Positions 1 to 64,000 of a stretch of 64,000 nucleotides of DNA are shown piece by piece. The notes beneath the pieces are model-generated. The model saw nothing but the letters and a program-made list of their open reading frames with translations. It searched no databases and had not been told where the DNA came from. The DNA is from Nostoc sp. DedSLP01. GTDB lineage: Bacteria > Cyanobacteriota > Cyanobacteriia > Cyanobacteriales > Nostocaceae. A program made the position numbers and the translations under genes. Every line of letters begins with the position of its first letter. Position 1 is the first letter of the stretch. The stretch spans positions 153,055 to 217,054 of the forward strand of contig JAVRCJ020000011.1 of assembly GCA_034530875.2 (NCBI GenBank). The letters are read 5' to 3'.

Positions 1-1080
1 AAAGATACAGATGATGGTGGAACAAACATTAATGTTATTTCCTTGTCGCAACTGTATTTAACTAGTCAAATTACTCCCCGAAGTTACTTGTTCACAGGTT
101 TGCTAGCTGGTAAAGGTACTACCGCACCAAGATTTACCAATAGCGTTTCTCGGAACGATGTTTTACTTGGCTACGAATTTCCTACAGATAGTTTGATTGT
201 TAGCGACCTCAATTTCCATTGGTTGGTGACAAATAAATTAGCAGTGATGGTGGGAACAGAAGGCGTAAGTATACCAACTGCTTTCCGAGGGCCAAATCGA
301 GTAGAAAGTGCAGCAACAGGGCCGCTGTCTTATTTTGCCCAAAGAAACCCAATTTTAAATACGGGATACGGCCATGGTGGTATAGCAATTGATTGGCAAT
401 TTGCTAAACGCGCTAGTTTGCAGGCAATTTATACTAGCTATCAACCAGGAAATCCCGGTCAAGGTAGCGGTTTATTTGATGGCAACACTACTACAGGCGT
501 GCAGTTGTTACTGACACCAACTGATTCTGTAGATTTAAGTTTGTATTACGTAAATAATTATTCTTCGGATGGTTGTTTGCTAACCTTTGTTGGCGATGAA
601 TGCTTAACTGCTGTTAACAGCGCCACTGGAAAATCAGCCCCGTTGCAAACCAACGCCGTAGGTGCGACTGTAACTTGGCAAATTTCAAAGAGTATCAGTG
701 CAGGTGCATGGGGCGGTTATACTAAGTCTTATATTCCTGGACAATCGGGAAATGTCCAAACAACCAATTATATGGTGTTTTTGAATTTCCCTGATTTATT
801 TGCTAAAGGTAATTTAGGCGGTATTTATGTCGGACAACCGCCAAAAATTACCAGTAGCAATCTACCTGTAGGAAATAATGTCCCTGATTTCATTAATACT
901 GGTTTAGGACGTGCAGGAGGTCAGCCGGGAACAACTACTCAAATTGAAGCATTTTATCGTTTTCAGATAAACAATAACATTAGCATTACACCAGGCATTA
1001 TTCATATTTTAGAACCCGGCCATACACCAGATAGTGACTCAGTTACTATCGGCATACTGCGAAGTACTTTTACTTTTTAG
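1..1080 (+). CDS. Carbohydrate-selective/iron-uptake porin (OprB family, cyanobacterial type), 5'-truncated by window edge
   Basis: Frame is open from base 1 (KDTDDGG...). C-terminus has the typical cyanobacterial porin motifs GNLGGIYVGQPP, EAFYRFQINNNISITPG and a terminal STFTF beta-signal. Confidence 0.85.
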   Translation, partial: KDTDDGGTNINVISLSQLYLTSQITPRSYLFTGLLAGKGTTAPRFTNSVSRNDVLLGYEFPTDSLIVSDLNFHWLVTNKLAVMVGTEGVSIPTAFRGPNRVESAATGPLSYFAQRNPILNTGYGHGGIAIDWQFAKRASLQAIYTSYQPGNPGQGSGLFDGNTTTGVQLLLTPTDSVDLSLYYVNNYSSDGCLLTFVGDECLTAVNSATGKSAPLQTNAVGATVTWQISKSISAGAWGGYTKSYIPGQSGNVQTTNYMVFLNFPDLFAKGNLGGIYVGQPPKITSSNLPVGNNVPDFINTGLGRAGGQPGTTTQIEAFYRFQINNNISITPGIIHILEPGHTPDSDSVTIGILRSTFTF

Positions 1081-1244
1081 TGTAAAAATCCGAAATCCTG
1101 AATTATTAGCCCTTTGGTAACCAAACTTAATAATTTCAGTTTATCTCTTTCGGCATGTATAAAAATTCTAGATAATTCAATTCCCATATCTCTTTCAATG
1201 ACCAATGCCCTATGCCCCATTCCCCATTTTCGAGAGATATAAAA

Positions 1245-1269
1245 AAGGTTTGGTGGTGAGCCAAACCTT
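1245..1269 (-). terminator. Possible intrinsic terminator hairpin
   Basis: AAGGTTTGG-tggtgag-CCAAACCTT preceded by an A-run (U-tract on the minus strand), between convergent genes. Confidence 0.45.
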
Positions 1270-1758
1270 AATATAAATCCAGTGCATAACAACATCCCGC
1301 ATTAATTTACTCATTATTAGATTTATAGGCCATCTTCCTATAGGAAGTGTGCAAATATCTTCAAAGCTGATAAAGGGCTTGTTTAGTATAAGTGAATACT
1401 TAAAATAAAAATTATTCTGTCATAGCTTTTATGCTAAGCAGAAAAATTTAGATACTAAAAAATATGTAAGATAGTTTGGAATAACCTATTTTTGAACAAT
1501 ATTCAAAAATAGCGATCGCACTTGATAAATCTGAAATTTACGAAAATATAATTGACTAATTGAAAAATAAGATACGAATAAAAATAAGCCTGCCATCACT
1601 AACAAGCCTATATGTATATATGACATTCAAGTTGATGGAGTTCACAAGGATTCGTCTGGTAGCTAAGTAGAAATTGTTTTACCTTGCTAGGGTAGACGAT
1701 TGTATATTATGAATACAGTAATTATGCTGTATTCCCTAAAATTTAGGTTTTCTCAGTA

Positions 1759-2034
1759 TTAACCACCAGCGACAGCAGGGACAATACTTACTTCATCGCC
1801 GTCGTTAAGGCGTGTATCTGCGCCTTTTAAAAAGCGAATATCTTCGTCGTTGAGGTAAAAATTCACAAACCGTCTTAGCTTTCCTTCTTCATCACACAAT
1901 CGTGATTTAAAACCAGGAAAGCTTGCTTCTAATGAATCCACAAGTTCAGCAATGGTGTTGCCGCTAGATTCTACGGTAGCTTGGTTATTGGTAAATTGTT
2001 GAAGAGCTGTAGGAACTAAGACTGTTACGGACAT
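1759..2034 (-). CDS. MoaD/ThiS/CysO family sulfur-carrier protein
   Basis: 91 aa beta-grasp pattern, [13 protein letters not shown]-terminal PAVAGG di-glycine. Confidence 0.92.
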
Positions 2035-2054
2035 AGAAGTAGAAAGTTAAAAAT

Positions 2055-2228
2055 GAAAAGTGAGGAGTCAGGAGCGAGGAGTGAAAAGTTAGGAGTGAGG
2101 AGTTAGGAATAAAAAACTCATAACTCATAACTCATAACTCCTAAGCCAGGAGTGAAAAGTTAGGAGTGAGGAATTAGGAATAAAAACTCATAACTCATAA
2201 CTCATAACTCCTAACTCATAACTCATAA
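2055..2228. repeat. Composite heptamer (STRR-like) array with a duplicated ~70-bp unit
   Basis: (AGGAGTG/T)n followed by (AACTCAT)n; unit 2077-2144 repeated at 2148-2214. Confidence 0.9.
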
Positions 2229-3536
2229 TTAAACGAGGACTTGTTGCCATTCCAAGCGATCTAGAGTACGCGATCGCTCTAGGGCACGTTCAAAACTATC
2301 GAGTTTGGCATCAATAGTCAAGGGTTCGCCAATATAGCCTTGTACTGCTTCTTGGGTTTTCAAACCATTACCAGTGATGTAAACCACGGTAGTTTCATCT
2401 GGATCTATCTTGCCAGCTTCTACCAATTTTTTCAGCACAGCTACGGTTGTACCGCCTGCTGTTTCTGTGAAGATGCCTTCGGTTTCTGCTAGCAGCTTGA
2501 TGCCTTCGATAATTTCTCCATCGTTGACTGATTCAATGTTACCACCAGTCTTCTGAGCTATATCCACAGCATAAATGCCGTCTGCTGGGTTACCGATCGC
2601 AATTGATTTGGCAATTGTATTTGGTTTTACTGGTTTAATAAAGTCGCGCCCTTCTTTAAATGCTTGGGCGATGGGCGAACAACCTTCAGCTTGAGCGCCG
2701 CTGAAACGAACCTTCTTACCTGCTACCAAACCAACTTCGACAAATTCTTGGAAGCCCTTATAAATTTTGCTAAATAGAGAGCCAGAAGCTAAAGGAGCAA
2801 CAATATGGTCGGGTAATTCCCAGCCTAATTGTTCTGCAACTTCAAAGCCCAGCGTTTTAGAACCTTCAGAGTAGTAGGGACGCAAATTAATATTGACAAA
2901 TCCCCAACCGTATGTATTTGCAACTTCCGAACACAAACGATTGACTTGATCGTAGTTGCCCTTTACAGCCATCAGGGTGGGACTGTAAATCAAACTGCCG
3001 AGAATTTTACCAGCTTCCAAATCAGCGGGGATGAATACACAGCAATCTAAACCGGCGTGAGCTGCGATCGCCGCTGTAGAATTTGCCAAGTTACCAGTAC
3101 TGGCGCAGGAAACTGTGGAAAAACCCAACTCTCTTGCCCTGGAGAGGGCGACTGATACCACCCGATCCTTAAAGCTGAGGGTGGGCATATTCACAGCATC
3201 ATTTTTAATATAAAGCTTGTTTAGACCCAGGCGGCGGGCAAGACGATGGGAACGAACCAAGGGGGTCATACCAGTTCCCACATCTATAACGTTGTCAGTT
3301 GCGACAGGTAAAAAGGGACGGTAGCGCCAAATTGAATTAGGGCCGGCTTTAATTGTTTCCCGAGTGACGGTTTGACGCAGAGCGCTGTAGTCATACATGA
3401 CTTCCAAAGGCCCAAAGCATAACTCACAAACATTGCTGGCTTTGGGTTCGTATTCCGCGCCACATTCCTTACACTTCAAGGCTTTAAAAAATGTAGCATT
3501 ACCGACTTGGGATTGGGTTGTGATTGCCTGAGTCAT
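2229..3536 (-). CDS. thrC: Threonine synthase-like PLP enzyme (fold type II) with N-terminal Zn ribbon
   Basis: PTLSFKDR PLP-lysine motif, CASTGNLA, ITGNGLKT, and N-terminal CKEC...CELC. Confidence 0.85.
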   Translation of the reverse strand: MTQAITTQSQVGNATFFKALKCKECGAEYEPKASNVCELCFGPLEVMYDYSALRQTVTRETIKAGPNSIWRYRPFLPVATDNVIDVGTGMTPLVRSHRLARRLGLNKLYIKNDAVNMPTLSFKDRVVSVALSRARELGFSTVSCASTGNLANSTAAIAAHAGLDCCVFIPADLEAGKILGSLIYSPTLMAVKGNYDQVNRLCSEVANTYGWGFVNINLRPYYSEGSKTLGFEVAEQLGWELPDHIVAPLASGSLFSKIYKGFQEFVEVGLVAGKKVRFSGAQAEGCSPIAQAFKEGRDFIKPVKPNTIAKSIAIGNPADGIYAVDIAQKTGGNIESVNDGEIIEGIKLLAETEGIFTETAGGTTVAVLKKLVEAGKIDPDETTVVYITGNGLKTQEAVQGYIGEPLTIDAKLDSFERALERSRTLDRLEWQQVLV

Positions 3537-3605
3537 AAACTAGCTTTCCCTGTCTGTCCATCAACTGTCGCCTGATAGTAACACGAGTAAAAATACCAGT
3601 CAAAC

Positions 3606-3630
3606 ATACCCGACAAATTTTGTCGGGTAT
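3606..3630. promoter_or_regulatory. 25-bp palindromic operator, Rrf2/IscR-type
   Basis: ATACCCGACAAA-T-TTTGTCGGGTAT perfect inverted repeat 70 bp upstream of thrC-moaD. Confidence 0.65.
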
Positions 3631-4454
3631 TTTGGGTAGTCACAGTAATAATTTTTGTAACATTCGGTTACTAATAAATTTTTGCATTTAGTATTTACAC
3701 TTAGTAATTTTTGGTTATAAAAAAATCGCAGCTTGAGTTATTCCGTCTTAATACTGTTGGTAGTTAGAATTAAATTGCATTTTGGGTACGATCGATTTGC
3801 ATATATCTAAAAGATCGCCAGTTTTTAGCGATCTAAATCGCTTTTTGAATTTATTCCACGACTCGCTCGAGTAAAGTGAATATATAACAGTAAAGAATCA
3901 AAAGTATTTCCAGATATAGATTTTAGTATTTTTGCTCTGGGATTGAAGATTCAAGTTGCTATTGATATTCCAACAATGAATTTGAATTTCAATTTTTATA
4001 CACTCATTCACTGCTAGAGAAGTTACTTATTTATACGGTGGACTTTTCTTGCAGCAAAAGTTACATTTCTACTTGCATAAACAATTCAGCAGTACGCAAC
4101 AGTAAGTTTCCCATAGTTGTGGTTACCAGCCTTGATTATCAACGGCGATCGCAAATTTAGATCGGCGAATTATTTGCAGGTATTGCATGAATATATATTC
4201 GTGAGGAGTGTCAATAACTGATAGCAGATTTCAAGAAGAGAGAAAATATACAAATGAGGTTTCAAAGCTTGGCTTTAAACGTGCTTTACTACTGAATCTG
4301 ATTCGCAGAATTCAGTAATTTTGGTTTAACTCCTCAAATCTGCATTCTCAAAAAATTAACGTTTTAGGCAAATATCATCGGTAATTCTTAAAAAATTGCC
4401 GAACTTTATCCTCTTTAAAATTCAGGACACAAGTTCAGCAAACAAACAACACCT

Positions 4455-6989
4455 ATGGTAAAACAAAATAAATTTGTCAACAGGCAGCATCACCGCTATC
4501 AATCCTTAATAGCAACAGCATTATTAACTGGTAGCTTTTTCCAATTTGTTGCACCTGTATTAGCTGACGGAACTACTGCGGGTACGTCTATCAGTAATAC
4601 AGCCACAGCAACCTACGAAGATCCCAACAGTCCAGGGACGACAATCAACGCCACTTCCAACACTGTGGTTGTCACCGTTGCAGAAGTTGCTGGTATCACC
4701 GTCAGTGCATCTGGTGTCACAGATACCACTGCTAGTCCTAGCAATACAACAGTCCAAGCTGGCGATTTACTTATCTACACCTACACCTTGACCAACGTAG
4801 GTAACGACCCAACCAAATTCCACATTCCTAACCAAGCTACAACAACCGGGCCAGGTACAGTTTCTGGTACATTACCAAATGGTGGTACAGCTAATAGCTT
4901 GCAATATAGTATCGACGGCGGTCAAAATTGGATAAACGTTCCCCAAGGCGGCATAGATACACCATCAGTTCCAGTTGGTGGCACTGTATTGGTGCGCGTA
5001 CCAATTACTGTACAACCTGGTGCCCAAACCAATGATGTCATTACTGTTACCCTTGGTAATACTCCTGGTGACGCTCAAAACCAACTGCGGAGTCCTGATG
5101 GTGGCGACGTATTTACTGTAGATAATCCTGATGGTAGTCCTGGTGAGGTACCTGGCGCACCAGTTAACGGTACTCGGGAAGCTAGCGCCACCCAGCAAAT
5201 TAAGGTTGGTTTAACGGTAAAGACCTACACGTTAGCCACCGTTCTCAAGATTCGCAGTGGTTATAACAATGCTGGCACGCCTGCAATTACAGACGATAAG
5301 CTGACTTACGATTTGAGTTTGCGAGTTGAGTCCAACGATCCCACAGGACAGGGAATCACACCAGCAGCTTTGACTGGCACCAATGTTCCTGGTCTTGCTG
5401 GTACTCATATTTTGGTTTCTGATGCCATTCCCGCAGGTACAGATTTGGCAGTAGCACCAACTCCGCCTCCTGGTTGGCAAACTGTTTATACCACTGACCC
5501 AGTTACAACTAATGCTAATGCAGCTACTTGGACTACAACACCACCATCAGTCTTGGCTTCAGTAACTCGCGTTGGTTTTATCAATAATCCAGCAACAATT
5601 ACTTCCATCGCTCCTGGTACGACGGTGACTGGCTTTTCGATTCAAGTCGCCGTTGAATTAAGTGCCACTTCACCTTTAACTATTGCTAATATTGCCCAAT
5701 TATTTGGTCAAACACCAAGCAGCAATCTACCAGTATACGACGAATCGGGCGACCAAAATCCTAGCAACTACAACGGGCCTCCAGGTAGTATGATACCTCC
5801 CGCTGGTACAGATAGCAACAGCGATGGTGTTCCCGATACTCTACCAACCGGCAGCGTTGATGATGGCTATATTAATACTCCAACAACTCCGGAAACTGGA
5901 ACTGACGCAGGCAATAACAATAGTGGTGATGGTTCGCAAGGAGGTGAGGCGAACGTCATCACACTGCAAACACCTGTAGCTTCAGCAATACTCAACGGCC
6001 CGCAAAATGCACCGGATGCAACTGGGCCGTCAGGTGGAACCAACGATGACTTCACGAATAAATCTTCTCTCGTTCCTCCTAATACTGCACCTGGTAGTAC
6101 GCTCGATCCTCAGTCAGTTGGCTTCACAAACACAGTTAAGAATACTGGTACTGAGTCAGGGGTTTTGAAGATAGAGCCAACGCTACCAGGAGTTGCAGGA
6201 GATTTACCGAATAATACGAAGATAACGATTACCTATAATAGCCAGTCTGCTGTTTATACTTACAATAATGGAGTATTTACAACACCTGGGGCACCAATTA
6301 CAATCCCTAACTTTGCTCCTAATGCAACTATCAACTATGGTGTAGAAGTTGATTTACCCGCAGGTACGCAGTTATCTACTGATATTAATAAAGGCTTCCC
6401 AGTACCCGTAACTGCTTCTATTGATAACTACACGACGGATAGTAACGGAGATGGAATCAAGGATACTGGGAACGATAATGCCTTTGATTCATCCAACATC
6501 ACCATCGATCGCGTCTACACTGGCTACCTGAAACTGTTGAAAATGTCACGAGTTCTACAAGGAACCGGGCCTGTAGTTCAAGGAAATGATGGCATCTTCA
6601 GTACTGACCCGAAAAAGCCTGCACCAGGAAACATTATTGAGTACCAAATTCAGTACAGCAATATTTCCGAGCCTCAATCTGGAACTGGTAACGTGATTTT
6701 GAATGCTAGCAAAGTTGTGATTATTGAAGATGGTACGCAAGGCTCCAACAACTGGGCAAAAGACAATGATGCCAGCGGTCAAATTGATACTAGCAACATT
6801 GTTGGTTCCGCCAAAGATTCTGGCAGTGCAACCATTCAATTCTTCAGCGGAAATCCAGCTACTAGCTCTGGTATCGACCAAACTGGAACTACGGTAAATA
6901 CTGATGTCACCAAGTATGTTGATACTGTAACTGGTATCATCGCGCCGGGTGTTCAAAGAACATTTACCTTCCAACGTAAGGTCAACTAA
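4455..6989 (+). CDS. Secreted T/G/P/N-rich multi-Ig (DUF11-like) surface protein, candidate major fibre subunit
   Basis: Sec signal ending APVLA|DG. N-terminal GTSISNTATATY, repeated GD/GNxxxYxxxxxN strands, DxNxDG acidic loops. Confidence 0.75.
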   Translation: MVKQNKFVNRQHHRYQSLIATALLTGSFFQFVAPVLADGTTAGTSISNTATATYEDPNSPGTTINATSNTVVVTVAEVAGITVSASGVTDTTASPSNTTVQAGDLLIYTYTLTNVGNDPTKFHIPNQATTTGPGTVSGTLPNGGTANSLQYSIDGGQNWINVPQGGIDTPSVPVGGTVLVRVPITVQPGAQTNDVITVTLGNTPGDAQNQLRSPDGGDVFTVDNPDGSPGEVPGAPVNGTREASATQQIKVGLTVKTYTLATVLKIRSGYNNAGTPAITDDKLTYDLSLRVESNDPTGQGITPAALTGTNVPGLAGTHILVSDAIPAGTDLAVAPTPPPGWQTVYTTDPVTTNANAATWTTTPPSVLASVTRVGFINNPATITSIAPGTTVTGFSIQVAVELSATSPLTIANIAQLFGQTPSSNLPVYDESGDQNPSNYNGPPGSMIPPAGTDSNSDGVPDTLPTGSVDDGYINTPTTPETGTDAGNNNSGDGSQGGEANVITLQTPVASAILNGPQNAPDATGPSGGTNDDFTNKSSLVPPNTAPGSTLDPQSVGFTNTVKNTGTESGVLKIEPTLPGVAGDLPNNTKITITYNSQSAVYTYNNGVFTTPGAPITIPNFAPNATINYGVEVDLPAGTQLSTDINKGFPVPVTASIDNYTTDSNGDGIKDTGNDNAFDSSNITIDRVYTGYLKLLKMSRVLQGTGPVVQGNDGIFSTDPKKPAPGNIIEYQIQYSNISEPQSGTGNVILNASKVVIIEDGTQGSNNWAKDNDASGQIDTSNIVGSAKDSGSATIQFFSGNPATSSGIDQTGTTVNTDVTKYVDTVTGIIAPGVQRTFTFQRKVN

Positions 6990-7159
6990 TTTGTTGGGAG
7001 TGAGGGAGACAAGAGGACAAGGTAAATAACTCTTAAGTGAGTACTCCCAATGCCTAAAACCAGTTGACTTCACTCCTACAAAGCTCAAGCCAAGTGATTA
7101 TTTATTAGCAAAAGCAGGGAAAAATAAGTCAATAATCAAAATTCTGGAAGTTATTTATT

Positions 7160-7723
7160 ATGAAGGGTGCTTATCTTAGAGGTTTCGGTGCGTTTGCACT
7201 AATAGCTACAGTTACATTTTTGGCTGAATTTCCCAGATTTACAAATATCTCGCATTCAGGAATTGCCTACGCTCAAAATACTAAAACTCAAGGGCAAATT
7301 CAATTGCGCTTAGAAGCCGAAAAGCTAGTCATAGCTCAAGATCGGCAGGGCAAACAAAGCCAGAAATGGGAACTTTTAAAAGGTCAAGCTGTAGTCCGAC
7401 CGGGAGATGTATTGAGGTATACTTTGAGTGGCGAAAATCAAAGCGATCGCCCAGTCAAAAATTTGATTCTCAATCAACCCATTCCCCGGGGGATGGTCTA
7501 CGTACTGAAATCTGCAAATATAACTAATAATGGAAAAATTACTTATAGCATTGATGGTGGGCGTAACTTCGTCGAAAACCCCACCGTTAAAGTTACTCTT
7601 TCTAACGGCAAAGTGGAAACTAAACCAGCGCCAGCCATTGCTTATACCCACATCCGCATACAGATTCCGTCAGTTGCAGCAAAGACGGCAGTCAAAGCGA
7701 CTTATCAAACGCAAGTGCGTTGA
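7160..7723 (+). CDS. Secreted single-domain DUF11-like (conserved repeat domain) protein
   Basis: Signal peptide (IAYA|Q). Motifs VRPGDVLRYTLSGEN, QPIPRGMVYV and YSIDGG. Confidence 0.8.
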   Translation: MKGAYLRGFGAFALIATVTFLAEFPRFTNISHSGIAYAQNTKTQGQIQLRLEAEKLVIAQDRQGKQSQKWELLKGQAVVRPGDVLRYTLSGENQSDRPVKNLILNQPIPRGMVYVLKSANITNNGKITYSIDGGRNFVENPTVKVTLSNGKVETKPAPAIAYTHIRIQIPSVAAKTAVKATYQTQVR

Positions 7724-7730
7724 TTGAAAG

Positions 7731-7866
7731 AAGAATTCAGGATTCAGAATTCAGAAGCAACAGCACTGGTAACAGTTATTCAGAGTTCATAACCTCGTTC
7801 CTGCTGCGTTATTTAACAGTTGTACATAATTCATTCTGAATTCTGAATTCTGACTCCTGAATTCTG
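7731..7866. repeat. Inverted heptamer arrays (ATTCAGA)n ... (TTCTGAA)n able to form a long hairpin
   Basis: gaattcaggattcagaattcagaa at ~7733-7756 is complementary to ttctgaattctgaattctgactcctgaattc at ~7834-7864. Confidence 0.8.
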
Positions 7867-7896
7867 TTTTTATAATTTTTTTATTAACAACAAGCT

Positions 7897-9459
7897 TTGC
7901 ATCCAGAGGTGATGTGTTCGGTGAGCCGTCCTCAAAAACAAAAGCGAATTAATTCTAGTAGTATCTGGCATCAAAAATTAACAGCAATTCTTTTGCTAGG
8001 TAGTTTTTTACATAGTACTTTATCTCTATCTGTAAGAGCGCAACAAAATAACAATCTAGTTGCATCTGTGCCAATTACAAATCAAGCTAATTACACTTAT
8101 ACAGACCCAGCCAGTAATTATCAATATCAGGGAAATTCTAGTCAGCTTGACGTTACCCCCGATCCATTAGTTGACCCATTAGGGCGGATTTTAGGTTGTG
8201 CTGGAACGCTGTTACCAGACTATACAGGATTTTCAGTAGGGGTATACGAACCTAATCCTAACGACCCCACGGGTACAGAATTAGGCAGTTTAGTTGCTTT
8301 AACTAGAACAGAGTTACCTGATATTCCTAATAACAATGTGCCTGGTGGAAAATCGCCAAATATTGAAAATAGTAATCCATATTTCATTACAAATAACCCT
8401 GCGGGCGTTTATAACTTTTTACTAGATCCAAACAAAGGGCAAACCGATCCAGGTAGAATCTACATTTTTGTAGTTAATCCACCGCCGAATTCTATCTATA
8501 CACAACGGCGAGTCAAGATTGAAATCCTTAATAGCGTTGGTTCGCAAGGTAACGATGTCGTGCGGTATCTTGCTACTTCTTTAGATGGTCAACCAATAAG
8601 TCTTACAGGTGAGACTAGGGTAGAACAAACAGTTGTTTTAGTTCCCAATGCAGAAGTAGTGGGGCTGGATTTATTAGCCTTTGAATTCACGACAAATTTG
8701 TGTCAAGCCAATCAATTGCAGATTATCAAAACAGGCGATCGCGCGACTGCTGAACCTGGAGATACGGTTATCTACCGCCTATCGGTAAAAAATCTCTCTG
8801 ATGCTGGTTTGAACAATGTAGTTATTACTGACAACCTACCTTTAGGATTCCAGTTCTTGCCGAAATCTGTGCGGGGAGAGATGGATGGCGCAGCGGTTGC
8901 GATCGTATCAGAACGGAATGGCAACACGGTGATATTCCGAACAAGTATGGCGGTTCCCGTAGGGAAAGTCTTGAATATTGCCTACGCTGCTCAATTAACG
9001 GGCGATGCTTTGCGTGGTACTGGCCGCAACAGTGCGATCGCTACTGCCCAACGAAGCGATAACGGTTTTAGCACTAAGGATGGCCCGGCAACTCACCAAC
9101 TGAAAATTCGCCCTGGAATCGTTTCTGATTGTGGCACGATTATCGGCCGGGTGTTTGTCGATAAAAACTTTGATGGCGAACAACAGCGCGGCGAGCCTGG
9201 AATACCCAATGCAGTGGTTTTTCTAGAAGATGGTAACCGCATCACTACAGATCCCAATGGTTTGTTCTCCTTAGCTAACGTTTTACCTGGGTATCACACA
9301 GGCGTACTCGACCTCAGCAGTGTAGCTGGTTATGCGTTAGCTCCCAATAAAAAATTCCGCGAACGCAATAGCCAATCTCGCCTAGTGCATTTAGAACCGG
9401 GTGGCTTAGTACGCATGAACTTTGGTGTCACCCCATTTCAGGAGCCAGTCAAGAAATGA
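7897..9459 (+). CDS. Secreted DUF11 + SdrD-B/CnaB-like domain protein (start codon uncertain)
   Basis: Signal (SVRA|Q). Complete DUF11 (LQIIKT..EPGDTVIYRLSVKN..VITDNLP..GRNSA). C-terminal IIGRVFVDKNFDGEQ..GEPGIP..TDPNGLFS. Confidence 0.85.
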   Translation: MHPEVMCSVSRPQKQKRINSSSIWHQKLTAILLLGSFLHSTLSLSVRAQQNNNLVASVPITNQANYTYTDPASNYQYQGNSSQLDVTPDPLVDPLGRILGCAGTLLPDYTGFSVGVYEPNPNDPTGTELGSLVALTRTELPDIPNNNVPGGKSPNIENSNPYFITNNPAGVYNFLLDPNKGQTDPGRIYIFVVNPPPNSIYTQRRVKIEILNSVGSQGNDVVRYLATSLDGQPISLTGETRVEQTVVLVPNAEVVGLDLLAFEFTTNLCQANQLQIIKTGDRATAEPGDTVIYRLSVKNLSDAGLNNVVITDNLPLGFQFLPKSVRGEMDGAAVAIVSERNGNTVIFRTSMAVPVGKVLNIAYAAQLTGDALRGTGRNSAIATAQRSDNGFSTKDGPATHQLKIRPGIVSDCGTIIGRVFVDKNFDGEQQRGEPGIPNAVVFLEDGNRITTDPNGLFSLANVLPGYHTGVLDLSSVAGYALAPNKKFRERNSQSRLVHLEPGGLVRMNFGVTPFQEPVKK

Positions 9460-12400
9460 AACCTAGATTGCACTGTGCGACTATTTTCAACTTGAGGTCG
9501 ATGGGGCTAATGCCGATAGCTCTCAGCCTCGTTTTGTATCCGGCCATAGTTAAAGCAGAAGTCAGCCATGAAAAATTGCTTTTACAGGCAGAGAAGGGTG
9601 TCGAAGATCGAGCTGTTGAAAATAAAGTGGTTGAAAAAACTATGGGTGTGAATTCTGGGGTTGGTGATGCAGGAGATCGAAAGTTCGTGCAAATAAGCAA
9701 AGGCGCAAAGATTAAGAGAAGAATTCAGCAACGGGTAAATTCTTATCGTTTGTTGGGAAGTTCTAGACAAGAGGTTAAACCTGTTGAATTGCGGCCATTT
9801 TCTTTAGCATCAGCTAGCGTTAGTTCAATTTCAGATGTCCAGGCAATACAACCATTTCAACCAGCAAGTTCTGTGGAATTGCCTAAAGGGTTACGGAAAA
9901 TTGCAGGAATTGAGGATAAGAAAGACCAATCTCCAAAGGAAATACAACCATTTCAACCAGCAAGTTCTGTAGGTTTGCCCAAAGGGTTACGCAAAATTGC
10001 TAATGGGGACGTGGTGACAACGGGACAAGGGGAGGCTAAGGCAGAGGGACAAGGAGACAAGGAGACAACAGGACAAGAGGAGGCTAAGGCAGAGGGACAA
10101 GGAGACAAGGGGACAACAGGACAAGGGGAGGCTAAGGCAGAGGGACAAGGAGACAAGGAGACAACAGGACAAGGGGAGGCTAAAGCACAAGGACAAGGTT
10201 TGAATGAGAATATGCCTGTGTCTTCACCTCCAGGGATTTCTACAGGAATCAAAATTCTGACTCCGACGGCTGACAGTGTTGTAGATGTACAAGCTACTAC
10301 GGTGATTGTGCAGTTTCCTGCTGGTACTCAGGTGGAATTGCGAGTAAATGGGGTTTTGGTAGATGCTTCTTTGGTGGGGCGGACGGAAAGCGATGCGAGT
10401 ACTAACTTAGTAACGCAGACATGGTATGGTGTTTCGTTACAAGAAGGCCAAAATACTATCTCAGCAAATGTTGTTGGCGGCAAGGAACCGCCTGTAACAG
10501 TGCAGGTGGCAGTTCGAGGAGCGCCGCAGCAACTAACTTTAGAAACTGTTGAGTCTCGTATCCCGGCTGATGGACGTTCTACGGCTACAATCCAGGGTCA
10601 ACTGCTCGATGCCAGTGGTAATCGCTCTAATTATGATGCTGTTGTGACTTTGATACCTACTGCTGGGGACTTCGTGGAGAAAGATTTTCAACCCGATGAA
10701 CCTGGATTTCAAGTGCAGGCGAAAGGAGGACAATTTAGAGCAACATTGCGATCGCAATTGAAGGCGGAAACTGTCACAATCCGCGCCATCACTAATAATT
10801 TAGAAGCCTATACCCAACTGCAATTTGAAACGGCCTTACGTCCGAGTTTGCTGACTGGGGTCATAGATTTACGTTTGGGTGCAAGAGGTACAAATTATTA
10901 TGGCAGTTTCCGCGATTTCATTCCTCCTGACAAAGACAATAGAACGCAATTAGATTTCCATTCAGCGATATTTGCCACCGGTACGATTGGAGAGTGGTTG
11001 TTTACGGGAGCATATAACAGTTCTCGGAATCTGAATGAAGATTGTAACTGCGATAATCGCTTGTTTAGAACTTATCAATTTAGCGAGCAAAACTATCCTG
11101 TTTACGGTGATAGCTCGAAAGTTGATGCGGTCGCTCCTTCCATTGACAGCGTATTTCTGCGTTTTGAGCGTTCAACCGGTATAGCTGGATCTGCTCCTGA
11201 TTTTGCTATGTGGGGTGACTATAACACAGAAGAATTTGCGCGGCGATCGCAGCAATTTACTTCTATAACTCGTCAGCTCCACGGTTTTAAAGCTAATTAC
11301 AATTTAGGAAATTTACAAATTACAGGTTTTTACGGCAATAACTTAGAAGGATTCCAACGAGACACGATTGCTCCCGATGGTACTAGTGGTTATTATTTCC
11401 TTTCTCGCAGGCTCCTACAACCAGGTAGTGAAAATGTTTTTATCGAGTTAGAAGAACTCAATCGTCCTGGGACTGTATTGGAACGCAAACAGCTAAACCG
11501 AGGCCCAGACTACGAAATTGACTACGATCGCGGTACTTTATTATTCCGCGAACCGATTCTTCGTACCGATATTGATGAAAACGGACAAGTCTTGGTACGT
11601 CGGATTGTTGTTAGCTATCAATACGAAAGTGAAGACTCTGATAGCAATATCTTTGCCGGTCGTTTGCAATATAATCTTTCCCGCGAACTGAATCGGGAAA
11701 GTTGGATTGGAGCAACTTACGTCCAAGAAAATCAAGGTGCGCGTGATTTTCAACTCTACGGCGCGGACGCACTGATAGCTTTGGGTGACAAGGGTAAGCT
11801 AATCGCAGAATACGCTCATTCGAGTAATGATTCTGATGTTCTAGGAAGGGTTAGGGGTGATGCGTATCGCTTGGAAGCTGAGGGACAAATTACTAATGGC
11901 ATTCAAGGACGTGCTTATTATCGGTTTGCCGATACAGGTTTTGCTAACAATGCCACGATCAGCTTTGTACCAGGGCAAACTCGTTATGGGGCGCAGGTTA
12001 TAGCTAAACTAAGTTCAACTACCACTGCCAGAGTCCAATACGATCACGAAGACAATTTTGGTATTGCTCCCCAACCGCTAGATACTTTTGAAGAATTATT
12101 TGCACCCCGTAATGATGCCATACCAGGAAGTAAGGTTGATAATTCTCTGACGACAATTAGTGCTGGGATTCAACAACGTTTAGGTAGTGCCATCTTCGAT
12201 CTAGATTGGATTCATAGGGATCGCCAAGACCGTATCTCACCCAACGCCTTGAGTGGTAATTCCGATCAATTGCGATCGCGTTTTACAGTTCCTATCGCTA
12301 AAAACTTGACTTTCCAAGCCCAAAACGAACTTAGTCTATCTTCCCAAAAAGATAGTGTTTATCCAGACCGTACTATCTTCGGGTTAAATTGGGCAGCAAT

Positions 12401-13562
12401 TCCTGGCATCAATATTAGTCTGGCGCAACAGTTTTACAGTAGCGGTCAATTTTCTGGTAACTCCATCACCAGCTTGAGTGTCAACGGCGAACACAAACTC
12501 GGAAGGGATACCACAATAACAGGTCGTTACTCAATTTTGGGTGGTGCCAATGAACTGACTACACAAGGGGCAATTGGTCTAAATAACCGTTGGACTATTG
12601 CTCGTGGATTGCGGTTGAATTTAGCTTACGAACACGTATTTGGTAACTTCTTCGGACGCACAGCAGCAGGTCAACAATATCCCCAACCTTACGCCTTCGG
12701 TCAAGCTGCATCATCAATTGGCTTTGATGGTGGCGATAGTTACAGTGTTGGTTTGGAATACAGCGATAACCCGGAATTTCAAGCCAGCGCCCGCTACGAA
12801 CATCGCTCCTCTTCTGGTGGTACTAATACAGTAATTACCGCAGGTGCAGTGGGTAAAATTTCTCCATCGCTCACGGCTCTAGTACGTTATCAACAAGCAA
12901 ACTCTTCCAATCAAAGACTTTCAGGATTGGCAGATACCGCTAATTTGAAAGTGGGTTTAGCTTACCGCGACCCCCACAGTGATAAATTTAATGCTTTGTT
13001 GCGTTATGAATATCGCCAAAATCCAGCGATTATTCCTGAGACTATTTTGTTAGGTAGCGGTACGGGTTCCCAAGACCATACTTTTGCTTTAGAAGCTATT
13101 TACGCCCCTAACTGGCAATGGGAATTCTACGGTAAGTATGCTTTGCGTAACAGTACTTCTTATTTGGCTAACGATTTAGTAGGTACGAGTACGGTGAATT
13201 TAGGACAATTACGGGCTACTTATCGTTTGGGATATAGCTGGGATTTAGTTGGTGAGGCTCGTTGGATTGGTCAATCTAGTTACAGTGAGACAGGCTTTGT
13301 TCTAGAAACAGGTTACTACCTGACTCCTAATTTGCGGCTTTCTGCTGGATATGTCTTCGGTAAAGTTGATGACAGGGATTTTTCCGGGACGCGATCGGCA
13401 GGAGGCCCATACTTGGGACTAACTGTCAAGCTAGATGACTTGTTTGATGGTTTTGGACAGCAAAAACCGGTGCCACGTCAGCAACAGAAGCCAAATACAA
13501 CAGAGGCGCAGATGAAAACAGAGACGCATCAAGCTGCGTCTCTAGATGGGGCAAATTTGTAG
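9456..13562 (+). CDS. Large outer-membrane beta-barrel protein with periplasmic Ig-like domains
   Basis: 4-bp overlap with the upstream gene, signal peptide, Big-1-like IPADGRST segment, and a long amphipathic aromatic/Gly beta-strand C-terminal region ending GPYLGLTVKL. Confidence 0.75.
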   Translation: MKPRLHCATIFNLRSMGLMPIALSLVLYPAIVKAEVSHEKLLLQAEKGVEDRAVENKVVEKTMGVNSGVGDAGDRKFVQISKGAKIKRRIQQRVNSYRLLGSSRQEVKPVELRPFSLASASVSSISDVQAIQPFQPASSVELPKGLRKIAGIEDKKDQSPKEIQPFQPASSVGLPKGLRKIANGDVVTTGQGEAKAEGQGDKETTGQEEAKAEGQGDKGTTGQGEAKAEGQGDKETTGQGEAKAQGQGLNENMPVSSPPGISTGIKILTPTADSVVDVQATTVIVQFPAGTQVELRVNGVLVDASLVGRTESDASTNLVTQTWYGVSLQEGQNTISANVVGGKEPPVTVQVAVRGAPQQLTLETVESRIPADGRSTATIQGQLLDASGNRSNYDAVVTLIPTAGDFVEKDFQPDEPGFQVQAKGGQFRATLRSQLKAETVTIRAITNNLEAYTQLQFETALRPSLLTGVIDLRLGARGTNYYGSFRDFIPPDKDNRTQLDFHSAIFATGTIGEWLFTGAYNSSRNLNEDCNCDNRLFRTYQFSEQNYPVYGDSSKVDAVAPSIDSVFLRFERSTGIAGSAPDFAMWGDYNTEEFARRSQQFTSITRQLHGFKANYNLGNLQITGFYGNNLEGFQRDTIAPDGTSGYYFLSRRLLQPGSENVFIELEELNRPGTVLERKQLNRGPDYEIDYDRGTLLFREPILRTDIDENGQVLVRRIVVSYQYESEDSDSNIFAGRLQYNLSRELNRESWIGATYVQENQGARDFQLYGADALIALGDKGKLIAEYAHSSNDSDVLGRVRGDAYRLEAEGQITNGIQGRAYYRFADTGFANNATISFVPGQTRYGAQVIAKLSSTTTARVQYDHEDNFGIAPQPLDTFEELFAPRNDAIPGSKVDNSLTTISAGIQQRLGSAIFDLDWIHRDRQDRISPNALSGNSDQLRSRFTVPIAKNLTFQAQNELSLSSQKDSVYPDRTIFGLNWAAIPGINISLAQQFYSSGQFSGNSITSLSVNGEHKLGRDTTITGRYSILGGANELTTQGAIGLNNRWTIARGLRLNLAYEHVFGNFFGRTAAGQQYPQPYAFGQAASSIGFDGGDSYSVGLEYSDNPEFQASARYEHRSSSGGTNTVITAGAVGKISPSLTALVRYQQANSSNQRLSGLADTANLKVGLAYRDPHSDKFNALLRYEYRQNPAIIPETILLGSGTGSQDHTFALEAIYAPNWQWEFYGKYALRNSTSYLANDLVGTSTVNLGQLRATYRLGYSWDLVGEARWIGQSSYSETGFVLETGYYLTPNLRLSAGYVFGKVDDRDFSGTRSAGGPYLGLTVKLDDLFDGFGQQKPVPRQQQKPNTTEAQMKTETHQAASLDGANL
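9846..10200 (+). repeat. In-frame coding repeats: 20-aa duplication plus ~4 x 48-nt units
   Basis: IQPFQPASSVxLPKGLRKIA at 9846 and 9942; TTGQGEAKAEGQGDKE x4 (last copy partial) from ~10017. Confidence 0.9.
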
Positions 13563-13570
13563 TTGTAATT

Positions 13571-14158
13571 ATGACTAAACCCAAATTTCAGGGCAAATAC
13601 CGAGTAGGATCTACTAGGTTGCCAACTCGTAATTACGCCGCTAATGGGTGGTATTTCATCACAATTTGCACAAGCGATCGCACTCATTTCTTAGGAAGTG
13701 TAATTACAGGAAATGTACAATTATCAAAAATTGGAGAAATAGCCCAACAATTCTGGGCAGAAATTCCAAATCATTTTGCCTACACCTATACAGATGCTTA
13801 TGTCGTCATGCCCAATCACGTACATGGGATTATTGCGATCGACCGTCCCCAAAATGTAGAGACGTTGCATTGCAACGTCTCTACACAACGTGATACCCCA
13901 TGCAACATTGCACAAGAACAATTCATGTCTGACATATCTCCTAAAGCGGGTTCATTGGGAGCGATAGTGCGTTCGTACAAATCTGCTGTGACCCGTTGGT
14001 GTGGGAAAAACGGTTTTGAAAACTTTGCTTGGCAAGAGCGATTTTACGAACACATCATTCGTGCTGATGGTTCTTTAGATCGAATTCGAGAATATATCAT
14101 TAATAATCCTACTAAATGGGAGAATGACAAAAACAATCCTATAAATTTATGGATGTGA
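13571..14158 (+). mobile_element. REP-associated tyrosine transposase (RAYT/TnpA-REP, HUH Y1 family)
   Basis: YFITICT, VVMPNHVHGII (HUH), WQERFYEHIIR and catalytic-region EYIINNP motifs; GTAG-type palindromes adjacent. Confidence 0.88.
13855..13885. repeat. REP palindrome inside the RAYT gene
   Basis: TGTAGAGACGTTGCA-T-TGCAACGTCTCTACA, perfect 31-bp palindrome. Confidence 0.9.
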
Positions 14159-14174
14159 TGTTTATACCCCTAAT

Positions 14175-14205
14175 TATAGAGACGTTGCATTGCAACGTCT
14201 CTACA
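14175..14205. repeat. REP palindrome downstream of RAYT
   Basis: Copy of 13855-13885 with one substitution. Confidence 0.9.
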
Positions 14206-14212
14206 AATCGTG

Positions 14213-15577
14213 TTAGACAGACAAGGGTTGTCTGGTTTCAACTGGTTCGCCAGTCAAGCTAAAAGCGCGAACTTCGGTAATTTTTACCTTTACTAATTGC
14301 CCTTTCAATTCTTTGATGTCGCCAGTAAAGAAGGTTAAACGATTACCGCCTGTGCGTCCCATGACTTGAGTTTTATCTTTCGGGTTTTGGTCTTCGACTA
14401 GAACTTCTTCAATACGTCCGAAGTAACGTTGCGATCGCTCGCTTGCTTTGATGGCTACTAGATGGTTCAATCTTTGTAGGCGATCGCTTTTAACTTCTTC
14501 ACTCAGTTGATTGTCCCACAAAGCGGCTGGCGTTCCTGGGCGTGGCGAATATGCGGCTGTATTCAACATATCAAAGCCGATATCTTCCACGAGTTTTAAG
14601 GTATTTTCAAACTGTTGTTCTGTTTCCCCAGGAAATCCCACAATTGCATCGGCACTAATTGACGCATCTGGCATATATTGCCGAATGGTATCGATGATTC
14701 GGCGATATTTTTCATGAGTATAACCCCGCGACATCGCCTTTAAAACTTCATTATCCCCAGACTGAAAGGGAATGTGGAAGTGTTCGCAAACTTTGGGCAA
14801 TTCAGCACAAGCCCGAATTAGTCTTTCAGTAAAATAGCGTGGATGGCTTGTAGCAAATCTTATTCTCTCAATTCCTGGCACATCATGGACGTAATATAGT
14901 AAATCTGTGAAGTTGTGCAGATGTCGTCCTTCTGGCGTGCTTCCTGGCAAATCTCTGCCGTAAGCGTCAATATTTTGTCCGAGTAAGGTAATTTCCTTGT
15001 AACCTTGTCGTCCTAATTCGGCCATTTCTTTCCGAATAGCTTCTGGCGTGCGAGATTGTTCGATACCGCGGACGTTAGGGACTACACAGTAAGTGCAGCG
15101 TTCGTTACAGCCGTAAATCACATTCACCCAAGCAGTGACTTTACTATCTCGTCGCGGCTGGGTGATATCTTCGATAATGTGAACCGGCTCAGTTGCCACA
15201 ACTTGGTTACCTTCAAACACTGATTCCAATAAATCTTTGAGGCGGTTGGCGTGTTGCGGCCCCATTACCAAGTCTAATTCTGGCACCCGCCGCAACAGCG
15301 CTTCGCCTTCTTGTTGGGCAACGCAACCAGCAACAATCAAAGTTAAATCGGGCTGTTCGTGCTTGCGCTTTGCCTGCCTGCCAAGGTAGGAGTATACTTT
15401 TTGCTCGGCATTATCTCGAATTGTGCAGGTATTGTAGAGAATCACATCTGCATTGTTTGGATCTTCCGACCACTCAAAGCCCATGTCTTCCAAAACGCCA
15501 GCCATGCGTTCTGAGTCAGCTTTATTCATCTGACAACCGAAAGTAGTGATGTGATAGTGGCGTTTAGAACTGGTCAT
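14213..15577 (-). CDS. miaB: tRNA-2-methylthio-N6-dimethylallyladenosine synthase
   Basis: [12 protein letters not shown], radical-[12 protein letters not shown]-terminal TRAM domain. Confidence 0.97.
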
Positions 15578-15768
15578 GGGAAATTATGCTTAATGAGCTT
15601 AGTGTATATAAACTTTATTTCTATTTTATAACGCTCTTAACCAAGGTTAGGTAAGTCTGCCTCTACTTACTAAAGGAGGTGTAATCTATATAATGTTTGA
15701 GAATATAGTAAAGCAGCGATCGCAATTATTTGCGCTAGCGTATAAATATAGACAAATTAGTATGCAGT

Positions 15769-16716
15769 ATGCCTAAAATTACTGTTTGTATTCCTACTTA
15801 TAATCGTATTTCTCTGCTGCCTTATGCGATCGACAGCGTACTTAACCAATCAGAGCAAGACTTTGAACTAATTGTTTGTGATGATGGTTCTACCGATGGT
15901 ACGCCTGAGTTAATGTCAAACTACACAGACCAACGAATTAGATACATTCGTCATCCGCAAAATATTGGTAAAAGTAATAATATGCGCTCTGGATTTGATG
16001 CTGCCAGAGGTGAATATTTTATTAAATTTGATGATGACGACCGATTAACACCTGATTTTCTTGCGAGTACGGCAGCTATTCTTGACCAAGACTCGAGTAT
16101 TGATTTTGTTGGTACAGACCATTGGATAATTGATATTAACAATATCAGGGATGAGGCAAAAACTCAGGAAAATTCTGAAGACTGGGGGAGAAATAATTTA
16201 ACCGCAGGTATTGTAGATAATTTGTTAGAAGTTGTATTTATCAATCAAAGCTTTCAAATTGGTTCGACATTATTTCGCTATCAAACATTGCAAGAATTAG
16301 GATTTCTATTGCCAAATCTGCAAAATTGCGAGGATAATGATTTATTTGTACGGCTGGCTTTGGCTGGAAAAAAGGGTTATTATTTACCAGAATTACTGAT
16401 GGAATATCGATACCATGTAGAACAGCAAGGTATTGATAGAGCTATTCCTTATTTATTTGATAAAATTCAGTATTTAGAAAGTTATAAGTTTGAATCTGAG
16501 AAACTAGAAAAAGTTAGGCAGGAGCGTTTGATGGAAACGCAATTATTATTAGGTTTGCGCTTAATTGAAAAAGGGGAAACGCAAAAAGGCAGAGAACTAG
16601 TTTTGGCAGGACAATCTTTTTCGACTCCTAAAGCTTGGACTGGTTTAGCATTATCGCTGTTACCAGTTGGGTTGCGAGGTAAGGCGTTTGATGCAGTGCG
16701 ACAGATGCGGGGTTAA
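15769..16716 (+). CDS. Glycosyltransferase family 2
   Basis: CIPTYNR, DDGSTDGT and FDDDD (DxD) motifs. Confidence 0.92.
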   Translation: MPKITVCIPTYNRISLLPYAIDSVLNQSEQDFELIVCDDGSTDGTPELMSNYTDQRIRYIRHPQNIGKSNNMRSGFDAARGEYFIKFDDDDRLTPDFLASTAAILDQDSSIDFVGTDHWIIDINNIRDEAKTQENSEDWGRNNLTAGIVDNLLEVVFINQSFQIGSTLFRYQTLQELGFLLPNLQNCEDNDLFVRLALAGKKGYYLPELLMEYRYHVEQQGIDRAIPYLFDKIQYLESYKFESEKLEKVRQERLMETQLLLGLRLIEKGETQKGRELVLAGQSFSTPKAWTGLALSLLPVGLRGKAFDAVRQMRG

Positions 16717-16801
16717 GCTGGCTTTAGCTGCGTATTCGGTTAATAATGTCTCACGTGGAGACCCAGGATGCAAAGCACATTGCGTTAATCTATTTTTGTA
16801 A

Positions 16802-17530
16802 TTATTTCTCTGACCATCGATCTACTATTTCAAGCATTTTTTCACTACTTATAGCTTTAATCATCTTTTTTCCATGCGGTATTTTAACCCTTTCTACCAC
16901 ATCATTTAATGATTTAAATTGTTTTTTCATACGTTCAGCCTCTACTATTTCTGCTATCTGAGAAGCTTTCTTTTGACTAAAACCAGCATTTTGTAATTTA
17001 GAAATAATTTTAGTTAGATTAAGCGTTTTAAAAACTTCTATTGGTTCAGTTTTATCGAGTATCTGCTTTTTAAGCTCTTTGACTTCATTTTCTAATTTTG
17101 CATTAGCAGTTGCTTGTTCTAATATTTGCTTAGTTATCTTTTCAAAACGTGATTCCAAATTGGTTAAAAACTGTCCCATATCTTTAAAATTAAAAGATGT
17201 TAGCTCTGAAGAATCAGTTTTTTGCTGTCTAAATATTTCAATCTGCTTTATTAAAGTCTCTTCATTTTCAGACTCGATGATAAATACTCCAATCATTTCC
17301 CCCTTACGAGGATCTATCTCTCTAGCTCTAGCAGCAGCATAATACTCAAAGTCTCCATCGACTACTTCGTATGATTGGAGACTTGTTCGGCGAACTATTA
17401 TGGGATTAATAATGCCCTCAGAGTCTAAAATTAATCGAGCAGCTTGTTCTAGTTCATCTTCAGCAAAAATTGAACGAAATTTGCTTGAAGTAATTTTCTT
17501 GACAGCAACAAGAGATGCAGCTAATTTCAT
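16802..17530 (-). CDS. ParB/Srx N-terminal-domain protein with coiled coil and putative HhH-like C-terminus
   Basis: GIINPIIVRR..YEVVDG ParB-like motif; 4-bp overlap with the ParA fusion gene. Confidence 0.7.
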   Translation of the reverse strand: MKLAASLVAVKKITSSKFRSIFAEDELEQAARLILDSEGIINPIIVRRTSLQSYEVVDGDFEYYAAARAREIDPRKGEMIGVFIIESENEETLIKQIEIFRQQKTDSSELTSFNFKDMGQFLTNLESRFEKITKQILEQATANAKLENEVKELKKQILDKTEPIEVFKTLNLTKIISKLQNAGFSQKKASQIAEIVEAERMKKQFKSLNDVVERVKIPHGKKMIKAISSEKMLEIVDRWSEK

Positions 17531-18894
17531 TGAGTCATACCTATCTTTTGTAAAACTTCTATTGCTAATAATTCAAATTCATGTGCCGAATTTGAATCTG
17601 GTTTAAAATCTAGTACTGAAATTGGATCGACTATCTCAAGATCTCCAACAATCTGAATTCTCTCCGCGCATTTTGCCAAATCTTCTCTTTCATAAATTAC
17701 AGTATCCATCACGTTGATATCATATCGAGTATAAATATTTTGTAAACGATTTTTTAAAGTTGATTGCACAAATTTTGCATTTGTTGAGATTTTACAAGCT
17801 AAGACTCCTATTATTTCAATTGGTGGCTTTCTGATTTGTTTTCTAAATCCATTAATAGCTTTTATAAATTCTTTAACATTAGTTAATCCTTGGTTAGCGA
17901 ACGGTTTGAGATCGGATGGAATGATCAGAAAATCTGTAGCTATCAAAGCAATTTTTGCATATAGATTTAAAGAAGGTGGCGTGTCAATTAGCACGATATC
18001 ATACTGGTTTTTGACTTCTTCAAGTTTTTCAATCAGTATTAGCCTGCTATAGTCAAGTGCATTCAGTTCTGTTTCTTGTCTTATTAAATCAATATGTGCA
18101 GGTACTACATAAATTTCTGGATTACTAAAATTAGATTTTCTGGCCACCTCTGCAATAGAGTAAAAGTCTTCTGATTGCAATACATGAAAAATATTAGAAT
18201 CTTTGATATCGTCAAACTCTTCGTCATCAAATTTGATCAAACCAGTAGCAAATGTAGTGTTTGCTTGACTATCTAAATCTATAACTAAAACTCTTTTGCC
18301 CTTTTTTCTAATAGCAGCGGCTAGATTAACTACAGTAGTTGTCTTGCCTACACCGCCTTTATTATGGTAAACTGCAATTGTTTTCATTGGATTTTGCCTC
18401 TTTGTTTCAAAATTGAATTTTTGTTTGGTTATCTCTACATGTGGCTTATTTATTAACTGGCTTTTTTTCAAATTATCTCTACCAATTAAATCTTTAATTT
18501 CATCTAATTTACTCTCAACTTCTTTGCCAGAACATTGGAATACTAGTTGAACATCATATTGCAATTTTTGATAAATTCTGATTTCTTTGCCATTAGTCAG
18601 CAAACCATACCTGACATTCAAACTTGTTAAATAATGCCTGAGTCGAGGGATATGATTATTTAAGTTTTGTTTGGGATGCTTTGCCTCCATAACGACACTC
18701 AGCGGGGAGTTGGCGTCTAAGACAAAGGGAATCACTTGTGCGGCAAATGCTAAGAAATCTAAGCGAATGCTACCAACGGCAACTTCTTGATGCCAGGTGT
18801 CAGGAGTATAACCTAGCTGTGGTAGCAAATATTGCACTATGAGTTTGCTTTCAACTTCGCTTTCGTTACGGCACAGCTCGGGATTAAAGGGCAA
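17527..18894 (-). CDS. HsdR_N-like PD-(D/E)xK nuclease domain fused to ParA/Soj ATPase
   Basis: NESEVE..QEV..RLDF..MEAK..GLLTNG at the N-terminus, then KGGVGKTT, DLDSQAN and IDTPP. Confidence 0.85.
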   Translation of the reverse strand: MPFNPELCRNESEVESKLIVQYLLPQLGYTPDTWHQEVAVGSIRLDFLAFAAQVIPFVLDANSPLSVVMEAKHPKQNLNNHIPRLRHYLTSLNVRYGLLTNGKEIRIYQKLQYDVQLVFQCSGKEVESKLDEIKDLIGRDNLKKSQLINKPHVEITKQKFNFETKRQNPMKTIAVYHNKGGVGKTTTVVNLAAAIRKKGKRVLVIDLDSQANTTFATGLIKFDDEEFDDIKDSNIFHVLQSEDFYSIAEVARKSNFSNPEIYVVPAHIDLIRQETELNALDYSRLILIEKLEEVKNQYDIVLIDTPPSLNLYAKIALIATDFLIIPSDLKPFANQGLTNVKEFIKAINGFRKQIRKPPIEIIGVLACKISTNAKFVQSTLKNRLQNIYTRYDINVMDTVIYEREDLAKCAERIQIVGDLEIVDPISVLDFKPDSNSAHEFELLAIEVLQKIGMTQ

Positions 18895-19156
18895 TATTTT
18901 TCTACCTCTAAAGAAATTAGAATCATGGATAAAACTTGATATTTGCTAGTTTATTTTATGGTTATTATTATCCTCAGTGATGAAAATCACCTACATCAAT
19001 ATAAATTTTCACTACAAAGTAGTATATTCACTGTTAAAATAAGTCTGCTTAAAGGCTAGCTATATTCAAAATTCACAACTTAAGCCTGTATTTTCCCATT
19101 GCCGCTGTAAATGGCTAAAATCAAATTGTCTACTTAGCGTATTTGCTCTGAAGGTT

Positions 19157-19528
19157 TTGACTACTATATCTTGTCCTCGTTGCCATCAATTGATTGATAG
19201 TCAAGCTATTAGTTGTCCTTACTGTCGGATAACACTTAAAGCTTACGGACATCCCGGTATTCCATTGCACCGTGCGACTGGGGACGGGTATCTGTGTGAC
19301 ACCTGCACCTATCACGTTGATGATACTTGCAATTTTCCCCAGCGTCCCCACGCTAAAGACTGCACGCTTTACCAAAATATTGAACAGACAAAGTTAGATT
19401 TAGAACAGCAGCGATACTCTAAGAGTTTTGGGGTAAGTGTAAAAACTTGGCTAAAACGGAATCAGGCTTTGCTACTACTATTGGCTTTATTGTTATTTTG
19501 TTTGCTATTCGTTATATCAACTTCTTGA
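19157..19528 (+). CDS. Zinc-ribbon protein with C-terminal membrane anchor
   Basis: CPRC..CPYC, CDTC..C..C and a hydrophobic C-terminal helix. Confidence 0.75.
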   Translation: MTTISCPRCHQLIDSQAISCPYCRITLKAYGHPGIPLHRATGDGYLCDTCTYHVDDTCNFPQRPHAKDCTLYQNIEQTKLDLEQQRYSKSFGVSVKTWLKRNQALLLLLALLLFCLLFVISTS

Positions 19529-19547
19529 ATTTGTGTTTTTTGGTGAA

Positions 19548-19646
19548 TGGGGACTGGGGACTGGGGACTGGGAAAGAATTACTTTAATCCTAATTGCTAA
19601 TATCTAATTTTTAGTTTCTAATTCCTAATCCTCAATCCCCAATCCC
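19548..19646. repeat. STRR heptamer repeats (TGGGGAC)n and (CCCAATC/CCTAATC)-like
   Basis: Tandem heptamers between convergent genes. Confidence 0.8.
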
Positions 19647-21587
19647 TCACACTGTGCTGATTTTTTGGGCTTCAGGCTCAACCTGTATTGCTGGTGTTTC
19701 TTCTTCAAATACGGCTAAGTCAAACCAAAAAGTTGTACCAACGCCAACTTCGCTGACCAAATGGACTTTACTACGGTGTCTGTCCATGATGTTTCTGACT
19801 ATAGATAAACCTAAACCTGTACCTTCTAGAGTGTGAACTCGGTTTTCTACGCGGAAAAAGCGTTCAAAAATTGAATGTTGATCTTCTGTGGCGATGCCAA
19901 TTCCAGTATCAGAAATTTCAATTCGCACTGGTGGAGATTGGCTGTGATTAGGCTTAGAATCTAGTTGGTAAGCGCGGATTGCTACTTTACCGCCAGCTTT
20001 TGTAAATTTGAGGGCGTTACCAATCAGATTTCCAAATACTTGCACTAACAAATCATAATTACCCAGTACCAAAGGCAAATTAGGAGCAACTTCTTGAATC
20101 AGTTCGACACATTTATCCTTAGCATTGAGTTGGTAAGTACGCAATGTTTGCTCGATCGCTTGGGTAACATCCACTCCATCAAAGCTATAGTTGCGACCAG
20201 ATTCGAGTTTTGACAAATCTAAAACATCGTTAACTAAGCGAGTCAGGCGATCGGTTTCATGGTTCACTGTTTGCAGAAACTCTTGCCGTTCTTTTACCCC
20301 CAAGTCTTCGCCGTAGTCGTGCAGCGTTTCAATATAGGTTTTGATGTTAAATAAGGGCGTTCGCAGTTCGTGAGAAACGTTGCTGATAAATTGGCTTTTG
20401 GCTTCGTTTAATTCCACCTCGCGGGTGATATCTTGGATGGTAATGGCAATGCCTTTGATGCTTTCTCGTTGCAGGTTGAGTACTGTAGTTAACAGAATGC
20501 GGATTGTTCTGTGGATGGGTTGGTTGAGAAAAATCCGAAATTCGGCGCTTTCGCATTCGCCGGCGGCCATTTCGTACAAAGGATGAGTGATTTGCATTTG
20601 CACTGCTGGGGGTAAGTGATGCAGCACATTGCGCCCTACTACTTCAGAGGCTTCCCAACCAAAAATTCGCTGGGCTATGGGGTTGACTAAAATCACCTGC
20701 ATGTTGTTATCTATCAACACAGCGCCATCAGCGATGGTAGAAACTAAGGTTTCTAGCTTGGCTTTTTCCGCGGTGAGTTCTTCGATATTTTGTTCTTCAT
20801 AGCGCTCTAATCGCTCTGCCATTTCATTAAAGCTGAAAATTAACTCCCCCAGTTCGCCGCCTAAAGGTAAATCAATGCGCTGCTTGAAATTCCCCGCAGC
20901 AATTTGTTTTACCCCCACCAGCAATTCTTTAATTGGCTTGGTGATAGTCAAAGCGTTAATTACTCCTGCCAAAATCACCATTACCCAAATTGTGATAAAT
21001 ACTGCAATGGTGACATCGCGGGTAAAATTGGTGGAGATGACAGCAGTGGGATTGGGATTGATACCGATCGCCAATACACCCAGGTATTTTTTATCGACGA
21101 TTAAGGGAATAAATACATCCGTGACTGTACCAGATGGGGTTGTATGCTGTCGCACCATCGGCTTATCCCCTTCACCAGGATAATCCTCTGGCAGTTGTAT
21201 CCGCCGTTCAATGGTAAGGGAGTTTTCCACCTCCGGTTCCCAAAAAGGAATGCCAAAAAAGATTTTCCCAGTTTCATCGGCATACAGCATATAACGCACG
21301 CTAGAGGTACTGCTGTAGAAGCGTTGCGAAAATTGGGCAACCTCAGTCAGATTATTATCAGCCACTAGTGGGGCAACGTTGGCAGCAAGCAGCAGTCCCA
21401 AATCGCGCCCGAAACGGGTGTCATTCGTCCGTGCATCCTGTTGAATGGTGTTTACAGCCCAGAAGGTCAAACCACTCATTACCAAGGAGACTACCATTGT
21501 CGCCACAGCCAACAGTTTGGTCTGGAGGGTGAACTCAGACCACCAACTAGCGATCGCATCTCGAATTGTTTTTAACAGAGCTAGCAT
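19647..21587 (-). CDS. nblS: Sensor histidine kinase NblS/Hik33/DspA (TM-HAMP-PAS-HisKA-HATPase)
   Basis: WWSEFTLQTKLL, NDTRFGRDLGLLLA, SNVSHELRTPLFNIK, VENRVHTLEGTGLGL. Confidence 0.95.
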   Translation of the reverse strand: MLALLKTIRDAIASWWSEFTLQTKLLAVATMVVSLVMSGLTFWAVNTIQQDARTNDTRFGRDLGLLLAANVAPLVADNNLTEVAQFSQRFYSSTSSVRYMLYADETGKIFFGIPFWEPEVENSLTIERRIQLPEDYPGEGDKPMVRQHTTPSGTVTDVFIPLIVDKKYLGVLAIGINPNPTAVISTNFTRDVTIAVFITIWVMVILAGVINALTITKPIKELLVGVKQIAAGNFKQRIDLPLGGELGELIFSFNEMAERLERYEEQNIEELTAEKAKLETLVSTIADGAVLIDNNMQVILVNPIAQRIFGWEASEVVGRNVLHHLPPAVQMQITHPLYEMAAGECESAEFRIFLNQPIHRTIRILLTTVLNLQRESIKGIAITIQDITREVELNEAKSQFISNVSHELRTPLFNIKTYIETLHDYGEDLGVKERQEFLQTVNHETDRLTRLVNDVLDLSKLESGRNYSFDGVDVTQAIEQTLRTYQLNAKDKCVELIQEVAPNLPLVLGNYDLLVQVFGNLIGNALKFTKAGGKVAIRAYQLDSKPNHSQSPPVRIEISDTGIGIATEDQHSIFERFFRVENRVHTLEGTGLGLSIVRNIMDRHRSKVHLVSEVGVGTTFWFDLAVFEEETPAIQVEPEAQKISTV

Positions 21588-21833
21588 CTTAAATAAAGTT
21601 GTTAGTAGTCCTTGTTATAAACCCCAACAACTTAAAAATTAACAGTTAATTTGACAAATATGTTAGCGATTGGGTATTGGGCATTGGGCATTAGTATAAT
21701 TTCATCTCTCCTGGCTCTTGAGTCATGGCGTTTATCGGATGCCGGAGTCATAATCTTGAGCTACTGGAAAACTGACTCTATATTACCTCCCACAACAAGT
21801 TCCGCAGCATCGTATTGTCAGAGGAAGCGATCG

Positions 21834-22178
21834 CTAGGATGCTACTGCAAAATCTGTGTGCTGACGCATCTTCGGCTCATGGAATGCCAACACGATATCT
21901 TCTTTCGGAACGCCTGCACGAACTAGGTCATTTGCGATACCGTTTTCAGTCCAATCTTCCTCAATCCAGAATTTGCCATCTCGAATCCGGACGTAAACGG
22001 TCATACCAGTAATGCGTTCGCCATTTTGCCAACCAAGGTTCATCCAAATATTGTGACCCTTTGGCTCATCGATAATTAAGAATCTTTCGATGTCTCGGTT
22101 AGAACTACGATTAGATAGTTCCACGTACTCGTAGAGGATACGCTTAATTATTTTAGGGTACTCAGTTAATTTATCCAT
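21834..22178 (-). CDS. xisI: XisI family protein
   Basis: MDKLTEY..GKFWIEEDWTENGIANDLVRAGVPKEDIVLAFH signature. Confidence 0.88.
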   Translation of the reverse strand: MDKLTEYPKIIKRILYEYVELSNRSSNRDIERFLIIDEPKGHNIWMNLGWQNGERITGMTVYVRIRDGKFWIEEDWTENGIANDLVRAGVPKEDIVLAFHEPKMRQHTDFAVAS

Positions 22179-22259
22179 TGTTCATAGCTTAAGTATAAGT
22201 CAGGCTGGCTGACTAATAAAAATTAGGGCTAGCCTTAAAACTTATGGGGTTTGCTTCTC

Positions 22260-23543
22260 CTACTTCCTAGTCACCACTCTATGCCCGATATCTCTTCGGT
22301 AATATATCCCCTCAAATTGAATGTATTCTATCCCTGCATAAGCTTGGGCGATCGCTTGCTCAAAATCTGCTCCAATACCAGTGACATTTAACACTCGCCC
22401 CCCGTCTGTAACTATTTGATGTTGCTGGTTCAATTTCGTGCCTGCATGAAACACAATTGCTCCAGCTTTTTCAGCTTCGCCAATGCCAGTAATTACTTTA
22501 TTTTTCTCGTATTCTCCCGGATAACCGCCGGATGCAGCAACGACTGTAGCAGATGCTCCTGGTTTCCAAGCAAGTGGGGGCAGTTCGCCTAAGCGCTGCT
22601 GTGCGCAAGCTAAAAGTAACTCTTCTAGGGGTGTGTCTAATAGTGGCAGGATTACTTGGGTTTCGGGATCGCCAAAGCGACAGTTAAATTCCAAAACCTT
22701 GAAGTTGCCACCAGGCGCAATCATTAATCCAGCGTACAGTACGCCACGGTAGTCAATGCCTTTGGATCTTAAAGAGGCGATCGCTTTTTCTAAAACTTCC
22801 GTTTGAATCCGTGCCATTAACTCTGGTGTCGCAATGGGTGTAGGTGCGTAGGCTCCCATACCGCCAGTATTTTCCCCCGTGTCCCCCTCACCAATCCGCT
22901 TATGATCTTGCGCTGGCAGTAAAGGTCTAATTGTTAAGCCATCGGTTAAAGCTAAAACTGATACCTCTTGCCCAATCAAACATTCTTCAATGACGACAAA
23001 TTGATCGGCACTACCAAATTGCCCCTGAAAAATCGCGTCAATGGCACTATGGGCTTGTTCAACTGTTTCAGCTACGATGACGCCCTTACCAGCCGCCAAA
23101 CCATCAGCTTTGACAACAATTGGCGCTCCCTCAGATTTGGCGTAAGATTTTGCTGCTGTTGCCTCCGTAAATACCGCAGCCTGTGCTGTCGGAATTCCGG
23201 CTTCTTGCATCAGCGCTTTTGCCCAAGCTTTGCTAGCTTCAATCTGCGCTCCTGCTCTGCTCGGGCCAAATACCAGCAGTCCTTTGTTTTGTAGATAGTC
23301 TGTAATTCCCTTAGCTAAGGGGACTTCTGGCCCGACTATCACCAAAGTTATACTTTGCTCTATTGCGTATCGGCTTATACCTTCAAAATCATCTACTGCT
23401 AGGGGCAAATTCTGGCAACGTTCCATGCTTGCTGTGCCGCCGTTTCCTGGTACGCAAACAACTTGCTGAATTTGCTCAGATTGCAGCAACTTCCATGCTA
23501 GAGCGTGTTCGCGCCCTCCATTCCCTACAACTAAAACTTTCAC
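22260..23543 (-). CDS. purD: Phosphoribosylamine--glycine ligase
   Basis: GNGGREHALAW, KADGLAAGKGV, NTGGMGAY, EFNCRFGDPE, YRRDIG. Confidence 0.98.
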   Translation of the reverse strand: MKVLVVGNGGREHALAWKLLQSEQIQQVVCVPGNGGTASMERCQNLPLAVDDFEGISRYAIEQSITLVIVGPEVPLAKGITDYLQNKGLLVFGPSRAGAQIEASKAWAKALMQEAGIPTAQAAVFTEATAAKSYAKSEGAPIVVKADGLAAGKGVIVAETVEQAHSAIDAIFQGQFGSADQFVVIEECLIGQEVSVLALTDGLTIRPLLPAQDHKRIGEGDTGENTGGMGAYAPTPIATPELMARIQTEVLEKAIASLRSKGIDYRGVLYAGLMIAPGGNFKVLEFNCRFGDPETQVILPLLDTPLEELLLACAQQRLGELPPLAWKPGASATVVAASGGYPGEYEKNKVITGIGEAEKAGAIVFHAGTKLNQQHQIVTDGGRVLNVTGIGADFEQAIAQAYAGIEYIQFEGIYYRRDIGHRVVTRK

Positions 23544-23649
23544 TGATTTCCTCGTGCCTTCCTTGCGAAACGAGAATGCCTTAAGGCTACTCGCGGATCA
23601 ATTTTTCCATTAACTCTCACACTGTGCAAGCCCCTGCATTCAATGGGAA

Positions 23650-23737
23650 GATGGGGGGATGGGGAGGCAGGAGGCAGAAGGCAGGGGGCAGGAGGCAGGG
23701 GAAAACTAATGACTAATGACTAATGACTAATGACTAA
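23650..23737. repeat. STRR heptamer repeats (GGCAGGA/G)n and (CTAATGA)n
   Basis: Visible tandem heptamers. Confidence 0.85.
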
Positions 23738-23922
23738 TTTATCAATAAATACACTTAAATATTTTCAATACAATAATTATTTTAAGTATTTGTAATGACT
23801 TTTTTACGATTAAACCAATTAGCTAATTAGTACAAAAAATCCTTCTTAGGTAATGACGATTATTGGTTACAAGTATTAACCTGTGAGTGTAGAAATTAAT
23901 TAAAATATCAAAAAATAGGCAA

Positions 23923-24873
23923 ATGAGTAAAGTTATCGTCACTGGAGTCGCTGGTTTTATTGGTTCTCATCTAACAGAAACATTGCTGCAACAAGGAAAA
24001 GAAGTCATTGGAATTGATGAATTCAATGATTATTACAATCCGATGTTAAAGCATAAAAATATTGCGCACTTAAATGGGTCACCGGGGTTTAAATTAATTG
24101 AAGGAGATATGCAGTTTTTAGATTGGCATCAACTCCTGAAAGATGTTGATGTGGTTTATCATCAAGCGGCACAAGCGGGTGTAAGGGCGAGTTGGGGTCA
24201 AGGTTTTAGAAGTTACACGGAACGAAATATTAATGCTACGCAAGTTTTGCTAGAAGCAGCCAAAGATGCTAAAAACCTCAAAAGGTTAGTGTTTGCTTCT
24301 TCATCGAGTGTATATGGTGATGCAGAAACTTTACCTACGCACGAGGGTATTTGTCCGCACCCAGTTTCTCCGTATGGAATTACGAAGCTAGCGGCTGAGT
24401 TTTTGTGTGGGCTATATTACAAAAACTTTGGCGTGCCATCTGTATCGTTGCGCTATTTCACAGTTTACGGCCCCAGACAGCGCCCAGATATGGCATTTCA
24501 TAAGTTCTTTCAAGCGATTTTGCAGGATGAGGCAATTCCGATTTACGGTGATGGACAACAAACGCGGGAGTTTACGTTTGTTAGTGATATTATCGCTGCT
24601 AATTTAGCAGCAGCGATCGCACCTGAAGCAGTGGGAGAAATCTTTAATATCGGCGGCGGTAGTCGGGTAGTTTTAGCAGAAGTCTTGGAGACAATTGAAC
24701 AAATCGTTGGCAAACCAATCAAAAGAAACTACAAAGAAAAAGCGATGGGAGACGCCCGTCACACTGCTGCTGATATATCTAAAGCCGACAAAATTCTTGG
24801 ATATCAGCCACAAGTCTCTCTAACAGAAGGCTTGACGCAGGAATGGCAATGGATTAAGTCTTTATATTCTTAA
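23923..24873 (+). CDS. NAD-dependent nucleotide-sugar epimerase/dehydratase (UDP-glucuronate 4-epimerase-like)
   Basis: TGVAGFIG, AAQAGVR, YGITK (YxxxK), YGPRQRPDMA. Confidence 0.92.
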   Translation: MSKVIVTGVAGFIGSHLTETLLQQGKEVIGIDEFNDYYNPMLKHKNIAHLNGSPGFKLIEGDMQFLDWHQLLKDVDVVYHQAAQAGVRASWGQGFRSYTERNINATQVLLEAAKDAKNLKRLVFASSSSVYGDAETLPTHEGICPHPVSPYGITKLAAEFLCGLYYKNFGVPSVSLRYFTVYGPRQRPDMAFHKFFQAILQDEAIPIYGDGQQTREFTFVSDIIAANLAAAIAPEAVGEIFNIGGGSRVVLAEVLETIEQIVGKPIKRNYKEKAMGDARHTAADISKADKILGYQPQVSLTEGLTQEWQWIKSLYS

Positions 24874-24876
24874 TAC

Positions 24877-24982
24877 TATAGTAGGAGGCAGGAGGCAGGA
24901 GGCAGGAGGCAGGAAGCAAAAGTATTACTATTCCTGGCATTCAACCTTTCAAAATGTCCTAATCTATTTGGCTATCACTATA
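24877..24982. repeat. Small MITE-like element containing (AGGAGGC)n
   Basis: Bounded by TATAGT...ACTATA inverted ends, with an internal heptamer array. Confidence 0.45.
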
Positions 24983-25146
24983 TTTCACTAATTGGTTGAG
25001 GATACGGCATCATTTGAGATTTTCGGTGCGTTAGGACTAATACCGATTTACAATGAAGAAATTCAGATTCTATTTAATTCTCCAGGTTTCAATTTGTTGC
25101 CGAATTTTAGAGAATTGGTATAACATCCATAACGCACCCTAGAAAA

Positions 25147-28100
25147 CTATTGCCACGTTCCCAATTCATCAATGGTATTACGAATTAGCGAAGTTATTTG
25201 AGCGCGACGGGTTTCAAAATTAGCGGCAATATAAATTAGCAAAATTCCAACTAACAAGCCGACAACCCATTTCAAAAAAGAGTACTGCAAGCTGAAAATT
25301 ACTGATTGATAGATAGTAGTAATTAAAAAAGTAGCTGTACCAATGTACAGAAAAGCCCGCACTCGCAAAGCTAATCCAGCAAAAATGGCGATGAGGCTAA
25401 AAATACCGGGTATCCACGGTGTATCTTGATGAAATAAAATTGCCCAGCCGCAAATTAAACCGCTACCCAGCAAACGCAGGGTATGGCGAACTGTTTTAGA
25501 TTCTGGTAATCTCAGCTGGGTATCTACTTGAGCAATGTAAAGTAGCGATAATCCAAATGATGTTACATACCACAAAGCATCACGCAGATATAAGCCATAA
25601 AGCCAACGGTACAACGCCCAATTAATCAGCACCACACTGATATAGGTAAAACGGATGTTGCCACCCACTTTTGCTAAAAAGATGTAATATGCAGCGGTGA
25701 GTATCAAAGCGATCGGGTAAATTTGTAGTGCAGTTTGCCATATAACGATTAGCGGTAAAACGTACGCAGCTTGTTGCCAAGGTCTTTTAGACCAACCCCA
25801 AGTTTCCCAAGGTAAGATATACAGAAAATAGGCGGCTACGCAGGCGATCGCACCATCCCAAGGAAGCAATTGTGTAGTAAATAAACTAATTATTGGGATT
25901 TCCCGCGAATAAATACTGATGGCAATCGCCTCTAACAAACCCAGGTAAACCCAAAGTTCATCTATTGATATACCCCAGGCTGTTGCCAAAGATGCTTCGG
26001 GCGATCGCTTTCCTTGAAAAATTGCATACCGCACCAAAAATATCCCAGTTCCCAATCCCAGCAAACGGTTAAATCCAATGGGAACGGCTATAGCAGCGAT
26101 TAATAAGCAGCTACTCCAAGCCCAGTGAATATCAGCTATGTTTTTGAGTTCTTGGCGAGTTAAGCGTAAGTAGCCCATTAACCAAGGTAACAGGATGCGA
26201 TAGGCATACATGATACTCGCACCAAGGGCAGACATGGCAATCAATCCATCGCCTAATGTTCCGCCTGAAGCTTGGGACATTTGATAGAACAAAAGTTCGT
26301 AAGCAGAAATTGATATGCCAATGATTCCTAAATACAGCAGCGGTTTAAAGTCTTCCCGGCGTCGCCCTACACCAATAATTATTAAAGCTACACCCAAGGA
26401 ACACAAACCCGTCCACTCGGTAAAGGTTTCTACACGCAAGAATACGCTGAATACACCATAAATTAATGGCAAAATGTGAAGGCTACTAGGCAGCCTTTGT
26501 AATTGATGTCGTCGTCGCCACCACTCTCCTACAAGCTGAGTAATTAAACCCAAGGCGATATTTGCGATCGCAATCCTAATAATGGATCTTTCCCCAAACC
26601 CTAAAACTTGGGCTGTCAACAATTCCAAACACCAACCAATGCTATAAAATGCCCAATTTGTTGGTTGCTGCCAACTGCGATAGATAATACCTCCTAAAAT
26701 AATACCAGTGGCAATTAAGTACAAAAATCCAGAATTAGCTGCCCCTCGATAAATCAAGATTGAGTGCAGCGTTAAAGCAGAGAATTCATAACCACACAAA
26801 GCGATCGCCCATTTATCGCTGGCGGCTGCATAGATAGCTGCTAATTCGTTACTACGTTGTCTGAGTGCTGTGCGTATTAACCATAAACTGAAAGTGGCGA
26901 TCGCTCCGACAACAAACCAACCAGCCACCGCTAAAGGAGGTAAACCAGGCACGCCCGTCCACAGCACTACGCCGATAAAACTTAAAACAAATCCTTCCGC
27001 AATCACCGCAGCTACTTGGTTTCGCAAATAGCGCGTATTTACGAACATGATTACCGCGCCCACAGCCAAGCCAATTAATCTAATTCCTGGTAGCTGTAAA
27101 GTAAGTAACTGGGCAATTCCCACAGTTAAAATACTTAAGTAACGGGTAATAGTACGATTTTCTAGATTTGCGCCATTGGCAACACCCGTAAGAGCTATGG
27201 GCGTAACCAGCCAAATAACTCCCCAATAAGCCCTGCTATCGGCGACGCCATACCAAGATGATTCTGCATTCATCCACAACAGCAAAAAACTAACGGCGGC
27301 TAATCCTAAACCGATGTCCCATGCACTACGTCGCCATAATCCAGCCCCCATACTAAATATCCATTCTGCAACCATCACAGCCAATAAAATACTTGCCCAA
27401 ACTTCTCTACTGAGTGTTGGCAAGAACCAATGAACCAGCGAACAAAACGTCAGCACGCCGATGATATGAGTCAGGTATACCAGAGGAGGAGATGAGGAGG
27501 GGCGGCGTTTGCTGACAACAGCAAGGGCGATTGTAGAAAATAGCAGATTTAGCGATCGCAACGCCGGATTGACTACAGCGATCGTTGTCAGAAAAGCTCC
27601 TAATAATAAAGCCAGTAGTTCCCCAAATTCAGCCAATTCTCGTTTTTGGGCGCGATAGAAATAATCTGTAAGCGCCACCATGAAAATTACGTAAGGAAAT
27701 AAAACTACACCCAGCAATGCCCAAGGTTGATTTTGAGAATTTGTGAGTCCGGTAGCAGTAGCGATGGCCAATTCTTGTAAATTATGGGGTACTAACCGCC
27801 AAGCAAGCCAAATTGTCTGTAAACCAATAACGAAAATCGCCGCCAAGTCAATTTTTAAACTGTAGCGCTGCAAGCGATTTCCCACAAACCACAAACCCAA
27901 ACCACTCACAGCTATAGCTTGCCAGGGATAATTAATTACTGAAACCAACCAACCCAGTAAGAGTAAAATCGCACCGAATCTTTCCCAAACTAAGGGAGAT
28001 GACGGAGATATTACAGTTACTTCCTCATCTCCCCCTGCTCCCTGCCCCCTGCCCCCTGCCCCCCTGCCTTCCTCCTGTGCTAGCCAAGTCACCAACCAGC

Positions 28101-29067
28101 CGCAAATCCCAATCGCTAAACCTAGCTGTGTAACATTTACCCCAGCAATAAAAATCGCCCGTCCTAACAAGACTAGCAAAGCATAAATTATGACTGTAAC
28201 GCGTAAATTAATACTGAAATTATGGCGATCGCTGGTGTTATCTGCGTAACGGCGATTGGCAACAGCAATTATAGTTGTGGCGATGGTTGCCAGATAAACA
28301 GCAATTAAAGGAAATCCTCTAAATTGCCAACCCCAATGTAGATAACTCAACCCCAGAATATTGACTATAAGTAATTTATCGCTATTTATACGGGGAAAAA
28401 TAGTCCGATTTTTAAAGATTAAAGCAGTAATAGCAGTGAGGGTAGGCAAGGCGATCGCAACTACAATCCAATCCAGCGGATTTTGCCATAAGCGAAAGCT
28501 ATCCATCGCCCAAAAGTTCACTGGCACTAACAAAAGAGTGGCAATCAATAATGTCTGAGCTGTCAATCTCAAGTTATTTTGCCTAGTCGCCCAAAAGCTT
28601 AACCCCCAAAAACTCAAAGTATAAGCAAATAAAACTCCATACTGCCCGGAAGCAGGAAATTTTGCCCACTGACTAGCAGCCAGTACCCCAGAGGATACCA
28701 CTACTAAAAATACCCCTAAAAAAAGCAGCCAACGGACGCTCAATTCTGCTCCTAATGACTGCAACATTGTGCTGAAAAAGTTGGGTTGAGCTGGTGTTTC
28801 TGTCGCTTGTTTGCTACTAGTAGCTTGTAAAGCTCCTACAGGCAACTGTTGCACGGCATCGGAAGTTGCAAATTTTACCTGAGCTTCACTTTTAGCCTGG
28901 GGTTGTAACCTCACCGTACAAACCAGGAATTCTCGGGATATTTGCCTAACTTGGGAATCGGATATCAAACCTAAGCGCAGCCATATCTCAAGTCCCTCCA
29001 ATAAATGGGGATGAGAAGATGGAAGCCTGATTTCAACTTTTAGCGGGCGCTCAAAAGGCGATGACAT
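25147..29067 (-). CDS. Large polytopic membrane protein (DUF2157-like); alternative TTG start at 29076
   Basis: LEIWLRLGLISDSQV N-terminal motif, ELSVRWLLFLG, and very many hydrophobic helices. Confidence 0.75.
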   Translation of the reverse strand: MSSPFERPLKVEIRLPSSHPHLLEGLEIWLRLGLISDSQVRQISREFLVCTVRLQPQAKSEAQVKFATSDAVQQLPVGALQATSSKQATETPAQPNFFSTMLQSLGAELSVRWLLFLGVFLVVVSSGVLAASQWAKFPASGQYGVLFAYTLSFWGLSFWATRQNNLRLTAQTLLIATLLLVPVNFWAMDSFRLWQNPLDWIVVAIALPTLTAITALIFKNRTIFPRINSDKLLIVNILGLSYLHWGWQFRGFPLIAVYLATIATTIIAVANRRYADNTSDRHNFSINLRVTVIIYALLVLLGRAIFIAGVNVTQLGLAIGICGWLVTWLAQEEGRGAGGRGQGAGGDEEVTVISPSSPLVWERFGAILLLLGWLVSVINYPWQAIAVSGLGLWFVGNRLQRYSLKIDLAAIFVIGLQTIWLAWRLVPHNLQELAIATATGLTNSQNQPWALLGVVLFPYVIFMVALTDYFYRAQKRELAEFGELLALLLGAFLTTIAVVNPALRSLNLLFSTIALAVVSKRRPSSSPPLVYLTHIIGVLTFCSLVHWFLPTLSREVWASILLAVMVAEWIFSMGAGLWRRSAWDIGLGLAAVSFLLLWMNAESSWYGVADSRAYWGVIWLVTPIALTGVANGANLENRTITRYLSILTVGIAQLLTLQLPGIRLIGLAVGAVIMFVNTRYLRNQVAAVIAEGFVLSFIGVVLWTGVPGLPPLAVAGWFVVGAIATFSLWLIRTALRQRSNELAAIYAAASDKWAIALCGYEFSALTLHSILIYRGAANSGFLYLIATGIILGGIIYRSWQQPTNWAFYSIGWCLELLTAQVLGFGERSIIRIAIANIALGLITQLVGEWWRRRHQLQRLPSSLHILPLIYGVFSVFLRVETFTEWTGLCSLGVALIIIGVGRRREDFKPLLYLGIIGISISAYELLFYQMSQASGGTLGDGLIAMSALGASIMYAYRILLPWLMGYLRLTRQELKNIADIHWAWSSCLLIAAIAVPIGFNRLLGLGTGIFLVRYAIFQGKRSPEASLATAWGISIDELWVYLGLLEAIAISIYSREIPIISLFTTQLLPWDGAIACVAAYFLYILPWETWGWSKRPWQQAAYVLPLIVIWQTALQIYPIALILTAAYYIFLAKVGGNIRFTYISVVLINWALYRWLYGLYLRDALWYVTSFGLSLLYIAQVDTQLRLPESKTVRHTLRLLGSGLICGWAILFHQDTPWIPGIFSLIAIFAGLALRVRAFLYIGTATFLITTIYQSVIFSLQYSFLKWVVGLLVGILLIYIAANFETRRAQITSLIRNTIDELGTWQ

Positions 29068-29263
29068 AAGCCGCAATAATAGATGTATATACTTAAATCA
29101 TGGATTTAAAGTATATTTTGGCTTTAATTATGGAATTTATCAGGCTAATTGATATTAATTTTTTGATCTAAGTACAAGGCACGAGGTAAAATCCTCAATA
29201 GTAAAAGGTTTCCCTTTCGTTACAAAAACGGCCTCCTGCCCCCTGCCCCCTGCCTTCGTTATC

Positions 29264-32200
29264 TCACCTTGGTAGTGTAATTATAAATTCTGCTCCTTGA
29301 TTTAGTGCAGAATTAACTTCTAGAGTACCGCCGTGTTTTTCCACAATAATTTGACGGGCGATCGCTAATCCTAAACCTGTACCTTTACCTACCATTTTCG
29401 TAGTATAAAGATGGTCAAATATTTTTTGCTTGACTTCTTGAGTCATTCCCATACCATTATCTTTGATACTAATATTCACTTGTTTGGAGTCATCACTCAA
29501 TTTAGTAGTAATAACGATTATGTTTGGGTTAGCTTGGATTTCAGCAAAACTCCGTCCAATGTTTGACTCTTCTAGCGCATCAATGGCATTAGCCAATAAA
29601 TTCATAAACACCTGATTTAACTGTCCGGGGAAACACTCTATTTGGGGGAAATTGCCGTAATTTTTCACGATTTCAATTGCTGGATGGCTATCATTCGCTT
29701 TCAGGCGGTGTTTGAGAATTAAGATAGTGCTGTCTAAGCCATCGTGAATATTAAAAGGAACTTTGTAGTCAGAATCGGCACGAGAGAAGGTACGCAAGCT
29801 ATTACTAATTTCCCGGATACGATGAACTCCTTCTTTCATAGAAGAAATTAATTTTGGTAAATCACTGCGTAAGTATTCTAAATCAATATTCTCGATTTCT
29901 GCTTCAATTTCTTCCCCTGGTTGAGGAAATTTTTCTTGATAACAATCGAGCAAATTAAATAAATCTTGGACGCCTTCGTATGCTGGTTGAATATTACCAT
30001 TAATAAAGCCCACAGGGTTATTAATTTCGTGAGCGACACCTGCAACCAAATTACCTAAAGCTGACATTTTTTCATTTTGGACAATTTGTAATTGTGCTTG
30101 TTGTAAGTTTTGCAGCGCTTGTTCTAGTTCTTGAGATTTTTGCTGTACAATTGCTTCTGCTTGTTTGCGTTCGGTAATATCTAGAAGTACGCCATCCCAT
30201 ACAAGAGAGCCATCCTCTTGTGCTTCTGGTTGGGATACGGCTTGAATCCATTTTAATTGGCCTGTTGGTGTAATAATGCGCCATTCATGTTGAAAAGTCG
30301 TGAGATTCTGCGCTGATTCCATTATTAGTTTCTCAACTTGAGCGCTATCTTCAGGATGTTCTAAACCACGTAAGCTTTGATAGCTATTTTCAGACAAAAA
30401 TTCCTCTGCTGGTATTCCGTAGAGTTGATAGCAGCCAGAACTGATATATGGCATAGAAGCAACACCATCCTTACTGAGGCACAGTTGATAAATAACTCCA
30501 GGGATATTATTAGCAAGCTTGTGCAAGAGAGTTTTACTTGCTTGTAAATCGCAATAAAGTTGAGCGTTATCTAGAGAAATTCCGGCTTGGGTGCAGAGGA
30601 AATTTAAAATCAATCGGCGATCGCTGGTAAATACTCCTTGAGTTAATTTATTTTCCAAATAAAGAATACCCACCAAATGCCCTTGATTCAAGATTGGCAT
30701 ACATAAAGCACTCTTGGGTTTTACCAATTGCATATATTCGCTCATCAATCCAGAAATATCACTTTGCAAGTTGTCGATCGCTACTGTTTCTTGCGTATTT
30801 TTAACGTAATAAATTAGTTGTTTCGGGATGTCTAAGCAAGTTTCTATTGGTTGTGTTTCCAGGATAGTTTTGATTTCACACCCAGAATTTGCTTCGCGAT
30901 CGATATATGTAATTGCTCTTACTTGCCAGCTATCTCCTTGTGGCAAAATTAATACAGTTTTTTTCGCACCAGAGTTTTCTAAAATGATGCGGGTAAGACT
31001 AACGATGAGGCGATCTAATTCGATGGAACTGGAAATCGCTTGAGCAGCTTTGAGGATGGAGGTAAAATCGAGAACATCAGAAATGTTGTTGGTACTGCTA
31101 GAAGTGCCGTTAGATGAAGAACTCCGAGTCAAGCCTATATTGGCAATAGTTTCTAGAGGATTTAAGCTGAGTTTTCGCTGTAGGAGGATGGGTTGCAACA
31201 ATTGGGGATAAAGTTTTTCTAAGTTATCGACTTTGGCTAATGCTCCCCACCGCGCATAACAGTAGTATGCTTCCTGCATATAGCCTGCGGCGACTTTATC
31301 TTTACCCCATTCCAGGTAAAACTTAGCAGCGAGTTCGTTAGCGATCGCTTCTTCTTGCAGATATTCATTGGCTTTGGCAAGTGCAATGGCGCGATCGTAT
31401 AAATCTATGGCTTCAATACCCTTGCCAGAAATTTTTACTATTTCCGCAGATAGCAACAGATATCGATGTAAAAAGTTTTCTGGACAATTATCCGCTAATT
31501 TTTCAAGGATTTGCTGATGTTTTTCCAGAAGGTTACAATACTGCTGTTTTTCCTCTGGTGTTGCAGTGGCGTAGAGTGCCGTTAAACAGAGGGGATAATA
31601 GAAATGATATTGAGTCGTGGGAAAAAATCCTAAATTTGTAGCTTGCCTTTTCTCAACTTCTAGTATGATTTGTACGGCTTCATGATAATCAGCCTGGAGA
31701 TACAATAATTGCAGCTTGAGAATGCAATACCAACTAATTCCAATGGCAAAATTATTTTTTTGGAAAATATCTATATAAGAGATATTCTCGTTATTTTCAT
31801 AATCGAATGATTTTTTTGTCTCTGATAAATTCTCCAAACTCGCAATGAATTTTCGCTGTAAGATAAAAGTGTACAGCATATTTGTATCATTTACCTGCTC
31901 GACATAGTTCAGGTATTTATCAGTTTCGAGATAGATGTCACTAAGGCGATCGCCTTTAATTAACATTGTCCAAATCGTAAATATAACTGCCCAAACTCCA
32001 TAAAGCAAATTTCCAGTATCATAAGAAATTTGAAATGATTGCTGGTAAAGTGGCAAATTTGTTTTCAGGTGTCGAATATAAGGATTAATTGCATGGCCAA
32101 AATGATTGATATTTTTCGGTAAAATTTGCAGATTATTGAAGTGATGAGCAACTTTTAAGGACAATTCCCCAAATTCATAAGCTGTTTGATACTCTCCTCG

Positions 32201-35140
32201 ATCGGCAAGATTAATACCATAGAGATCGTAGGCAACGCTAGAGGTTTCGCTATTACCATACTTCAAAGAAATATTCAGCATTAACAAGCTGATTAAATAA
32301 GCGAGGTCTTGATTTCCTGCCAAATAAGATGCCGACCATAAAACGGCTAAAAGCTTCATACAAGCCTTTTGAACTGGGTCTGTCATCTCAGGCAAGGCAA
32401 ATAAATCTCTTGGATTCACATTTGCCAGATTTGTTTGTAGTTTCTCAAGTTCGGTGGCGGCTAATGCTTGTATTTCTTCAGGCGTATCAGGCAACTTTAA
32501 TCCCAAGCTACTCAACCCTTTAATTCCAGCATCAACGCTGGCGTAAATATTTTCTCCCTGAGTCATCCGCAATGCCATCAGTAGAACATAAATATCTGCG
32601 CGATCGAACACATCACGAGCAGAATTTAAAGCCAAATCAAAGCAAGCTTCTGATTCCCCAAAATTTCCCACTAAATATTCACATTCTGCTCGTTCTCGAT
32701 ACAAGTTAAAGGTGAGTTTATAGTCAGTTTCCCAACTATTATCTAGTAGCAATTTCATCCCGACAGTGAAATATTTCACGGCTGCTTTATAAGCGGTAGA
32801 AGCTTTAGCTTTCTTACCAGCAATCAGATTCAATTGAGCTAGTTCGCGTTTTTCTGATTGTTCGGTAATGATATCGATTCCTTGGTTCAACTGGCTGACG
32901 ATATCAAATATACTGGTTTCTAAAGCTTCAGATAATGTGTTTTTTAAAATTAGTTTTCCAGTCTTTAAATGAGTTAGCTGTTTATCAGATTCAGGAATCA
33001 AAGCGTAAGCAGCTTGTTGAACGCGATCGTGGAGAAATTTATATGCAACAATCTCAGAACTTTCTTGCCTGACTGCATGATTTACTTCACCAATATAAAA
33101 TTTATAAACATCACTTTGGGGTAAAATTAATCCTTCCTGCAAAGCGTTCCACAAATAAGTAGCAGTTTCTATTTCTGATTGTTCGGAAACAATAGCTAGT
33201 GTTTTTAAATCAAATTTATTACCAATACAAGCAGCCAGTTTGAGGACATGTTGAGTTGATTGAGGCAGCTTGCGCAATTGAAATTCCATGAACTCTACGA
33301 CATCATCTGTCAGCGCTTGCTGATTAATTTGTGTAATGTCACATTGCCAATATCCTTCTAATGAATTAAATTCAATTAAGCCATCTTGGTATAATGCTTT
33401 GAGAAACTGGGTAGCAAAAAATGGGTTACCTTGGGTTTTTTGATAAATTAGTTGTGAAAGAGACCATGCTAACTCTTCTACACAACCCAATGTGTCAGCT
33501 ACTAACTGATTGAGTTTTAAATAACTGAGGTTTTGCAAAATAATGGTATTAATTGTGGCATTTTTTTTAGTAATCTTTTCTAAAGTTAACATCAATGGAT
33601 GTGCGGGTATAACTTCATTATCTCTATATGCACCAATTAATAACAAATAACCATTATTATTATCATTCATTAATAACTCTATAAGTTTTAAAGAAGCAGA
33701 GTCAGCCCATTGTAAATCGTCTAAAAACATTACTAAGGGATGGTCTTTAGTAGTAAATATTTGGATAAATTTTTGTAGTAATAAGTTAAATCGATTTTCA
33801 GCAGCACTACCGGATAATTCTGGTACTGGCGGTTGCTGACCAATAATCATTTCTAATTCAGGAATCACCTCAACAATTACTTGGGCATTTTCGCCTAAAG
33901 CGGTAATAATTTTAGTTTTCCAATGTTGAATTACTATGTCTGCTTCCGTTAACAATTGTTCCATTAAATTGCGGAATGCTTGGACAAATGCTGAGAAAGG
34001 AATATTACGATTGAATTGGTCAAATTTTCCTTTAATAAAGTAACCGCGTTGTTTGACTATTGGTTTATGTACTTCATTAACAACTGCGGTTTTACCAATT
34101 CCCGAAAATCCTGCTATTAGCATTAATTCTGATGCACCATTAGCAACCCTTTCAAAAGCATCTAGTAATGTATGGACTTCTTGCTCCCGTCCATAGAGCT
34201 TTTCTGGAATTATAAAACGCTCTTGAATATCTCTTTTACCGATTTCAAAGACTGGGATTTCTCCTGTCTGTTGTAAGCTTTGCCAACAAGTTTCCAAATC
34301 ATATTTTAATCCCAAAGCACTTTGATAGCGTTCTTCAGCATTTTTAGCCATTAGTTTGGCGATAATTTCTGAAATTATCAGTGGAATATCAGGATTGATT
34401 TGATGAGGTGGTGTTGCTTGTTTTGCTAGATGAGCGTGAACTAACTCTATTGGATCGTCTGATTGAAAGGGTAATTGTCCAGTCAAGATTTCATAAAAAG
34501 TCACACCAAGGGAGTACAAATCTGTCCGATAGTCAACTCCTCTGTTCATGCGTCCAGTTTGTTCGGGAGATAAATAAGCTAGAGTTCCTTCTAAAACATT
34601 AAAACTTTGGATTTCTTGTACTTCTCGCGGTAATAAAGAGGCGATACTAAAATCTATGAGTTTTATTTGTTTTGTTTCTGGATTAATTAAAATATTTGCT
34701 GGTTTAATATCTTTATGAATGACGCGTAGGTGTAGCCCACCGCAGGTATCGCTATGCATTTGGTTTATGATATCTGCAATCGGAATGGCAACTTGGAGAA
34801 AATTTGCGATCGCTTGCGTATTTCTCTGCTCTATTCCCCATTCTTTCAAAGAGATTCCGCCAAAATCCTCCATAATTAGAGCGTAACCGTTATGGTAGGT
34901 TTCCAAGCTGTAAGGTGCGATCGCACCAGGTAGGTTGAGATTTTTGGCAATGACGTACTGGTTACGAAATTGTAAAAGTTCGTGAAAGCTAGGGTATTCC
35001 AAACGCATCAGCTTAATTGCTACGGGTTTTTGGTCTTGCTCCCTTATCCCTCGGTAAACTAGCGTCCGCGTACCAGAATAAATTTGGTCTTTGATACTAT
35101 AACCAGGGAGCTGAACCTCAAATATGCTGACCATAACCAC
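29264..35140 (-). CDS. Hybrid Ser/Thr kinase-AAA ATPase-GAF-PAS-His kinase (HstK-like)
   Basis: HKDIKPANI, GFSGIGKT, LDDLQWAD, GAF (GILYLEN), PAS (HPED), AHEINNP, GTGLGL. Confidence 0.93.
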   Translation of the reverse strand: MVMVSIFEVQLPGYSIKDQIYSGTRTLVYRGIREQDQKPVAIKLMRLEYPSFHELLQFRNQYVIAKNLNLPGAIAPYSLETYHNGYALIMEDFGGISLKEWGIEQRNTQAIANFLQVAIPIADIINQMHSDTCGGLHLRVIHKDIKPANILINPETKQIKLIDFSIASLLPREVQEIQSFNVLEGTLAYLSPEQTGRMNRGVDYRTDLYSLGVTFYEILTGQLPFQSDDPIELVHAHLAKQATPPHQINPDIPLIISEIIAKLMAKNAEERYQSALGLKYDLETCWQSLQQTGEIPVFEIGKRDIQERFIIPEKLYGREQEVHTLLDAFERVANGASELMLIAGFSGIGKTAVVNEVHKPIVKQRGYFIKGKFDQFNRNIPFSAFVQAFRNLMEQLLTEADIVIQHWKTKIITALGENAQVIVEVIPELEMIIGQQPPVPELSGSAAENRFNLLLQKFIQIFTTKDHPLVMFLDDLQWADSASLKLIELLMNDNNNGYLLLIGAYRDNEVIPAHPLMLTLEKITKKNATINTIILQNLSYLKLNQLVADTLGCVEELAWSLSQLIYQKTQGNPFFATQFLKALYQDGLIEFNSLEGYWQCDITQINQQALTDDVVEFMEFQLRKLPQSTQHVLKLAACIGNKFDLKTLAIVSEQSEIETATYLWNALQEGLILPQSDVYKFYIGEVNHAVRQESSEIVAYKFLHDRVQQAAYALIPESDKQLTHLKTGKLILKNTLSEALETSIFDIVSQLNQGIDIITEQSEKRELAQLNLIAGKKAKASTAYKAAVKYFTVGMKLLLDNSWETDYKLTFNLYRERAECEYLVGNFGESEACFDLALNSARDVFDRADIYVLLMALRMTQGENIYASVDAGIKGLSSLGLKLPDTPEEIQALAATELEKLQTNLANVNPRDLFALPEMTDPVQKACMKLLAVLWSASYLAGNQDLAYLISLLMLNISLKYGNSETSSVAYDLYGINLADRGEYQTAYEFGELSLKVAHHFNNLQILPKNINHFGHAINPYIRHLKTNLPLYQQSFQISYDTGNLLYGVWAVIFTIWTMLIKGDRLSDIYLETDKYLNYVEQVNDTNMLYTFILQRKFIASLENLSETKKSFDYENNENISYIDIFQKNNFAIGISWYCILKLQLLYLQADYHEAVQIILEVEKRQATNLGFFPTTQYHFYYPLCLTALYATATPEEKQQYCNLLEKHQQILEKLADNCPENFLHRYLLLSAEIVKISGKGIEAIDLYDRAIALAKANEYLQEEAIANELAAKFYLEWGKDKVAAGYMQEAYYCYARWGALAKVDNLEKLYPQLLQPILLQRKLSLNPLETIANIGLTRSSSSNGTSSSTNNISDVLDFTSILKAAQAISSSIELDRLIVSLTRIILENSGAKKTVLILPQGDSWQVRAITYIDREANSGCEIKTILETQPIETCLDIPKQLIYYVKNTQETVAIDNLQSDISGLMSEYMQLVKPKSALCMPILNQGHLVGILYLENKLTQGVFTSDRRLILNFLCTQAGISLDNAQLYCDLQASKTLLHKLANNIPGVIYQLCLSKDGVASMPYISSGCYQLYGIPAEEFLSENSYQSLRGLEHPEDSAQVEKLIMESAQNLTTFQHEWRIITPTGQLKWIQAVSQPEAQEDGSLVWDGVLLDITERKQAEAIVQQKSQELEQALQNLQQAQLQIVQNEKMSALGNLVAGVAHEINNPVGFINGNIQPAYEGVQDLFNLLDCYQEKFPQPGEEIEAEIENIDLEYLRSDLPKLISSMKEGVHRIREISNSLRTFSRADSDYKVPFNIHDGLDSTILILKHRLKANDSHPAIEIVKNYGNFPQIECFPGQLNQVFMNLLANAIDALEESNIGRSFAEIQANPNIIVITTKLSDDSKQVNISIKDNGMGMTQEVKQKIFDHLYTTKMVGKGTGLGLAIARQIIVEKHGGTLEVNSALNQGAEFIITLPR
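34724..34752. mobile_element. 21-nt small dispersed repeat inserted in a HIP1 site (SDR5-like)
   Basis: GCG+TAGGTGTAGCCCACCGCAGGT+ATCGC; removing the 21 nt restores GCGATCGC. Confidence 0.85.
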
Positions 35141-35261
35141 TATCTCTTACTAACCTGGAGTTAGTGTTCCCAGTCTGCATTGCAGATTTGCAACGTCGGT
35201 GAATGCTAGATTAAAAGGGGATTAGATTTTCTGATTTCCCCCTTAAACGTAAATCAAATTC

Positions 35262-35834
35262 TTAGCTTTCGTTGCAAAGCTGTTGAATTACTCTGGAAAA
35301 CTCTTGCGTCAGAACGTCTGAGCCACTTGCATTATAGATTTGCTGTAACTGTTGATAAAACCATAAAGTTCCTTCTTTGCCAGTTTTAAATTCTTTCCAA
35401 ATACTGCTGCCATGTTGTCGGATGTCTGCCAACAATGACCTTGCATTGTGCAGTTTATCCGCCAAAGATACGCGCCGGACTGAGGCTGAGGCATGACGCA
35501 GATTCTCCAAATACCTTTTCTTGCGTTCTGACCAAGGTGGTTTCGGGTAAGTGTCGGATTCAGTACAGCCATCAACTATTGCAACGACTGTCTCACCAAA
35601 GCGCTGGCGTATTTCCTCGCGAGTGGATTTGCCTCCTTGGTCTTCGACTGCATCGTGCAATAGACCGGCGATCGCTTCTTCTTCAGTGCCGCCAGCTTCG
35701 AGTACAAGTGCTGCCACACTCAATAAGTGAGCGATGTAAGGAACGCCGCTAATCTTGCGCGTTTGATTGGTATGAAGACGAGTTGCATAGACCAAGGCTT
35801 CTTCAAATTTTGGTGTTAACTGTAGTCTATTCAT
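35262..35834 (-). CDS. HD-domain hydrolase (Mesh1/small alarmone hydrolase-like)
   Basis: HTNQTRK..PYIAH..LLHDAVED..LADKLHN. Confidence 0.85.
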   Translation of the reverse strand: MNRLQLTPKFEEALVYATRLHTNQTRKISGVPYIAHLLSVAALVLEAGGTEEEAIAGLLHDAVEDQGGKSTREEIRQRFGETVVAIVDGCTESDTYPKPPWSERKKRYLENLRHASASVRRVSLADKLHNARSLLADIRQHGSSIWKEFKTGKEGTLWFYQQLQQIYNASGSDVLTQEFSRVIQQLCNES

Positions 35835-36044
35835 AGGAAAAATCAGAAGTTTGATTGATGGTAAAGCTGAAATTCTTTGGCGACATCAGCGGCAATACTT
35901 TGTCTTAGTTCGTAAGGAAAGAGAACTTCACGAGTTATACCAAACAATCTTTTCTTTAAATTTGCTGAAGATGCTGGCGATCGCGGGTAAGTGTCCAGAT
36001 TTGACCATTGATTAGACCAAGCTTTTTTAGAATTTATTTAAACG

Positions 36045-38066
36045 CTAAATTCTGAGCCATTTCAGGACATGAGGATCTTTGTCATAGCGGTAGGTAAAGC
36101 CGTCTCTAGCGGCAATAGTCTCTCCTTTGCTTGCTTTACTCCTAATAGTCTTAATAGTATAGGAAGTTAATTCGCTCATTTCCTTGTGAGAAAGACCTTC
36201 GATGAGAGTTTTTTCAATCGATGTTGCTGATTGATTTTGATATTCATTATTAGGTAAGCTGTCTGTAGTAACGCTAGTAGTTTCAGTTGAGTTTTGGGCA
36301 CTTATTTTTTGGTTTCGATAATCTTGAATGCTCAGAAGTTGCCAACTAGAATCTTGTGAAAGTTCTAAAACCCATTGATGATAATCAAATAAGCTTTCTC
36401 TATGCCCTACACTAATAAATGTTGTTTTTGTTTCTTGTAATTGTTGATATAAATTTCCTTCATTTCTCAAATCTAAGGCACTTGTTGCTTCATCTAATAT
36501 GGTGAATCTGGGATGAGTCACTAACAAGCGTGCGAAAGCTAGACGTTGTTGTTCTCCTAGCGATAGTATGTTTTCCCAAGGAACTTCTGTATCAAAACCT
36601 TCAATTCGACTTAGTAAGTTTTGCAGGTTTACTTGTTGCAAAACATTTTTCACTTCTGCGTCGGTCATTTGCCGATTTGTATTAGGATAAAGTAACTGTT
36701 CGCGCAGAGTTCCCAAAATGATGTAAGGACGTTGGGGTAAGAATAAGACTTCTTCTAAAGGAGGTCGCACTAAACGACCAGTCCCCGCATTCCATAAACC
36801 CGCGATCGCTCTTAATAATGAACTTTTACCTCGACCACTAGGCCCTACAATTAATAAACCCTCTCCCGGCTGAACAGAAAGCGACAAATCTTCGACAATT
36901 ACCTGTTCATAATCAGGTGTTTGTAAAGTAACATGCTCAAAAGCCAGTTGCCTTTCTTCTATTGTTTTAATCGTACTGACATTTTCAGGTTGTTTAGTTA
37001 CTGCTTCTAGAGCATTCGACAGTTCAACTAAACGCTCAACATAACTAGAAAATCGTCCTGAAGTCGCAAATTCTCTGATTATTTCCGCCAGAGCTGTAGC
37101 AAATAGACTACAAGCTAAACTAGCTTGGGAAATTTCTCCAAATTGCATTTCACCTTTAATCTGTAAAGGGCCAAATACTATATATGGAAATATTTGAATA
37201 ATCGCTTGATACCCTCTGTTAAAAATATCTTGAGTTACTTCCCAATTAATCTTGCGTTTAGCACTTTTAAGAATATTATTGAATTTTTGTAGTACTATAT
37301 TTAATTCTTGTTTCTCTCCTCGAAAGAAAGCTATTGATTCAGCATGATTACGAACATGATTTACGCTATAATTATAGTCGCCTTGATGTTCGAGTTCTTC
37401 TTGTTTAATTTTATTTAATTCTTGAGCTAAATAAACAGCAATGAAATTCCCTATTACTGTATAAATAACTAATACAACTGCCACAAAATGAGAAAGCGAC
37501 CAAAGAATTACTAAAAAAGTAATCATTTCCAGCACTTTTTCTAAGAAAGTAGCCGAAAAAGAGAGAGCATCTCTAGTCAAAGGTTCTATTTCTTGGGTTA
37601 TTCTTTGATCTGGATTATCAATATCAGATTTAAAATTAATTTTATAATAGGCACGATTACTCAAATATTTATCTACAATTCGATTGTTTAGCCATTGATA
37701 CCAATTAAGAGCGATTTGTTTTCTAACAAATCTAGAAAATCCTAATAATATCGTTACGCAGACAAGAGCAACACCATAAAGTATTAATGTCTGATTAAAT
37801 TTCTGCAAATCTCGATCTTCAGTAATGATATCTAGCAAATAGCGGCTAACAAAGCTATTAAACGCAGTTACACCGACGAGCATTATTATTAATAATACCA
37901 GGAGAAAAAGCATTCCCCATGTACGAATTACATCTGAAAATGGTCTGGCGTTTGCCTCAGTAGGATACAAGAAAGGCCCGATAATCGCTCTGACATTCCC
38001 CCAAAAATCCTTACCAGGTGAAGAATCATTTTTTGACGATTTACCAATAAAACTTGTAGCTTGCAT
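36045..38066 (-). CDS. aptF: ABC transporter, fused permease/ATPase (AptF/McyH-like)
   Basis: DNPDQRI, GPSGRGKS, LSLGEQQR, LDEATSALD; last gene of the NRPS cluster. Confidence 0.85.
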   Translation of the reverse strand: MQATSFIGKSSKNDSSPGKDFWGNVRAIIGPFLYPTEANARPFSDVIRTWGMLFLLVLLIIMLVGVTAFNSFVSRYLLDIITEDRDLQKFNQTLILYGVALVCVTILLGFSRFVRKQIALNWYQWLNNRIVDKYLSNRAYYKINFKSDIDNPDQRITQEIEPLTRDALSFSATFLEKVLEMITFLVILWSLSHFVAVVLVIYTVIGNFIAVYLAQELNKIKQEELEHQGDYNYSVNHVRNHAESIAFFRGEKQELNIVLQKFNNILKSAKRKINWEVTQDIFNRGYQAIIQIFPYIVFGPLQIKGEMQFGEISQASLACSLFATALAEIIREFATSGRFSSYVERLVELSNALEAVTKQPENVSTIKTIEERQLAFEHVTLQTPDYEQVIVEDLSLSVQPGEGLLIVGPSGRGKSSLLRAIAGLWNAGTGRLVRPPLEEVLFLPQRPYIILGTLREQLLYPNTNRQMTDAEVKNVLQQVNLQNLLSRIEGFDTEVPWENILSLGEQQRLAFARLLVTHPRFTILDEATSALDLRNEGNLYQQLQETKTTFISVGHRESLFDYHQWVLELSQDSSWQLLSIQDYRNQKISAQNSTETTSVTTDSLPNNEYQNQSATSIEKTLIEGLSHKEMSELTSYTIKTIRSKASKGETIAARDGFTYRYDKDPHVLKWLRI

Positions 38067-38226
38067 ATCAAAAAAAATATTGTAATATCGTGATTCAGAT
38101 GGCTAGTCAATAATTAAAGAATAGGAAAAACAAGTCATAATTAATTGTTATCGTTTATGAAATGATAAAATTTTCTCCTCAGTCTTTAATTTACTTGAAT
38201 AGGAAATTGTAAATTTTCCTAATTTC

Positions 38227-39423
38227 CTATTCAAAGATACCATCCTCCCATAATTCTAAAACTTCTTGAGCAGTAAAATAACGTTCTTTTTCAGTAGCTA
38301 GCAATTTGATAACAGAACGCATCTTTTCATAGTGCTTTCTGGGTTGAGGATTGTGCAGTTGCTTTTCAAATAGATATTGAAAATTACTAACTCCACTCCA
38401 TTTGCCAAATACAACATCTATCTTGTTATAAGGAAATATTGCATAACTTTTGGGGTCACGCAACAAAGAATTGACATGAATACCTGATTCGTGGCGTTGT
38501 GCAGTTTGAGAGTAAGGAGGGGCGGGGCGAATCCCCATTTGCTCGATGTAATTAGTTACTGCTGCGATCGCATCATAGTCGATCCCCTCTACTTCAATCC
38601 CGAAACGGACTCGCAAACCATTTAAAACTTGCTCGATCGCCACATTTCCGGCTCGTTCTCCCAAACCACAAAATGTCCCCGATACTAAAGTCGCCCCAGC
38701 CATGAGAGACTGGAGAGTATTTTCTAAAGCTAAGCCCATATCGTTGTGATAATGTACTCCCAATACGACCCCTGCGGTAGATTGGAGCAAGTCGTTAATC
38801 CAGATATAACTCTTTTCTGGAGTCAGAACCCCTACCGTATCACACAGTAGAAAGTGTTCGATATAAGGACTGCATGAGCGAATACATTGCACCAAATAGT
38901 CATAATCGGCTCTAGAAGCATCCTCAGCCGCAAAATCTACTCTCAAACCTGCGACTTTTGTAGCATAGTGCAAATTTTCGACAATGACATCAAGAGCATT
39001 TTGACGAATTGTATTGATTATTTGAGATGGGATACCGTCGTCAATAGTTTTTCCTTGAAATTCGCTCATGAGGCGAACTTGGGGATCGCGCAAAAATAGC
39101 AGGCGATCGGAAACAGCATGGAATAAAATAATGCGCTTAACTCCGCACTCTATCGCTTGATCTATGTACTGCTTTCCCATCATCGTATCAGTAGTAATCA
39201 CTTCATCCCATCCTTCTGAGACTAATGATTTGACTAACTCTGCTTCTTGTTCGCAAACACTTGGCATGATAGCCAATCCATCAACTCCTGTTTGAGCAAT
39301 CAGACGAGCAAGTTTGTGTTTAGTTGGGTAAGAGAAGAAAATGCCTACTTGTTGTTCTCCATCCCGCAGAGTTTCATCGGAAATTTTAATAGGAAGAGGT
39401 TGCATTTTTTTATACCACTTCAA
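38227..39423 (-). CDS. hphA: Isopropylmalate synthase-like benzylmalate synthase (homo-amino-acid pathway; AptE/HphA)
   Basis: DETLRDGEQ, HYHNDMG, GLGERAGN, HESGIH; no LeuA regulatory domain; located within the NRPS cluster. Confidence 0.88.
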   Translation of the reverse strand: MKWYKKMQPLPIKISDETLRDGEQQVGIFFSYPTKHKLARLIAQTGVDGLAIMPSVCEQEAELVKSLVSEGWDEVITTDTMMGKQYIDQAIECGVKRIILFHAVSDRLLFLRDPQVRLMSEFQGKTIDDGIPSQIINTIRQNALDVIVENLHYATKVAGLRVDFAAEDASRADYDYLVQCIRSCSPYIEHFLLCDTVGVLTPEKSYIWINDLLQSTAGVVLGVHYHNDMGLALENTLQSLMAGATLVSGTFCGLGERAGNVAIEQVLNGLRVRFGIEVEGIDYDAIAAVTNYIEQMGIRPAPPYSQTAQRHESGIHVNSLLRDPKSYAIFPYNKIDVVFGKWSGVSNFQYLFEKQLHNPQPRKHYEKMRSVIKLLATEKERYFTAQEVLELWEDGIFE

Positions 39424-39439
39424 AATTAAGAAAGTTAGG

Positions 39440-42400
39440 TTAACGATTGAAAGCTATGGCTTTTTCGGCTTCTAGTATCGCCGTTTGTAGTTGTATTGCT
39501 AATACTTTTACATTGGGTTCATAAAGCATTCGTCCATGATTTCCAGGTACAGAAATCACTTTGACAGGCTGTTGAGTATAGGTTTGCCATCCCCAATCAG
39601 GTAAATCGTAATTAGAAGTAGCTCGGATTTCTTGCAACACAATTTCATGCACTTCTTGAGCGCGGAATAAAACAATCGGCGCAGAAATTCGATAATTAGG
39701 TTGATAATTTGCATAATTGAATGTTAGCGATCTCATCACTTTCAGACTGGTTTTGAGTAAAGCAAGGGTAGAGTTTTCGGGTAAAACATTAAATTTGTAC
39801 AAATACTCTGCGGCTAAATCCCACCTGGCTTGGTCATTGGGTTGAGCGGTTAAATCTTCGTATTGCAGTCCTAAAGAAACTTTGTTCAAAATTTCCTGCC
39901 GCCGAATCATTTGCCAAATCCAATCAAGCTCTGTTGTATCTGTCAAATATTCAGGCCGAGAAACTAATCCAGAGTCCAACATAGCTAATAAACTAAGCGT
40001 TTCACCTTGCTGTTCAAGTTGAGAAGCTATTTCAAAAGCAACACCACTACCTGAAGAGTACCCTACTAATATGTATGGGCCTTGGGGTTGCTGTTGACGT
40101 AATAGCTCAATCAATTGCCTTGCATGGGTTTTTACGGATTCAGGGATTGGAGTGGAGCCATCTCGTCCTGGAGTTTCCAGACTATACAGTGGATGTTCGT
40201 TTCCTAAATTAATTGCTAAATCTCGAAAATAGAATCCGTGTCCGTTTGCACCAGGGAGAAAAAATAGAGGAGTTGCATTTCCTTGAGGTTGAAGTAACAG
40301 TAAATCTGGATGGGACTGTTGCACTCCAGTATTACAAATTTGTTCTGCTAGTTGAGCAATAGTAGGGTTCTGAAATAAACTACTCAAGGCAAATTTTTGC
40401 TCAAAAACTTGCTGCATAAGATTGAGCAATTTCACCGCCAATAAAGAATGTCCGCCTAAGTCGAAAAAGTTATCGTAAATTCCAAATTCTTGACTTTTGA
40501 GGACAGTAGACCATAATTGCGCTAGTTTCTGTTCAACTTCGTTGCGTGGGGCTACATTTGATCTTTCAATCCGAAGATGCAAAGCAGGTAAAGCTTTACG
40601 ATCCAACTTACCATTTGGTGTCAGTGGCAGTTTTTCTAAAACAATAAAATGGCTAGGAATCATATAATCAGGGAGAGTTTTACTCAGAAAATCCCGCCAT
40701 TCTTCTAATAAAGCTGGATCGGCTTGATTAGTGCGATATTGCAAAGGCTGGTTGGCGTATTTTTGCCAAGGTTTTAACAGCCAATTACTTTTTGTCGCAA
40801 ATCTTGGTATTGTAACTTCTTCAGGGATATTCTTTTGAAAAACAACATCGTAATCAGAAAAACCTGTCGAGCTATATTGAGTAAACGTTTTATAGGGTAA
40901 ATCTCGCGCTAAAGTTCGCAATGATTCGGGTTCTATTCCTGATTGGATTTGTAAAATTGCAGCTTTTAAATCTGCAAGATTACCCTCTAATTGCGGAATT
41001 TTTTCTAACAACGCCATTTCTGAAGTTAGACGTGCATTCGGAATATTTTTAATACCTAGTAAATCAGGTTGTTCGGTTGCTAAAATTCTTTCGATTGTTT
41101 CCAGATTCAAATTTTGGTTATGCCAATCTAACCATTTAGGTTGTGTTCGGGTAATATTTGCCCTATCTAAATACAAAACAACGTCATAACGAAAACGGCT
41201 CATTTCCGTATGACTGTAACCTCGTTTCAATTCAATCTGTAGGTGACTAATCCTTGGAAATTTTTGCTTGAGGGCGATAAAGAAATCAGGGTCAATTAAT
41301 AATTCTTCTTCGGTGCGAATGCTGTTTTGAATTTGTTGGCGTAAATCTTGAATTGATAATTCATCGGGAGCGCGATAAAATTCGGCTGCGGTGTGGAAAG
41401 CTTCTAATAAATGGAGATTTCGCACATCTCCAATAAAGATTTTACCTTGATGATTGACAGTTTTGATAGCTCCTTCGATGACTGACAGCAGGTAATCTAA
41501 AGAGGGAAAATATTGAATTACAGAATTGATAATTACCAAGTCATAAGCATTGGTTTCAATACCATCAAACTGGTGCGCTGCACTGGTTTTTAAGGTAACT
41601 TTCTCTTGAAGAGACTGCTGTTCTAGATGCTGTGTAATATACTGCAATGCGTCAGGAGAAAAATCTGTTCCTAGATAATGCTGACAATAAGGAGCAATTT
41701 TAAACAATAACATCCCTGAGCCACAGCCAATTTCCCAAACTCTTTTCGGCGCAAGTTCGAGAATTTGCTCAACTGTTTTATCTCGCCATTCTTGCATTGC
41801 TGCTTGGGGAATAGGTTGTGCTGTGTAGCTATCATTCCAACCAACAATATTCAAGGTTGGGTCATCATTAGGATTTTGCTGCTGAGAGTAGTTATCGTTA
41901 AAAAGGTTTTCCCACAATTCTATTAATTCATCTGAGTTCGTGCCTTCTTCGGTTGCTGTGGGGACAATATAAGCTATTAAACGTTTATCTAGATCGGTTT
42001 CTTCCCTAACAATAACAACTGCTTCCTGAATTTTTGAATGTTTGACTAACGAAGCTTCAATTTCACTTAATTCAATCCGAAAACCACGTAGTTTGACCTG
42101 ATTATCAATGCGACCTAAGTATTCTAAATTGCCGTCAGGTAGCCAACGGGCTAAATCGCCAGTTTTATAAATTCGCTCAGTTTTACCGAATAATTCCACT
42201 TCAAGAAATTTTTCGGAGGTTAATTCAGGACGGCTGAGATAACCTCTAGCTAAACCAACTCCTGCAACGCACAATTCTCCTGGTATTCCTGGCGGTAATG
42301 CTTGATTATGTGCATCTAAAATATAGATGTGTACATTAGATATTGGTTTGCCGATTGCTGGTTTTTTGCCATTGGGTTGACAATGAGAAATAGCCGCAGT

Positions 42401-45400
42401 CACAGTAGATTCTGTCGGGCCATAGCAATTATATAAAGATTGTTCATTTCCCCACTGACTAACTAATTCAGCAGTACAAGCTTCCCCACCAACGGTAATA
42501 CATTGCAAATCAGGAAAACTCGCCTTTGGTAAGACTGATAAAGCTGAAGGCGACAAAAAGCTGTGCGTAATTTTGTGTTGGGTTAAAAAGTCAACTAAGC
42601 TTTTACCTGGTAATACAGTGTCTTTATTTCCTAAATATAAACAAGCACCTGCGGATAAAGCAGTCGCAATTTCACCAATAGACAAATCGAAACTAAAAGA
42701 ACCAAATTGAAGCACTCGACTGTGGGATTGCACTTGAAAAGTTTCAACCCAACCCAAGGCAAGGTTAACAATTGCTTTATGCTCAATCATCACTCCCTTT
42801 GGTCTTCCTGTAGAACCAGAGGTGTAAATAACGTAAGCTAAATTATCAGGTGTACTTTGAGGAGTGGGATTATGGGTTAATTCTTCAACAAAAACTTCCT
42901 CATCTAAACAAATGAAGTGGTGTTTTAGTTCAGTTACAGTTAATTGATCTAATAGGAAACTTTGGGTTAGTAATACTGATATCCCAGAATCTTCTAACAT
43001 GAACTTAATCCGTTCTTGGGGATAATTAGGGTCAATCGGTACATAAGCCCCACCCGCTTTGAGGATACCGAGTACACCAATAATCATTTCTAAAGAACGT
43101 TCGACAGAGATACCGATTAATGTATCTGGCTGAATTTGGTAATTTTGAATTAGGTAATGAGCTAGTTGATTCGCTGTTTGATTTAGCTGGTGATAAGTTA
43201 GGCTTTGGGATTCAAAAACTATTGCAATATTATCGGGGGTTTTTGCTGCTTGTTGTTCAAACAGAGTCACCAGTGTTTGGTTATGGGGGTAATCGGTGTC
43301 AGTTTGATTCCAAACTTGCAATTGCTGAATTTCTGCTGTTGTGAGTAAAGGCAGCTGACTGATAGGTTGTTGCGGATTTTGGGTAATTGCTGTCAGCAAG
43401 ACTTCAAAGTGTCTTGCCATGCGCTTAATTGTATCTGCCGCAAATAAATCGGTGGCATATTCCCACACACAGTTTAGTTGGTTGTTATGCTCCCGGAGAT
43501 CCAATCCCAAGTCAAACTTAGCAAATGGGAAACTTTGGTCAAAGGATTGAATCTCAAGCCCTGGTAAACTAACATTTTTCCCCATACCTTCGGTGTTTTG
43601 CAAGGCAATCATCACTTGACACAGTGGGTTACGGCTGAGGCTGCGTTCGGGTTGCAGTTTTTCTACCAAATACTCAAAGGGAATGTCTTGATGAGCATAA
43701 GCATCTAAGCAAGTTTGACGGATTTGTTGCAGTAAATCAATAAATGCTTGCTCTGGCTTGATTTTGCTCCGCAATACTAAAGTATTGACAAAAAAGCCAA
43801 TTAATCGTTCTGTGTAGCTATGGGTGCGGTTAGCGATCGCACTACCAATACATAAATCGTTTTGGCGGCTATAACGCGATAGTAAAATACTAAAAGCCGC
43901 CAACAAAGTCATAAACAAACTCACCCCGTGTTTTTGACTGACGATTTTTAGTTGCTCTGTGAGTTCTTTGCTCAAATAATATTCTTCACGTTCACCTTGG
44001 TAACTTTGTTGCGCTGGACGGGGGTAATCAGTAGCTAACTCCAGTACGCGGGGCGCATCACTTAGTTGTTGTTGCCAATAATCTTCCTGACTGGATAAAA
44101 TTTCCCCTTGTAACCAACTACGCTGCCAAGCTGCATAATCGCTATATTGAATCGGTAAGGGTGATAAATTCGGAGTAGAACCCGCAGCATAAGCTGTGTA
44201 TGCTTGTTCCCATTCCCGCTTAAATACACCCATTGACCAACCATCGCTGATAATGTGGTGCATGTTAATCAGCAGAACATTTTTATGTTCGCTCAGTTGC
44301 AGTAGTTTAGCTCTAAACAGAGGGCCAGTATTTAAGTCAAAGGGTTCTTGTGCATGGGTATCGGCTAACTGTTGTACAGTTTTCGCTTGCGTCAGGGCAT
44401 TGAGTGCTTGTAAATCTGCAATTTCTAAGACTTCTATATCTGCGATATCTTTAACTACTACTTGCGGTTCTCCCTCCAAGGCCGGGAAATAAGTGCGTAA
44501 ACTGTTATGACGTTGTAGCAAATAAGTTAAACTCTGCCGTAAAGCTTCTACATTTAAGTTACCGTCAAGCTGGAGTGCGAAGGGCATATTGTAGCTGGCA
44601 GAATTTCCTTCAGCTTCTAGTTGAGCGAGAAACCAAAGTCTTGATTGAGCAAAAGATAGAGTTTTCGGCTCATTTTCTGGTTGGGGTACAATTGAAGGTA
44701 AAGCAACACTGGCTGATGCTTTGTCAATTTCTCGCGCCAATTCAGATAAAACGCTTTGCTCAAATACCTTGCGGACAGGTAACTCTACCCCAAAACTGTC
44801 ACGAATGCGGGCAACTAATTGAGTTGCTAACAGTGAATGTCCACCCATTTCAAAGAAGTTATCAGAGCGACCTACAGACTGAATTTTTAACAAATCTTGC
44901 CATAAACTAGCCAGTATTTCTTCTGTAGGAGTTACTGGTATTTCTAACTCAGTGGAAGCGGATGTATTGGGTGTTGGTAAGGCGCGGCGATCTAGTTTAC
45001 CGTTAGCAGTCAGAGGCAACTGTTCCAAAACCATTATCTGGCTTGGAATCATATAATTCGGCAGGAGATTTTTCAGGTATTCTTTAACTTCAACCTCTAA
45101 ATTAAGGAATTTTTCTGCCGTCGTAATATAAACCACTAACCTAGGATTGCTATCAGTTTCATATAAAATTACAACAGCTTCTTTAACTGATGAATGTTGT
45201 AATAAAAGTGATTCAATTTCACCAAGTTCAACTCTAAAACCTCGTAACTTCACTTGCTCGTCAATCCGACCCAAATATTCTAAATTGCCTTCAGTATTCC
45301 ATTTTGCTAAGTCACCAGTTTTATAAATTCGCTCAACTTTACCAAATAAATCAATTTCAATAAATTTTTCGGCGGTTAATTCAGGACGATTGAGATAACC

Positions 45401-47932
45401 TCTGGCTAATCCAACTCCCGCAATGCACAACTCACCAGGAATACCAGGAGGTAAGATTTGATTGTGTGCATCTAAAATATAGATGCGGAAATTAGATATT
45501 GGTTTACCAATAGGCGGTTTTTTGCCATTGGGTTGACAAACAGCTATACTTGCACAAACTGTAGATTCCGTCGGCCCATAGGCATTAAAAAAATGTCGTC
45601 CTTTTGCCCATTGGCTCACTAATTCTATTAGACAAGCTTCACCAGCAGTAACTAAAATTTGTAGAGCAGGTAAATTCGCTTGGGGTAACAGGGATAAGAC
45701 TGAAGGAGGTAAAGTGGCATGGGAAATTTTGTGTTCGATTAAAAAGTCAACTAAGCCTTGGCTGGGTAACAAAGTTTCTTTTTTGGCAAGATATAAGCAA
45801 GCACCTGCACCCAAAGTAGTTGTAATTTCCCAAATTGAAGCATCGAAGCTAAAAGAGGCGAACTGAAGTAAACGGCTCTGGGGTTGAATCTGCAAAGCTT
45901 CATCAACCGCCACAGTCAAATTGACCAATCCTCTATGCTCAATCATTACTCCCTTGGGTCTGCCAGTAGATCCAGAGGTGTAGATGACATAAGCCAAATC
46001 ATTAGGTGTACTTTGAGGAAGGGGATTTTCTATTGACTCCTCAGCCAAATTTTCTGCATCTAAACAAATTAATTGAGGAGATTTTTCTAATTCAGGCAGA
46101 GGTAATCGATCTAATAGGAAACTTTGGGTTAATAATACCGATATCCCAGAATCTTCTAACATAAACTTAATCCGTTCTTGAGGATAATTAGGGTCAATCG
46201 GTACATAAGCGCCACCAGCTTTCAGGATACCGAGTACACCAATAATCATTTCTAAAGAACGTTCGACAGAGAGACCAATTAAGGTGTCTGGCTGAATTTG
46301 GTAATTGTGAATTAAATAGTAAGCTAATTGATTAGCTTTTTGATTGAGTTCTTGATAAGTTAAAGTTTTAGACTCAAAAAATACAGCCTGATTATCAGGA
46401 TTTTTTCTAACTTGTTCTTCAAATAAATCAACTAAAGTTTTATCGTGGGGATATTGGGTTTGAGTTTGATTCCAGCTTTGTAATTTATGACGCTCATACT
46501 CTGTAAGCAAAGATAAACTATTGATTGGTTGCTTCGGATTATCAATAATTTGCTTCAGCAGAACCTCAAAATGTCCCGCCATCCGTTGGATAGTTTCAGC
46601 CTCAAACAAATCGGTTGCATATTCCCACTCTCCGGTTAAACCTTGAGGCGTTTCCCGGAAAATCAGCGATAAATCAAACAGTGTCGTGGTGTTTTCCCAC
46701 TCAAAACGGGAAAGAGTTAAGCCAGGAATTTCTAGTTTCTCTGGAGTTCCACTTTGCAAGCCAAAAGCGACTTGAAATAAAGGATGATGAGAAAGCGATC
46801 GCTCTAATCCCAATTCATCAACCAATTTCTCAAAGGGTAAATCTTGATGGTCATAAGCATCTAGGGTTACTTGCTTGACTCGTTCAAGTAATTCTAAGAA
46901 AGTTGGATTTCCTTGCAGCTTAGTACGCAACGCCAAAGTATTGACAAAAAAGCCAATTAGTGGTTCTATTTCTCTACGGTTACGATTGGCGATCGCAGAA
47001 CCAACAACAATATCCTCTTGTCCACTGTAGCGCGACAATAACAGCGTAAATACCGCCAGCATTGTCATAAACAGAGTAGTTCCTGACTCCTGGCTTAAAC
47101 GTTTCAACTGCTGCGTTAAATCTCGATTGAGTTCCAAAAACTCACTCCGCCCTCTGAAACTCTGCACTGATGGGCGTGGTTTATCTGTCGGTAATTCTAA
47201 CAGTGGCGGGACATCTGCTAATTGTTTTTGCCAGTAATTGAGTTGGGTTTGCAGTACTTCTCCCTGTAACCATTGTCTTTGCCAATGGGCGAAATCGGCA
47301 TATTGTAGCGATAATTCGGGTAGAGGAGACGACTCCCCAGCACAGAAAGCCGTGTAAACAGCGAACAATTCCCGGCGGAAGATGTCCATTGACCAGCCAT
47401 CGCAGACAATATGATGGATAACCATTAACAGCAGATGGGATTTTTCAGCCAGTTGTAACAACTTTACTCGCAGCAAAGGCGGGTTTGATAAATCAAAAGG
47501 CTGTTGTAATTCTGAGATCGCAAACTGTCGCGTCTTGCTTAACTGGTGTTCTGTTGGGACTTGTCGCCAGTCTAGCACCTGTAACTTTAGTTGCGGATGA
47601 GCGTGAATCACCTGTATCGGTGACTCATCCACAATAGAGAAGCTAGTGCGTAAGACTTCATGACGTTGGATAATTGTGGCGATCGCTTTTTCTAAAGCAC
47701 TGACATTCAAAACTCCGCTAATTTGCCAGAAAAACGGCACATTATAGACACAATTTTCGCCTTCTAATTGGTCAATAAACCACAGCCTTTGTTGAGCAAA
47801 AGACAGAGGAAGAGGTTGTTCCCTTGATACAGGAGTAAGAGGTGGCGATTTCTGTTGCTTCTTCAGTTTTTGTAAAACTAATTCTCGCTTTTCAGGTGAT
47901 AGATTTTCCAGACGTTTTAGTAAATCGCTCAT
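39440..47932 (-). CDS. aptC: NRPS C-A-T-C-A-nMT-T-TE (AptC-like with terminal thioesterase)
   Basis: HHIVCDG and HHIISDG C domains, two YTSGSTG A domains, VWEIGCGSG methyltransferase, GGHSLL x2, GYSSG thioesterase. Confidence 0.9.
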   Translation of the reverse strand: MSDLLKRLENLSPEKRELVLQKLKKQQKSPPLTPVSREQPLPLSFAQQRLWFIDQLEGENCVYNVPFFWQISGVLNVSALEKAIATIIQRHEVLRTSFSIVDESPIQVIHAHPQLKLQVLDWRQVPTEHQLSKTRQFAISELQQPFDLSNPPLLRVKLLQLAEKSHLLLMVIHHIVCDGWSMDIFRRELFAVYTAFCAGESSPLPELSLQYADFAHWQRQWLQGEVLQTQLNYWQKQLADVPPLLELPTDKPRPSVQSFRGRSEFLELNRDLTQQLKRLSQESGTTLFMTMLAVFTLLLSRYSGQEDIVVGSAIANRNRREIEPLIGFFVNTLALRTKLQGNPTFLELLERVKQVTLDAYDHQDLPFEKLVDELGLERSLSHHPLFQVAFGLQSGTPEKLEIPGLTLSRFEWENTTTLFDLSLIFRETPQGLTGEWEYATDLFEAETIQRMAGHFEVLLKQIIDNPKQPINSLSLLTEYERHKLQSWNQTQTQYPHDKTLVDLFEEQVRKNPDNQAVFFESKTLTYQELNQKANQLAYYLIHNYQIQPDTLIGLSVERSLEMIIGVLGILKAGGAYVPIDPNYPQERIKFMLEDSGISVLLTQSFLLDRLPLPELEKSPQLICLDAENLAEESIENPLPQSTPNDLAYVIYTSGSTGRPKGVMIEHRGLVNLTVAVDEALQIQPQSRLLQFASFSFDASIWEITTTLGAGACLYLAKKETLLPSQGLVDFLIEHKISHATLPPSVLSLLPQANLPALQILVTAGEACLIELVSQWAKGRHFFNAYGPTESTVCASIAVCQPNGKKPPIGKPISNFRIYILDAHNQILPPGIPGELCIAGVGLARGYLNRPELTAEKFIEIDLFGKVERIYKTGDLAKWNTEGNLEYLGRIDEQVKLRGFRVELGEIESLLLQHSSVKEAVVILYETDSNPRLVVYITTAEKFLNLEVEVKEYLKNLLPNYMIPSQIMVLEQLPLTANGKLDRRALPTPNTSASTELEIPVTPTEEILASLWQDLLKIQSVGRSDNFFEMGGHSLLATQLVARIRDSFGVELPVRKVFEQSVLSELAREIDKASASVALPSIVPQPENEPKTLSFAQSRLWFLAQLEAEGNSASYNMPFALQLDGNLNVEALRQSLTYLLQRHNSLRTYFPALEGEPQVVVKDIADIEVLEIADLQALNALTQAKTVQQLADTHAQEPFDLNTGPLFRAKLLQLSEHKNVLLINMHHIISDGWSMGVFKREWEQAYTAYAAGSTPNLSPLPIQYSDYAAWQRSWLQGEILSSQEDYWQQQLSDAPRVLELATDYPRPAQQSYQGEREEYYLSKELTEQLKIVSQKHGVSLFMTLLAAFSILLSRYSRQNDLCIGSAIANRTHSYTERLIGFFVNTLVLRSKIKPEQAFIDLLQQIRQTCLDAYAHQDIPFEYLVEKLQPERSLSRNPLCQVMIALQNTEGMGKNVSLPGLEIQSFDQSFPFAKFDLGLDLREHNNQLNCVWEYATDLFAADTIKRMARHFEVLLTAITQNPQQPISQLPLLTTAEIQQLQVWNQTDTDYPHNQTLVTLFEQQAAKTPDNIAIVFESQSLTYHQLNQTANQLAHYLIQNYQIQPDTLIGISVERSLEMIIGVLGILKAGGAYVPIDPNYPQERIKFMLEDSGISVLLTQSFLLDQLTVTELKHHFICLDEEVFVEELTHNPTPQSTPDNLAYVIYTSGSTGRPKGVMIEHKAIVNLALGWVETFQVQSHSRVLQFGSFSFDLSIGEIATALSAGACLYLGNKDTVLPGKSLVDFLTQHKITHSFLSPSALSVLPKASFPDLQCITVGGEACTAELVSQWGNEQSLYNCYGPTESTVTAAISHCQPNGKKPAIGKPISNVHIYILDAHNQALPPGIPGELCVAGVGLARGYLSRPELTSEKFLEVELFGKTERIYKTGDLARWLPDGNLEYLGRIDNQVKLRGFRIELSEIEASLVKHSKIQEAVVIVREETDLDKRLIAYIVPTATEEGTNSDELIELWENLFNDNYSQQQNPNDDPTLNIVGWNDSYTAQPIPQAAMQEWRDKTVEQILELAPKRVWEIGCGSGMLLFKIAPYCQHYLGTDFSPDALQYITQHLEQQSLQEKVTLKTSAAHQFDGIETNAYDLVIINSVIQYFPSLDYLLSVIEGAIKTVNHQGKIFIGDVRNLHLLEAFHTAAEFYRAPDELSIQDLRQQIQNSIRTEEELLIDPDFFIALKQKFPRISHLQIELKRGYSHTEMSRFRYDVVLYLDRANITRTQPKWLDWHNQNLNLETIERILATEQPDLLGIKNIPNARLTSEMALLEKIPQLEGNLADLKAAILQIQSGIEPESLRTLARDLPYKTFTQYSSTGFSDYDVVFQKNIPEEVTIPRFATKSNWLLKPWQKYANQPLQYRTNQADPALLEEWRDFLSKTLPDYMIPSHFIVLEKLPLTPNGKLDRKALPALHLRIERSNVAPRNEVEQKLAQLWSTVLKSQEFGIYDNFFDLGGHSLLAVKLLNLMQQVFEQKFALSSLFQNPTIAQLAEQICNTGVQQSHPDLLLLQPQGNATPLFFLPGANGHGFYFRDLAINLGNEHPLYSLETPGRDGSTPIPESVKTHARQLIELLRQQQPQGPYILVGYSSGSGVAFEIASQLEQQGETLSLLAMLDSGLVSRPEYLTDTTELDWIWQMIRRQEILNKVSLGLQYEDLTAQPNDQARWDLAAEYLYKFNVLPENSTLALLKTSLKVMRSLTFNYANYQPNYRISAPIVLFRAQEVHEIVLQEIRATSNYDLPDWGWQTYTQQPVKVISVPGNHGRMLYEPNVKVLAIQLQTAILEAEKAIAFNR

Positions 47933-47957
47933 AATAATTATTGTTAAAAGTATGGAT

Positions 47958-48046
47958 TTGCCTCACGCAGAGACGCAGAGGCGCGGAGAGTAGGAGAGAA
48001 GACTCTGCGTAACTTTGCGCTTACTCCCCGTACCTTTGCGTTTAAA
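47958..48046. repeat. Intergenic imperfect inverted repeat (cyanobacterial dispersed repeat)
   Basis: acgcagagacgcagaggcgcggagag arm versus ctctgcgt..ctttgcgc..ctttgcgt arm. Confidence 0.6.
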
Positions 48047-48052
48047 AAATTC

Positions 48053-51000
48053 TCACGAAACTAACTCCTTCCTCACCTCTTCCTCCGATAACTCATCCAC
48101 CTCCGCCAAAATCCTTGCTAAATCATCATTTTCTACTTGCTCATTCACTTTTTGCGCTAGTTCAGCAATAGTTGGATTTTCAAACAAATAACGTAAAGGA
48201 AAATCTAAACTAAAAGCCTCTTTTAAACGAGAAACAACTTGAGTAGCTAATAAAGAATGTCCCCCTAGCTCAAAGAAGTTATCGTGAATCCCCACTTGTT
48301 TTAACTTTAAAACCTCTTTCCAAATCGTGGCTAATTCCTCTTCAATTGGTGTGCGTGGAGCAACAAAATCAACTTCTATATTTCTTTGATAACTATCAGG
48401 AGCAGGCAAAGCGCGACGATTGAGTTTACCATTAGGTGTGAGAGGGAATTTATCAAGAAATACGAAAGCAGTAGGAATCATGTAATCAGGTAACTTTGCC
48501 TTAAGGAAGTTTCGTAAGGTGCTAGGAGTTGGTGAATTATCCTCAGCAACCAAATAGGCTACTAATAATTTATTTCCTGGTTCCTCTTCCCGTGCAATGA
48601 CTACAACTTGTTTTATATCAGGATATTGAACTAAAATAGCTTCAATTTCTGCTAATTCAATGCGAAAACCGCGAATCTTTACTTGTGTATCAATTCTACC
48701 GATAAAATTCAGATTACCATCAGGTAAACGGCAGACTAAATCTCCAGTTTTGTAAAGGATATCTCCAGCAATAAAAGGATTAGGTATAAATTTTTGATTG
48801 GTTAATTTTGCTTGATTTAAGTAACCTCTAGCTACACTTGCACCACCTACATACAGTTCACCAGTAACACCAATTGTAACTCTATTTAAATTTTCATCTA
48901 GTATATAAACTGTTCTATCACCTATGGGTTTACCAATAGGAACTGAATGGACATTTTCAGTAAGTTGTTGAAGAATCGGATAACAACAGGTAAATACTGT
49001 ACATTCAGAAGGCCCATAGCCATTAATTATTTGGGTTTCTGGTAATAGTTCTAAGGCACGTCGAACATGATTTACAGAAAGAGCTTCTCCCCCAATGAGC
49101 AGTTGTTTAACACCTAATAATCCTGATGGTATTGTATCAATCATTAAATTGAATAAGGCGGAAGTTAGCCACAAGATATTAACTTTTTCTTCTTGAAGAA
49201 TGTGGCTTAAGCCTTCTGGCGTAGCAATTCTTTCTGCATACAGTACACAACGCCCACCATAAAGCAATGGTGTCCAAAGTTCTAGGGCTGACGCATCCCA
49301 AGAAATCGATGAATGTTGCAGCCAAATTTGGCTTGCATCAAGGTGGATATAATCAACACCAAACATAACACCAATAAAGCTACGATGGGGAACTTCTGTA
49401 CCTTTTGGTGTTCCCGTTGAGCCAGAGGTATAAATGATATAAGCTAAATTGTCTGGATTAACTTCACTGGGTAAATTATCTTGTTTTTGTTGGGCAATAA
49501 TTTTCCAATCTGCGTCAAGATTCACCACAGTTTGATTATTAATTGGTAGCTGATTTTGTAAATGAGTTTGTGTTAATAATATAGATGCTTCTACATCTTC
49601 CAGCATGAACGCTAATCTTTCAGCAGGATAAGCTGGATCTAGGGGAACGTAAGCCCCTCCCGCTTTGAGAATAGCGAGTATTCCGATTACCATTTCTAAG
49701 GAACGCTCAACACAAATTCCCACCCGAACTTCAGGTTTAACTCCTAGCGATCGCAAATAATGAGCTAATTGATTGGCACGATTATTTAACTCCCGATAAG
49801 TTAAATGTTGTTGTTGATATACAACTGCTATGGCATCAGGACTTTTTTCTACCTGTTCTTCAAATAAAATATGAATACATTTATAATTAATAGAATTTCC
49901 TTGTTGATGATTCTCTAGTAAAATTAACTGTTTTTCTTCTTCTGCACTGAGTAAAGATAATTGAGAAATATATTGTTGTAAGTTATCTGCCATCCCTATT
50001 AGCAAAGTTTGGAAATGTCCAATCATGCGGACAATTGTTTGCTCCTCAAAACAGCTAGTATCATAAACAATCCTGCCAGCTAATTGTGAACCGGGATTAA
50101 TTACTAATGTGATAGGATAATTCGTGCGTTCCCAACAGCTAATATTACTAATCTCTAAAGTTTTTTGAATTTCTGGTTTAGCAGAATCTAAAGGATAATT
50201 TTCAAATACTAAAATACTTTCAAAAAGTGGCAATCCGGTCGGTATGTCACTTAATTGTTGAATTTCTGCAAGAGAAAAATAAGCATATTGTTCCTGCTCT
50301 AATGCTTGGGTTTGTAATTGCTTAAGCCAAGGTAATATTTCTGTCTTGGCTGTTACTTTTGCCCGAATGGGGAGGGTGTTGATAAATAGCCCCACCATCG
50401 ACTCTACTTGCTCAAGCTGCGGTGGACGACCGGATACAGTTGCACCAAAGACTACATCGCTTTCTCCACTGTAACGAGAAATTAATAATGCATAAGCTCC
50501 TTGTACCAAATTATTCAAAGTTAAATGGTGCTGTCGCGCTGCAAATTGCAATTTTTCAGTTACCGTTTGAGATAATTGAAAACGTTGCTCATTATATATT
50601 CCCTTTCCCTTGTTACCTCCCAATAAAGTAGGAGTTTCAAATCCCTGAAGAGTTTTTTGCCAAAAGTTCTTTGCTTGCTCAATATTCTGTTGCTGTAACC
50701 ATTCAATATATTCTCGATAAGGGCGAACTCCCTGAAGGCGTAAATTTTCGCCTCGCTGGTTTGCTTCATAAAAAGTCAAAACTTCTTTGAGGACAATCTG
50801 CATTGACCAGCCATCAAAGAGGATATGATGATGACTCCAAATAAATTGGTATTTTTGCTCTGTTAGCTGAATGATGGTGAAGCGCATTAGAGGTGCTTGA
50901 GCCAAATCGAATTTCTTTTGGCGATCGCTTGACAAAAACTCCTCTAAATGCACTTGTTGTTCATCAGGTGTTAAATGTCGCCAGTCCATTTGCACCCAAG

Positions 51001-51250
51001 GAAGATCCACTTGCTTGCTCACCATTTGCAAGGGCTTTTCTATCTCTTCCCAATAAAAAGAACTGCGTAACACAGAATGTCGCGCCACAACCTGTTCCCA
51101 AGCTTTTTGGAAAGCAGAAAAATTCAATTTTCCAGAGAGAATGCAAAGTAACTGCTCAAAATAAACTTCCGATTCTGGTGCATAAAGGGTATGAAACAAC
51201 ATCCCTTGTTGCATCGGTGAAAGTTCATAAAGGTCTTCGATATTTTGCAT
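48053..51250 (-). CDS. aptB: NRPS C-A-T (AptB-like; Val/Ile-type pocket)
   Basis: IEDLYELSPMQQGMLFH DCL-type start, HHILFDG; pocket read by eye as DALWLGGVFK. Confidence 0.9.
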   Translation of the reverse strand: MQNIEDLYELSPMQQGMLFHTLYAPESEVYFEQLLCILSGKLNFSAFQKAWEQVVARHSVLRSSFYWEEIEKPLQMVSKQVDLPWVQMDWRHLTPDEQQVHLEEFLSSDRQKKFDLAQAPLMRFTIIQLTEQKYQFIWSHHHILFDGWSMQIVLKEVLTFYEANQRGENLRLQGVRPYREYIEWLQQQNIEQAKNFWQKTLQGFETPTLLGGNKGKGIYNEQRFQLSQTVTEKLQFAARQHHLTLNNLVQGAYALLISRYSGESDVVFGATVSGRPPQLEQVESMVGLFINTLPIRAKVTAKTEILPWLKQLQTQALEQEQYAYFSLAEIQQLSDIPTGLPLFESILVFENYPLDSAKPEIQKTLEISNISCWERTNYPITLVINPGSQLAGRIVYDTSCFEEQTIVRMIGHFQTLLIGMADNLQQYISQLSLLSAEEEKQLILLENHQQGNSINYKCIHILFEEQVEKSPDAIAVVYQQQHLTYRELNNRANQLAHYLRSLGVKPEVRVGICVERSLEMVIGILAILKAGGAYVPLDPAYPAERLAFMLEDVEASILLTQTHLQNQLPINNQTVVNLDADWKIIAQQKQDNLPSEVNPDNLAYIIYTSGSTGTPKGTEVPHRSFIGVMFGVDYIHLDASQIWLQHSSISWDASALELWTPLLYGGRCVLYAERIATPEGLSHILQEEKVNILWLTSALFNLMIDTIPSGLLGVKQLLIGGEALSVNHVRRALELLPETQIINGYGPSECTVFTCCYPILQQLTENVHSVPIGKPIGDRTVYILDENLNRVTIGVTGELYVGGASVARGYLNQAKLTNQKFIPNPFIAGDILYKTGDLVCRLPDGNLNFIGRIDTQVKIRGFRIELAEIEAILVQYPDIKQVVVIAREEEPGNKLLVAYLVAEDNSPTPSTLRNFLKAKLPDYMIPTAFVFLDKFPLTPNGKLNRRALPAPDSYQRNIEVDFVAPRTPIEEELATIWKEVLKLKQVGIHDNFFELGGHSLLATQVVSRLKEAFSLDFPLRYLFENPTIAELAQKVNEQVENDDLARILAEVDELSEEEVRKELVS

Positions 51251-51265
51251 AGTTCCCCCTGGAAA

Positions 51266-51296
51266 GTTGACTGTTGACGGTTGACTGTTGACTGTT
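51266..51296. repeat. Heptamer repeat (GTTGACT)n
   Basis: About 4 tandem copies between NRPS genes. Confidence 0.8.
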
Positions 51297-51298
51297 AG

Positions 51299-54200
51299 CT
51301 ATTTGGTTTTGTTGAGTTTGGCTAGGAATTTATCAAGTTGTTTTTGATTGAGTTTCGCTGCTGAAAAATCAGATGGGGTATAGCTTTGAGAATCTTTTGA
51401 TTGACAGTGAGCAATGAGGGTTTTTAGTGCTTCTATAAATCCTGAAGCTAACCGTTCAATGGTGTCTTGCTTGTGAACTTTCTCGCTATAAGCCCAAGTC
51501 ATTTCGAGTTTTCCTGCACGAATAAAGCCGCTTATTCCTAACAGATGGCTACGTCTATTGAGTAAGCTTTGTTCGGATTTGAATTCCTTAGCCAAACCCA
51601 ACACTTCAGATGCTTTCAGCACTTGGTCGAATTGTCCCAGGTAGTTAAAACTAACTTGTGCTACGGGTAATGACTGCAATTTTTCCCGAATTGTGGTGTT
51701 TTCGTGCAAATATCGCAATACACCATAACTAATTCCTCGGTTGGGGATGCGCCGCAGTTGTTCTTTGATTGACTTTAAAGCCTCTCCGGGATGCTCAATT
51801 TCTCCTAGCTGTAAGCCAACTGGGAATAATGTAGTAAACCAACCGACAGTCCGCGACAAATCTACATCCTCAAATAAGTCTTCGCGTCCATGTCCTTCCA
51901 AATCAATTAGTAAAGAACTTTCGCCTGTCCACTGAGTAAAACTTTGTACTAAGGCTGTCAATAACACATCATTAATTTGAGTGTTGTATGCAGATGGTAC
52001 ATCTTGTAAAAGTGAGCGTGTCTGTTCTTCGTTTAAAGCAAGTGACACAGAAGCAGTTGAAGCTACGGTGTTATTCTGTTTATCAGAAGGATAATCTACT
52101 GGGAAAGCTGTAACTTGAAGGCTAGATTGACTTAGCCAGTAATCCAACTCTTTGATAGCCTGTGTTTGGGCATATTCTGTCAGGCGATCGCTCCAATATT
52201 GCCAAGAAGTTGTTTTCGCTGGTAATCTAATAGCCTCACCCCGACTCATTTGTTGGTAAGCAGTCGCTAAGTCTTCTAATAGAATCCGCCAAGAAACGCC
52301 ATCGACTGCTAAGTGATGAATAACGAAGAGTAAACAACTTGGTTGATTCTTGCCTAATTGAAATAGTGCTACTTTTGCGATCGCTCCTGTAGATAAATCC
52401 AAACTAGCCTGAAGTTCAGCATCTTTAGTGGCGATCGCTTTTTGCTGTTCTGCTGGCGAAAGGTGGGACAAATCAAAGACGCTCAAGAGTACAGATTCCT
52501 GAATAGCGGCATTAATTTGCAGCCAGTTTTCCCCTTCCTGCATAAACCGCAAACGCAACGCATCGTGATGTGCTAACAATTGCTGTACTACTTGCTGCAA
52601 TAGTTCAGGTTGCACATCTGACGGTACTTCTAGCAGTGCTGACTGGTTAAAGTAATGGGGTTCGGGTAATTTTTGCTCGAAAAACCAATGTTGAATCGGT
52701 GTCAAAGCTACAGAACCAGTTACTAGCGCTTGTTCGGCGTTGATTTGACGAGTGATACCTGCTACAGTCCCTAACTCAGCAATTGTTTGATACTTAAATA
52801 ACTGTTTAGCAGCAATTTGGATACCTGCTTGGTTCGCTTTGGAAATTAACTGAATACTGAGAATAGAATCTCCACCCAGTTCAAAGAAATTATCGTGGAT
52901 GCCAACATTTTCTACTCTTAAAACTTCCGACCAAATCGCCACTAATTTCTCTTCTATCAGTGTACGAGGAGCAATAAATTTATCTTCAGCACTGCGATAA
53001 AAGTCGGGTGTAGGTAGAGCGCGGTAGTCTACCTTTTGGTTGGGAGTCATCGGTATGCTTTCCAGTAGCATGAACGCAGCTGGAATCATGTAATGAGGTA
53101 GTTTCTGCTTGAGGAAATCGCGTAATTCATTGGTGGTTGGTTGCGGTTTTTGGGGTACAACGTAAGCCACAAGCCGCTTTTGTCCGGGGGTATCTTCATG
53201 AGCAATGACAACAACTTGCAATACTTGTGGGTGTTGTCTCAATACCGCTTCAATTTCGCCCAATTCGATGCGAAAACCGCGAATCTTCACCTGATTATCA
53301 ACTCTACCCAAGTATTCCAGCTTGCCATCCTTGCAGAATCTTACTAAATCCCCAGTTTTGTAAAGTTTACTGTCTCCTGCCTTCTCAATAAATTTCTCTG
53401 CTGTCAGTTCAGGACGTTGCCAATATCCTCTAGCTAATCCTGCGCCACCAATATGCAGTTCTCCCGGAACGCCTATCGGTACAGGTTGCTGATATTGGTC
53501 TAAAACACAAACTTGAGCATTGCTGATGGGTCGTCCAATACTAACAAAGGTGGCTGCTGGGGTTAAGCGTTCTAATGTGCTAACAACCGTTGCTTCTGTC
53601 GGCCCGTAAGTATTGAATAATTCGGGTACTGGGGAAAGATGAGCCACACAACTATGCCAATGCTGCACTTTTTCTAGTTGAACTGCTTCACCACCAATAA
53701 TTACAGTTCTCAAACCTTCATAAATGCGAGAATCTTGGGGCTTAAGTTCTGTTACTAACTGATGCCAGTATGCTGTCGGCAAATCTAAAACAGTTAACTG
53801 CCATTTTTGGCAATACCGCCAAAAATCCTCGCTGGAGTTGAGTATTTCTTCGGTGCGTAAAACTAAGGTTGCACCAACGCACAAACAAGGAAAGATTTCT
53901 TCAATCGATGTATCAAAGCAAATAGATGCAAATTGCAGAACCTTATCGCTGGTCTTGATGCCATATTCATCAATGGCGGTATTGACAAAATTCATCAACG
54001 AGCGATGTTCGATTGTTACACCCTTGGGTTTTCCCGTAGAACCTGAGGTATAAATAATATAAGCTAGGTTATTTAGTTGAACGTCGCTAATTGGATTGGT
54101 TGTACTTTGTGGTGCGATTAATTTCCAATCTGTATCTAAACAAATTGTTTTTCCGGTATAACCTAGCAATTTTTCTTGGAATTTATCTTGCGTCAGCAAA

Positions 54201-57200
54201 AAGCCGAGTTGCGTATCGGCGATAATTTCAGCGATTCGCTCTTGGGGATAAGCTGGGTCAAGGGGAACATAAGCACCACCAGCTTTGAGAATGCCGAGTA
54301 AGCCAGCGATCGCGTTTAGGGAACGCTCAACGCAGATACCAACCAGGGTTTCTGGTTTGACTCCCAAACTTTGTAGATAGTGGGCGATTTTGTTGGAGCG
54401 ATCGCTCAATTCGCGGTAAGTTAATTTCTGCCCATCCTGCTCTACAGCTACAGCATCCGGCGTTAACTCTACCTGAGCCTCAAACAACTTATGGATACAT
54501 TCATTAGTGGAATACTTTTTGTGAGTCTGATTCCACTCCATCAATAATTGCTGTTGAGACTGGGTTAGCAGTGGTAGATCGGAAATTTGCTGCTCTGGGT
54601 TAGCAACAATCTTTTCTAGTAAATTTTGATACTGCTCTACCATTTGCTGGATTGTGGCAGCGTCGAATAAATCAGTGTTGTATTCCCAAATAGCCGTAAT
54701 TCCTTTACCTTCGCCATATTGCGGAATTAAAACTACATCTAGGTCAAACTTTGTTGATTTGTTGCTGAGGGCTACATTCGTTGCGATCTTCAAGCCTGGA
54801 AGAGTTAAGTCAGGCCGGGGAGAATCATGGAAGCTAAACATCACTTGAAACAGTGGATTATAACTCAAGTTCCGGATTGGCTTCAGAACTTCCACGACCT
54901 TATCGAAGGGTAAATCTTCGTTAGCAAAGGCTTCCAACGTGACTTGGCGGACTCGACTTAACAACTCCGCAAATGTAGGATTACCAGACAAATCGGTGCG
55001 TAATACCAAATTATTGACAATCATGCCAATTAATTGTTCTGTTTCGCGCATCCGCCGATTGGCAACAGCTGTACCCACACACAGATCCTCTTGTGCGGTG
55101 TAACGGCGCAATATTATTAAAAAAGCCGCCAGCGTGGTCATGAATAAAGTAGTTCCCTGTTGACGGCTGAGAACTCTCAAAGATTCGCACAAGGGAATAG
55201 GCAACTCTACCCTGACTTGAGTACCATTGTAAGTTTGTTCTACTGGTCGGGGGCGATCGTAGGGTAATTCCAACAGAGGCGGACTGCCGGATAATTTTTG
55301 CTGCCAAAAAGCTAATTGAGCTTGGGCTTCCTCGCTTTTCACCCACTCTCGCTGCCAATGTGCATAGTCGGCAAACTGGAGTGTTAATTCTGGTAGTGGG
55401 GAAGGCTTACCCAAACAGAAGGCTTGATAAAGTGCGAGAAACTCATTTAAAAATACATTGTTGAAAGACCAACCATCATGAACCATGTGATGTTCGATGT
55501 GGATTAACAGATGTTCTTGGTCGCTCAACTTCAACAATAACCATCTAACTAACGGCAGTTTATCCAAGTAAAAAGGCTTCTGCACCTCTGCGTCAAATAA
55601 ACGCTGAATTTCTGCTTCTTGCTCGGACTCAGGAACAGTCTGGACATCTACCACTTTTAAGTTCACTGGCCAAGCTGGATGGATTACTTGAAATAAGCGT
55701 CCAGAAGCGGCGGGAAAAGTCGTGCGGAAGATTTCATGTCGTCGGACAATCTCACTAAGGCACTGTTCTAATGCTGCAATATTAAGTTGTCCGGTGAATC
55801 GTAGAGTTACCTGAGCTTGATAGGCGCTACCTTCCGGTGCTACTTCTTGAATGAAATGCACTCGCTCTTGAGCAAAGGAAGCTGGTAAGTATTCTGAGCG
55901 TGGAACTGGTTGGATTGCAGGACGTTGTAATTGCTGTTGGAGGTGGTTGGGCTGTTCAATCAGCGCAGCTAAACCCGCTATGGTAGGATTGGCGAAGATG
56001 TGGTGAAAGAATAACTCGACTTGGAAACCATCGCGGATGCGGGAAAGCATTTGCGCCGCGATTAAAGAATGACCGCCTAAATTGAAAAAATTGTCATTGA
56101 TTCCTATCGGCTCAATTTGCAGTAACTCAGTCCAGATACTTGCTAGTTTTTCTTCAATTGAGTTACGCGGTGCAACAAAGGTTTCTTCGAGGTCGGGGCG
56201 GGTGCGATCGCCCTTTGGCAGATTTTGCCGATCTACCTTACCATTTGGAGTAAGCGGTAAAGAATCTAAAATGACAAATACCCCAGGAACCATGTAATTA
56301 GGCAGTTTTTCTTCCAGAAAGCATTTGAGGGTAGCGATAATTGCTTCTGGTTTTTGATTAAGGACTATATAAGCAACAAGCCGTTTATCGCCAGGAATAT
56401 CTTCACGGGCAATTACAGCTACTTGTTTGACATCTGGGTGTTGAATTAAAAGTTTCTCGATTTCATCCAGTTCAATGCGGAAGCCGCGAATCTTTACTTG
56501 ATTGTCAACTCGTCCTAGAAACTCAATATTCCCATCTAGTAAATAACGTGCCAAATCTCCAGTTTTATATAATCTGCTTCCTGCCTCGTCAAACGGATTG
56601 GAAATAAATCTTTCTTTAGTTAACTCAGGACGGTTCAAATAGCCTCTGGCCAAGCCATCGCCACCAATATATAATTCGCCAGGAGTCCCAATAGGAACGG
56701 GTTGCAAATGGTTATCGAGGATATAAACTTGAGTATTAGCGATCGCTTTACCAATGGTTGCTTGAGTATCCCCACCAGTACATTCTGCAACTGTGGCACA
56801 AACTGTTGATTCCGTTGGCCCGTAAGCATTAAAGAAACGCCGCCCTTTTGACCATTGAGCTATCAGCTTAGCATTACAAGCTTCTCCAGCAACGATGAGA
56901 GTTTGTAAGTTTGGCAATTCTTCTAGCGGTAAAGCTGCTAGCGCTGTGGGTGGTAGTGTGACGTGAGCGATCGAATGCTCGCGCAAAAATTTTATTAAAT
57001 CTGCTCCTGGGCGCAAGGAATCTTGAGTTCCCATATAAAGACTAGCTCCAGAACCCAAAGCCATCACAATTTCCCAAACTGAAGCATCAAAGCTGAAAGA
57101 AGCAAACTGAAGAACACGGCTATGCGGGTGTACATCAAACAATTGAATTTGTGCTTGGGCAAGATTGCATACACCTTGATGCTGAATCAGCACGCCTTTG

Positions 57201-57787
57201 GGCGTTCCAGTTGACCCAGATGTATAAATCACATAAGCGAGATTTTCCGCCGTCACATCGCTAGTAGGATTTTCGTGACTCTGGCTGTTAATTGATTCCC
57301 AGTCACTATCCAAACAAACTGTCTTCACCCCGCTTGCAGAAAATTCATCAACAAACTTCTGCTGAGTTAACAGCACTTGCACTTGTGAATCTGACAACAT
57401 GAACGATAAACGTTCTTTGGGATAGGTTGGGTCTAATGGAAGATATGCGCCACCTGCCTTAAGAATCCCTAATAACCCGACAATCATTTGTAGGGAACGC
57501 TCAACACAAATCCCTATCAGAACTTCTTTCCCTACACCCAAAGATTGCAAATAATGAGCTACTTTATTAGCGCGGTGATTCAACTCTTGATAAGTAAGTT
57601 TCTGTTCGTCGAAGACAAGAGCAATATTGTCTGGAGTTTTTTCCACTTGTGCGGCAAATAATTCATGTATGCACAAATGTTTAAGATAATCTACCTTTGT
57701 ATCATTCCATTCCAGCAATATTTTGTGTCGTTCTTGCTCAGTTAAAACAGACAAATTCTGAAGATCGCGAGTAGAGTTGCTCACCAT
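51299..57787 (-). CDS. aptA: NRPS A-T-C-A-T-E (AptA-like; Phe then D-Lys, ureido-forming)
   Basis: Starter A domain (pocket DAWTIAAVCK), HHMVHDG C domain, second A (DTEDIGTVVK, Lys-type), GGDSI carrier domain, epimerase HHLAVDG/EGHGRE/RTVGWFT. Confidence 0.92.
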   Translation of the reverse strand: MVSNSTRDLQNLSVLTEQERHKILLEWNDTKVDYLKHLCIHELFAAQVEKTPDNIALVFDEQKLTYQELNHRANKVAHYLQSLGVGKEVLIGICVERSLQMIVGLLGILKAGGAYLPLDPTYPKERLSFMLSDSQVQVLLTQQKFVDEFSASGVKTVCLDSDWESINSQSHENPTSDVTAENLAYVIYTSGSTGTPKGVLIQHQGVCNLAQAQIQLFDVHPHSRVLQFASFSFDASVWEIVMALGSGASLYMGTQDSLRPGADLIKFLREHSIAHVTLPPTALAALPLEELPNLQTLIVAGEACNAKLIAQWSKGRRFFNAYGPTESTVCATVAECTGGDTQATIGKAIANTQVYILDNHLQPVPIGTPGELYIGGDGLARGYLNRPELTKERFISNPFDEAGSRLYKTGDLARYLLDGNIEFLGRVDNQVKIRGFRIELDEIEKLLIQHPDVKQVAVIAREDIPGDKRLVAYIVLNQKPEAIIATLKCFLEEKLPNYMVPGVFVILDSLPLTPNGKVDRQNLPKGDRTRPDLEETFVAPRNSIEEKLASIWTELLQIEPIGINDNFFNLGGHSLIAAQMLSRIRDGFQVELFFHHIFANPTIAGLAALIEQPNHLQQQLQRPAIQPVPRSEYLPASFAQERVHFIQEVAPEGSAYQAQVTLRFTGQLNIAALEQCLSEIVRRHEIFRTTFPAASGRLFQVIHPAWPVNLKVVDVQTVPESEQEAEIQRLFDAEVQKPFYLDKLPLVRWLLLKLSDQEHLLIHIEHHMVHDGWSFNNVFLNEFLALYQAFCLGKPSPLPELTLQFADYAHWQREWVKSEEAQAQLAFWQQKLSGSPPLLELPYDRPRPVEQTYNGTQVRVELPIPLCESLRVLSRQQGTTLFMTTLAAFLIILRRYTAQEDLCVGTAVANRRMRETEQLIGMIVNNLVLRTDLSGNPTFAELLSRVRQVTLEAFANEDLPFDKVVEVLKPIRNLSYNPLFQVMFSFHDSPRPDLTLPGLKIATNVALSNKSTKFDLDVVLIPQYGEGKGITAIWEYNTDLFDAATIQQMVEQYQNLLEKIVANPEQQISDLPLLTQSQQQLLMEWNQTHKKYSTNECIHKLFEAQVELTPDAVAVEQDGQKLTYRELSDRSNKIAHYLQSLGVKPETLVGICVERSLNAIAGLLGILKAGGAYVPLDPAYPQERIAEIIADTQLGFLLTQDKFQEKLLGYTGKTICLDTDWKLIAPQSTTNPISDVQLNNLAYIIYTSGSTGKPKGVTIEHRSLMNFVNTAIDEYGIKTSDKVLQFASICFDTSIEEIFPCLCVGATLVLRTEEILNSSEDFWRYCQKWQLTVLDLPTAYWHQLVTELKPQDSRIYEGLRTVIIGGEAVQLEKVQHWHSCVAHLSPVPELFNTYGPTEATVVSTLERLTPAATFVSIGRPISNAQVCVLDQYQQPVPIGVPGELHIGGAGLARGYWQRPELTAEKFIEKAGDSKLYKTGDLVRFCKDGKLEYLGRVDNQVKIRGFRIELGEIEAVLRQHPQVLQVVVIAHEDTPGQKRLVAYVVPQKPQPTTNELRDFLKQKLPHYMIPAAFMLLESIPMTPNQKVDYRALPTPDFYRSAEDKFIAPRTLIEEKLVAIWSEVLRVENVGIHDNFFELGGDSILSIQLISKANQAGIQIAAKQLFKYQTIAELGTVAGITRQINAEQALVTGSVALTPIQHWFFEQKLPEPHYFNQSALLEVPSDVQPELLQQVVQQLLAHHDALRLRFMQEGENWLQINAAIQESVLLSVFDLSHLSPAEQQKAIATKDAELQASLDLSTGAIAKVALFQLGKNQPSCLLFVIHHLAVDGVSWRILLEDLATAYQQMSRGEAIRLPAKTTSWQYWSDRLTEYAQTQAIKELDYWLSQSSLQVTAFPVDYPSDKQNNTVASTASVSLALNEEQTRSLLQDVPSAYNTQINDVLLTALVQSFTQWTGESSLLIDLEGHGREDLFEDVDLSRTVGWFTTLFPVGLQLGEIEHPGEALKSIKEQLRRIPNRGISYGVLRYLHENTTIREKLQSLPVAQVSFNYLGQFDQVLKASEVLGLAKEFKSEQSLLNRRSHLLGISGFIRAGKLEMTWAYSEKVHKQDTIERLASGFIEALKTLIAHCQSKDSQSYTPSDFSAAKLNQKQLDKFLAKLNKTK

Positions 57788-57819
57788 AATTTTCTATATA
57801 AACTGATAAATTAGTAGCT

Positions 57820-59535
57820 TTATTTTTCATCAAGCGAGTGACTGATTTTGCCTTTGACAGCCGATATCGCAACCGTTCTTGGAGAGGCTAAATAGTTTTT
57901 GCCTGTGGGATCGCCACTGCGTCCTTTAAAATTGCGATTGGTTGCATAAATCCCCGTTTCTTCTTTGTCCAAAACCCCAATGCCAGAATTGATACAAGCT
58001 CCACAACCTGTCTTGAGAATTTGTGCGCCTGCTTGGACAAAAATATCGAGATAGCCTAACTTTTGGGCTTGTTCTCTAATTTCCATGCTTGCCGGGACAA
58101 TAAACAAGTTTACGCCGTCTGCCAGTTGCCGACCCTGCAAAACTTCAGCAGCCTGAGCTAAATCGTAGAGTTTGCCGCCTGTACAAGAACCAATAAAAGC
58201 TTTGGTAATTGGAACTTCTTTTAACTCGCTAATCGGTACTACTCGATCTGGTTTTGGCGGCCGGGCAACTTGCGGTTCTAAATTACTGAGGTCAAATTGA
58301 TACACTTTTTCGTACTCAGCATCAGAATCGGCAATAATTTCTGTAAATTCTTGGTTAGAGCGACTTTTCACATAATTTCGCGTAGTGTCATCAGGCACAA
58401 TCAACCCACAGATAGCACCACACTCAACGGCCATATTCGCTAAAGTCAATCGTTCATCAAAGGGCAGCTGTGAGAGGATTGACCCGCGAAACTCCATCAC
58501 CTTACTGCTAGCCCCAGCACAACCGATTTGTCCTAGAATAAACAGGATAATATCTTTAGCACTGATATGGGTAGGTAGTGTTCCAGTCAACTCGAATACT
58601 AGTGTTGAGGGAACCCGAATCCACATATCCCCCATCGCATAGATATTCGCCATATCTGTAGTGCCGACCCCGGTGGAAAAAGCTCCTAATGCCCCGTAGG
58701 TACAGGTATGGGAGTCTGTACCAGCAATTATCATTCCTGGTCTGACAAATCCTTTTTCTGGTAGTAAAACGTGACAGATGCCCGCCGCTTCGCCTGGGGA
58801 AACCATGTCAAATAAATGACAGCCTTGCTCTTGGGCAAACTGAACCATCTCCTCATACATGACATTGGCTTTGCGATCGCTACGAATGTCATTAACTTGG
58901 ATAAAGTGGTCTGCTACTAGAACTACCTTTTGAGCATCCCACAGCTTGGCATTTTCTCCGTAGTGTTTGTAAAATGTCGTGGCGACAGGCCCAGCCACAG
59001 CATCATGAGATAAAGCTAAATCGACCCGAGCAAAAACTACTTCTCCAGGACGGACGTAGAGATTACCGGAGGCTTTAGCCAAGAGTTTTTCGACTAAAGT
59101 CATGGGTCGTTTGGGAGTTACGCTCTTGGGAATGGTAATCTTTCCCTGACGACGCAATTGATTAAAGGGTATCAGTCCACCGGCAGCTGCGATCGCATCT
59201 ACTACAGGATTCTCTTTTTTTTCTCCCAAAATTTCTAGAGACAGTCCAATATTGATGCTATTGCGATAAAAAATCTCTGCAAAGGATTTGGCTTGAATCT
59301 TTTCAATTCCAGCAGCTTTAAGGGCAACAGGGGCAATTTCTCGACTCGAACCGCACCCGAAATTTTCTCCCGCGATAATGACGTTGTATTTTAATAGCTC
59401 TCCTACACCAATCAAATGTTCTAAAGCATATTGTTTTAAAATTTCTGCATCGTAAGTTGTGGCTCGATTGGCAGGAATAATATCATCAGTATTAATATCA
59501 TCTCCTAAGTGTAAAACTTTATTTAATTGATTCAT
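57820..59535 (-). CDS. hphCD: Fused LeuD-LeuC-like isomerase (HphCD); likely start ATG at 59535
   Basis: N-terminal [18 protein letters not shown] (small subunit), then DSHT, IGSCTGG, CGAC and TNRNFKGR (large subunit). Confidence 0.9.
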
Positions 59536-60610
59536 AAAGCACCCCAAATTCTGAATGTTGCTTGCTGTCAATTTCTTCTAGTAAAAGGTCAATTAATTTT
59601 TCCGTATTGACTAATATTTCTGTTCCTTGAGGAGACAAATCAGCTGTGCGATATCCTTTAGCTAAAACTCTCTCTTGCGCTGCCATAATTCGTTGAGCAG
59701 CCCCCACTTCTCCCCACTGCTGGAGCATTAAAACACAGGCTTCTAATGTTCCTAAAGGATTAGCAATACCTAGCCCTGCAATGTCTGGGGCTGTACCGTG
59801 AACTGCTTCGTATAATCCAAATCCGTCAGCATTCAGACTAGCCGATCCTAATAAACCAAGCGAACCAACTAACGCTCCGCCAATATCGCTAAGAATATCT
59901 CCAAACAGATTGCTTGCCAAAATTACATCAAATCTTTGAGGATTTAGAACCATTTGCATAGCTAAGTTATCTACTAGCATTGGTTCGATAACAACACCTG
60001 GAAACTGTTTAGCTTCCTCTTGCACTAAACGAGTCCAAGGCAAATGAGGCAAGGCATTTTCTTTGTGAGCTACAGTCAGCAATCCTCGACGTTGTTGGGC
60101 TTTTTGCAACGCTTGACGAGCTATCCGCCGAATCTCTTCATCGTAATAGAGCATGGTATGGTAGCCATAAGTGCCCTTTTCATCACCGGATCTTCCCGTA
60201 GGGCCAAAATAAATGCCACTGACTAATTCTCGAATGATAAGTATATCGAGTCCTTGAACTTTTTCTGGTCGGAGGCTAGATTTATTTACCAAACTATTAA
60301 CAATCCGAATTGGACGCAGATTGCAAAAAAAGTCGTAATGCTTTCGTAGTTCTAGCAGTCCCCCCTGAGTCACTGCACCAAATACAATTCCATCAGATCC
60401 ATTGCATAGTTCAGCCGTAGCTTGGGGAAAGTAACTACCAAATTGTTCTAAGGCTGTTGCACCAAGCCAACCATAGTCTACCTGCAAGGTAAATCCTTCA
60501 AGTTTTGCAACATGTTGCAAAACTTTTAGAGAGGCTTCTACAACTTCCGGGCCAATTCCTTCTCCACCAATAGCAACAATGCGATAGGACAGATTCTGTA
60601 AAGACTTCAT
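59519..60610 (-). CDS. hphB: Isopropylmalate dehydrogenase-like (HphB)
   Basis: [40 protein letters not shown]; 3' end overlaps the hphCD start. Confidence 0.9.
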
Positions 60611-60820
60611 TTTTCCGTATTTGTTGATTAAGAAGGATTTATCGATTTTGTAATTGTCAAAGCTGAACTCCCCTTATTAAGAATATTAACAATATAATTT
60701 TTACTAAAATTTATGTAGATCTCTACTCTATAACTTCTTATCTTTTTATTAACGTCAAACTGTTTACAACTGCATCTAAAAATAATCTCAGTTTTTTTTA
60801 TAAAATGCAATACCAAATAA

Positions 60821-60910
60821 GACAGTTAAGCAAATATTGATTGGACAGTTAAGACAGTTAAGACAGTTAAGACAGTTAAGACAGTTAATTTTTTAAATGT
60901 CTTAACTGTC
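60821..60910. repeat. Nonamer array GACAGTTAA (1 + 5 tandem + 1 inverted)
   Basis: Copies at 60821, 60844-60888 (x5) and inverted TTAACTGTC at 60902-60910. Confidence 0.9.
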
Positions 60911-61229
60911 CTTGTAAGCATACTTAATTAGTGGTATATCACTTTTGTCTCACTTTCCGGGTATTCTGAATAAAAGACCAAGGTTGAATAAATATTACGA
61001 CTTATCATAAAAAAAGAAAATATAAATTAACTGAGCAATAGCAAAAGAGAACAAAGTTATATCTAGTAAACTTTATTCATAGAAGATTTAAGTGGATGTT
61101 TGAAAAGTCATTATTGATGTATCAAATATTTTTATCTCTCACTAACCCTGCCCTTAGAAACTATCCATTACCCATAAGTTTCTTAACATGAAGTTTGACA
61201 AAATGAGGTAGTTATCTAGTTGTTACTAC

Positions 61230-61375
61230 TATAGGAATCCGGTTTAATTTGGAGAATTTATTTGTGTGGTGCGCGAAGCGCAGCGCAAGCGCGATAGACA
61301 GGGAGTAGGGAGTAGGAAAAAAGCCTTGTCTGGATGTACTGATTTTTTTCACGCAATCAAATTTGAGTCTTATAT
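61230..61375. mobile_element. Degenerate MITE-like element
   Basis: Imperfect inverted ends tataggaatccggtttaatt / aatcaaatttgagtcttata. Confidence 0.35.
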
Positions 61376-61570
61376 TCCTAAATCTATTTAGCCAATTTCT
61401 CCGATATACTCTCTTCTCACTCCGTCCGTAAAATTACCACTTTTTTTATGTCTGGAATCATCAACGATCGCCACTCAGGCTTTCCCCTTTCCCTGTTCTC
61501 TTTTAAGACAAATAACTAAACCTAAGCTACAATTCAAGCAGAGTAAGCATTTGACGCTTAGGAACACTTC

Positions 61571-62311
61571 ATGCTTGAGACTTTAGAAACCCGACTTTAC
61601 GAACTAGAACAATTTGCCAACACCCTTGTTTCTCATCAATTGACGCATATTAGCGTGTTGAGCATTGGTATCATCTTTGCAGCTGGGTTGCTCACCAGCC
61701 TTACGCCTTGTATGCTTTCCATGCTGCCAATTACTATTGGTTACATCGGTGGTTATGAAGCGAAAAGCCGTCTCCAAGGTGCCACACAATCAACTTGGTT
61801 TGCTCTAGGGTTAGCAACTACATTGGCAGGGTTAGGAATAATAGCAGCTTTTGTCGGAAAAGTCTACGGTCAAGTGGGAATTGGCTTACCAATAATTGTG
61901 AGCATAATCGCCATTCTTATGGGGCTGAACTTATTGGAAGCACTACCGCTGCAATTTCCCTCCTTGGGCGAAACAAATTGGATTTCTCCAGATTTACCGG
62001 CAGGAGTGCGTTCTTATTCGCTGGGGCTGACTTTCGGCTTAGTTGCATCTCCTTGCAGCACGCCCGTTTTAGCTAGCTTGCTTGGTTGGATTGCTAACAC
62101 GCAAGACTTAATTTTAGGTGCTGTTTTATTACTTTCCTATACAGCCGGTTATGTAGCACCGTTGATTTTAGCGGGTACTTTTACCGCTTCAATTAAAAAG
62201 TTGCTGGAATTGCGTCGCTGGTCGGGTTGGATTAATCCAGTTAGCGGCGCGTTGCTGGTAGGATTTGGTGTATTTTCGCTAATTTCTCGAATTCCGCTTG
62301 GGAGTTTTTAA
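61571..62311 (+). CDS. ccdA: Cytochrome c biogenesis protein CcdA
   Basis: TSLTPCMLSMLP and ASPCSTPVL cysteine motifs; multi-TM. Confidence 0.95.
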   Translation: MLETLETRLYELEQFANTLVSHQLTHISVLSIGIIFAAGLLTSLTPCMLSMLPITIGYIGGYEAKSRLQGATQSTWFALGLATTLAGLGIIAAFVGKVYGQVGIGLPIIVSIIAILMGLNLLEALPLQFPSLGETNWISPDLPAGVRSYSLGLTFGLVASPCSTPVLASLLGWIANTQDLILGAVLLLSYTAGYVAPLILAGTFTASIKKLLELRRWSGWINPVSGALLVGFGVFSLISRIPLGSF

Positions 62312-62346
62312 GGCAGGGGGCAGGGGGCAGGAGGCAAGAGGCAGGA
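62311..62346. repeat. Heptamer repeat (GGCAGGG/A)n
   Basis: Tandem heptamers just after ccdA. Confidence 0.75.
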
Positions 62347-62467
62347 GATTTTATACTATTAACCCGTGTGAGTAATGAGCGAAAAGGGAAAGGATACAGA
62401 ACAACTAAATATATTTATGGGGATTATTGATTTTGAATTTTGAATTTTGAATTCGGAGCGAAACGAC

Positions 62468-63868
62468 GTGACATTAGAAGATTCGACTTCCAAAAAAATT
62501 AGTTGGTGGGCTTTACCTGGAGAGTATTTGCGTCGGGAATTGTTGCCTATCTTAACAGATTTACGACTGGCGATCGCCTTATTATTAGCGATCGCAATTT
62601 TTAGTGCCACTGGTACTGTAATCGAGCAAGGTCAGTCACCTGCATTTTATCAAGCTAACTATCCAGAACATCCGGCACTATTTGGTTTTTTAACTTGGAA
62701 AGTAATTCAAGTAGTTGGCTTAGACCATGTATATCGTACTGGGTGGTTTTTGTCATTATTGATTTTATTTGGCACGAGTTTAACTGCTTGTTCTTTTACC
62801 CGTCAGTTACCAGCCTTAAAAGCAGCCCAACGTTGGAAATATTACGAAGAACCACGCCAATTTAACAAACTAGCTTTAAGTGCAGAATTAGATAATGGTT
62901 CGTTGAATTCTCTTAACCAAATATTGCAGAATTACCGCTATAAAATTTTTTCCGATCCAGAAAAAGAAAATCTTTTATATGCGCGTAAAGGAATAGTTGG
63001 ACGCATTGGCCCGATTATCGTTCATATTGGGATAGTGGCTATTTTAATTGGGGGGATTTGGGGAGCATTGACTGGATTTATGGCCCAGGAAATGGTTGCT
63101 AGTGGCGATACATTTCAGATAAAAAATATTGTAGATGCTGGCCCTTTAGCAGTAGCCCAAGTACCAAAAGATTGGTCTGTGAAAGTCAATCGTTTTTGGA
63201 TTGATTATACTGCAACTGGTGGTATTGACCAATTTTATTCAGATTTATCTGTTTTAAATAATCAAGGCAAAGAAGTCGATCGCAAAAAGATTTTTGTCAA
63301 CGAACCTCTGCGCTATCATGGCGTAACTTTGTACCAAACTGATTGGGGAATTGCAGCTGTTCGCGTCCAATTTAATAACAGCCCAGTTTTTCAGCTACCA
63401 ATGGTCAAGTTAAATACCAACGGTCAAGGTGCAGTTTGGGGAACTTGGATTCCTACTAAACCAGATTTGAGTGCAGGTGTTTCTGTTTTAGCCAAAGATT
63501 TGCAAGGAATGGTATTAATTTATGATGTCAATGGCAAATTAGTTAATACTATCCGCGCTGGTATGTCTGCCGAAGTCAATGGCGTGAAGCTGAAAATAGT
63601 AGAAGTAATTGGCAGCACGGGCTTACAAATTAAAGCCGATCCAGGCATACCAATTGTTTATGGAGGATTTGCTTTATTAATGTTGGGTGTGGTGATGAGT
63701 TACTTTTCTCACTCGCAAATTTGGGCATTACAAAAAGGCGATCGCTTGTATGTCGGCGGTAAAACTAATCGCGCCCAAGTTGCTTTTGAACAAGAGGTTC
63801 TAGATATCTTAGACCGACTAAGTTCGCAAGCCAAAAATGATGATAAAGAAATGGTAATTGAAGTTTAA
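62468..63868 (+). CDS. ccs1: Cytochrome c biogenesis protein Ccs1/CcsB (ResB family); GTG start at 62468 preferred over 62447
   Basis: [49 protein letters not shown]. Confidence 0.93.
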
Positions 63869-64000
63869 TTGTTATTAGTCATTGGTGCAAACTTAACGTA
63901 AAAGCCTTACCAAGCCATGAGCGTGAGTCTATTCACTAACCATCACTCTTCGCATCACCCCACCCCGGCTTTGCTGACGCAAAACCTCCCCTCCCCTTGG

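Follow-up and report, generated by a model that had tools for sequence, protein, structure and literature searches.

The operon described here lies in a 64,000-nt window (the whole stretch of DNA analysed) of Nostoc sp. DedSLP01 (GCA_034530875.2, contig JAVRCJ020000011.1, positions 153,055-217,054, forward strand) and is predicted, with a probability of about 0.65, to encode an adhesive fibre assembled by donor-hairpin complementation and secured by autocatalytic Lys-Asn locks. The C-terminal domain D4 of the putative shaft subunit lacks two strands that are found at the N terminus of the same protein, and therefore copies of the protein probably join head to tail. Regarding the parts of this reading, complementation between chains is very likely, a covalent lock between subunits is likely, and an exported, barrel-anchored adhesive fibre is fairly likely. 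The motifs that a first-pass annotation of this DNA quoted for the 844-aa protein fall within its open reading frame (Table 1).

Table 1. Location of the predicted features of the operon, in window coordinates
Feature	Position	Strand	Remarks
Shaft (major) subunit, 844 aa, predicted	4455..6989	+	Carries a Sec-type signal, the donor hairpin and four Ig domains (D1-D4)
Predicted signal peptide, residues 1-37	4455..4565	+	Cleavage after VLA, as read from the sequence
Donor hairpin, residues 38-76	4566..4682	+	Equivalent to strands F and G in a CLIPPER-like fold
Asn48 codon	4596-4598
Asn69 codon	4659-4661
D1	4686..5210	+	Complete Ig-like domain; isopeptide position lacks Lys
D2	5220..5969	+	Complete CnaA-like DUF7925 domain; predicted intramolecular bond K265-D323-N412
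D3	5979..6521	+	Complete Ig-like domain
D4	6522..6989	+	Acceptor; CLIPPER-like domain without the last two strands
Lys696 codon	6540-6542
Glu758 codon	6726-6728
187-aa acceptor-only protein (TIGR01451)	7160..7723	+	Candidate non-covalent cap or chaperone
520-aa donor-only protein	7897..9459	+	Candidate base adaptor
1368-aa outer-membrane barrel-like protein	9456..13562	+	Candidate anchor and export pore
Y1_Tnp (IS200-like) gene	13571..14158	+	Outside the fibre set

The acceptor domain and the N-terminal hairpin

Folded alone, D4 (residues 690-844) already reached a pLDDT of 95.7, and pLDDT was therefore rejected as evidence of docking. When D4 was aligned to CnaA-type structures, the alignments halted before the Asn strand in five cases out of five, with middling Z values. 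D4 covered only residues 18..109 of the CLIPPER structure 9IFR (Z 7.2, rmsd 2.2, 91 residues aligned), whereas D2 covered 18..139 (Z 8.1, rmsd 2.7, 122 aligned); it covered 187..307 of RrgB 2X9Z (Z 6.9), whose Asn is residue 318, 184..289 of SpaD 4HSQ (Z 6.0; Asn299, with D2 covering 182..325), 268..372 of BcpA 3KPT (Z 7.1; D2, 268..410) and 183..683 of RrgA Jo-In 5MKC (Z 5.6), with Asn695 beyond. The relatives were gathered as 150 representatives plus the query, 145 of 300-1000 aa and 122 spanning both ends, and among the latter the chain ended 3 residues past Arg841 in 88, the other 34 having tails of 4-26 residues. These fold alignments, together with the conserved chain end, bear out the earlier suggestion that the C-terminal domain stops before its Asn strand; the same had been said of the 187-aa protein, which indeed terminates at the same strand as D4. 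The D4 profile matched the operon's complete DUF11 domain (hhalign 77.8%, E 1.9e-5). The label 'DUF11-like' needs correcting, in that Pfam assigns no DUF11 to D4 and names the internal domain DUF7925.

The mature N terminus, preceded by a predicted signal peptide whose Ala37 is kept in 112/122 relatives, consists of two strands (residues 45-55 and 63-74). It had been proposed to donate one strand; its role as a donor is supported, but the model has it donating two. Predicted as a complex, as the first-pass annotation had recommended, the hairpin and D4 fold together with a score of 0.76 (best control, 0.00), passing a mark that 116 of 157 solved pairs and 2 of 215 mismatched pairs also pass, although this result may reflect likeness to solved CnaA domains because what is modelled is a known fold assembled from its halves, and pairing within a chain and between chains look the same in it. 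The runs share at least 96% of their contacts, with a partner pLDDT of at least 77. In the model, the first hairpin strand runs antiparallel to the Glu758 strand and the second lies alongside the Lys696 strand, giving a CnaA-like beta-sandwich in which the Asn strand is outside the continuous D4 chain.

Covariation between the hairpin and D4 was not enriched: mean-field DCA (150 rows, about 135 effective) gave 30 pairs above z 3, compared with 44, 29 and 43 for D1, D2 and D3, and a mutual-information ladder scan of the same 150 rows had no D4 ladder in its top 8. A few of the top covariation pairs fit the expected register, in hindsight only. The hairpin profile had no significant hhalign match to the last strands of complete domains (probability <1%).

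As for the remaining domains, D1 resembles TTHA1873 (Z 9.0, rmsd 3.1, 128 aligned), a complete domain that was rejected as a model of the acceptor since it matches D1. D2 is a DUF7925 domain (PF25546; 242.7 bits in Pfam, cut-off 26.5) that has the K265, D323 and N412 triad. The 520-aa protein likewise contains a complete CLIPPER (K278-D312-N378), and thus complete domains of the operon keep the Lys-Asp-Asn pattern, as previously noted. D2 is missing from 11/122 relatives, and the shortened relatives (11/122), devoid of D1, D2 or D3, retain the hairpin and D4. Searches of solved structures with the shaft sequence and profile returned 0 matches, Foldseek with the whole shaft model returned generic multi-Ig matches only, and no solved filament of the shaft family was among the fold matches listed.

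The split Lys-acid-Asn set and the partner proteins

In 120 of the 122 full-length relatives, Lys696, Asn48 and an acid at position 758 occur together; Asn48 is missing in one relative and the acid in another. Lys696 is present in all 122 (the next best of the 20 Lys in 97), and position 758 has Glu in 115, Asp in 6 and Gly in 1, which makes Glu758 the second most conserved among 15 Glu; the conservation of Asn48 says little by itself, three other Asn being kept in 121-122/122. The catalytic acid had been placed at Asp759 (86 Asp and 27 Asn among the 122), but it is Glu758 that is in register with the catalytic Asp. The layout is Lys in the first strand, acid in the third and Asn in the penultimate one, with Glu instead of the usual Asp; a published isopeptide table gives Asp, not Glu, for CnaA-type domains and Glu for CnaB-type domains. 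All three residues lie at the modelled hairpin-D4 interface. The model's 25 best-defined contacts do not include the pair Lys696-Asn48; Lys696 contacts Ser68, Asn69 and Val71.

The other two proteins had been regarded as caps or anchors. The 520-aa protein had been credited with a similar N-terminal strand, and its hairpin does align with that of the shaft protein (hhalign 94%), with Asn62 on Asn48. The two hairpin profiles were each other's best non-self match among 29,170 genome frames, at 15.3 bits (next, 7.9) in one direction and 10.9 (next, 9.1) in the other, where the margin is thin, and Asn62 is found in 73/73 members of the 520-aa family. The protein ends in an SdrD_B-like domain and, by sequence, gave chance-level matches only to solved structures. 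Its role as an anchor stands as a candidate, that of the base link between fibre and barrel. A covalent cap is in turn unlikely for the 187-aa protein, which keeps Lys55 but has Gln106 where the catalytic acid is expected. Gln occupies this position in 73/73 members of the 187-aa family, and another set (n=31) has 29 Gln, 1 Pro and 1 Asp, the Asp member being devoid of the Lys, so that Lys and acid never occur together. Because Gln replaces the acid, this protein probably binds donor hairpins non-covalently, as their cap or chaperone. Its profile hit 9IFR among solved structures at E 0.32.

The closest precedent is BsaA of Clostridium perfringens (TasA family), described as 'exchange and lock', in which an Asn-bearing N-terminal donor enters the sheet of the next subunit, the acceptor gives Lys and Glu, and heat-stable oligomers are lost in the N35A and K74A mutants (PMC11580942). 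Since the BsaA N35A oligomers are still SDS-stable without heating (PMC11580942), non-covalent pairing can be strong, and the same head-to-tail fibre might be held by strand complementation only, with Lys696 and Glu758 paired in a buried salt bridge and the subunits not covalently joined. The Glu where CnaA domains use Asp, the absence of the Lys-Asn contact among the displayed model contacts and the lack of the bond in some DUF11 domains agree with such an arrangement. However, we consider it unlikely, as the split set is better kept than the predicted internal triad, Glu is swapped for Asp in 6/122 relatives, and the acid is present in all adhesin acceptors and specifically missing from the 187-aa family.

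The existence of donor-only and acceptor-only partners favours pairing between chains, which supports, on the model, the completion of one subunit by the next that had been put forward. Alternatively, the shaft protein could fold its hairpin into its own D4 and so exist as a cyclised monomer or a small ring; pairing with the 187-aa protein or with the adhesin would then be left to the 520-aa protein. In the monomer model the hairpin has a pLDDT of 91-98, and the soft hinges at D1/D2 and D2/D3 would allow ring closure. Nevertheless, AlphaFold often self-complements donor-strand subunits, only about 6 linker residues separate the hairpin from D1, both ends are kept in relatives of only two or three domains, and some loci carry extra donor-plus-acceptor genes in tandem, all of which makes a ring quite improbable.

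Operon, barrel and proposed assembly

The start of the barrel gene overlaps the stop of the 520-aa gene (ATGA), and its product carries a Big_1/Invasin_D3-like domain and has no match to the usher family (PF00577) at E up to 1; the genome's usher is encoded on another contig. On an Acinetobacter plasmid, a single 2008-aa protein combines an N-terminal hairpin, the 520-aa part and the barrel part. The three upstream genes are present at 71/72 barrel loci with enough flank, which are close kin. An acceptor-only adhesin gene follows the operon in 62/73 loci; in strain DedSLP01 this gene, which likely encodes the tip, is on another contig, and the Y1_Tnp gene occupies the site it has in most relatives. 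Among 73 complete acceptor-ended genes, 65 have no hairpin and 8 have one, and Lys is present in 72 and the acid in 73. The N-terminal parts of the adhesins are variable (LTD, VWA, GEVED, DUF11).

A sortase gene was not found in the genome (99.78% complete), the control being positive in 3/14, and the shaft protein finishes on a beta-strand, with no C-terminal sorting signal with a hydrophobic tail. No usher-like or ATPase gene and no SipW signal peptidase were found among the operon genes. Promoter and terminator counts at the locus were at chance level, and Rfam gave 0 matches in 3400-8000. An RNA hairpin 3' of the shaft gene, sought as a sign of excess shaft, was not observed here (z -0.86); relatives gave a mixed picture, with 36/74 below z -2 against mononucleotide shuffles, and 32/73 below z -2 after the small gene.

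According to the proposed mechanism, all parts would pass the inner membrane by means of Sec-type signals, and each shaft subunit would then expose a two-strand hairpin at its N terminus, with the open CLIPPER-like domain at the other end of the chain. The hairpin of subunit n+1 would enter D4 of subunit n and complete its fold, placing Asn48 of n+1 next to the Lys696 and Glu758 residues of n, where, by CnaA chemistry, a Lys-Asn isopeptide bond would form autocatalytically with loss of NH3. Anatomy and the gene fusion suggest that the acceptor-only adhesin would receive the first shaft hairpin at the tip, and that the donor-only hairpin of the 520-aa protein would fill the last shaft acceptor, stopping growth and tying the fibre to the 1368-aa barrel. 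The 187-aa acceptor may cap hairpins reversibly in the periplasm, mirroring the chaperone of chaperone-usher pili, which acts as a donor. The order would thus be adhesin tip, shaft polymer, 520-aa base and barrel, with no sortase. The passage of folded 80-kDa subunits across the outer membrane counts against this explanation, as does the narrow spread of the family, found in just 13 out of 151 cyanobacterial genomes.

Instead of a long pilus, the barrel could bear a short stalk or periplasmic scaffold of fixed length (e.g. adhesin, one shaft subunit and base), as might be expected from an operon with neither usher-like nor ATPase gene, from the OmpA-family gene that replaces the adhesin gene in 3/12 distant loci, and from the lack of any sign of shaft overproduction. 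This is very unlikely, because donor and acceptor in one subunit leave no built-in stop and the variable tip genes encode extracellular adhesin-type domains. Least probable is a variant that overlaps the preferred explanation, in which the bond would be made to Asn69 of the second hairpin strand, with CnaB-like geometry: Asn69 is kept in 118/122 relatives, Lys696 touches Ser68/Asn69 in the complex model and Glu is the CnaB-type acid, but the fold matches of D4 are CnaA-type, and the 520-aa donors keep the Asn48 equivalent in 13/13, whereas in Nostocales their counterpart of Asn69 is mostly Ser, Thr or Pro.

Relation to known systems and significance

Chaperone-usher pili (FimA/FimH/FimI/FimC/FimD) comprise an acceptor-only tip adhesin, a donor-plus-acceptor shaft, a terminator, a periplasmic helper and an outer-membrane barrel, and the proposed system would supply the same set of roles. 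In the pili, and here according to the model, the following subunit fills an incomplete Ig fold with its N-terminal extension, which contributes two strands in the modelled hairpin and one in the pili. The pili are non-covalent and use a strand-donating PapD-type chaperone and an usher barrel. The four operon proteins gave no Pfam or NCBIfam match to the PapD family; the putative helper here is an acceptor. The subunits of type V pili are made as lipoprotein precursors, released by a protease, and donate a C-terminal strand, whereas the N-terminal region of the shaft protein has no Cys and its donor is N-terminal.

With BsaA the system shares the absence of a sortase and, judging by residues and model, may share an N-terminal Asn donor locked to an acceptor with Lys and Glu. 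BsaA has a TasA-family fold, a single donor strand, SipW and a monoderm host (PMC11580942), whereas the Nostoc system has a CLIPPER/CnaA fold, a two-strand hairpin, a multi-domain 80-kDa subunit, a diderm host and separate genes devoted to barrel, tip, base and cap. The TasA family gave no Pfam match and was not among the fold matches listed, which leaves a TasA fold possible. CLIPPER/DUF11 (PF01345, 9IFR) and DUF7925 (PF25546) domains have the same fold class and Lys-acid-Asn layout and are described as complete domains in single-chain adhesins (PMC12617251), whereas in the Nostoc system the terminal domain is distributed over both chain ends and over different genes; the passages of PMC12617251 drawn on here mention neither split domains nor inter-chain bonds for them. 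Their DUF7925 example, Q8YS00 (K264, D326, N415), has numbering near that of the D2 triad. The archaeal thread Saci_0406 also assembles by head-to-tail donor strand complementation, with isopeptide links proposed, but these run from Asn57 to the amino terminus of subunit n+2, in an archaeon with no outer membrane (PMC9715654). Jo-In, engineered by splitting RrgA D2, resembles the hairpin-D4 pair in distributing a CnaA-type domain over two polypeptides, which reassemble and form a spontaneous Lys191-Asn695 bond with Asp600, but it is an artificial pair with another cut point and no polymer (PMC5333627). The Litorilinea DUF11 grappling hooks, described as a single long chain, the Microcystis CT pilus, a PCC 11901 signal-peptide screen and a FurC regulon table were set aside.

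No experiment on any family member and no description of a split-domain fibre system were found in the mostly open-access literature searched. Textbooks associate covalently linked pili with Gram-positive bacteria, where a sortase is needed to build them. A Gram-negative fibre that locks itself and comes with a barrel and an acceptor-type chaperone of its own would, if confirmed, add a route of pilus assembly and give a function to the common 'DUF11 / beta strand repeat' class of operons. At slightly less than even odds, we tentatively extend this to a distinct route of pilus formation in bacteria with two membranes, from cyanobacteria to proteobacteria, with naturally split, tag/catcher-like isopeptide domains that polymerise and lock enzyme-free, a dead-acceptor chaperone, a non-usher barrel for export and anchoring, and interchangeable tip adhesins. 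The predictions are sharp, naming three residues, one cross-link and one gene order, and the hairpin and D4 could serve protein engineering as a naturally occurring split-domain ligation pair. In Nostoc and its relatives, the fibre is a candidate for surface attachment and for colony or partner contact.

Anatomy and conservation of the split domain

The 844-aa shaft protein starts with a predicted Sec-type signal, in whose region Ala37 is kept in 112 of 122 relatives, and its structure model (pLDDT 91.7, built from 92 alignment rows) continues with a hairpin of two strands (45-55 and 63-74) and four Ig domains, D1 to D4. D2 corresponds to Pfam DUF7925, listed as a CnaA-like intramolecular isopeptide domain in PMC12617251 (Table 1), and spans the entire CLIPPER structure 9IFR (18..139), whereas D4 modelled alone matches just 9IFR 18..109. 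The alignments of D4 to CnaA-type structures, with middling Z values of 5.6-7.2, also fall short: in RrgB, SpaD and RrgA they end ahead of the Asn that forms the isopeptide, and in BcpA well before the domain end. The first-pass annotation was right that the C-terminal domain stops before its Asn strand and that complete domains of the operon keep a Lys-Asp-Asn pattern (K265, D323 and N412 in D2; K278-D312-N378 in the 520-aa protein). Alignment of 150 representatives (50% clustering) plus the query retained 145 sequences, of which 122 span both ends; because 88 of these end 3 residues past Arg841 and none more than 26 residues past it, the truncation is, judged by alignment, a trait of the whole shaft family. 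A D3-D4 piece of the shaft also lies internally, rather than at the end, in a 2709-aa protein of another locus (L027:5262-13391, minus strand), and similar fusions occur in representatives P0149, P0208, P0134 and P0126.

Profile comparison links D4 to the complete DUF11 domain of the operon and places Glu758 on the catalytic Asp of that domain, whereas Asp759, initially taken for the catalytic acid, is replaced by Asn in 27/122 relatives and had to be given up. Lys696 is present in 122/122 relatives (next-best Lys, 97), an acidic residue occupies position 758 in 121, and Lys696, the acid and Asn48 occur jointly in 120; Asn48 itself is found in 121/122, which alone is of little weight since three other Asn residues are equally well kept. 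Among the 111 relatives possessing D2, the internal triad of this domain is complete in 96. The split isopeptide domain is real and strongly conserved, and Jo-In demonstrates that bonding between chains is possible for a split CnaA domain (PMC5333627).

When the hairpin (38-82) and D4 (687-844) were modelled together, each with its own alignment, the complex scored 0.76 versus 0.00 for the best control, a pass (the mark is passed by 116/157 solved and 2/215 mismatched pairs) that may reflect likeness, the two being halves of a known fold. Contact agreement across runs was at least 96% and partner pLDDT at least 77, and both hairpin strands sat where the missing strands of the CnaA fold belong, the Asn48 strand antiparallel to the Glu758 strand and the second along the Lys696 strand. 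Among the 25 best-defined contacts, Lys696 touches Ser68, Asn69 and Val71, and the Lys696-Asn48 pair is absent from those 25. A bond to Asn69 instead would be a sub-variant of the main model; a fibre held non-covalently, to be set against the joint retention of the three bond residues, seems rather improbable.

Donors, acceptors and probable pairing between chains

The complex model does not discriminate within-chain from between-chain pairing and would also accommodate a shaft monomer closed on itself. The neighbouring genes speak for pairing between chains, because donor-only and acceptor-only proteins are incapable of self-completion. The 520-aa protein bears a hairpin matching that of the shaft (hhalign 94%), with Asn62 kept in 73/73, and its complete domain is accompanied by no open one. 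The 187-aa protein carries an acceptor domain with Lys55 and with Gln106 at the acid position (aligned on the Asp strand of 9IFR), which is Gln in 73/73 close relatives and in 29 of a wider set of 31 (plus one Pro, and one Asp in a protein without the Lys), and Leu in the Acinetobacter counterpart. Because Gln106 replaces the acid, this protein should bind the hairpin without locking, which makes it a candidate reversible cap or chaperone. In addition, 11/122 shaft relatives are devoid of one or two inner domains and retain both ends, a pattern easier to reconcile with a chain than with a ring. The self-closed monomer is unlikely.

At the 12 distant four-gene loci the next gene encodes a variable adhesin-like protein with the same open end (8), an OmpA-family protein (3) or is cut off (1). 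Among 80 close barrel loci sampled, 73 had 4 kb downstream, and 62 of these carry an adhesin-type gene with an open end; the 73 complete acceptor-ended genes at close loci keep the Lys in 72 and the acid in 73, and 65 are devoid of a hairpin. This genome shows two donors and three acceptors, and its orphan 980-aa adhesin is likely the fibre tip, relocated from the operon to contig C5. An adjacent adhesin is likewise missing at the five closest barrel loci (L034-L038), one of which has only 2.4 kb of downstream sequence. Two or three acceptor-ended genes stand in tandem past the barrel in L039, L046, L049, L052, L056 and L067; eight tandem genes also bear a donor hairpin and may be minor subunits that link the tip to the shaft.

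The 1368-aa barrel-like protein resembles unnamed outer-membrane proteins, a relative matching Porin_4 weakly, and showed no resemblance to ushers in the Pfam comparison. Its start overlaps the stop of the 520-aa gene (ATGA in 69/75 loci), and on an Acinetobacter haemolyticus plasmid the counterparts of both are fused into a single protein of 2008 aa (identity 30% and 25%) with an N-terminal hairpin; for these reasons the 520-aa protein would most likely link fibre to barrel. Around the fusion gene lie genes for a small acceptor, for OmpA and for an adhesin with an acceptor end, together with a fragmented shaft gene. All3289 of Anabaena PCC 7120 (1289 aa, with a C-terminal outer-membrane anchor according to PMC9705863) may be the counterpart barrel.

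A proposed self-locking fibre and known systems

The operon has a complete set of pilus-type parts. Computation directly showed the truncation, the hairpin, the conserved residues, the gene order, the fusion and the modelled fit; from them we propose that the subunits would be exported, polymerize and become bonded into an adhesive fibre ordered tip-shaft-base-barrel, with the 187-aa protein as putative chaperone. We give this whole self-locking fibre a probability of roughly 0.65, and a short stalk or periplasmic scaffold is improbable. The proposed working principle is like the "exchange and lock" of BsaA (PMC11580942), and the layout is similar to a chaperone-usher operon; by membership criteria the system falls outside chaperone-usher, sortase and type V systems. 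CLIPPER/DUF7925-type domains are handled as intramolecular in the accessible sections of PMC12617251, and those of a 2026 review of bacterial surfaces cover isopeptides for sortase pili only, with DUF11 and CLIPPER absent (PMC13721041). A search of mainly open-access literature returned no description of this split-domain system, which we regard as a new variant within donor-strand, self-locking fibres and which may even be a pilus route of its own in diderm bacteria.

Distribution and genomic surroundings

Sampling of 151 cyanobacterial genomes detected the shaft in 13, this one included, and the four genes stand in order in 12/13 fetched loci and in 71/72 close loci with enough flank, the latter being kin and hence not independent. 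Barrel relatives occur on 24 plasmid records, mostly proteobacterial, three of which were examined; on a Roseovarius plasmid (L033:1-14406) the stop of a very long DUF11 protein overlaps the start of a barrel relative. One other genome, G144, has two complete operon copies (L021 and L026; shaft identity 39-68% to the shaft here), an OmpA-family gene lying behind one and an adhesin behind the other.

Features of the operon, its surroundings and related genes (window coordinates unless G000, this genome, is named)
Feature	Location	Strand	Remarks
Shaft gene, 844 aa	4455-6989	+	first of four consecutive genes
187-aa gene	7160-7723	+	second
Inverted repeat	7720-7880		between 187-aa and 520-aa genes
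520-aa gene	7897-9459	+	third
1368-aa gene	9456-13562	+	last
Tandem repeats	9841-10196		in-frame; 48-nt units and a 64-nt pair
IS200-like (Y1_Tnp) gene	13571-14158		directly behind barrel gene; single-copy
1309-aa ORF	25147-29076	-	no Pfam match at E 0.001
NRPS cluster	36045-60610	-	
Adhesin-like gene, 980 aa	G000:C5:264797-267736 (L030:6798-9740)		orphan; lamin-tail domain; acceptor-only C-terminus, Lys and Asp kept
Usher gene	G000:C13:165108-166715		separate from operon
1834-aa protein	G000:C53:9672-15173		matches DUF11 twice and SdrD_B-like once; donor hairpin and open end both absent

The window comes from a Nostoc-like cyanobacterium: the 844-aa protein has its best named relatives among Nostoc proteins (85-91% identity; annotated hypothetical or "beta strand repeat-containing"). 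Genes similar to the IS200-like gene separate barrel from adhesin in L023, L075, L078 and L111. The long inverted repeat consists of short tandem units (z -3.6) and is unconserved in sequence among relatives, and the tandem repeats fall in the part of the barrel gene that encodes a variable N-terminal linker. The NRPS cluster comprises three synthetases, one methyltransferase and a thioesterase, together with HMGL-like, aconitase and isopropylmalate-dehydrogenase-like genes and an ABC transporter, and may resemble anabaenopeptin-type clusters with homo-amino-acid supply.

Follow-up and report, generated by a model that had tools for sequence, protein, structure and literature searches.

What do the four genes at 4455..13562 on the forward strand of Nostoc sp. 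DedSLP01 contig JAVRCJ020000011.1 build together? All positions given here refer to the window, that is the whole stretch of 64,000 nt that was analysed, in which the following features frame the question.

4455..6989, + strand: gene A, predicted shaft subunit, 844 aa, with four domains and a loose N-terminal hairpin
7160..7723, + strand: gene B, lone acceptor domain, 187 aa, with Q106 and P107 at the catalytic-acid site and a weak DUF11 match
7727..7870, no strand: inverted arrays of 7-nt repeats between B and C, with 30-nt arms that are 90% complementary
7897..9459, + strand: gene C, predicted base adaptor, 520 aa, with a donor hairpin, a complete DUF11 domain and an SdrD_B-like tail, and no acceptor
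9456..13562, + strand: gene D, 1368 aa, with a signal-peptide-like segment (1-34), a variable linker, two invasin-like Ig domains and a barrel
13571..14158, + strand: REP-associated tyrosine transposase-like gene, outside the system, occupying the site of the tip gene E in relatives

The answer we favour, with a probability of about 0.6, is that the cluster builds a surface pilus distinct from chaperone-usher pili. An earlier note on this DNA had described four co-oriented genes with export signals, encoding 844, 187, 520 and 1368 aa, and translation confirms these ORFs as first noted, with gaps of 170 nt between A and B and 173 nt between B and C, and an overlap of 4 nt between C and D. All four N-termini present basic residues that precede a hydrophobic segment (12-aa mean hydropathy 1.9-2.4), the export-signal call being a hydropathy heuristic rather than SignalP; past residue 60, the 19-aa hydropathy of A-D peaks at 1.65, with no segment strongly hydrophobic. 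Scans of the cluster for promoters and terminators gave chance-level results only. In Pfam and NCBIfam, with E up to 0.1, A-D match none of the families of ushers, PapD chaperones, sortases, pilins, TonB receptors or T1SS components, in agreement with the earlier reading, which had recognised no PapC/PapD, sortase, type IV pilin or T1SS motifs. A fifth gene, E, belongs to the system and here sits on another contig (G000:C5:264797-267736); it encodes an acceptor only, with a lamin-tail domain in this strain, and across relatives E proteins combine highly variable N-terminal parts with a conserved acceptor.

The main evidence lies in a divided domain. In A, B and E the C-terminal DUF11/CLIPPER domain lacks its last two strands and the protein ends in a bare beta strand, while the missing two strands open A and C. 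In the crystal structure of CLIPPER, according to the available part of its description, a Lys-Asp-Asn triad forms the isopeptide bond (PMC12617251). Lys, Asp/Glu and Asn of this DUF11 signature are conserved in the present proteins, with the Asn of the last domain of A located on a separate hairpin. Lys plus Asp/Glu is kept in 83/83 long acceptors (the terminal truncated domains) and Asn in 89/91 donors, counts that take in many close kin and were obtained with acceptor and donor profiles seeded on these same proteins; in the complete DUF11 domains of barrel loci, the corresponding values are K 315/346, D 372/489 and N 360/495. The architectures comprise 45 proteins with donor and acceptor, 31 with a long acceptor only and 50 with a short acceptor only, and 27 barrels carry a donor whereas none carries an acceptor; since they sort as a chain would require, we count them in favour of an assembly joined by hairpins. 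Moreover, the region corresponding to A 510-844 lies internally in five long single-chain proteins, two of them T9SS-sorted and two RTX-type, and in 5/5 the A hairpin is fused within about 10 residues behind it. A single event may lie behind all five fusions; G023, considered as a case of A without D, was rejected as a self-completed fusion. The cut point, the division of Lys and acid from Asn, the co-occurrence described below and the natural fusions are established at the level of sequence. Complementation of one subunit by the hairpin of another appears very likely on these grounds, and a covalent lock between subunits is probable.

Gene A contains both halves of the divided domain. After a signal-peptide-like segment (1-38), its product presents the donor hairpin (42-78), three Ig-like domains and the truncated DUF11 acceptor (692-844), of which these parts can be located in the window.

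4578..4688, + strand: donor hairpin of A, residues 42-78, with Asn48; the two strands that acceptor domains lack
5220..5966, + strand: A domain 2 (DUF7925), CnaA/CLIPPER-like, with a candidate internal triad K265, D323 and N412
6528..6986, + strand: acceptor domain of A, with K696 and E758, stopping before the Asn strand

Among 64 A homologs, Asn48 is kept in 63, K696 and E758 each in all 64, and the candidate triad of domain 2 in 63 (K265), 64 (D323) and 64 (N412). The acid of the A acceptor is Glu, whereas Asp is the commoner residue among the long acceptors (68 D, 15 E). By fold, domain 2 matches BcpA (Z 9.3, rmsd 2.6 over 125 residues) and CLIPPER 9ifr (Z 8.1, rmsd 2.8 over 122 residues), and domain 1 best matches TTHA1873 (Z 9.5), for which no functional paper was found in the literature. 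No solved relative was found by sequence for A or C, the fold search with the whole A model retrieved nothing beyond generic matches (TM up to 0.16 by query), and A-E contain no T9SS sorting domain.

Gene C starts with TTG, and its 12 full-length relatives measure 491-551 aa. Its donor hairpin lies near residues 59-90, with Asn62 (a weak match to the donor profile, E 0.004), and is followed by the complete DUF11 domain at 273-379 and by the tail at about 406-520, where the SdrD_B match is sub-threshold. This tail is fused to D or encoded directly upstream of it in 64/68 loci. B constitutes one truncated DUF11 domain rather than a two-domain chaperone of PapD type, matching CLIPPER weakly among solved structures (E 0.018). 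The catalytic acid is present in only 2/46 B proteins, and in 17/46 a Lys stands two residues off the expected column. An acceptor mostly without its acid fits a reversible cap; B is accordingly predicted from sequence to act as cap or chaperone for the A hairpin, a role to which, as a cap, we give even odds.

Gene D encodes the remaining component, whose features are the following.

10016-10198, + strand: 48-nt sequence repeat in the variable linker of D
10848..13436, + strand: predicted 38-strand outer-membrane barrel, residues 465-1327, from the structure model
11340-11642, + strand: conserved beta insert of about 100 aa in the barrel, within the loop after strand 7

The Ig pair occupies residues of about 265-460, with sub-threshold matches to Invasin_D3/Big_1. 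Neither barrel nor insert has a solved relative by sequence; the fold search with the whole model gave generic matches only (TM up to 0.22), and neighbours in the ESM Atlas are unnamed clusters. An OmpA-beta-helix partner stands beside D in several relatives and has no match in the genome of Nostoc sp. DedSLP01. Homologs of D are distributed among cyanobacteria, proteobacteria, Acidobacteriota, Verrucomicrobiota, Balneolota, Deinococcota and others, including one with DUF11 neighbours on plasmid MP1 of D. radiodurans.

The co-conservation that the earlier note expected was checked by genome co-occurrence and locus comparison, and the genes do travel together. Among 151 genomes of the phylum (Cyanobacteriota), D is present in 24 and full-length B in 16, all 16 of which have A and D. 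E-type acceptors occur in 17 genomes, all with D, and in 0/127 genomes without it. A and B are missing from eight of the 24 genomes with the barrel; E acceptors persist in five of those eight, which implies that B is dispensable for the joining of E to C.

From these elements, the following assembly can be proposed. Passage across the inner membrane would rely on Sec for all parts. The acceptor of the tip adhesin E would receive the hairpin of the first A, and each A acceptor the hairpin of the next A, leading to a head-to-tail chain in which a self-forming bond between Lys696 and Asn48 probably locks neighbouring subunits. B would hold the A hairpin reversibly and block premature joining. Growth would stop once the acceptor of the last A receives the hairpin of C, the putative base. 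The tail of C would dock onto the periplasmic Ig domains of D, and the chain would exit through the predicted 38-strand barrel, D serving as outer-membrane anchor and pore; starting from the tip, the order would be E, A(n), C as base and barrel D. We consider a long polymer of A the better-favoured product over a short stalk, and the role of D as exit pore is equally probable; a function in adhesion or biofilm is presumed. Points that count against the scheme are the weak donor match of C, the Glu in the acceptor of A, the shifted Lys in some B proteins and the missing match to the OmpA-beta-helix partner. The arrangement of subunit, helper, adaptor and platform drawn in the earlier note stands in this scheme, while the hairpin linkage with its divided triad and the tip E were absent from it; its idea of a distinct surface-fibre or secretion system is supported.

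The main rival retains the same hairpin joints and differs in the product, which would be a short modular stalk of E, one or a few A, and C on the barrel. Acceptor subunits are missing from 24/68 loci, many of which hold one giant multi-DUF11 chain ending in a C tail, about 2,000-3,000 aa long where complete; E, A and C taken once each sum to about 2,340 aa, close to such an adhesin, so that one A may suffice, and some loci have E, C and D but neither A nor B. Yet A has both donor and acceptor, whereby its sequence sets no limit of one copy, and the tie of B to A in 16/16 genomes would be expected if the self-joining of A needs control. We therefore hold the short stalk to be unlikely, even if it is the most serious alternative to the pilus.

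Could A instead fold back into its own acceptor, with D secreting each protein as a separate monomer? In the monomer model of A the hairpin forms two strands with good confidence (pLDDT 85-93), but E and B possess an acceptor and no donor, and C and the C-D fusions a donor and no acceptor, leaving these proteins no partner in cis; self-filling is improbable. To the same low degree we credit an assembly that stays periplasmic, as a scaffold between outer membrane and wall hanging from D. The N-terminal arm of D has a predicted periplasmic location, and in relatives (L045 and L035) OmpA or SLH domains are fused directly before the Ig pair, an arrangement that we also count for the pilus reading. 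Against the scaffold, E has an N-terminal part that varies widely and an acceptor that is conserved, the pattern of a tip adhesin, and the A module recurs in secreted proteins of T9SS and RTX type. Finally, many D homologs carry the name of TonB receptor, which would leave their neighbours as unrelated surface proteins. TonB-dependent receptors have a 22-strand barrel with an N-terminal plug, whereas the model of D has 38 strands preceded by two Ig domains and no plug, and so differs from the ordinary plugged receptor that the earlier note had named as a refutation; no TonB-receptor family is matched and the linkage of C to D is tight. The wide fold search retrieved one TonB receptor, at rank 49 (Z 9.4, rmsd 13.2), and none is among the Foldseek matches listed for D, an absence that excludes nothing. 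Judged from the model, the label is wrong and D is not an usher; this last explanation is the least credible of all.

If the pilus reading is true, the cluster represents a class of enzyme-free, covalently linked pili whose outer-membrane export platform exceeds every usher in size, and provides a function for barrels widely mislabelled as TonB receptors. It would also be a candidate for the non-type-IV filaments of cyanobacteria, in which the structure of thin pili is unknown (PMC12288463), and would point to natural peptide-tag/catcher pairs. More tentatively, at slightly under even odds, it may exemplify a widespread and so far undescribed Gram-negative class of pilus and secretion route, with sortase-free joining of folded multi-domain subunits in the SpyTag/SpyCatcher manner, control by a catalytically dead acceptor and passage through a 38-strand barrel that in other lineages displays one giant adhesin. 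No description of such a system was found in the literature searched; CryoSeek TLP-1 (a single six-strand domain), the Litorilinea DUF11 hook (one chain of 6,596 aa) and F-ENA are different systems.

In Gram-positive bacteria, sortase pili (BcpA, SpaD) have isopeptide-linked multi-domain subunits of CnaA type, and A domain 2 resembles BcpA; here, in contrast, the link would be autocatalytic and the host is a diderm with a barrel, the four genes containing no LPXTG anchor or sortase. The barrel of SprA, the T9SS translocon, has 36 strands and is among the top Foldseek matches of D (TM up to 0.18, rmsd above 35), sharing its very large size. Unlike SprA, D has a barrel of about 860 aa and no full-length match to NCBIfam TIGR04189, its insert alone matching this family weakly in 3/45 members (best E 0.002), and 0/8 distant D homologs match SprA. 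In strand number, D resembles the predicted superfamily of 38- and 40-strand barrels (Solan 2021, PMC8346858) and three 38-strand proteins of D. radiodurans (PMC9388160), for which the accessible parts of these sources give no function or partner genes. Fibrillar adhesins with CLIPPER/DUF11 (PDB 9IFR) have the same domain and Lys-Asp-Asn triad, the bond being described as intramolecular, in single chains, and the available text of PMC12617251 does not describe a divided domain or polymer. A complete domain of this kind is present in C, and fold similarity indicates another in A domain 2.

Chaperone-usher pili (Fim, Pap) have a 24-strand usher, and their incomplete Ig-like subunits are completed by the N-terminal segment of a neighbour. 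The cluster would follow the same logic, its predicted parts comprising a tip, a shaft, a terminator, a small helper and a barrel in the outer membrane; by the logic of its sequences an Ig-like fold would also be completed by a neighbour, here with two strands instead of one. The claim that its folds differ from those of usher and curli systems holds: the domains modelled in A are Ig-like, and A-D match no family of ushers, PapD chaperones, CsgA-type repeats or CsgG pores. The model of D has 38 strands versus 24, and its similarity to PapC (Z 11.4, rmsd 16.4 over 366 residues) is tied with that to small porins. The helper B is an acceptor, not a strand donor, and a two-strand hairpin would enter a CnaA/DUF11 fold, with a predicted covalent lock, in a four-domain subunit of 806 aa.

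ORF calling in the window placed the four co-oriented genes where the earlier note had put them, and a hydropathy heuristic bore out its claim of export signals by finding a signal-peptide-like N-terminus on every product: A, the predicted shaft subunit (844 residues); B, a lone acceptor domain (187); C, the predicted base adaptor (520); and D, a predicted outer-membrane barrel with an Ig pair (1368). The reading frames of C and D share 4 nt. Family scans found DUF7925 in A, DUF11 in C and weakly in B, sub-threshold SdrD_B in C and invasin-type Ig in D; like the earlier note, which had recognised no PapC/PapD, sortase or type IV pilin motifs, they gave no match in A-D to usher, PapD, sortase, pilin or TonB-receptor families. 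The nearest named homologs are from Nostoc, and homologs of D are often recorded as TonB-dependent receptors. The following features lie around or within these genes (window coordinates):

3537-4454: AT-rich gap of 918 nt, 5' of A; no promoter signal above chance in a scan of the window
7727-7870: gap between B and C, with inverted heptamer arrays
10016-10198: 48-nt unit in 3.8 copies, in the variable N-terminal linker of D
13571-14215: REP-associated tyrosine transposase-like gene including palindromes, 3' of D
13855-13885 and 14165-14215: two near-identical palindromes, within that gene and beyond its end, respectively

The heptamer arrays could form a long RNA hairpin that would set the levels of A/B versus C/D transcripts. 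The linker of D varies widely between relatives.

The system is real and conserved. Among 151 genomes of the phylum, 24 match D and 16 have full-length B (E below 1e-37), invariably together with A and D; 22 others show only partial DUF11-type matches to B. A occurs in the same 16 genomes plus G023, and both A and B are absent from eight barrel genomes, two of which are fragmented and 83-87% complete. Twelve of the 21 strong barrel loci from cyanobacteria (L011-L031) keep the order A-B-C-D, eight have a short C then D and one a C-D fusion, four additional loci being truncated or weak; five more distant loci have the order B-A-C-D. The neighbourhood is thus conserved, a check that the earlier note had proposed. 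A motif scan of bacterial genomes gave at least 119 matches, 119 of 119 fitting the D profile, and the 80 flanked loci come from Cyanobacteria, α-, β- and γ-proteobacteria, Deltaproteobacteria, Acidobacteriota, Verrucomicrobiota, Gemmatimonadota, Nitrospira, Balneolaceae and others, a range that plasmid records extend to Deinococcus and Thermus. The cluster is found on Deinococcus radiodurans MP1 and an Acinetobacter plasmid (L162:4368-12682; L164:5689-19202), with part of the subunit genes annotated in pieces; two Psychrobacter loci have tandem pairs of A-type genes (L096, L120), and one also has two B-type genes (L120).

How would the subunits hold together? A DUF11 profile grown from complete repeats in barrel loci found 670 domains. 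In the 495 complete ones, 315 of the 346 that cover the Lys position have Lys, 372 of 489 have Asp and 360 of 495 have Asn; the Lys-Asn bond of the CLIPPER structure uses these residues (PMC12617251). Many neighbours of D end immediately ahead of the Asn strand, giving 136 terminal domains, or acceptors. The 83 in long proteins all retain Lys at the K696 column of A and an acid (68 Asp, 15 Glu) at the column chosen as the most acidic of this set, which coincides with E758 of A; of the 53 in proteins of up to 260 residues, 8 have the Lys and 11 an acid. The missing strands would come from a donor: a profile of the first 45 mature residues of A found 91 N-terminal hairpins, with Asn in 89, and the hairpins of C (E 0.004) and its close relatives lie just beyond this set. 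Among complete ORFs, both ends occur in 45, an acceptor alone in 31 long and 50 short ones, a donor alone in 27 barrels and 17 further proteins, and neither in 68 barrels, the single-ended classes being somewhat inflated because some A-type ends fall below thresholds; no barrel in this count has an acceptor. Joining through donor hairpins is well supported by these sequences; a covalent lock would probably form between subunits. Two variant loci (L039, L057) encode several small acceptors (190-240 residues) in which Lys and Asp are retained; these may represent a further type of subunit.

Single-chain fusions keep the two halves together. In G023, where no barrel was matched, residues 510-844 of A recur at 53% identity within a 2,709-residue protein, with a copy of the N-terminal hairpin of A immediately behind them. 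Among longer proteins, five including this one carry the module, the hairpin starting within about 10 residues in all five, as predicted for a domain needing those strands. Two have a T9SS sorting domain, two RTX repeats, and one runs on into the first domain of A; all five may descend from a single duplication of A. The G023 mosaic (L160:5265-13391) combines Calx-beta, the self-completed module, lamin-tail, DUF3616, cadherin and RTX repeats.

Among the subunits, A alone could join to another copy of itself. Homologs of B (n = 46) have Asp or Glu at the acid position in two, Pro next in 35, Lys at the expected position in none and Lys two residues on in 17; B accompanies A and is absent from E-C-D genomes. 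B is a candidate reversible cap for the hairpin of A.

In relatives, the genes 3' of D encode secreted proteins whose N-terminal parts are unrelated but whose C-terminal domain is shared (E, the predicted tip subunit), sometimes preceded by an OmpA-beta-helix gene. A conserved protein combining a beta-helix with OmpA lies immediately 3' of D in cyanobacterial loci L016:15957-18146, L017, L018, L022, L023, L028 and L031, with no match in the source genome, where the REP-type transposase gene follows D; in G098 the same gene sits between D and E. Across the 8,546 ORFs of the source genome, just one further terminal acceptor was found, encoded by a lone gene on another contig (G000:C5:264797-267736), whose 980-residue product has a signal-like start, a lamin-tail domain and the retained Lys and Asp; no donor was found in it. 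The acceptor domain of this gene has matches in 17 of 151 genomes, each of which has the barrel, and in none of the 127 barrel-negative ones, counts given without a statistic and including kin, hence not independent.

The model of A (806 residues, pLDDT 88) comprises the hairpin and four beta domains, of which domain 2 resembles BcpA and CLIPPER in fold comparison and carries a near-invariant set of its own, K265, D323 and N412. That of D (residues 260-1345; pLDDT 83.5, pTM 0.75) shows a pair of invasin-like Ig domains ahead of a barrel (model residues 206-1068) of 38 listed strands, leaving out an inserted 100-residue beta domain after strand 7; on another reading of this insert the modelled count could be 40. 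Odd strands are followed by connections with a median length of 11 residues and even strands by connections with a median of 2, which places both ends of the barrel chain in the periplasm. Fold searches found no close fit to any solved barrel. OmpA or SLH domains immediately precede the Ig pair in two of three fusions checked; the third (L100) has OmpA after the barrel.

A complete barrel start is present in 68 of the 80 flanked loci. D and the C tail are fused in 32 of these, every one with acceptor subunits and 27 with a donor; in another 32 the tail is separate and lies upstream of D, acceptor subunits being present in eight and absent from 24; and in four no tail was seen. In many of the 24, the C tail forms the end of a single large multi-DUF11 chain, which has about 2,000-3,000 residues where complete, several being cut by the locus edge; no donor was detected in these chains. 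The C tail and D therefore form the core, which holds either a single polypeptide or a chain assembled from pieces. Such an arrangement speaks for D as anchor and export route. The same two locus types, a single giant chain versus pieces on the C tail and D, also favour a short stalk, in which E, one or few A and C would stand on the barrel instead of a long pilus. For the fibre reading, we infer the covalent lock, the fibre length, export through D and the role of B.

Searches of the open text of PubMed Central and bioRxiv, a coverage beyond which most subscription papers lie, found neither the cluster nor a split DUF11 domain described. This is probably a surface-fibre system undescribed so far. 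Predicted 38- and 40-strand barrels, to which D may belong, are already published, with no function given in the available text (PMC8346858, PMC9388160). The usher-like layout on different folds that the earlier note had proposed fits these results, including the lack of usher and PapD family matches: the A-E system would work like a chaperone-usher pilus, yet it is not one of that class.

Follow-up and report, generated by a model that had tools for sequence, protein, structure and literature searches.

We found that a 64-kb stretch of Nostoc DNA (the window) carries an anabaenopeptin-type NRPS cluster from which the sixth module appears to have been deleted by homologous recombination, a reading to which we assign a probability of about 0.6. 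That its five-module architecture is real we regard as very likely and, by collinearity, five modules predict a product of five residues closed into a 16-membered ring. The cluster probably makes a ureido peptide of five residues, and the odds that this product is the predicted 16-membered cycle fall slightly short of even. Anabaenopeptins are widespread products of cyanobacteria that inhibit carboxypeptidases and phosphatases. In the main texts of the literature searched, a scope outside which stands Shishido et al. 2017 (ACS Chem Biol), reportedly a survey of many apt clusters, neither a five-module apt cluster nor a 16-membered ureido-Lys lactam came to light, and the pocket codes of this cluster did not appear in an apt context.

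All genes of the cluster lie on the minus strand in the order hphB, hphCD, aptA, aptB, a fused aptC, hphA and an ABC transporter gene, and this apt-like layout is an ordered gene content rather than a chance pattern. The hphB-like isopropylmalate-dehydrogenase paralogue (59519..60610; Pfam Iso_dh), assigned to homo-amino-acid supply, is 83 % identical to its positional counterpart in the canonical cluster of G044 and scored under the equivalog cut-off of NCBIfam leuB. The hphCD-like protein (57820..59571; Pfam Aconitase and Aconitase_C) is a fused aconitase-family small and large subunit, 86 % identical to its G044 counterpart and placed in the NCBIfam homoaconitate/IPM dehydratase family. Next come aptA (51299..57787; 2162 aa), with modules 1-2 as A(Phe)-T-C-A(Lys)-T-E, the predicted ureido-forming start with D-Lys, and 79 % identity to AptA of G044 along the whole protein, and aptB (48053..51250; 1065 aa), with module 3 as C-A(Val/Ile)-T and 82 % identical to AptB of G044. 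The fused aptC (39440..47932; 2830 aa) encodes modules 4-5 and the release domain as C-A(Phe-type)-T-C-A(Hty/Hph-type)-MT-T-TE. Its stop codon is separated by 16 nt from the start of an hphA-like HMGL/isopropylmalate-synthase paralogue (38227..39423; Pfam and NCBIfam; 80 % to the gene after aptD in G044), and the earlier remark that there is no room for aptD was therefore correct. The ABC transporter (36045..38066; aptE/F type; Pfam ABC_membrane_2 and ABC_tran) is 77 % and 73 % identical to those closing the G044 and G101 clusters, respectively.

The preliminary description had proposed three NRPS genes with five modules and intact catalytic motifs, and our ORF calls, Pfam searches and motif scan agree with the domain strings A-T-C-A-T-E / C-A-T / C-A-T-C-A-MT-T-TE. 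There are no internal stops in the three ORFs, and about 18 kb of NRPS reading frame runs without stop or frameshift. The HHxxxDG, A3, A5, A8, A10, GGxS and TE (GYSSG) motifs are all present; in fused AptC, where the regular expression missed GGxS in the first carrier domain, Pfam reports two PP-binding stretches.

Canonical clusters with AptABCD or ApnA-D, hphABCD and an ABC transporter are described from Anabaena sp. 90, Nodularia, Nostoc punctiforme and N. edaphicum CCNP1411 in passages of PMC8402340 and PMC9564503. The present cluster has in common with these the gene order, the AptA architecture (a bimodular A-T-C-A-T-E protein in which a Lys-activating second A domain, with its Lys code, is followed by an epimerase), the AptB architecture (a single C-A-T module at position 3), the MT-bearing module 5, the AptD-type T-TE, the hphA/B/CD genes and the ABC exporter, with 70-87 % protein identity to the G044 and G101 clusters. 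The G044 order, hphB-hphCD-aptA-B-C-D-hphA-ABC, is that of the window and the sole difference is the missing module. Canonical lines differ in having a separate aptD, T5, docking ends, C6 and A6, giving six modules and a 19-membered ring, versus five modules and a predicted 16-membered ring here.

As had been claimed, the TE follows the N-methylating module within one protein. Upstream of the putative crossover the protein is AptC-like and downstream it is AptD-like, with the switch within the A10/LPxP block. From C4 through A5(MT) the sequence is 72-87 % identical to AptC proteins; the N-methyltransferase inserted in A5 (aa 1996-2410; 40703..41947; Pfam Methyltransf_12/25/31) is 72-75 % identical to the AptC MT of G044 and G101 and 82-84 % to the Nodularia/Sphaerospermopsis type, and aa 2411-2450 match AptC of G044 at 95 % identity by segment BLAST. 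The crossover interval, placed by alignment and segment BLAST, covers the A10 motif and LPxP block (aa 2436-2455, PLTPNGKLDRKALPAL...; 40568..40627). Beyond it, the carrier domain (aa 2471-2545; 40298..40522; same two methods) is 73 % and 71 % identical to AptD carrier domains versus 42 % to the AptC module-5 carrier, and the thioesterase (aa 2546-2830; 39443..40297; Pfam Thioesterase), which keeps GYSSG and PGNH, is 76-77 % identical to AptD TE. The carrier and docking tail (...NSDEEEIEL) of canonical AptC are absent, as is a separate sixth C-A-T-TE module, the T-TE being joined to AptC itself. Compared in this way, the fused protein reads as an AptC from which its carrier has gone, together with the docking ends of AptC and AptD, C6 and A6.

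The junction shows several departures from canonical proteins. The LPxP motif is LPAL in fused AptC, versus LPxP in 10 of 10 aligned canonical module ends and in a second fusion, L052 (see below). Against 41 canonical AptD T-TE sequences, 91 of 95 invariant columns are kept, and in a leave-one-out control the canonical sequences themselves changed a median of 1 and a maximum of 7 such columns. The four altered residues (for example GYSSGCA to GYSSGSG beside the nucleophile) and the long terminal branch in the T-TE tree (0.33) could represent adaptation or relaxation. The fusion also makes a non-native A-subdomain/carrier interface, and this interface was almost always preserved in a survey of natural NRPS recombination (PMC8097286).

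Our own alignment of the five A domains returned the same pocket codes as the earlier reading: DAWTIAAVCK for A1 and DTEDIGTVVK for A2 in AptA (the latter for Lys, before the E domain, versus DTEDIGSVIK in G044), DALWLGGVFK for A3 (Val/Ile) in AptB, and DAWTVAAVCK for A4 (Phe-type) and DLGFTGCVTK for A5 (Hty/Hph-type) in fused AptC. The A5 code equals the AptC module-5 code of P0078 and is one residue off that of the Nodularia spumigena AptC P0063, and the C5+MT region of fused AptC clades with both proteins at 100 % SH-aLRT support; N. spumigena strains carry MeHty or MeHph at position 5 (PMC7150779, Table 1). At position 4, the core is Phe-type versus the usual Hty/Hph pocket of canonical clusters; it is 82 % identical to the AptD cores of G101 (DAWTVAGVCK) and L053 and at most 77 % to AptC module-4 cores, and in N. 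edaphicum the position-6 code DAWTVAGVC goes with Phe (PMC9564503, Tables 3-4). These substrate calls, made from pocket codes and similarity alone, are consistent with published apt clusters.

The architecture is rare. Among the 120 best of 7695 matches to an MT-T-TE query, fused AptC was the sole protein with 100 % coverage, and the fusion was found in 2 of 389 family genomes, the present one and one other Nostoc MAG contig; no further junction-spanning match occurred in the 400 other genomes of a 401-genome phylum sample or in 32 loci of a JGI metagenome scan. The reading frames that carry an AptD-type T-TE in 33 other genomes do not exceed 1806 aa: one reaches that length, those of 26 genomes measure 1364-1452 aa and six are shorter, at least some of these at contig ends. 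Five other proteins with MT and TE were set aside as having other architectures. P0015 (2887 aa) reads dock-C-A-MT-T-C-A-T-TE, and P0002 (3910 aa) joins AptC and AptD of the six-module type in one protein; P0004 (1789 aa), an AptD, carries an inserted methyltransferase of another kind, and P0003 and P0005 are C-A-T-E-C-A-T-TE proteins.

The second fusion, L052 (Nostoc sp. isolate JTS-RE360 MAG; contig C390 of G201/G343), has the same ...A-T-C-A-MT-T-TE end and switches from AptC to AptD in the same A10 block. However, it is just 70 % identical to fused AptC, its A5 pocket is Asn-like (DATTVGEVGK, unlike DLGFTGCVTK), and its C5+MT region belongs to another AptC clade. The contig is 5'-truncated, and the same MAG also carries a canonical aptABCD on other contigs. 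A chimera of that aptC and aptD was rejected, the DNA identities being only 84 % and 81 %; a misjoin within a second strain is possible. Whereas a single origin of the two fusions is not rejected by the T-TE tree (p-AU 0.38), a common clade is rejected by the C5+MT tree (p-AU 3e-9). Because the AptC parts lie in different clades, the fusion probably arose twice; a single origin with later replacement of C5-MT by recombination is possible.

The proposed deletion would have followed a crossover in the A10/LPxP block that ends the A domains of module 5 (aptC) and module 6 (aptD), taking out the module-5 carrier, the C-terminal docking end of AptC and the N-terminal one of AptD, C6 and A6, and placing A5(MT) in frame with the AptD carrier domain and thioesterase. 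AptA would load Phe and Lys, form the ureido link and epimerise Lys; AptB would add Val or Ile; and fused AptC would add a residue of Phe type, followed by N-methyl-homotyrosine or N-methyl-homophenylalanine, supplied through the hph genes. Release by the AptD-type TE through attack of the Lys epsilon-amine would give the predicted Phe-CO-cyclo[D-Lys-Val/Ile-Phe-NMe-Hty/Hph], a 16-membered lactam that the adjoining ABC transporter may export. Recalculation upheld the earlier formula and masses, with C41H52N6O8 and [M+H]+ 757.3919 for the Hty form and [M+H]+ 741.3970 for the Hph form.

A collapse between similar carrier or A10 regions, concealing a sixth module, could be suspected in a 113-contig draft in which many NRPS genes are split across small contigs and in which the junction sits in a conserved motif. 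We consider such an artefact very improbable. In three probable-source runs, one 6261-nt k=31 contig spans 38200-43000 with 0 differences at depth 185-474, passes the junction unbranched at a single-copy-like depth, and terminates instead within the true A4/A5 repeat, where a contig broken by k-mer repeats would be expected to end; the collapse named earlier as a refutation is thus opposed as far as contigs allow. No exact repeat of at least 20 nt involves the junction within 36000-58000, and AptC-type and AptD-type carriers, at about 42 % identity, are too unlike to collapse. An independent run from another study (X4) has a 548-nt contig, about 96 % identical with 21 differences, which spans 40437-40984 and bridges the same junction, this bridging also resting on k-mer contigs. 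Two other X4 signals, an ambiguous joint from 42843 to 40583 that touches the junction with 33 letters on its short side and a loose end at 40615 whose letters encode a different A10 upstream sequence, were discarded as junction evidence and are read as uninformative cross-matching to another NRPS through the conserved A3/A10 motifs. The search for a stand-alone aptD called for previously found none in this 99.78 % complete genome, and no orphan contig with AptD-like C6/A6 turned up in similarity searches with C5, TE and AptD queries: the top non-self match to C5 was only 51 %, TE had just four other matches, each at most 34 %, and a 992-aa AptD query found C5-A5 (70 %) and C4-A4 (62 %) of the window's cluster and otherwise at most 55 %. 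It is equally hard to credit that another NRPS acting in trans, or iterative module use, supplies a sixth residue and so restores a normal hexapeptide. The genome does hold many other NRPS modules, including a TE-ending frame of 1372-1400 aa on contig C10, but that candidate aptD was rejected, with 31-32 % (TE) and 44 % (C-A) identity to apt proteins and a position amid other NRPS modules; in addition, fused AptC has lost the C-terminal docking tail and its carrier runs straight into the TE.

With the architecture accepted, release might take another course, giving a linear ureido pentapeptide by hydrolysis (+18.011), a namalide-type tetrapeptide, Phe-CO-[D-Lys-Val/Ile-Phe], through skipping of module 5, or a mixture. 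The 13-membered namalides are attributed to module skipping on apt synthetases in the review PMC8402340, an attribution that for the preferred reading also speaks for tolerance of ring size by the TE; N. spumigena CENA596 yielded only namalides although it carries a full apt cluster (PMC7150779), and the predicted residues 1-4 equal the Phe/D-Lys/Ile/Phe of the sponge namalide (PMC12927552, table). The non-native A-T pair and the LPAL change could also slow module 5. However, the hph genes and module 5 with its methyltransferase remain intact, which would serve no purpose if the module were always skipped, and we consider these outcomes unlikely. Even less probable, in our view, is that the cluster is a recent deletion derivative, still open-reading but silent or non-productive and heading for decay. 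The non-native interface, altered LPxP motif, long T-TE branch and rarity would fit such a course, but the uninterrupted NRPS frame, the retained invariant T-TE residues and the second, apparently independent fusion speak against it, as does the X4 relative, which keeps the junction with 23 synonymous and 13 non-synonymous changes among 36 substitutions scored in the fused aptC and no indels reported; these are a subset, with 161 further differences beyond the listing and four listed changes left out as lying outside the gene or in mixed contigs.

The deletion of module 6, our preferred reading, sets the cluster apart from the ureido-tetrapeptide namalides, made by similar apt-type machinery and, like the predicted product, ring-contracted ureido-Lys lactams: there the shortening is attributed to skipping on a complete six-module line, which is absent here, whereas here it would be hard-wired by loss of one module, with five residues expected. 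A natural cyanobacterial precedent for module deletion leading to a smaller ring is nodularin versus microcystin synthetase (PMC8097286, Fig. 1 legend), although in another pathway and with two modules lost, compared with one lost here through an A10/LPxP crossover with the carrier exchanged. A 2026 review (PMC12927552) defines anabaenopeptins by the 19-membered ring and gives the 13-membered namalide as the sole smaller one.

We propose, tentatively, that ring contraction has been hard-wired repeatedly in nature through crossover of the last two apt modules in their A10/LPxP block, giving rise in soil- and root-associated Nostoc to an undescribed family of ureido-Lys-lactam pentapeptides with 16-membered rings. 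From the sequence comparisons, the module was apparently lost twice and the fusion then kept under purifying selection. Having five modules fixed at the gene level, the line predicts the 16-membered scaffold that is still missing together with its exact masses, a prediction open to direct test by LC-MS or heterologous expression. In NRPS evolution and engineering, the cluster would serve as a natural experiment in which a whole module was removed and a non-native A-T pair placed before a native T-TE. Fused AptC also probes the ring-size freedom of the AptD thioesterase. If the proposal is true, both fusions would show an exchanged A-subdomain/carrier interface at work in nature, an exchange that natural NRPS recombination is said to avoid (PMC8097286), and 16-membered pentapeptides would bridge the step from the 13-membered namalides to the 19-membered anabaenopeptins.

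Contig C11 of a draft genome of 8.57 Mb (113 contigs, 99.78 % complete) ends with the 64 kb of the window. Pfam searches combined with a core-motif scan returned the same domain strings as the preliminary description for three NRPS genes on the minus strand, encoding a 2162-aa A-T-C-A-T-E protein (51299-57787), a 1065-aa C-A-T protein (48053-51250) and a 2830-aa C-A-T-C-A-MT-T-TE protein (39440-47932), here called AptC*. By Pfam, an Iso_dh gene (59519-60610) and a fused aconitase-family gene (57820-59571) lie on one side of them and an HMGL-family gene, hphA (38227-39423), and an ABC transporter (36045-38066) on the other, all on the minus strand as well. All catalytic motifs were found and there were no internal stops, and the start of hphA, when re-measured, again fell 16 nt past the TE stop. 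The earlier observation of a five-module anabaenopeptin-type cluster is confirmed. Directly downstream of the cluster, past a small HD-domain (RelA/SpoT-like) gene (35262-35834), is a 1958-aa protein with Ser/Thr kinase, AAA_16 ATPase, TPR, GAF, PAS and histidine-kinase ATPase domains (29264-35140, minus strand). At E <= 1e-5, Pfam found nothing in two further long ORFs, at 9456-13562 (plus strand, 1368 aa) and 25147-29076 (minus strand, 1309 aa); the former is preceded by a DUF7925 protein (4455-6989) and a DUF11 protein (7897-9459).

For comparison, two canonical clusters of anabaenopeptin synthetase (apt) genes were taken from related genomes, G044 (hphB-hphCD-aptA-B-C-D-hphA-ABC) and G101, of the same genus (aptA-B-C-D-ABC). 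AptA, AptB and the flanking genes of the window are 70-86 % identical to their canonical counterparts, in conserved order. In a segment-wise comparison, C4, T4, C5, the methyltransferase and the C-terminal subdomain of the A domain of AptC* are AptC-like, aa 2411-2450 reaching 95 % identity to the G044 AptC. At aa 2471-2545, the carrier domain matches AptD carrier domains at 73 % and 71 % identity but the one that normally terminates AptC at only 42 %, and the TE is 76-77 % identical to that of AptD. The junction alignment is AptC-like until the A10 motif (LPLTPNGKxDRKALPA) and AptD-like from the linker on, and the docking tail terminating canonical AptC (...NSDEEEIEL) is missing. Taken together, these results indicate that aptC* is AptC lacking T5, the two docking ends, C6 and A6, with a putative crossover within the A10/LPxP block (aa 2436-2455, nt 40568-40627). 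The loss amounts to exactly one module and is in frame. In the window, LPAL stands in place of the LPxP motif that follows A10 (40568-40582, aa 2451-2455); LPxP was kept in each of the 10 canonical AptC/AptD module ends in the alignment and in L052, a second fused locus.

Three lines of evidence indicate that the junction is real. The genome was searched with C5, TE and AptD queries, and the assembly contains no aptD-like sequence elsewhere. The C5 query gave no match above 51 % in the genome outside the cluster, the TE query only four further matches in the rest of the genome, each at most 34 %, and a 992-aa AptD query only C5-A5 (70 %) and C4-A4 (62 %) of the cluster besides unrelated modules at up to 55 %; in a different genome, one with aptD, this last query did give a match of 82 %. 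In the three runs from which the assembly probably originates (root metagenome, one study), a single k=31 contig of 6261 nt spans 38200-43000 with no difference from the window at a depth of 185-474, these runs being non-independent of the assembly and k-mer contigs being prone to lose rare variants. This contig terminates within a 300-nt stretch shared at 87 % identity by the N-terminal parts of A4 and A5 (42923-43222 and 46085-46384), so repeats do break such contigs and the junction was left unbroken. Run X4, a rhizosphere metagenome from a different study, yielded contigs 93-96 % identical to the window, and one of 548 nt with 21 differences spans 40437-40984 and thus bridges the junction. 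A short ambiguous joint at 40583 in X4 was discarded as junction evidence, since we read it as a motif cross-match. With contigs crossing the junction in the source runs and in X4, the collapsed assembly considered in the preliminary description is, as far as contigs can tell, very unlikely.

The fused arrangement is rare. A query with the carrier and thioesterase end (T-TE) detected AptD-type T-TE in 33 of 200 other family genomes (65-76 % identity), in frames of 1364-1452 aa in 26 cases, 1806 aa in one and shorter in six, some at least of which sit at contig ends; in this survey a T-TE in a frame of 2840 aa occurred in the window only. A 301-aa query spanning the junction was run against 389 family genomes, including 126 from the window's own genus, and matched at full length only in the window's genome and in G343:C390, which is L052. 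The other listed matches break off near residue 234 (in frames of about 2536-2720 aa) or begin near residues 90-112 (about 1364-1456 aa), a few frames being limited by contigs and one match lying within an unrelated 2566-aa protein. No additional junction-spanning match came from a phylum sample of 401 genomes, L052 alone spanned the junction among 56 loci from 185,579 species representatives, and none of 32 loci from a JGI metagenome scan did so. Among the best 120 of 7695 matches in 5.8 billion proteins, the whole MT-T-TE query was covered only by the window's own protein.

Other proteins combine related parts differently. P0002 (3910 aa) is a head-to-tail AptC-AptD fusion, C-A-T-C-A-MT-T-C-A-T-TE, of the opposite kind to AptC* in that all six modules are retained. 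P0004 (1789 aa, 11 member sequences) is an AptD-like terminal module, dock-C-A-T-TE, with a 70 % identical T-TE and an A domain into which a different methyltransferase, PRMT5-like, is inserted. P0003/P0005 and G213:C1:3965007-3965510 are NRPS of the form C-A(DLGFTGCVTK)-T-E-C-A(DAWTIAAVCK)-T-TE, one labelled Sphaerospermopsis kisseleviana, with a T-TE 63-67 % identical to the apt type; they appear to belong to another small-peptide pathway that has the Hty-type pocket and TE lineage in common with apt.

L052 lies on a 6410-nt contig (G201/G343 C390; record title MAG Nostoc sp. isolate JTS-RE360) and is a 5'-open frame of 2070 aa, ...A-T-C-A-MT-T-TE, that shares 70 % identity with AptC* and, in the junction alignment, switches at the same place. 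Its MAG (86 % complete, 5 % contamination) also contains canonical aptA-B-C with the start of aptD on C592 and the end of aptD on C988 (G201; L106-L108). With only 84 % and 81 % DNA identity to these canonical aptC and aptD genes, L052 represents another locus or strain, and the MAG combines either a pair of apt-type loci within a single genome or two strains binned together. A tree of C5+MT with 21 rows places the window with AptC of P0063, P0064, P0078 and L040 (labelled Nodularia spumigena, Anabaena sp., Sphaerospermopsis reniformis and Nostoc sp.; SH-aLRT 100 %) and L052 with canonical AptC sequences that include the one from its MAG, and a common clade of both fused genes is rejected (p-AU 3e-9). 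For the T-TE tree of 43 rows, from which two duplicate and two partial rows were left out, such a clade is not rejected (p-AU 0.38). The simplest reading of these trees would be two independent deletions at one conserved motif, with L052 taken as assembled.

Our own alignment reproduced the five A-domain pocket codes of the preliminary description letter for letter. The A1 code is that of A1 in G044, which we take to be the classical Phe code (Stachelhaus code), A2 has the apt code for Lys and an E domain behind it, and A3 is presumably specific for Val/Ile by the same code. The hph genes supply Hty/Hph-type residues. The A5 code, DLGFTGCVTK, equals the AptC module-5 code of P0078 and is one residue off that of N. 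spumigena P0063; in the products of N. spumigena strains, residue 5 is MeHty or MeHph (PMC7150779 Table 1). The A4 core (A3 to A8, aa ~650-890, window 45000-46000) shares 82 % identity with the AptD cores of G101 and the locus L053 and at most 77 % with AptC module-4 cores. AptD of G101 has the code DAWTVAGVCK, and in N. edaphicum DAWTVAGVC corresponds to Phe at position 6 and DLGTIGCVI to Hph/Hty at position 4 (PMC9564503 Tables 3-4); residue 4 is therefore most likely Phe. An A4 core of the AptD kind (position 6, Phe-type) rather than the AptC module-4 kind makes the cluster a mosaic, and this core may have been copied from the former module 6. The 300-nt A4/A5 stretch has the appearance of a gene-conversion tract linking the two aptC* modules. 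The predicted product would be Phe-CO-cyclo[D-Lys-Val/Ile-Phe-NMe-Hty/Hph], whose residues 1-4 are those of namalide from a sponge (tabulated in PMC12927552). The formula proposed before for the Hty form, C41H52N6O8 with [M+H]+ ~757.39, and the mass of ~741.40 for the Hph form were correct on recalculation (757.3919 and 741.3970).

By the fusion, A5 is joined to a foreign carrier domain, at an A-subdomain/carrier interface that natural NRPS recombination was seen to leave intact in nearly all cases (Baunach et al., PMC8097286), the window has LPAL where the canonical module ends and L052 have LPxP, and the T-TE branch in the tree is long. Hydrolytic release instead of cyclisation, partial skipping to a namalide-type tetrapeptide and low activity of the assembly line are therefore live alternatives to the cyclic pentapeptide. 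As to the T-TE itself, the TE motifs GYSSG and PGNH are retained, and of the 95 columns that are constant across 41 canonical rows 91 are kept; the canonical rows themselves have a median of 1 and a maximum of 7 changes at such columns. Between AptC* and its X4 relative no indels were reported and 23 of 36 scored substitutions are synonymous, these 36 being a subset with 161 further differences beyond them, a pattern that suggests purifying selection since the fusion.

The cluster would work like an anabaenopeptin synthetase, yet it lacks two traits that define the family, AptD as a sixth module of its own and the carrier domain proper to the end of AptC. Namalides arise by skipping on a complete six-module line, whereas the window's line is incomplete, and the closest counterpart in evolution is nodularin synthetase, which descends from microcystin synthetase via module loss. 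Literature searches and passages of the reviews PMC8402340 and PMC12927552, taken without the survey of Shishido et al. 2017, gave neither a five-module apt cluster nor a 16-membered ureido-Lys lactam. Judged by its sequence, the five-module cluster is real and intact and its product is a predicted one; the cluster is of good interest for natural-product chemistry and NRPS engineering.
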